Shown here piece by piece: positions 1-18,665 of a stretch of DNA of 18,665 nucleotides; position 1 is the stretch's first letter, and each line of letters opens with the position of its first letter. Made by a program: the position numbers and the translations under genes. The stretch covers positions 1 through 18,665 of the forward strand of contig JBHIAT010000062.1 in assembly GCA_046758705.1 (NCBI GenBank), in the 5' to 3' direction. This DNA comes from Candidatus Bipolaricaulia bacterium (GTDB lineage Bacteria > Bipolaricaulota > Bipolaricaulia > JBHIAT01). The notes beneath the pieces are model-generated. The model was not told the DNA's origin, did not search any database, and worked only from the letters and a program-made list of their open reading frames with translations.

Positions 1-24
1 TTCGCGCTCTGGCTCGACAATGAA

Positions 25-843
25 TTACCGAGGATTCCCGCGCAGTCTCCTAAAATTGGTATAAACTCTATTGATGAGCTCTTCGGTATCGATCTGTCTA
101 AGCTCTGCCAAGGTCCGAGCGACCTGAGCCACATTGGCGGGCTCATTGGCCTCATCCTCCGGCTGCCCGTAGAGCGGCATATAGGGTGAGTCGGTCTCGA
201 TCAGCAGACCATCCAGTGGAACATGGCGAGCGAATTCCCGTAGCGCAGTCTCAGTAGGATAGGTCATCGTCCCGCCGAATGACAGATAAAAACCCATATC
301 GAGAAGCTGGGTTGCTGCTTTATCATCTCCGTCAAAGTTGTGAACCACTCCGCCAACTCTGTGGGCTTTCTCCTGTTTCAGAATAGAAATAAGTGCTGAA
401 TTAGCCCCGCGGCAATGCATGTTCAGCGGCAATCCTAACTCGCAAGCCAGTTGGACCTGCTTCTGGAAGGCTTGCTCCTGCGCGTTGCGCAGATCTTCAT
501 TATCATGATAAGTCACACCGGTAGCGACATTATCTACGAAATCCAGCCCCACTTCGCCGATGGCCACGGTGACATCCTCACCGGCGAGACTCGAGAGCTT
601 CTCACGAAAATCATATGGAAAATTCTCCGCTGCGACCCAGGGGTGAACACCCACCGAGGCCAAAACTCGCTCATGCGTGGCAGCTATTTCAACCGTGTTC
701 GCCGATGACTGCAAATCCATGCCCACCGTGAGGATCCATCGAACGCTTGCTTCATCAGCACGTCTGAGGACCTGTTCCATCTCGTCAGCTGCGTATTGGT
801 CCAGGTGGGTGTGTACATCGGTGAGCTTGTCTTCCTGACGCAT
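25..843 (-). CDS. tatD: TatD-family metallo-hydrolase (amidohydrolase TIM barrel)
   Basis: Motifs DVHTHLD (HxH), GVHPW, IGEVGLDF, MHCR, VVHNF, IETDSPY, NEPANV. SD-like GAGGAGGT upstream; 32 bp after the GRE stop. Confidence 0.9.
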   Translation of the reverse strand: MRQEDKLTDVHTHLDQYAADEMEQVLRRADEASVRWILTVGMDLQSSANTVEIAATHERVLASVGVHPWVAAENFPYDFREKLSSLAGEDVTVAIGEVGLDFVDNVATGVTYHDNEDLRNAQEQAFQKQVQLACELGLPLNMHCRGANSALISILKQEKAHRVGGVVHNFDGDDKAATQLLDMGFYLSFGGTMTYPTETALREFARHVPLDGLLIETDSPYMPLYGQPEDEANEPANVAQVARTLAELRQIDTEELINRVYTNFRRLRGNPR

Positions 844-875
844 CCCTTTGCCTCACCTCCTCTCAGCAAACCCGT

Positions 876-3245
876 TCAGAACGACTGATGTTCCGTGCGG
901 GCGATGATCTCGTCCTGCAACGCTTCGCTGAGATCACAGAAGTAGTCGCTGTAGCCGGCCACGCGCACGATCAGGTCGCGGTATTGTTCCGGGTGCTGTT
1001 TGGCGGCGCGCAGCGTGTCCGCGTCCACGACGTTGAACTGGATGTGGTGACCGTCCAGCTTGAAATAGGTGCGTACCAGTTGAGCCAACTTATCCAGGCC
1101 GTCGTCTGCGAGCAGCTGGGGCGTGAACTTCTGGTTGAGCAGCGTCCCGCCGGTGCGCACGTGGTCCATCTTGGCCAGTGATCTGATCACGGCTGTCGGG
1201 CCACGTCGGTCGGCACCTTGCACGGGTGAAACGCCTTCCGAGAGGGGGACGCCGGCCTTTCGCCCGTCGGGTGTCGCGCCGATCACCGATCCAAAGTACA
1301 CGTGAACCGTGGTCGGCAGCAGGTTGATGTGATAGGTGCCGCCCTTGGTGTTCGGACGGCCATCAATCGCCTCGAAATAGGCTTCGAACACGGCTTGCAT
1401 CACATGGTCAGCATAATCATCGTCGTTGCCGTATTTGGGGGTTTTGTTCAACAGCCTCTGATGCATTCTCTCGTGACCTTCAAAGTTGTCTCGGAGAGCG
1501 GTTAGCAGGGCATCCATCGTCAACGTTCTTTGGTCAAAAACGTGATATTTTAGGGCGGTCAGGGCATCGGCCATTGTGCCCAGACCCACGCCTTGGATGT
1601 AGGTCGTGTTGTAGCGGGCGCCGCCGTCGTGATAGTCCTTGCCGGTGGCAATGCAATCGTCGATCAGTAACGACAGGAACGGCGCAGGCATATGTTGGGC
1701 ATACAGCCTTTCGATGAGGTTGTTGCCCCGTACCTTGATATCTACAAAATAGTTGAGTTGCTTTTCATAAGCCTCGAACAACTCCGCAAACGTCTCAAAC
1801 TTCGTGGGGTCTCCCGTTTCGAGGCCGATTCTCTGGCTCGTTTGGGGGTCAATGCCGTTGTTCAAGGTGATCTTCAACACCTTGGGCATGTTAAAGTAGC
1901 CCGTCAGGTTGTAATTCTCCTTCCCAAAGGCGCCCACTTCTACGCAGCCGCTGGAGCCGCCGTTCCGCGCGTCGGCCACCGATTTGCCTTGTCGAACCAG
2001 TTCCTGGACAATCAGGTCGCTGTTAAAGACGGAAGGCTGTCCAAAGCCCGTGCGAATGATGCGGGCAGCCCGTTTGATGAACCTATCGGGGTTCTTTTTG
2101 CTGACCTGGATGGACGAACTAGGCTGCAACAGCCGCATCTCCTCGATCACATCCAAAAGCAGATACGTGACCTCGTTGACGGCGTCGGAACCGTCTTCCT
2201 TCAAACCGCCCGTGTTAATCTGGGCAAAATCGGTATAGGTGCCGCTCTCTTGCGCGGTGACCCCCACTTTGGGCGGGGCGGGCTGGTTGTTGAATTTGAT
2301 CCAGAAGCATTGCAGCAACTCTTCGGCTTGCTCGCGGGTGAGCGTCCCCTGTTCCAGGCCCTGTTTGTAAAACGGATACAGATGCTGATCCAGACGGCCC
2401 GGGTTGAAGGCGTCCCAGGTATTCAGTTCCGTGGTCACGCCCAGGTGGACGAACCAGTAGTACTGCAAGGCTTCCCAAAAGTTCCTCGGTGGGTGGGCCG
2501 GCACGTGCAAACAAACCTCGGCGATCTGTTCCAATTCCTGTTTTCTCTGGGGATCTGTCTCTTGGTTTGCTAACTCGCGCGCTTTTTCGGCGTGGCGTTC
2601 CGCAAAGCGGATCAAAGCGTCGGCACAGATGAGCATCGCTTTGAGCTCCTCTTGCTTGTTGTAGGCGTTTGCATCGTTGAAGTAATCCAGGTTTTGCAGG
2701 CTTGTCTGAACCTCGCGCTTGAAATGGACGAAGCCTTTGTGGTAGATCTTGTCATCCAGGACGGTGTGGCCTGGGGCGCGTTGCTCCATAAATTCGGTAA
2801 AGATGCCGGCCTCATACGCCGCTTTCCACTCGTCCGTCATTTCTCTGAAGATAAGATCGCGCATCGATTTGCCCTGCCAGAAGGGAATGATGGTCTCCTG
2901 ATAGACCTGGCGGGCCTGCGGACTGACGACAAACGGGATCTTGGGCCGGGAATTCAGAATGTCCAGATCTTCCAGGCTATGGCAACAGAGCTCCGGGTAG
3001 GTGGGCGTTGCTTTGGGGGCCGGGCCTTTTTCGCCGACGATCAGTTCGCCTTCGTTGATACAGATCGGCTTATGCTCCATCAGGTACTGGAAAGCCAGGG
3101 CGCGGCGCACGGGCGCGGACACCGGTCCCAGATCCTGGCGGTAGAATTCGGTGAGCAGTTCGGCCCTCTCGGTCGAGATGGTGGGGATGGCATCCAGGCT
3201 TTGTTGTCTCAGACAAGCGACTCTTTCACTCACCTTCATGGACAT
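876..3245 (-). CDS. hypD: Glycyl radical enzyme, trans-4-hydroxy-L-proline dehydratase (HypD) type, 789 aa
   Basis: Gly loop RVAGYS and Cys loop SGCVE. HypD-characteristic segments FTEFMEQRAPGHTV, WDAF.PGRLDQHL, KFNNQPAPPKVG, ES.TYTDF, LTGY and LPTT match my recollection of C. difficile HypD. Start moved to ATG 3245, which has AAGGAGG 8 nt upstream; the ORF-track start at 3278 overlaps the activase. Confidence 0.88.
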   Translation of the reverse strand: MSMKVSERVACLRQQSLDAIPTISTERAELLTEFYRQDLGPVSAPVRRALAFQYLMEHKPICINEGELIVGEKGPAPKATPTYPELCCHSLEDLDILNSRPKIPFVVSPQARQVYQETIIPFWQGKSMRDLIFREMTDEWKAAYEAGIFTEFMEQRAPGHTVLDDKIYHKGFVHFKREVQTSLQNLDYFNDANAYNKQEELKAMLICADALIRFAERHAEKARELANQETDPQRKQELEQIAEVCLHVPAHPPRNFWEALQYYWFVHLGVTTELNTWDAFNPGRLDQHLYPFYKQGLEQGTLTREQAEELLQCFWIKFNNQPAPPKVGVTAQESGTYTDFAQINTGGLKEDGSDAVNEVTYLLLDVIEEMRLLQPSSSIQVSKKNPDRFIKRAARIIRTGFGQPSVFNSDLIVQELVRQGKSVADARNGGSSGCVEVGAFGKENYNLTGYFNMPKVLKITLNNGIDPQTSQRIGLETGDPTKFETFAELFEAYEKQLNYFVDIKVRGNNLIERLYAQHMPAPFLSLLIDDCIATGKDYHDGGARYNTTYIQGVGLGTMADALTALKYHVFDQRTLTMDALLTALRDNFEGHERMHQRLLNKTPKYGNDDDYADHVMQAVFEAYFEAIDGRPNTKGGTYHINLLPTTVHVYFGSVIGATPDGRKAGVPLSEGVSPVQGADRRGPTAVIRSLAKMDHVRTGGTLLNQKFTPQLLADDGLDKLAQLVRTYFKLDGHHIQFNVVDADTLRAAKQHPEQYRDLIVRVAGYSDYFCDLSEALQDEIIARTEHQSF

Positions 3246-3249
3246 AGAT

Positions 3250-4149
3250 TCAGCCTCCTTTCTTGACTGGCAAGCCAAGTCCTTGCAGAATTGCCGCGAT
3301 CTCGGCCATGCGTTCGTCTGAGGGTGGGTGGGTGTCAGCCAGCTTGTAGGTCTTGTTTAACCGATGGTACTTGTCCACGGCGGTGTGGTGATAAGGCAGA
3401 AGGTCCACCCGATCCAGACGGGGCAACGCGGTCGCAAACGCGCCGATTTGACGTACGTTCTCATCATCGTCATTGATCCCTGGGATGATAGGCACCCGCA
3501 GGACGATGTTGTGTCCTCGCGTCGCAAGCGCCCGTAAATTGTGCAAGATCAGCTCGTTGGATACACCGGTGAATTTGCGGTGCTTGACCTCATCCATCAA
3601 CTTGAGGTCGTAAAGAAACAGGTCTACGTATTCCCGGATGCTGTCCAAAGTTTTCCACGTTGCAAACCCGCAGGTGTCCACGGCGGTGTGAATTTCTTTC
3701 TCTTTGCAGGTCTGCAGGAGGGCAAGCAAAAAGTCTCGCTGTACAAGGGGTTCTCCACCAGAAAAGGTCACGCCGCCGCCGGATTCGTCGTAAAACGGGA
3801 TGTCGCGCTCAATCTCGACCATCACCTGGGCCACCGTCATCTCCCGACCCACGATCTCGCGCGCTTCGGCGTAGCAGGTCTCGGCGCAAGCGCCGCAAAG
3901 CGTGCATTTTTCTCTATCGGTGGATACAACATCGCCATCCATAGAGATCGCCCCCGGGGGGCAGACGGCCAGGCAAGCTCCACACCGGATGCAGCGGTTC
4001 TCACGGAACATCATTTCCAGTTCCAGGACCTGGCTTTCCGGATTGTGACACCACCAACAGCTTAAAGGGCATCCTTTGAAGAAGACGGTGGTCCGGATGC
4101 CCGGACCATCATGAATCGCGAACTTTTTGACGTCAAAAATTATCCCCAT
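3250..4149 (-). CDS. Glycyl-radical enzyme activating enzyme (radical SAM with ferredoxin-like insert), cognate HypD activase
   Basis: HDGPGIRTTVFFKGCPLSCWWCHNPES (CxxxCxxC), two CxxCxxCxxxC motifs (CIRCGACLAVC, CTLCGACAETC), GGVTFSGGEP, LLPYH. Stop lies 4 nt before the hypD start. Confidence 0.93.
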   Translation of the reverse strand: MGIIFDVKKFAIHDGPGIRTTVFFKGCPLSCWWCHNPESQVLELEMMFRENRCIRCGACLAVCPPGAISMDGDVVSTDREKCTLCGACAETCYAEAREIVGREMTVAQVMVEIERDIPFYDESGGGVTFSGGEPLVQRDFLLALLQTCKEKEIHTAVDTCGFATWKTLDSIREYVDLFLYDLKLMDEVKHRKFTGVSNELILHNLRALATRGHNIVLRVPIIPGINDDDENVRQIGAFATALPRLDRVDLLPYHHTAVDKYHRLNKTYKLADTHPPSDERMAEIAAILQGLGLPVKKGG

Positions 4150-4225
4150 GTTCTCAGAATATTATCCCCTAATCCATTGTGATGCTACAGTCGTCCGTTG
4201 TCAATCACCACGAAGTCTATGGGGC

Positions 4226-5194
4226 TCAATCGCTGAACAGATGACATCGGACGAAATGGTCGGGTTCGACCTCCATCATCTGGGGATCGACTTGGGTGCA
4301 AATCTCCATCTTCTTGGGGCACCGCAGGTGGAAGCTGCAACCGCTCGGTATATTGATCGAGCTCGGGACCTCTCCTTTGGGCATGATCTGTTCGGGCTTC
4401 AACTGCTCTTCGACCTCGGAGATCACCTGGATCGACGAGATCAACATCCTGGCATAAGGATGGAGAGGTTTTCTAAAGAACTTCTCTGTCGGCGCGATCT
4501 CACAGAGCTTGCCCAGATACATCACCGCGACTCTCGAGGACACGTTTCTGATCAGGCTCAGATCATGGGTGATGAACAGATAGGAGAAGTGAGAATCTTC
4601 CTGCAAGCTTGTCAACAGCTTCATGATCTTCGCCTGAACCGAGACATCCAACGAAGAAGTCGGCTCGTCCAGAACGACGAGGGACGGCTCCGTCGCCAGC
4701 GCCCGTGCGATGGCCACCCGCTGTTTCTGTCCGCCGCTGAGTGCTTGTGGATACTTATACGCGTAATCGGCGGGCAGTTCGACCATGTCGAGCAGCTCGA
4801 TCACCCGCTCCGTCCGATCCCTACGGTTGGAGTCCGAGCCATCGATGCCGTGTACCTTCAGGGGCAACTCCAGACTCTGCTTGATGCTCCGCTTGGGGTT
4901 CAGAGATGACCCCGGGTCTTGAAAGACGATTCGGATCTCCTTCCTTAAAGATTTGGAACGGTTCCTGATCTGGCTGATGTTCCGTCCTTTGAAGACGATC
5001 TCCCCTTCCGTCGGTCGATGCATTCCCGCGATCGTATAGGCGACGGTGCTCTTCCCCGAACCCGATTCGCCCACCAGGCCGAAGGTCTCACCGATCCTGA
5101 CCGAAAAGCTGACGCCATTCACGGCCCTGACGGTTCCCTGGGGGGTATCAAAGTACCTCTTCAGGTCCTTCACCGCCAATATCGCGTCCGTCAA
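4226..5194 (-). CDS. oppF: Oligopeptide/dipeptide ABC transporter ATP-binding protein (OppF/DppF-like)
   Basis: Walker A GESGSGKST, LSGGQKQR, VVLDEP, HPY motif and C-terminal GCSFHLRC..C..CH. Probable TTG start at 5194 overlapping the oppD TGA (TTGA), with GGAGGGAG upstream. Confidence 0.92.
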   Translation of the reverse strand: MTDAILAVKDLKRYFDTPQGTVRAVNGVSFSVRIGETFGLVGESGSGKSTVAYTIAGMHRPTEGEIVFKGRNISQIRNRSKSLRKEIRIVFQDPGSSLNPKRSIKQSLELPLKVHGIDGSDSNRRDRTERVIELLDMVELPADYAYKYPQALSGGQKQRVAIARALATEPSLVVLDEPTSSLDVSVQAKIMKLLTSLQEDSHFSYLFITHDLSLIRNVSSRVAVMYLGKLCEIAPTEKFFRKPLHPYARMLISSIQVISEVEEQLKPEQIMPKGEVPSSINIPSGCSFHLRCPKKMEICTQVDPQMMEVEPDHFVRCHLFSD

Positions 5195-6186
5195 GTTGAC
5201 TCCCTCCGATACAGGAAGCAAGCGACCTCATGGTCACCGTCATCACCCCTGGTGTAGAACGGGGGTTTGTCCTGTTGGCAGATGGGCATCGCATGTTCAC
5301 ACCGAGGATGGAATCGGCAGCCCTGTGGAGGCTGACGATAGTCTGGGATCGTTCCCTGAATCCCGTCGTTCATCTCCTCACCGGTGAGTTTGGGCACGCT
5401 CTCCAACAACCCTTGAGTGTAGGGATGCAGGGGATCGGAGAACAGATTTTCCACCTTTGCCTCCTCTACGATATTCCCGGCGTACATGATGTAGACCCGC
5501 TCGGTAAAGTTCCGGACGACGCCTAGAGAATGGCTGATGAGCAGAATCGAAGTTTTCTTCTTTTCAACCAGTTGATCTAACAACCTGAGTATCTGATATT
5601 GTACGGTCACATCGAGATTGGTCGTCGGTTCGTCGGCCAAAAGCAGTTTCGCACCGACACTGAGGGCTTCGCTGATGCAAATCCGCTGCCTCATCCCTCC
5701 GCTCAACTGTACGGGATAACTGTTTAGAATTCTTTCCGGATCCGGCAGGCCGGTCTCCCCAAGCACAGCGATCGAGCGCGCCCTGATCTCCTTTTTAGAC
5801 AGCCTCTTCCCCTCTGGGCTTCTCGATGAAGATTTGATGACCTCACCGAGTTGATGGCCCACCGTAAAGACCGGGTTCAGGGCGGCCAATGGGTCTTGGA
5901 AGATCGCACTGATCCCCTCCCGTCTCAGCCTTTGTCTGTCATGGGCATCCATCGTCAGGATGTTCTTCCCTTGGAAAAGGATCTCCCCAGAAGCAATTCT
6001 TGCGGTTGAGGGAAGAACTTCCAAGATCGACTTCACCAGGAGAGATTTTCCGCAGCCGGTTTCCCCCACCAAACCGACCTTTTCCCCCGCATCGATGGCC
6101 ATATTCACACCGTTCAACACGTTCAGCTCGCCTTCGAACGTCTTGAGCCAAACGTGTAAGTTTCTGACTTCAAACAACGCGGTCAT
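5191..6186 (-). CDS. oppD: Oligopeptide/dipeptide ABC transporter ATP-binding protein (OppD/DppD-like)
   Basis: GETGCGKS, IFQDP, LSGGMRQR, LADEPTTNLD, PLHPYT, GCRFHPRC. Confidence 0.92.
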   Translation of the reverse strand: MTALFEVRNLHVWLKTFEGELNVLNGVNMAIDAGEKVGLVGETGCGKSLLVKSILEVLPSTARIASGEILFQGKNILTMDAHDRQRLRREGISAIFQDPLAALNPVFTVGHQLGEVIKSSSRSPEGKRLSKKEIRARSIAVLGETGLPDPERILNSYPVQLSGGMRQRICISEALSVGAKLLLADEPTTNLDVTVQYQILRLLDQLVEKKKTSILLISHSLGVVRNFTERVYIMYAGNIVEEAKVENLFSDPLHPYTQGLLESVPKLTGEEMNDGIQGTIPDYRQPPQGCRFHPRCEHAMPICQQDKPPFYTRGDDGDHEVACFLYRREST

Positions 6187-6216
6187 TTGAGGATTGAAAT
6201 GAACTGGGAGATGAGA

Positions 6217-7128
6217 TTAGACCTCCTCAACGGCAAACATATCTCGCAAGCCGTCACCGACCAGATTGAACGCCAACACAATCAACACAATGGCGAGCGC
6301 CGGGAATACGGCGATCCACCAGTCTGCAGGTAATCGGGTGGTTCCATCGGCCACCATCGTTCCCAGACCGGGCTTCGGAGGCTGCACGCCGAGACCGATG
6401 AAGCTCAACGCTGCTCCGACCAATATGGCAAAGCCCATGTCCAACGTCACCTTGGTCAGAATCGGAGCCACACTATTGGGCAGGATCTCCTGAAACAGGA
6501 TGTGAGCTTTGCTGGCGCCGGCGAGCTCGGCTTCACGCACGAACTCTTTATGGCGAAGCGAGGTGGTCATGGAGTAAACGAGCCTGGCGTACCACGGCCA
6601 CCACACCAACGATATCGCCATCATCTCGTTGAACAGATTGCGCTCCAGCATAGCGACGATCGCCAGGGCCAAGATCAACGGCGGCACCGCCAAGAAGATA
6701 TCGGTGATCCGCATAATCACGACTTCCACCCACGTATCCTGATAGTATCCGGCAATCAGGCCCAAGACGACCCCCGGCGGGACGCTGAGCCCCAGCACCA
6801 CCACCGCCAACATCAAAGAGAAGCGATAGCCGAAGATCACGCGGCTAAACACGTCGCGGCCGACGGTGTCGGTGCCAAAGAAGTGCACCGTGCTGGGAGA
6901 GAGGCTCGACTCACGGAAGTTGGTGAACGGCCCGGCATGCTCTGGGTAAGGCGTGATATAGGGAGCGAAGATCGCCACCACCACAATCAACAACAGGACA
7001 ACCAGTCCAAACACCGAGAGAGGGTTCAGGGAGAATCGGTGCCATCCCCTTAACAGACTTACCTTTCTTCTGGACAAAGCAGAGCTCAGCAGCGCTCCTC
7101 TCTCTTCCCTCTCTTCGACCAGGCTCAA
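6217..7128 (-). CDS. oppC: Peptide ABC transporter permease (OppC/DppC-like)
   Basis: HFFGTDTVGRDVFSRVIFG, EAA-type loop (EFVREAELAGAS..ILF.EILPN), FNLVGDGLRD, several TM helices. Start set to TTG 7128 (CAGGAGG upstream, TTGA overlap with the oppB stop); the ORF-track extension to 7296 is probably spurious. Confidence 0.9.
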   Translation of the reverse strand: MSLVEEREERGALLSSALSRRKVSLLRGWHRFSLNPLSVFGLVVLLLIVVVAIFAPYITPYPEHAGPFTNFRESSLSPSTVHFFGTDTVGRDVFSRVIFGYRFSLMLAVVVLGLSVPPGVVLGLIAGYYQDTWVEVVIMRITDIFLAVPPLILALAIVAMLERNLFNEMMAISLVWWPWYARLVYSMTTSLRHKEFVREAELAGASKAHILFQEILPNSVAPILTKVTLDMGFAILVGAALSFIGLGVQPPKPGLGTMVADGTTRLPADWWIAVFPALAIVLIVLAFNLVGDGLRDMFAVEEV

Positions 7129-8162
7129 ACCGCCCTCCTGTGTAGCCGGATCCTGGGGTCGAGAAATGAGATGACAATATCGACAACGAGATTGACGACG
7201 ACGAAGACGACGCCGATCACCAGAACCACGGCGATGATGGCGTTGAGATCTTTGTTCAGCATGGCGGTCACGGCGTAGCTGGAGAATCCGGGCCATCGAA
7301 ACACCAGCTCCACCAGAAACGCGTTGGACATCAGAAAGGCGAAATCCAAGCCCATGACTGCGACGGTGGGGATGAGCGACGGTTTGAGCAGATATTTGAA
7401 CAGAATAGACCGCCTGGGGACTCTGTACACCTTATGGGCCGCTATATAGTCCTTCTGCAGGTTCTCGATGATCGAAGAGCGCGTAATCCGGCTCTCCTGA
7501 GCGATGTGTGCGATGGCCAGGCTCGCCGCCGGCAGAATAATGTGCTTGAGCGCATCCAAAGCGACGATGGGTTTCCCGGCGATCAAACTGTCAAGGATGA
7601 GAAAGCCGGTGACACGAGGGGGTTCTCTCATGAGAAGGCTCATCCTTCCCACAGGAGGGATGAGCTCCAGAACATAACCAAAGATCAACACCATAAAGAC
7701 GGCCACCGCAAACGGCGGCGTGGCCACCCCCACATAAGAGATCAGCCGAGACAACCCGTCGAACCACGAGTTCCTAAAATAGCCCGCCAGCACGCCGATG
7801 AGCTGCCCGATCACCAGCGATATCAGGAAGGAAAACAGAATCAGTTCCACCGTGGCCGGCAGAAACCCCTTCAGATCGTCAACCACCGGTCGCCGAGTAT
7901 ACAGGGATTGTCCCAGATCTCCACGCAGCAGGGATCTGAACCAGGAGAAGTATTGAACAAGAAATGGGTCATCCAGGCGCATCTGTTCCCGAAGCTTTTG
8001 CACCTGGGCGTTCGTCGCCAGAGGTCCTAACGCCACCCGGGCGGGATCCCCCGGCACGGCCCTGGAAAAGGAGAAAATCAAGAAGGAGAGACCCAATAGG
8101 ACAAAGAAGGTTTGCAACAGCCTCGAAACGATATATCGATGGCTTCGGAATCTCCCGCTCAT
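7125..8162 (-). CDS. oppB: Peptide ABC transporter permease (OppB/DppB-like)
   Basis: PGDP, GDLGQS, PATVEL, HIILPA, VELVFRWPG, LDPRIR, hydrophobic TM segments. Confidence 0.92.
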   Translation of the reverse strand: MSGRFRSHRYIVSRLLQTFFVLLGLSFLIFSFSRAVPGDPARVALGPLATNAQVQKLREQMRLDDPFLVQYFSWFRSLLRGDLGQSLYTRRPVVDDLKGFLPATVELILFSFLISLVIGQLIGVLAGYFRNSWFDGLSRLISYVGVATPPFAVAVFMVLIFGYVLELIPPVGRMSLLMREPPRVTGFLILDSLIAGKPIVALDALKHIILPAASLAIAHIAQESRITRSSIIENLQKDYIAAHKVYRVPRRSILFKYLLKPSLIPTVAVMGLDFAFLMSNAFLVELVFRWPGFSSYAVTAMLNKDLNAIIAVVLVIGVVFVVVNLVVDIVISFLDPRIRLHRRAV

Positions 8163-8169
8163 ACCAATG

Positions 8170-8223
8170 AGGAGGGCGAGAGGCCGAGACCAACCGATCG
8201 GCCCGACCTGCCCTCGCCCTCCT
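8170..8223 (-). other. Intercistronic stem-loop between oppA and oppB (mRNA stabiliser or attenuating hairpin)
   Basis: Perfect 11-bp inverted repeat AGGAGGGCGAG (8170-8180) / CTCGCCCTCCT (8213-8223), plus an inner stem that pairs through G-U on the minus-strand mRNA. No U-tract. Confidence 0.6.
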
Positions 8224-8250
8224 TACCTCACTTATCGCGCATCGCGTTAC

Positions 8251-9864
8251 CTAACGCCTGCGCGTGGTGTCGATGCGCCAGTTGTGCATGTCGATCGTCG
8301 GCCCGACGATCGGGAACGGCTTTTCCGGACCGACCAGATAATCCTGCACGGTAAACTGGGTCGGTATTTCGTACGCGTAGAGCGCAACCGCTTGGTCCGC
8401 GATCTTCCTCTGGAGCTCCTGGTAGATCCCGATCCTGTCGTCAGAATCCAACGTTGCCCGTGCCCGGTCGATCAGCTGACCGATCCCCTGATCCGCGAAC
8501 CAATGGGACGCGTAGATCCCTCCCACGTTGTCGGGATGGAACATGAAGAACATGAAGGAGTCCGGCGACGGATATACAATCGGGAACAGGAAGATCGACA
8601 TGTTTGGCGTGGTCTCCGGCGCCGTGCTCTCTGCCGAGTATTGAGGCCAGGGCAGGTTCACGATCTCCACCTCGACGCCCAGCTGAGCCAAATCGGCTTG
8701 CAATTGCAAGCCAATCTCCTCTTCAGACTTCAGGTCACAACAGTAGTGGAACACGACCTTCACGTCCGAAGGGTCGTACTTGGAGAGTGCCAGCTCCTGT
8801 CGGGCCTTCACCAGGTTCTGCTGCTGCGGGAGAATGCCCTCCAGGAATCCGGGCAACGAAGCCGAGTAGACTCCCCCGAATCTCGCTCCAAACGGCGAAT
8901 ACTGATCAAAGACGGCCCCGTAGTCGTAAGCGTTCAGGATCGCCCTCCTGAAGTGGACATCGTCGGTGGGCGGCACGGCCGTATTGATCCACACCGTGAT
9001 GTTCTGGGTCCAAACCGGGAACCGACGCAGGCCCGGCGTCCGATCGATATCGGCCAGCGTCGTCCGGCTCCACCCCCCGTTGGCCTCGATGTCCAGCTGG
9101 CCCGTCTTGAGGAGTGTCAACAACGTGGCCGGGTTGCTCTCCATGATGAACAGGAGCCGATCGATGGGAACTTCGTTCGCACCGCTCTTCCAGCCGAGGA
9201 AGTAGTCTTCAAATCGTTCGGCCTCCAGACGATCCCCCGGGCTGTGGCTGACCAGCATGTACGGTCCGCTTCCGGCGTCATGGGTCGACAGCCACTCCTG
9301 ACCGTAATCTCCGAACCTCCCGTATTCGCCGGGCCCGAGGTGCTCCAGCACCAGATCTTTGTTCACCGTCCAGAACAGCGTGAGCGTGGTGGGAAACTCG
9401 GCGTTCGGCTGGCCCAGAAGGAAATCGACCGTGTATCGGTCTATCGCGATCGGGACGACCGTGCCCAGGATGGAGGAATACCCCTGCCCGATGGTGAGAA
9501 ACCGGTTCATCGAGAAGACGACGTCCTCGGCGGTCAGCTCGCTGTCATCGTGGAATTTGACCCCCGATCTCAGCTTAAACCGCCAATGGTTGAGCCGACC
9601 ACCGACCGTCTCCCAGCTCTCGGCCAGGTGGGGCCTCAGCCCTCCTTCCACCGTCGGGTAGACCAACGGGCTGTAGAGGTTATAGACCGCCTGCGTATCG
9701 TACCAGTCAAACGCCACAGCAGGATCGGATAGGATGACGGGCTGACCGTTGATCACCGCCACGGTGTCCTGAGCCTGTGCCTCCACCAGACCTAAGAATC
9801 CGATGGTGAGCAGCATCACCATCAGACCCAGACCGAAATATCTCGCTTTCTTCACCTTAATCAC
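8251..9864 (-). CDS. oppA: Peptide ABC transporter substrate-binding protein (SBP family 5)
   Basis: Sec signal peptide (KVKKAR, hydrophobic core, AQA), LYSPLV, PHLAESW, FKLRSGVKFHDDSELTAEDVVFS, GSGPY, FRRAILNAYD. Confidence 0.92.
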   Translation of the reverse strand: MIKVKKARYFGLGLMVMLLTIGFLGLVEAQAQDTVAVINGQPVILSDPAVAFDWYDTQAVYNLYSPLVYPTVEGGLRPHLAESWETVGGRLNHWRFKLRSGVKFHDDSELTAEDVVFSMNRFLTIGQGYSSILGTVVPIAIDRYTVDFLLGQPNAEFPTTLTLFWTVNKDLVLEHLGPGEYGRFGDYGQEWLSTHDAGSGPYMLVSHSPGDRLEAERFEDYFLGWKSGANEVPIDRLLFIMESNPATLLTLLKTGQLDIEANGGWSRTTLADIDRTPGLRRFPVWTQNITVWINTAVPPTDDVHFRRAILNAYDYGAVFDQYSPFGARFGGVYSASLPGFLEGILPQQQNLVKARQELALSKYDPSDVKVVFHYCCDLKSEEEIGLQLQADLAQLGVEVEIVNLPWPQYSAESTAPETTPNMSIFLFPIVYPSPDSFMFFMFHPDNVGGIYASHWFADQGIGQLIDRARATLDSDDRIGIYQELQRKIADQAVALYAYEIPTQFTVQDYLVGPEKPFPIVGPTIDMHNWRIDTTRRR

Positions 9865-9936
9865 CTCTTAGAAAGGTTTTGGTCTGCTAGCGTTGAGCCA
9901 AATCTTTGCGAATCTCACCCCCTTTCTTACATCGGA

Positions 9937-11046
9937 TCATTCGACGATCTGTAAGTCGCGTGTGCAGTTGTTCAGTCGCTTTGCTCCGGTCTCCGTCACG
10001 ACGACGATGTCCTCAACGCGCACCCCGAATTGGCCGGCCAGGTAGATCCCAGGCTCCACGGAGAACGCCATCCCCTGCTTGAGCTGAAGGTGATTCCCCT
10101 CAACGATGTAGGGCTCCTCATGGACATCAAGGCCGATACCATGGCCGGTGCGGTGGATGAATCGCTCGCCATATCCGGCGTCGGTTATCTCGTCACGTGC
10201 GACCCGATCGACTTGTTCAGCTTCAATGCCCGGTCTTATCGCCTGTACCGCCTTCTCCTGTGCGTTCTTGACGATCTCATAGATGGCCCGGATCTCGTCC
10301 GTGGGCTCTCTGCAGACGATCGTTCGCGTGATATCCGAACAATAGCCATGGATCCGGCATCCAAAATCGAAGATCACCACATCGCCCGGCTCGATCGTCC
10401 GCTGACCCGCCCGATAGTGCGGAAGGGCACTGTGGGGGCCGGAGGCCACCAACGTCTCAAACGCGATCTTCTCCGCCCCCCGTCGCCTCATCGCCGCTTC
10501 AAGCGCGGTGGCCAGAGCCAGCTCGGTCATCCCGGTGACTTTCGACTGGATGATCTCCTCAAACGCCTCATCGACTATAGCACCCGCTTCCTCCATGTAG
10601 CGAATCTCGTCCGTGGTTTTCTGCATGCGTAGCGGCACCATCGCCTGGGAGGCCAACGAGAAGTTGCCTCGCGGCAACGCCGTCTCCAACATGAGGAGGA
10701 ACGTTGCCCACATCCCGTCATCCACGAGAACCCGAGCCTCTCCCTCTCCCACCCCCAAGTCTGCGACAGTGCGCCCCAACAAGTCCATGGGGTCATCCTC
10801 ATCGCTCCAGATACGAACGTCAGGAAACGGCGACGCTTGTCTGATCTGATCCTTATACATCTTAGGGGCGATGAACAGGGGGTCCCCTTCCCGCGGCACG
10901 AGCAGGAGAAGCAGCCGTTCGCCGGGCTCATCAAAGAAGCCACTGAGATAGAGCATATTGGAACTGGGGAAGAGGGCCATCAGAGGGAATTCCAATTCGA
11001 TCATCAGCTTTCGAGCCTGAGCTACTCTATCCCTGTAGATTTCCAC
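9937..11046 (-). CDS. pepQ: Xaa-Pro dipeptidase/aminopeptidase (M24B, prolidase-like)
   Basis: Creatinase-like N-domain (SNMLYLSGF), PHY, DFG..GYCSDITRT, HRTGHGIGLDVHE, EPGIY, GVRVED. The dinuclear metal ligands are present. Confidence 0.9.
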   Translation of the reverse strand: MEIYRDRVAQARKLMIELEFPLMALFPSSNMLYLSGFFDEPGERLLLLLVPREGDPLFIAPKMYKDQIRQASPFPDVRIWSDEDDPMDLLGRTVADLGVGEGEARVLVDDGMWATFLLMLETALPRGNFSLASQAMVPLRMQKTTDEIRYMEEAGAIVDEAFEEIIQSKVTGMTELALATALEAAMRRRGAEKIAFETLVASGPHSALPHYRAGQRTIEPGDVVIFDFGCRIHGYCSDITRTIVCREPTDEIRAIYEIVKNAQEKAVQAIRPGIEAEQVDRVARDEITDAGYGERFIHRTGHGIGLDVHEEPYIVEGNHLQLKQGMAFSVEPGIYLAGQFGVRVEDIVVVTETGAKRLNNCTRDLQIVE

Positions 11047-11050
11047 ATGT

Positions 11051-11491
11051 TTACCCTTCTAATCGAGCGACGCTGACCTGCTCGATCCCTTGTTGCCATA
11101 CTCTTAGCCCGATTTCCTCTATGGTCTTCCACTGAGCCGAAGGGATACGCGCGAACACGTTGACCGGCAGACGCCCCCGGTGATCTCTGCTGACCTCAGC
11201 TCCATAATAGATTGCAATGGCTTCGGCGGCTTCTGAATCCTCCAGTTCCCACTCCTTCCAATAGATCACGTCACCGATGCTCATTTGCGTCGTCTGTTTT
11301 TCACGGGGAATCCTGCGTCCACTTTTAAGCGGGAAATTGATCTCCCGGCCGGACCACCTTGAATGATAGATCGTCGCCTCTAAGGGGAGCATATCGAGGA
11401 CGGATTCTACGGTTTTGGGCACGTTATCCGGCATCAACTCGGCCACCAGCTCACCCCCCCGCTCAAACCTAAACACGATCTTGCTCGGCAT
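11051..11491 (-). CDS. Cyclophilin-like fold protein (DUF3830-type), function unknown
   Basis: 146 aa. The pattern PKTV..VLDMLP....IYHSRWSGREI, GDVIYW, IAIYYG, VNVFARI resembles DUF3830/cyclophilin-like proteins. Tightly packed between hyuB and pepQ (11 and 4 bp gaps). Confidence 0.7.
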   Translation of the reverse strand: MPSKIVFRFERGGELVAELMPDNVPKTVESVLDMLPLEATIYHSRWSGREINFPLKSGRRIPREKQTTQMSIGDVIYWKEWELEDSEAAEAIAIYYGAEVSRDHRGRLPVNVFARIPSAQWKTIEEIGLRVWQQGIEQVSVARLEG

Positions 11492-11502
11492 CTTCGCACG
11501 CC

Positions 11503-13257
11503 TCAGCCGATTTGCCTCATCTTATTTCGTAGCTCCTCAGTCGCGTTCATGTCCACCTTCATCTCATTCTCATCGATGACGACTCCATAATCCTCTTTCG
11601 CCTTTGTCACCGATACATATCCGTTGATCACATCTTGCAGAACCGTTTGGGGGTCTCGCTCGAGCGGCGAACCGTAGCCCCCACCGCCGCCGGTCTGGAA
11701 GCTCACCACCTCATCTTCATAGAGGGGCAGGTTGGAGATCTTGCGCCAACGCTCTTCGTTGCCGTCTTTGCGATAGATCGCGGTGATGCTCGGCTTTCCA
11801 TCCTTTCCGCCGAACAGCCCCCAGGGCGGCGTGTACTTCACCCGATCCGTTGTTACCGTGAGCCCAGCCTCATGACCGATGATGTGATAATCCCGACGGA
11901 CGCCCAGACCACCGCGGAACTGGCCTGCTCCGCCGGAGTCCTGCTGGAGCTCGAACCGCTCCACGCGCCATGGATATCTTACTTCGACGACCTCGGCCGG
12001 CACGTTATAGGTGTCCCCTAAGTCCATGGAGAAGAGCGCCGGCTCTCCGTCCTCATCGGGCTTTCCGCCGTGGCCGCCGGCATCCCCCTCGGCACAGACG
12101 TAGTATCGGCCCGTCCGTGGGTCCGTTCCGTAGATGAAGTTCGCCATCGAATCCCCGAAGTGCCCGGCGCGTATACGATCCGGGATCGCCGGGGCCAGCG
12201 CTTTCAGAATCAGGTCCGGAATCGTGGTCGTCGGCGTCGGCCACATCGCCGTGGCCGCCGGGAATCGGGGCTTCAACAGGCTGCCCTCCGGAATCACGAT
12301 CTTCAACGGACGGAAGAAGCCCTCGTTGTTGGGCAGATCCGGCGTGGTCACGATCTTGAACCCGTATCGGGCTGAAGAGATCGTCGACGGTTCCGGGACG
12401 TTCATCGGTCCACGGCACTGGCGATCGGTGCCCGTGAAGTCGACCGTCATTTCCTCGTCCTCAACGGTGATGGTGACCTTCAGCTGCAGCTTATCGTCCA
12501 ACGGTGCATCGTCATTGCCGTCGCCATCGAGGATGGCCTCTGCAGAATAAGTTCCGTTGGGAATGCGACGGATGGCGGTCCGTGACATTTTATCTCCTTG
12601 ATCGAGGATCTCGTTTAGCGCCGCCAGCGTGACCTCAAGGTCATAGTCCTCGATGACCTCGACGAGGCGCTTGCTCCCCGCCCGCACCGCAGCAATCATA
12701 CCGCGGATGTCCCCGAGCACGGCATCCGGCACGCGCGTGTTGGCCCGGATCAGACGGAAGACGTCCTCGTTCGGTTCGCCCTCCATCATGAGCCGGACCG
12801 GCGGGAGACGAAATCCCTCTTGAAAGACTTCGGTGGTGTTGCTATACCAGCCTCCGGGGTAAATCCCCCCCATGTCAACGGTGTGGCCCCGGAACGCAGC
12901 CCACCCGCGGATCTCACCTTCAAAGAAAGCGGGACAGAGCACCACGAGATCGGGACAGTGTGTGCCGCCTCCGTTGTAGGGGTCGTTGCACAGGATGATG
13001 TCTCCGGGCTTAAGATTTTCACGCCCAATGGTATGATAAGTGGCTACGACGGCATCCGATAGGTTGGCAAGAAAGATAGGCAGCCCCGGCGTCTCCGCGA
13101 CCAGCTTTGCATCGCTGTCCAGTATGCCACAGCTGAAATCGACCACCTCATACAGAATGGGGCTATAGGCGGCCCGCTCCACAACCCTTCGGATATCACG
13201 ACTGGCCGCGATCAGCCGATGGCGGATGACTTCTAGAGTGATCGGATCTACCTTCAT
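11503..13257 (-). CDS. hyuB: Hydantoinase B / oxoprolinase family subunit (hydrolytic subunit of ATP-dependent lactamase)
   Basis: DPITLEVI, DFSCG, NDPYNGGGTHCPD, HTVDMGG, SGGAGQFRGGLG, PWGLFGG, GGGGGYGSPLER. SD AGGAGGG. Confidence 0.92.
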   Translation of the reverse strand: MKVDPITLEVIRHRLIAASRDIRRVVERAAYSPILYEVVDFSCGILDSDAKLVAETPGLPIFLANLSDAVVATYHTIGRENLKPGDIILCNDPYNGGGTHCPDLVVLCPAFFEGEIRGWAAFRGHTVDMGGIYPGGWYSNTTEVFQEGFRLPPVRLMMEGEPNEDVFRLIRANTRVPDAVLGDIRGMIAAVRAGSKRLVEVIEDYDLEVTLAALNEILDQGDKMSRTAIRRIPNGTYSAEAILDGDGNDDAPLDDKLQLKVTITVEDEEMTVDFTGTDRQCRGPMNVPEPSTISSARYGFKIVTTPDLPNNEGFFRPLKIVIPEGSLLKPRFPAATAMWPTPTTTIPDLILKALAPAIPDRIRAGHFGDSMANFIYGTDPRTGRYYVCAEGDAGGHGGKPDEDGEPALFSMDLGDTYNVPAEVVEVRYPWRVERFELQQDSGGAGQFRGGLGVRRDYHIIGHEAGLTVTTDRVKYTPPWGLFGGKDGKPSITAIYRKDGNEERWRKISNLPLYEDEVVSFQTGGGGGYGSPLERDPQTVLQDVINGYVSVTKAKEDYGVVIDENEMKVDMNATEELRNKMRQIG

Positions 13258-13270
13258 GATCCCTCCTTCT

Positions 13271-15313
13271 TCAGAGATTCAGGGTGATAATCAGGTTGCC
13301 ATATCGGTCGACGGAGCAGGTCTGATCGTCTTCGACGACGGTCGTGGCTGTCGGCTCCTCAATGATCGCTGGCCCGGGGATCACGTTTCCCGCCAGAAGT
13401 TTATCGCGCTGATAGATTTGAAAGTTCTGATACCGGCCGTCTCCTCGATAGACCTTCCGTTCCCCTAACCTGGCCTCGGAGGCTGGGGCCTCGTCTCCTT
13501 CATCTATCTCTTGCAGGATCGGCTTTTTCACCTTGCCGATTCCGTTGACCTTGAGCGAGACGATCTCCTTGGGCTCCTCCGGCGCGTTGTGTCCGTAGAC
13601 GCGAAGGTGAGTCTCATCGAAGCTTTTATCCAGCAACGCCTTATCGTCAGCCGTCAGTCTGGCGGGCGCCGGAACGGCCAACGTATGCTCCTGTCCAGTA
13701 TATCTCAGATCCATCTCATAGTTCATGACGATGTCTTCCTCCGAGATGCGCTCGCGCTCAAACAGCTCTTTGGCTCGCGTCTCCAGCTCTTGGAATATCC
13801 CGTTGATCGCTTCGACATCGACCTCGTCCAGGGGGTTGATATAGGTCTGGGTGAAGCCATGTCTCAGATCGGCCAACAGCATTCCCCAAGCGGAAAACAC
13901 GCCGGGAGACGGAGGAACGATCACCGTAGGGATGTTTAACTCTCGGGCGATCGCGGCCGCATGAACCGGTCCCGCACCACCGAACGCGACCATGGCAAAC
14001 TCCCTCGGGTCATAGCCACGCTTGACCGTTATCGACTGCAGCAACCCGGACATGTTGGTGTTGACGATCTTGATGATCCCCAACGCAGCCTCATCGGTGC
14101 TCAGGTCGAGGGGTTTCGCCACCTTTTCGATCGCTTCGTGGGCGAGCTGAGACGAGACCTCCATCTCTCCGCCCAAGAAGTACTCGGGATCGAGGATCCC
14201 CAGCTGCAGGTTCGCATCCGTCACCGTGGGTTCGACACCGCCGTGCAGATAGCATGCCGGACCGGGGTCGGCACCGGCACTCTGCGGTCCGACATGCAGG
14301 GCGCCGGCCTCATCGATCCAGGCGATGCTGCCGCCACCGGCGCCGATCTCACGCAGATCGACCGCAGGCACCATGATCGGACGCTCTTCGACCAGATACT
14401 GATCGGTGATCTCCGGCAGGCTGCCACGGATGATCGACGTTTTGGCCGTCGTCCCTCCCATGTCATACGATATGACGTTTTCATACCCGATCATGCCGGC
14501 GAGCTGGGCCGCGCCGATGGCGCCAGCGGCCGGGCCGGACTCCACCATCGCGATCGGAATCTCCCTGGCGACAGTCGATGTCATGACGCCCCCGTTGGAC
14601 TGCATGATCTGCAGATCGTTCTGAAAGCGGCGCTCGGTCAACTCCTGCTCCAGACTTCGCAGGTACCCCTGCACCACCGGCATGACATACGCATTCTGCA
14701 CTGCTGTGCTGGTGCGCTCATATTCATAGTAGCGTCGGGTAATCTGATGCGAGAGGGAGACGGTTGTCTCGGGCAACCGCTCATTGAGCAACCTGCCTAT
14801 CTCCTGCTCATGCCGAGGGTTGGCATAGGCGTTGAGAAGACAGATCGCTATTGATTCGACTTGCTCCTGTCGCAGAAACTCGACGATGCGATCGAGCTCA
14901 GAGAGGTCCAGGGGGATCAATACCTCGCCATCCGCGCCGATCCGCTCCTTGACCTCTAACCGAAGGTATCGAGGAACGAGGAGCGTTGGCTTCTTGTAGA
15001 GGGCGTTGTACATCTCCGTGCGATTGCTTCGCCCGATCTCCAGCACGTCCCTGAACCCCTCCGTGGTGATCAACGCCGTCTTGGCTCCTTTGCTCTCGAT
15101 CAAGGCATTGATCACCACCGTCGTCCCGTGAACCAAGAAAGAGACCTCGTCAAGAGGGACTCCGAACCTGTCCACGCTTTGAATCGTGCCAATGGCAGGA
15201 TTCTTCGGTGTGGAAGACACCTTGTTGACCTCTATCTTGCCGGTATTTTCATCGAGCAAGACACCATCGGTAAAAGTCCCACCTACATCCGTGCTTAACC
15301 TATACCTATACAT
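13271..15313 (-). CDS. hyuA: Hydantoinase A / oxoprolinase family subunit (ATP-binding subunit)
   Basis: DVGGTFTD, HGTT, ESGPAAG, DMGGTT, IGAGGGS, GPQSAGADPGPACY, PTVTDA, FGGAGP, RYTGQ. Confidence 0.93.
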   Translation of the reverse strand: MYRYRLSTDVGGTFTDGVLLDENTGKIEVNKVSSTPKNPAIGTIQSVDRFGVPLDEVSFLVHGTTVVINALIESKGAKTALITTEGFRDVLEIGRSNRTEMYNALYKKPTLLVPRYLRLEVKERIGADGEVLIPLDLSELDRIVEFLRQEQVESIAICLLNAYANPRHEQEIGRLLNERLPETTVSLSHQITRRYYEYERTSTAVQNAYVMPVVQGYLRSLEQELTERRFQNDLQIMQSNGGVMTSTVAREIPIAMVESGPAAGAIGAAQLAGMIGYENVISYDMGGTTAKTSIIRGSLPEITDQYLVEERPIMVPAVDLREIGAGGGSIAWIDEAGALHVGPQSAGADPGPACYLHGGVEPTVTDANLQLGILDPEYFLGGEMEVSSQLAHEAIEKVAKPLDLSTDEAALGIIKIVNTNMSGLLQSITVKRGYDPREFAMVAFGGAGPVHAAAIARELNIPTVIVPPSPGVFSAWGMLLADLRHGFTQTYINPLDEVDVEAINGIFQELETRAKELFERERISEEDIVMNYEMDLRYTGQEHTLAVPAPARLTADDKALLDKSFDETHLRVYGHNAPEEPKEIVSLKVNGIGKVKKPILQEIDEGDEAPASEARLGERKVYRGDGRYQNFQIYQRDKLLAGNVIPGPAIIEEPTATTVVEDDQTCSVDRYGNLIITLNL

Positions 15314-15335
15314 TGATTCGGTAGTCTCCCTGTCC

Positions 15336-15365
15336 TTTATACTATGGAAAGAGGAATAATTGCAA
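15336..15365 (-). promoter_or_regulatory. Candidate sigma70-type promoter of the catabolic operon
   Basis: Minus strand TTGCAA (15365-15360), 18 nt, TATAAA (15341-15336), upstream of the AGGGAG SD of hyuA. An alternative TTGACG lies at 15383-15378. Confidence 0.35.
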
Positions 15366-15411
15366 GCGCTCCCATCTCGTCAAAGCGGAATAGAACAGGA
15401 ATTCCGATATT

Positions 15412-15445
15412 GATCATCATTCCATTTGACACAGATCATCATCCC
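15412..15445. repeat. Direct repeat GATCATCAT(T/C)CC x2 with 22-bp period, candidate operator
   Basis: GATCATCATTCC at 15412-15423 and GATCATCATCCC at 15434-15445 (11/12 identical). Confidence 0.6.
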
Positions 15446-15455
15446 GAAGTAAAAT
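15426..15455 (+). promoter_or_regulatory. Sigma70-type promoter for the regulator gene
   Basis: TTGACA (15426-15431), 18 nt, TAAAAT (15450-15455). This implies the ATG at 15454 is not the real start. Confidence 0.55.
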
Positions 15456-15483
15456 GGCTTACTCCGATTCCAGGGGTCCCATC

Positions 15484-16341
15484 ATGAGATTACGGGTGCA
15501 GCTCTTCGGACTGTTCCAATTGTGGCGCGATGATGAACTGATCCCGCCGGAAGCCTGGAGAGGTTACAAGGCTCAAGCCTTCTTCAAGATCCTGCTCACC
15601 GAACCCGGCCGCCCGTTCACCCACGATCAGCTCATCGACTGGCTCTGGCCGGATGTCGATCTCGATAAAGCGGACAAACACCTGCGATCTCTGGTCAGTC
15701 GTGTACGCCGCATCCTGGAGCCCGAGCTCAAACGAGGCGCACAATCCCAATATATCCTCACTCGCCCCTCAGGCTACCGCTTCAACCCCGAAGCGGACTG
15801 TGTCATCGACGCTCAACGGTTCGAAGACCACCTGAAACAAGCCAGGCAATTGGAATCAAACACCCAATTTGAACCGGCGATTCAAGCGTATCAGCAAGCG
15901 GTGGAGCTGTATCAGGGAGAGTTCCTCGCCGATGATCGCTACGAGGACTGGGCCATCCCCCACATCGAAAGATGGCAGCGGACCTATCTCAGTGCCCTGT
16001 CCCAACTGGCCGAATGCCATGCGCGCCTGGGTCAATACCGAAGAGCGATCGAGTACTGCCAGCAGGCCATCGAACTCGATCCCTACCATGAGGAAAACTA
16101 TCGCCAGAAGATGCGCTATCACGCTCACGCGGGCGAGCGCGAGAAAGAACTGACGGCCTTGCAAAAGCTCTTGTTGGACGAGGAGGTGCGTCTACTGACC
16201 CTCATGGACTATGACCACAACGTGGCCACCATGCGCGCTGAGCTGGATGAGGAAGCGTTTACAGCGGCATGGGCTGAGGGACGAGCGATGGCGATGGAAC
16301 AGGCGATTGCTTACGCGGTAGAGGAGGTTGGCAATAGCTGA
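15484..16341 (+). CDS. SARP/AfsR-DnrI-type regulator (OmpR-like wHTH + BTAD), apparently an internally deleted remnant of a larger STAND ATPase-TPR regulator
   Basis: LRVQLFG, LIDWLWPD, LRSLVSRVRRILEP, GYRF, IDAQRF, LYQGEFL..YEDW, LDPYHEENYR. These are followed by the fragments REKELTALQKLLLDEEVRLLTL and AFTAAWAEGRAMAMEQAIAYA. Confidence 0.8.
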   Translation: MRLRVQLFGLFQLWRDDELIPPEAWRGYKAQAFFKILLTEPGRPFTHDQLIDWLWPDVDLDKADKHLRSLVSRVRRILEPELKRGAQSQYILTRPSGYRFNPEADCVIDAQRFEDHLKQARQLESNTQFEPAIQAYQQAVELYQGEFLADDRYEDWAIPHIERWQRTYLSALSQLAECHARLGQYRRAIEYCQQAIELDPYHEENYRQKMRYHAHAGEREKELTALQKLLLDEEVRLLTLMDYDHNVATMRAELDEEAFTAAWAEGRAMAMEQAIAYAVEEVGNS

Positions 16342-16430
16342 AACATCCATTGGGGCTTTAGGAACTACTCGGGTTGGTAACCCTATTATGAAGCATGGGG
16401 ATTATAGCCCTCTCACGCCCTCCGGCTTCC

Positions 16431-16472
16431 TAAAAAGGATTCGCCGCCCTGCGGGGTCAGGACGACGAATCC
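16431..16472 (-). terminator. Rho-independent terminator, minus-strand orientation
   Basis: The minus-strand RNA GGAUUCGUCGUCCUG-ACCCCG-CAGGGCGGCGAAUCC-UUUUUA forms a 15-bp stem with two G-U pairs followed by U5. Confidence 0.65.
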
Positions 16473-16551
16473 GATGAGGCGCTCACAGCGTGATGTGCAC
16501 TGCATATTTGATTATGCCCGTCGGATCACTGTGATAGAATAGTAAACGCAA

Positions 16552-16615
16552 GGGTGATGACGGGACTCAGTCCGGTTCGATCCGGGCGGTCCAGGGTGAG
16601 TCCTTGTGATGACCC
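16552..16615 (+). ncRNA. Candidate structured RNA element (unassigned)
   Basis: Nested pairing GGGT/ACCC, GGACTCA/TGAGTCC and CCGG-TTCGAT-CCGG. GTGATGAC occurs in both arms of the stem base. Extended -10 TGaTAGAAT at 16532-16540 just upstream. Confidence 0.3.
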
Positions 16616-16731
16616 GGTGTCAAATCTCGCTTCACCGTTGTGGGATGGTTTTGAGTTATCTTAATCGCTTTACCCAAGTCTATCTGTATATACTAAAAAA
16701 GAAGAAGGAATTGGGTTTTGGTGATCTTTTC

Positions 16732-17061
16732 ATGGCAATTGTGAAGACAGAACATCCTCATATCATAAAAGTCGAGGAGGTCTGCGGTGGGGTTCCCATC
16801 ATTGAGGGGACTCGTATTTCCGTTTGGGCCATCGTGGGATGGCTGAGGCAAGGTTATTCCCTCCAGTCGATTAAAGAAGAGATTTATCCTCATCTCTCCT
16901 TAGCGCAGCTTCACGATGCAGCCAGTTACTACTACGATCACCAAGGTGCAATTGAGGCCCAACTGCAAGACAACAACCTGAGTGATCAAGAGCTGGAGGA
17001 GCGCCGGGAGCAATGGAAAAGATTGACCCGAAAAGCCGACGACCCGTCAAGCTCCTCTTAG
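16732..17061 (+). CDS. DUF433-family antitoxin (VapB45-like)
   Basis: HPHI...EVCGGVPIIEGTRISVWAI, YPHLSLAQLHDAASYYYDH. Start set to ATG 16732; overlaps the downstream PIN-like gene. Confidence 0.88.
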   Translation: MAIVKTEHPHIIKVEEVCGGVPIIEGTRISVWAIVGWLRQGYSLQSIKEEIYPHLSLAQLHDAASYYYDHQGAIEAQLQDNNLSDQELEERREQWKRLTRKADDPSSSS

Positions 17062-17204
17062 ATGAAAACGTTCATGAACCCTTAGCTGCAGCTCTCCGTC
17101 GTGAAGGATTTGATGCGATCACGGCAAAGGAAGCGGGACAGAGAGGTATTCCCGATCTTGAGCTTCTCGAATTCGCTATCTCTGAGAGAGAGCTGTACTC
17201 ATAA
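17013..17204 (+). pseudogene. DUF5615 / VapC45-like PIN toxin, C-terminally truncated at the IS end
   Basis: KLLLDENV..LAAALRREGFDAIT..EAGQRGIPDLELLEFA. Only 63 aa; the stop codon lies inside the IS left inverted repeat and the T-x-N/D-x-x-D-F region is missing. Confidence 0.8.
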
Positions 17205-18542
17205 TTTGCACCACGGGGAAACTAAATTGCAAAGCGGGTTAGCAGGAGTCGCCTCAGAGGAAATGGGCATAGTATCCTTGTTTCAACTCAAAGAGCAACA
17301 ACAGGAGGAATACCATGCCCAAGAATGTCTACCAACGGCTGAAACGGGCCTTCAAAACCCAGCTTTCAGTCTACCGTTGGCGCAGCCTCTTGTCAATGGT
17401 CCTCGGTCTGATGGTCCAAGAGGGTCGGAAAACGCTGACCGAACTGGCTCTGTTGGTCAGCGTCTCGGCTCTGTCCCGCACCTTCACCGCCGACGACTGG
17501 TCCCAGCCAGCCAGTCGCTCTCTCCGCCGCCACCACATCGAAATGGCAATCGTCACGCATCATCTCAACCGTCGCGGCCGTCGGCCGACGATCTACCTGT
17601 TCATCGATGCCACTGTCTTGCCCAAGCGCGGCCAAGAGCTGCCCCAGCTCGGCTGGCACTACGACAGCTGCACCGACTCAGTCACCTGGGGCCAGAAGCT
17701 GGTGATTGCGGCGGTGGGGGTGGGGGTGGGGGAGATCGTTGCCCCCTGGGATTGGCGCAATTACGTCAACAAGCGCTTCGTCAAGGAAGAGGATTTTCGC
17801 AAGCAGACCGAGCTGACGGCGGGGTTGATCCGGGCATTCCAGCCGCCCTATGGGGGGAAGGTCGTCGTCGTGGTCGATTGCAGCCTGTTGGCCGAGCCGG
17901 TGATCGAAGCAGCTATGGGATGTGGTTACGGTCTGGTGAGTTATGTACGTGAGAATCGTCGGTTAGCCGATGGACGCTATGCGCGAGCGGCGGCGACCGG
18001 GGAGGGGGCGTGTTTGAACGGGATGGAGATCCCGCTACAGATCGTGCACATGGTCCGTGGTGGGCGGCACTACACGGTGGTGACCACGCTGACCGAGCTG
18101 GGGGCGATGCCGATCCGACATCACATGAGGCGGCGGGACTGGATCGAGAAGCTGATCAAGGAGCTGAAACAGCGATTTGGACTGGAGGACTGTCAATGCC
18201 GCGGGGAAGGGAGTCTGGAGCGCTGGGTGGAGCTGGTGTGGTTGGCGTATGTGTTAGCCGTGGAGCAGTGCTGGGCGGAGAAGCACAACGGGAGATGGAA
18301 CGGAGCTGATGAGGCGGGGGCGGGCGTGACGTCGTGGTGGACAAGCCAACGGGGGATCGGACACGCGGTGATGTGGGGGATGAAGCGAGACGGGCTGGGA
18401 TTACGGGTCAGACGGAGGTTGAGCCACTATCTGAAGGCGGAAGCGTCCTGGTTGGAACCTTTGTTGGACGGGCAGATGAAGCAAGGGCAGGGGGGGCTGA
18501 TGCCGGTATGAAGCGGGTTACGATTAGGTGCAAAAAGTGAGT
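17197..18542 (+). mobile_element. Insertion sequence, IS701/IS4-like, about 1.35 kb
   Basis: Imperfect TIRs ACTCATAATTTGCACC (17197-17212) and GGTGCAAAAAGTGAGT (18527-18542), 13/16 match, enclosing one DDE transposase. No target duplication visible. Confidence 0.75.
17315..18511 (+). CDS. DDE transposase (IS701/IS4 superfamily)
   Basis: LFIDATVLPK (D), VVVVDCS (D), RRRDWIEKLIKELKQRFGLEDCQCR (E, YREK-like signature). SD AGGAGG. Confidence 0.88.
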   Translation: MPKNVYQRLKRAFKTQLSVYRWRSLLSMVLGLMVQEGRKTLTELALLVSVSALSRTFTADDWSQPASRSLRRHHIEMAIVTHHLNRRGRRPTIYLFIDATVLPKRGQELPQLGWHYDSCTDSVTWGQKLVIAAVGVGVGEIVAPWDWRNYVNKRFVKEEDFRKQTELTAGLIRAFQPPYGGKVVVVVDCSLLAEPVIEAAMGCGYGLVSYVRENRRLADGRYARAAATGEGACLNGMEIPLQIVHMVRGGRHYTVVTTLTELGAMPIRHHMRRRDWIEKLIKELKQRFGLEDCQCRGEGSLERWVELVWLAYVLAVEQCWAEKHNGRWNGADEAGAGVTSWWTSQRGIGHAVMWGMKRDGLGLRVRRRLSHYLKAEASWLEPLLDGQMKQGQGGLMPV

Positions 18543-18592
18543 TTGAATAATGAGCCGAGAGCAACTGGGGAAAGAGAAACCCGACCTACCTT

Positions 18593-18664
18593 TTACGAGA
18601 GCCCAAGGGATTCCTGACCAAAGATATCACTGACCTTGTCAATGGTAATGGCATACTTGGCCAA
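18593..18664 (-). CDS. Possible 3' end of a gene entering from the right edge (...LAKYAITIDKVSDIFGQESLGLS*)
   Basis: Open frame from the window edge to TAA at 18595-18593; too short to identify. Confidence 0.3.
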   Translation of the reverse strand: MAKYAITIDKVSDIFGQESLGLS

Positions 18665-18665
18665 T

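Follow-up and report, generated by a model that had tools for sequence, protein, structure and literature searches.

A conserved hyuAB-DUF3830 gene module joined to HypD in an uncultured vent bacterium: a candidate route for ring-closed proline and hydroxyproline compounds

An uncultured vent bacterium was found to carry a cluster of 12 co-directional genes (25-15313, minus strand), the first nine of which form a conserved catabolic module, joined here to HypD, its activase and a specialised TatD-family hydrolase. The cluster probably imports a ring-closed proline or hydroxyproline compound, opens it at the expense of ATP and feeds hydroxyproline breakdown; that the module is tied to proline/hydroxyproline catabolism is very likely. 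The window (the whole stretch of DNA analysed) is an entire contig of 18,665 bp from an assembly of 319 contigs. According to the ORF listing and the Pfam and NCBIfam scans, the genes are ordered as HyuA, HyuB, DUF3830, an M24 Xaa-Pro-type peptidase, a five-part Dpp/Opp-type ABC importer, HypD activase, HypD and the TatD-family hydrolase (Table 1). From hyuA to tatD, the intergenic gaps, based on ORF coordinates with refined starts, were 13, 11, 4, 72, 88 (the largest), 0 and 30 nt, a 31-nt overlap, and 76, 4 and 32 nt. The first-pass annotation, which had described 12 co-directional genes that overlap or lie less than 90 bp apart, was thus borne out, and its gene identities were correct. The junction between atpF and the activase gene was spanned by contigs from three separately assembled runs of one study; thus, the join between the hyu-opp and hypD parts is not an assembly chimera of one contig.

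Table 1. Features of the hyuAB-DUF3830-hypD region, with positions in the window.
Feature	Position	Strand	Evidence or remark
hyuA, ATP-binding alpha subunit, hydantoinase/oxoprolinase/caprolactamase-type, 680 aa	13271..15313	-	Hydant_A_N, Hydantoinase_A, Hydant_A_C (Pfam)
hyuB, beta (hydrolytic) subunit, 584 aa	11503..13257	-	Hydantoinase_B 564 bits (Pfam)
DUF3830, small cyclophilin-like protein, 146 aa	11051..11491	-	PF12903 74.2 bits, cut-off 26
M24B Xaa-Pro dipeptidase/aminopeptidase-like metallopeptidase, 369 aa	9937..11046	-	Peptidase_M24 242.8 bits and Creatinase_N
Substrate-binding protein, predicted secreted, family-5 (Dpp/Opp/Nik-type), 537 aa	8251..9864	-	SBP_bac_5 184.6 bits
ABC permease, DppB/OppB type	7125..8162	-	BPD_transp_1 and BPD_transp_1_N
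ABC permease, DppC/OppC type	6217..7128	-	OppC_N and BPD_transp_1; likely start TTG 7128 behind AGGAGG (start-codon scan)
ABC ATPase, DppD/OppD type	5191..6186	-	ABC_tran and oligo_HPY
ABC ATPase, DppF/OppF type	4226..5221	-	ABC_tran and oligo_HPY
Gap before activase gene, 76 nt	4150..4225	-	promoter-like site TTGACA-17-CACAAT at 4204..4176
Glycyl-radical enzyme activase, radical SAM, 299 aa	3250..4149	-	TIGR02494 385.7 bits, cut-off 174
HypD, trans-4-hydroxy-L-proline dehydratase	876..3278 (likely start ATG 3245)	-	NF043068 1349.8 bits, cut-off 1100
TatD/YcfH-family metal-dependent hydrolase	25..843	-	TatD_DNase 235.7 bits; TIGR00010 214.3 bits, cut-off 206
hyuA upstream region	15314..15453	-	promoter-like site 15383..15356 and two direct repeats
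Divergent SARP/BTAD-TPR transcriptional regulator	15454..16341	+	BTAD, Trans_reg_C, TPR domains

The conservation of the cluster was evaluated in 122 loci that surround a close homologue of DUF3830 (42 from genomes and 80 from metagenomes), which fell into 98 non-redundant groups at ≥97% DNA identity; 55 of these had a locus of ≥12 kb and are referred to as long groups. Among these 98 groups, the array of hyuAB, DUF3830, M24 and Opp with or without hypD, for which the first-pass annotation had proposed a neighbourhood search, was recovered as a conserved unit. HyuB was encoded in 83 groups, HyuA in 66 (orthologues of 66-80% identity), the substrate-binding protein in 62, M24 in 53, TatD in 22 (homologues of 50-75% identity, in both orientations) and HypD or its activase in 20. 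The corresponding counts for the long groups were 53 for hyuB, 50 for hyuA, 46 for the binding protein, 43 for the ATPases, 38 for M24, 18 for hypD and 17 for tatD. The hypD link is therefore not unique to one genome, and the linkage is far beyond chance because it recurs in many loci. The earlier proposal of hyuAB, M24, Opp and HypD as one unit stood only in part: judged by gene content, the invariant core is hyuA, hyuB and DUF3830, the last always adjoining hyuB, whereas M24, the importer genes (43-46 of 55) and hypD are common in its vicinity but dispensable. All 42 genome loci came from MAGs (Bipolaricaulota/Acetothermia 11, Thermotogae 9, Spirochaetota-type 8, Chloroflexota-type 7, others 7), and a strong DUF3830 orthologue was present in only 3 of 40 class-level relatives. 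The carriers are many uncultured bacteria, with labels of mostly anaerobic lineages, and the core is a widespread, patchily distributed unit, repeatedly wired to proline/hydroxyproline catabolism.

This wiring took several forms. At least five arrangements linked hypD and its activase gene to the cluster: the pair lay upstream of hyuA, behind atpF, behind tatD, in divergent orientation, or behind a proline-racemase gene. M24 was also present in 16 of the 18 hypD-positive long groups. In other loci, genes of the proline-racemase family (five groups), proline dehydrogenase or D-amino-acid-oxidase-like genes stood in hypD's stead. One locus (L130) had the order hyuA-hyuB-DUF3830, aldo/keto reductase, Pro_racemase, Pro_dh, activase and hypD; in another (L043), hyuA-hyuB-DUF3830 was followed by Pyr_redox_2, DAO, a DHDPS-family gene and Pro_racemase. 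Two further loci (L041 and L095) carried a paralogous module, DUF3830-M19 dipeptidase-hyuA'B'. A dipeptide intermediate is favoured, because the nearest solved structures to M24 are those of Xaa-Pro peptidases and because, in the paralogous module, a dipeptidase of another family (M19) takes the corresponding place. M24 was absent from 17 of the 55 long groups, and in L043 and L130 the core lay directly beside genes for free proline/hydroxyproline catabolism, with no peptidase or peptide importer within 16 kb; therefore, a product that needs no dipeptidase is also possible.

The HyuA and HyuB proteins belong to the superfamily of their names, with complete A (N, core and C) and B domains encoded in adjacent genes. 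The best NCBIfam match of HyuA was the caprolactamase alpha model (573.9 bits), and HyuB scored 297.2 bits against the beta model; both are below the CapAB equivalog cut-offs (NF050156/NF050157, 1000 bits each). The best solved relatives of HyuB were N-methylhydantoinase 7HK5 (322 bits) and caprolactamase 6YRA_B (264 bits). In excerpts of Otzen et al. 2018 (PMC6061476), the authors expect caprolactam to be hydrolysed via phosphorylation of its lactim tautomer, and suggest that many annotated 5-oxoprolinases are perhaps genes for lactamases or cyclic dipeptide hydrolases. Neither a HyuAB acting on a diketopiperazine nor, as the first-pass annotation had supposed, a described hyuAB-pepQ-opp-hypD cluster was found in the searched literature.

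For the third core protein, DUF3830, 255 homologues were found, and an alignment of 24 sequences contained 45 invariant columns. Its AF2 model (pLDDT 83.7) matched 3KOP (Foldseek E 2e-10), the Pictet-Spenglerases KslB/McbB (approximately 2e-7) and true cyclophilins (approximately 3e-4). The window protein did not match Pfam Pro_isomerase, and its hhalign alignment with E. coli PpiB was weak (9% probability); it spanned the AP-TV...FH motif and placed YHSR over FHRV of PpiB, with Ser in the catalytic Arg column and Arg one position later. We know of no DUF3830 member with a known function, and the role given to it below is a guess.

The best solved relatives of the M24 protein were the Pyrococcus dipeptidase 1WN1 and the Thermococcus Xaa-Pro peptidase 4FKC (293 bits each). 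In the alignment to 1WN1, read by eye, the positions expected for the five metal ligands of the family (Asp, Asp, His, Glu, Glu) matched. The protein missed the PepQ and aminopeptidase equivalog cut-offs (233 versus 630 bits for archaeal PepQ; 218.9 versus 393 bits for PRK09795). The importer belongs to the Dpp/Opp family (SBP_bac_5, two permeases and two ATPases with oligo_HPY) and missed all importer equivalog cut-offs in NCBIfam. The N-terminus of the binding protein reads, by eye, as a signal peptide. In an alignment of the window protein and 10 other orthologues with E. coli DppA, at 22-27% identity, an invariant His stood in the Arg355 column and V/T/A/I/S in the Asp408 column. Both positions were confirmed as Arg and Asp in the DppA sequence; in DppA, Asp408 and Arg355 hold the free amine and carboxylate of the peptide. 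Because equivalents of these residues are lacking at this level of identity, an uncharged ligand is favoured.

HypD exceeded its equivalog cut-off and scored 1116 bits against C. difficile HypD 6VXC, the next glycyl-radical enzyme reaching 585. Its GCVE and RVAGYS sequences aligned with the same motifs of 6VXC, i.e., the Cys/Glu catalytic pair and the glycyl-radical motif; the residues are presumably C434, E436 and G765, numbers that fit 6VXC if its extra 20 residues are assumed to be an N-terminal tag. The radical-SAM activase gene lies directly upstream of hypD and scored slightly under the HypD-activase equivalog cut-off (NF043069, 420.3 versus 425 bits). The TatD protein scored 146 bits against E. 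coli YcfH 1YIX. The class-level relatives mostly had one TatD, with 34-43% identity to the cluster protein, and one genome (G019) encoded an extra copy of 61% identity on the same contig as its DUF3830 gene. The twelfth gene is thus a cluster-specific extra paralogue, not a bystander. The TatD paralogue has no part in the working model presented below.

Regarding regulation, the promoter-like site in the 76-nt gap agreed with the consensus at 10 of 12 positions and is a consensus match only, and no terminator-like site was detected in this gap; hypD may be transcribed separately from the upstream genes. Upstream of hyuA, two direct repeats GGRATGATGATC, 22 nt apart (15445..15434 and 15423..15412), were read as a putative SARP operator, and the divergent SARP/BTAD-TPR protein is a candidate local regulator. 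In 36 of the 98 groups (33 of the 55 long groups), an XRE-HTH and cupin regulator replaced the SARP regulator.

Our working model runs from diketopiperazine import through HyuAB opening and M24 to HypD, and is put forward tentatively, at a little below even confidence. The secreted binding protein and ABC importer would take in an uncharged ring-closed dipeptide, the likeliest being a 2,5-diketopiperazine, cyclo(Xaa-Pro) or cyclo(Xaa-Hyp). HyuAB would use ATP to phosphorylate the lactim of the sole N-H amide (Pro/Hyp-CO-NH-Xaa), and subsequent hydrolysis would yield linear Xaa-Pro/Hyp with the imide bond still cis. The DUF3830 protein might act on or hold the product or the substrate, by cis/trans isomerisation, by blocking re-cyclisation or by epimerisation. 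The M24 prolidase-like enzyme would then cleave Xaa-Pro/Hyp, HypD would convert free hydroxyproline into P5C, and the P5C reductase encoded away from the cluster (contig C141) could turn P5C into proline. By chemical reasoning, Xaa-Pro dipeptides cyclise readily and ring opening is unfavoured, and coupling to ATP is therefore sensible. That diketopiperazines cyclo(Xaa-Pro/Hyp) are the substrate is itself a guess which could well be wrong; it is favoured because the proposed HyuAB mechanism needs an N-H lactam and because opening leaves Xaa-Pro/Hyp, a prolidase substrate. The M19 dipeptidase that replaces M24 in the paralogous module, and the loss of the two DppA residues from the binding protein, speak for it as well. 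Since lactim phosphorylation has been proposed for the HyuAB family (PMC6061476, in excerpt), only cyclo(Xaa-Pro/Hyp) with one N-H amide fits; cyclo(Pro-Hyp), the substrate originally named first, has two tertiary amides and is disfavoured as a misfit to this mechanism.

The best surviving alternative, although unlikely, is the import of a 5- or N-substituted hydantoin or another proline-related lactam, which HyuAB would open as N-methylhydantoinase does, with DUF3830, M24 or TatD processing the N-carbamoyl or amide product and freeing proline, hydroxyproline or a related imino acid. Such a substrate would suit the best solved relative of HyuB, the core-only loci beside proline/hydroxyproline genes, and a paralogous hyuAB-ABC cluster in the same genome that contains a hydantoin racemase and DUF917. 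Also in its favour are an NCS1 permease (hydantoin/allantoin family) between hyuB and DUF3830 in two groups (L003 and L007), an Asp/Glu/hydantoin racemase gene after atpF in three and a creatininase-family gene in three. A Peripla_BP_4-type ABC system served as another alternative transporter in three groups; these NCS1, Peripla_BP_4, racemase and creatininase neighbours suggest hydantoin-like rings no less than diketopiperazines. However, the frequent partners are dipeptidases (M24 and M19), no N-carbamoyl-amino-acid amidohydrolase was found among the neighbours scanned (66 of the 168 listed flank ORFs and further scanned neighbours), and we know of no natural source of proline or hydroxyproline hydantoins.

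Still less probable is an operon for linear collagen-type peptides, in which the importer and M24 would handle Xaa-Pro/Xaa-Hyp di- and tripeptides, HyuAB would recover spontaneously formed 5-oxoproline and DUF3830 would be accessory. The importer is indeed of the peptide type and M24 prolidase-like, the HyuAB family includes 5-oxoprolinases (Pfam names; excerpts of PMC6061476), and Pro-Hyp is an abundant, poorly hydrolysed hydroxyproline peptide according to parts of Huang et al. 2018 (PMC6219649). On the other hand, hyuAB-DUF3830 is invariant and the importer and M24 are dispensable, whereas an operon for peptide uptake plus a helper enzyme would show the opposite pattern, and 5-oxoproline is not used by caprolactamase (PMC6061476, in excerpt), whose NCBIfam model is the closest. 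The binding proteins also lack the DppA residues that hold the free amine and carboxylate (22-27% identity alignment), and three other HyuB paralogues in the genome could serve as 5-oxoprolinase.

Import of the pyroglutamyl-blocked peptides pGlu-Pro/pGlu-Hyp, with HyuAB opening the N-terminal lactam to give Glu-Pro/Hyp for cleavage by M24, is improbable. It falls under the broader idea of a lactam-blocked peptide in the first-pass annotation, and the missing Asp408 equivalent suits a ligand without a free amine; yet the Arg355 equivalent for the C-terminal carboxylate is replaced as well, and to our knowledge no HyuAB family member acts on peptide-bound pyroglutamate. The pGlu ring does have the N-H lactam required by the mechanism (excerpts of PMC6061476). 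That hypD-activase-tatD is an independent unit adjoining an unrelated hyu-opp operon by coincidence is highly improbable, since, despite the promoter-like site and the lack of a nearby hypD in 37 of the 55 long groups, a pairing that recurs across 20 of 98 groups, in no fewer than five gene orders, is hard to square with chance, and other proline/hydroxyproline genes replace hypD elsewhere.

Under the diketopiperazine reading, the cluster provides a candidate, open to testing, for the degradation of cyclic dipeptides, about which little is known. In the excerpted text of Perzborn et al. 2013 (PMC3852281), none of 11 diketopiperazines was cleaved by 15 peptidases; cyclo(L-Pro-L-Tyr) was degraded by no tested strain. 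It is rather doubtful, although conceivable, that the cluster represents the first genetically defined route of diketopiperazine catabolism, with HyuAB as an ATP-driven diketopiperazine lactamase and DUF3830 as an obligatory partner that either isomerises the cis Xaa-Pro/Hyp product or stops the ring from closing again. If true, the module would link heat- or microbe-made proline/hydroxyproline diketopiperazines to the radical (HypD) and other hydroxyproline pathways, and would be patchily spread over uncultured lineages, with labels of mainly subsurface, sediment and vent anaerobes.

Among known systems, the window HyuAB resembles Pseudomonas jessenii CapAB (6YRA) and N-methylhydantoinase (7HK5) in its two subunits, three HyuA domains and full-length HyuB domain, and its alpha subunit is nearer to lactamase than to acetophenone carboxylase models (574 versus 332 bits). 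Unlike CapAB, it scores well under the caprolactamase equivalog cut-offs (574 and 297 versus 1000 bits), and, unlike both enzymes, the cluster HyuAB invariably has a DUF3830 gene as its partner and, in most cases, lies with a peptide-type importer and a prolidase-like gene. The DUF3830 model shares the cyclophilin-like barrel with the Arthrobacter DUF3830 structure 3KOP and with KslB (TM-scores of 0.82 and 0.73, for a predicted model), whereas sequence identity to 3KOP, KslB and McbB is ≤25% and the Pictet-Spenglerases are twice as long. The cluster importer shares its five-component family with E. coli DppABCDF, and the M24B peptidase has a counterpart in PepQ; in contrast to them, the window binding protein is without the Asp408 and Arg355 equivalents of DppA, and its importer and M24 miss all importer and PepQ equivalog cut-offs. 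As in Clostridioides difficile HypD/HypD-AE (6VXC), the window HypD passes the equivalog cut-off, keeps the Gly/Cys/Glu motifs and has an adjoining activase. A term search of the full text of Huang et al. 2018 (PMC6219649) gave zero occurrences of 'prolidase', 'transporter', 'oxoprolinase' and 'dipeptid'. While C. difficile hypD has an adjacent P5C reductase gene, the window hypD has no neighbouring proC, the P5C reductase being encoded on another contig, and, unlike the C. difficile system, hypD and its activase gene sit downstream of a hyuAB-DUF3830-M24-ABC array.

An ORF list and domain scans of the window resolved twelve genes on the minus strand between positions 25 and 15313, followed by a divergent regulator gene and a transposase gene. 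The intergenic spacings from hyuA to the TatD-family gene were 13, 11, 4, 72, 88, 0 and 30 nt, an overlap, and 76, 4 and 32 nt. The junction between the second ATPase gene (atpF) and the activase gene was bridged by separately built contigs from three runs of one study, so that the twelve co-directional genes with gaps under 90 bp or overlaps, as described in the first-pass annotation, were confirmed by the ORF list, the domain scans and the three-run contigs. The window is an entire 18,665-bp contig of an assembly of 3.7 Mb (319 contigs, 93.9% complete), and the runs holding it were labelled as hydrothermal vent metagenome. Around the IS701-family transposase gene, at 17205/17237 and 18611, the run contigs broke or continued differently from the window; the element seems to occupy other genomic settings as well, or to vary within the community. 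The summed contig depth over 15576-16198, within the SARP gene, was 2-3 times as high as in the adjacent bins of runs X1-X3, which probably reflects similar sequence elsewhere in the community.

Features of the window, with the basis of each assignment
Feature	Position	Strand or orientation	Basis or remark
hyuA	13271-15313	minus	Pfam/NCBIfam
hyuB	11503-13257	minus	Pfam/NCBIfam
DUF3830 protein	11051-11491	minus	Pfam/NCBIfam
M24 peptidase with Creatinase_N domain	9937-11046	minus	Pfam/NCBIfam
Family-5 binding protein, secreted	8251-9864	minus	N-terminal signal peptide read by eye
Permease 1	7125-8162	minus	Pfam/NCBIfam
Permease 2	6217-7128	minus	Pfam/NCBIfam
oligo_HPY-type ATPase 1	5191-6186	minus	Pfam/NCBIfam
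oligo_HPY-type ATPase 2 (atpF)	4226-5221	minus	Pfam/NCBIfam
Glycyl-radical activase	3250-4149	minus	Pfam/NCBIfam
HypD	876-3278	minus	Pfam/NCBIfam; likely start ATG 3245
TatD-family hydrolase	25-843	minus	Pfam/NCBIfam
SARP/BTAD regulator	15454-16341	divergent from hyuA	Pfam/NCBIfam
DUF433 gene	16606-17061		Pfam/NCBIfam; alone between regulator and IS element
IS701-family transposase gene	17315-18511		Pfam/NCBIfam; beyond SARP regulator

No terminator-like site was found in the gene-to-gene gaps of the array. The 76-nt atpF/activase gap contained a promoter-like site matching the consensus (TTGACA-17-CACAAT). This gap and the region upstream of hyuA had no common 8-10-mer, and thus gave no sign of a shared operator. 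Two 12-nt direct repeats (GGRATGATGATC), 22 nt apart, were located at 15412-15445 in the SARP/BTAD-hyuA intergenic region, ahead of a promoter-like site (15383..15356), and could be where the SARP regulator binds. A long GC-rich inverted repeat occupied the 88-nt gap 3' of the binding-protein gene (8163-8250) and may form a hairpin that stabilises or attenuates the mRNA, as is common in ABC operons. A strong terminator-like hairpin was also present near the DUF433 gene (minus strand, 16472..16437).

The HypD protein scored 1349.8 bits against NF043068 (cut-off 1100) and 1116 bits against C. difficile HypD (6VXC), with the next enzyme at 585 bits; the GCVE and RVAGYS motifs were kept, and we regard its assignment from sequence as secure. 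The activase exceeded the cut-off of the general model and fell 5 bits short of the HypD-specific one. HyuA and HyuB were domain-complete, and no curated equivalog fitted them: the caprolactamase models gave 574 and 297 bits, respectively, at a cut-off of 1000 each, and the closest solved structures for HyuB were N-methylhydantoinase (322 bits) and caprolactamase (264 bits). The M24 protein was closest to archaeal Xaa-Pro peptidases (293 bits), with matching metal-ligand positions in the alignment. Four HyuB genes were present in the window's genome. Another of its contigs (C22; locus L051, 1-20000) carried a paralogous cluster with genes for a homocysteine S-methyltransferase, HyuA, HyuB, SBP_bac_5, two permeases and two ATPases, as well as an Asp/Glu/hydantoin racemase, a HyuA-like protein, DUF917 (S-Me-THD-like), M24 and a second SBP_bac_5.

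The distribution of the cluster was established with a 24-sequence DUF3830 alignment as the query, which found 42 loci in species-representative genomes, all of them MAGs, and 80 metagenomic loci. These loci were then searched by tblastn with the twelve proteins of the window plus 21 accessory proteins (HSPs covering at least 40%, with minimum identities of 60% for hyuA/B, 45% for M24 and 50% for the importer). Loci with DUF3830 DNA at least 97% identical were merged into 98 groups; in 55 of these, the long groups, at least one locus was 12 kb or longer. Genes for hyuB were found in 83 groups (53 long), hyuA in 66 (50 long), the binding protein in 62 (46 long), M24 in 53 (38 long), the ATPases in 47 (43 long), an XRE-HTH plus cupin regulator in 36 (33 long) and tatD in 22 (17 long). 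The hypD and activase genes occurred in 19 and 20 groups, each in 18 long ones. Since many short contigs cannot show neighbours, the counts over all 98 groups are lower bounds. The linkage of hyuAB, DUF3830, M24 and importer with hypD therefore recurs and is not unique to one genome. HyuB orthologues were 70-86% identical between loci labelled as different phyla, and a strong DUF3830 orthologue was found in only 3 of 40 class-level relatives of the window's genome, a pattern that fits a horizontally spread accessory module. A tandem duplication, hyuA-hyuB-hyuB'-DUF3830, was observed in loci L004, L012, L071, L072, L077 and L079, both copies being 79-86% identical to the window's hyuB; L004 and L012 were labelled Bipolaricaulota or Acetothermia, and the metagenome loci were unlabelled. 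Another second hyuA/hyuB pair (45-49% and 34-38% identical to the window's, respectively) lay 3' of atpF in 11 to 14 groups.

At least five arrangements linked the hypD and activase genes to the cluster. The two genes lay upstream of the regulator and hyuA (e.g., L006, L018, L055, L089), immediately 3' of atpF in the window and in L069, downstream of tatD (L025/L116, L097), in divergent orientation (L124) or after a proline-racemase-family gene (L130). M24 was also present in 16 of the 18 hypD-positive long groups. Proline-racemase-family genes were found in five groups. In L130, hyuA-hyuB-DUF3830 was followed by aldo/keto reductase, Pro_racemase, Pro_dh, activase and hypD, and in L043 the same core was followed by Pyr_redox_2, DAO, a DHDPS-family gene, Pro_racemase and aldehyde:ferredoxin oxidoreductase. 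These independent joins to several kinds of proline and hydroxyproline enzymes argue that the module would deliver proline, hydroxyproline or a close derivative. Of the interpretation initially proposed, the cluster and its hydroxyproline link are thus real and recurrent, in at least five gene orders, and the cyclic Pro/Hyp dipeptide is a candidate substrate. Two further routes were considered and set aside. The similarity of L043 to the classical D-hydroxyproline route is a resemblance only, as its DHDPS-family gene passes the dapA cut-off (224 vs 206). The flank of L017 (aconitase family, ILVD_EDD, OCD) was dropped as a 3-hydroxyproline route after the NCBIfam scan, which returned an ordinary aconitate hydratase (865 bits vs 612) and a dihydroxy-acid dehydratase fragment.

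Upstream of the cluster, a GH127-family (beta-L-arabinofuranosidase family) gene was observed in L023 (2-1276), where it adjoins the hypD activase gene, and in L117 (at about 539). GH127-family enzymes target the arabinose attached to hydroxyproline in plant cell-wall glycoproteins, and such a neighbour would hint at a plant or algal source of hydroxyproline. One Spirochaetota genome carried an MttB-superfamily methyltransferase gene upstream of the cluster (L014, 3709-5163); this superfamily includes proline-betaine methyltransferases.

As a candidate substrate, we tentatively favour a diketopiperazine of the type cyclo(Xaa-Pro/Hyp). According to Otzen et al. 2018 (PMC6061476), the HyuAB family is expected to work by phosphorylation of the amide in its lactim form, with hydrolysis as the second step. 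Such a mechanism requires an N-H amide, so that in cyclo(Xaa-Pro) only the Pro-CO-NH-Xaa bond would be eligible; its cleavage by HyuAB would yield Xaa-Pro, a prolidase substrate. The same requirement disfavours cyclo(Pro-Pro) and also cyclo(Pro-Hyp), one of the substrates suggested in the first-pass annotation. ATP coupling would offset the ready re-cyclisation of Xaa-Pro dipeptides. Perzborn et al. 2013 (PMC3852281) reported that ordinary peptidases leave diketopiperazines uncut and that cyclo(L-Pro-L-Tyr) was degraded by no tested strain. Otzen et al. 2018 (PMC6061476) suggested that lactamases or cyclic dipeptide hydrolases may be encoded by many of the genes annotated as 5-oxoprolinases. 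Downstream of the main cluster, L041 (10001-15287) and L095 (17310-20432) held a paralogous module, DUF3830 (45-53% identity)-M19 dipeptidase-hyuA'-hyuB', with hyuB' mapped in L041 only; a dipeptidase of a different family thus takes the equivalent place of M24, which we count in favour of a diketopiperazine. When the binding protein was aligned with E. coli DppA, at low identity, the Arg355 column was occupied by His, and the Asp408 column by a small or hydrophobic residue, in the window and 10 other orthologues. We take these DppA residues to be those holding the peptide carboxylate and amine, and their replacement fits a ligand without free termini.

The absence of M24 from 17 of the 55 long groups counts against a diketopiperazine, as do the cores of L043 and L130, which adjoin enzymes for free proline and hydroxyproline and there have neither a peptidase nor a peptide importer. 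TatD as a substitute for the absent M24 was rejected, as tatD occurred in 6 of 17 M24-negative vs 11 of 38 M24-positive long groups. Other neighbours in some loci were an NCS1 permease, an ABC system of the Peripla_BP_4 type, a hydantoin-type racemase or a gene of the creatininase family, and the paralogous hyuAB cluster on C22 combines a hydantoin racemase with DUF917. A hydantoin-like compound or another lactam is consequently a serious rival substrate.

The DUF3830 gene, 11 nt from hyuB in the window, was the one most tightly bound to it. The predicted model (pLDDT 83.7) was a cyclophilin-like barrel, and its closest structures were, in order, the uncharacterised 3KOP, the Pictet-Spenglerases KslB and McbB, and true cyclophilins. 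Compared with E. coli PpiB at the profile level, the protein showed only a weak alignment over its N-terminal AP-TV...(Y/F)H motif, with Ser instead of Arg at the catalytic Arg column. The 24-sequence alignment contained 45 columns invariant across several phylum-level labels, a large share of which hold His, Arg, Glu, Asp or Trp; this would suit an enzyme or a specific ligand binder. We speculate that DUF3830 could isomerise or epimerise the cis Xaa-Pro product or the ring itself, or else guard against re-closure. The window's genome, at 93.9% completeness, yielded no canonical cyclophilin (PF00160), and a search for longer forms returned no protein fusing DUF3830 to another domain, which is weak evidence.

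A TatD match was obtained in 38 of the 41 genomes searched, and in all but three relatives the best copy was 34-43% identical to the window's. The class-level relative G019 had an extra copy (61%) that shares a contig with the DUF3830 gene of G019 and lies about 7 kb from it, and the window's genome had a second TatD fragment on another contig. Judged by these identities, the tatD of the window is other than the housekeeping copy.

Diketopiperazines are common natural products that form readily from proline peptides, and to our knowledge hardly any genes for degrading them have been identified; the cluster provides a specific set of widely conserved genes on which such degradation can be tested. 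Literature queries on DUF3830, hydroxyproline dehydratase with hydantoinase, diketopiperazine with oxoprolinase, and HypD with prolidase and gene cluster gave no match outside subscription journals and preprint supplements, in agreement with the initial remark that no described hyuAB-prolidase-importer-hypD cluster was known. A named diketopiperazine or cyclic-dipeptide hydrolase appeared in passing mentions only. HypD was described as co-located with P5C reductase in Huang et al. 2018 (PMC6219649), and a term search of that text gave no instance of 'prolidase', 'transporter', 'oxoprolinase' or 'dipeptid'. The cluster is a candidate for the upstream route that supplies HypD in settings other than the gut; it also suggests a possible first function for DUF3830 and a TatD-family paralogue seemingly recruited into metabolism. 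Even with another ring as the substrate, the recurrent wiring to three kinds of proline and hydroxyproline enzymes narrows the search. In comparison with known systems, the window's proteins missed the curated caprolactamase, PepQ and Dpp equivalogs, although the families themselves are known. What appears new is a partner protein, together with a putative substrate class, in an ATP-dependent ring-opening catabolic cluster assembled from known part families.
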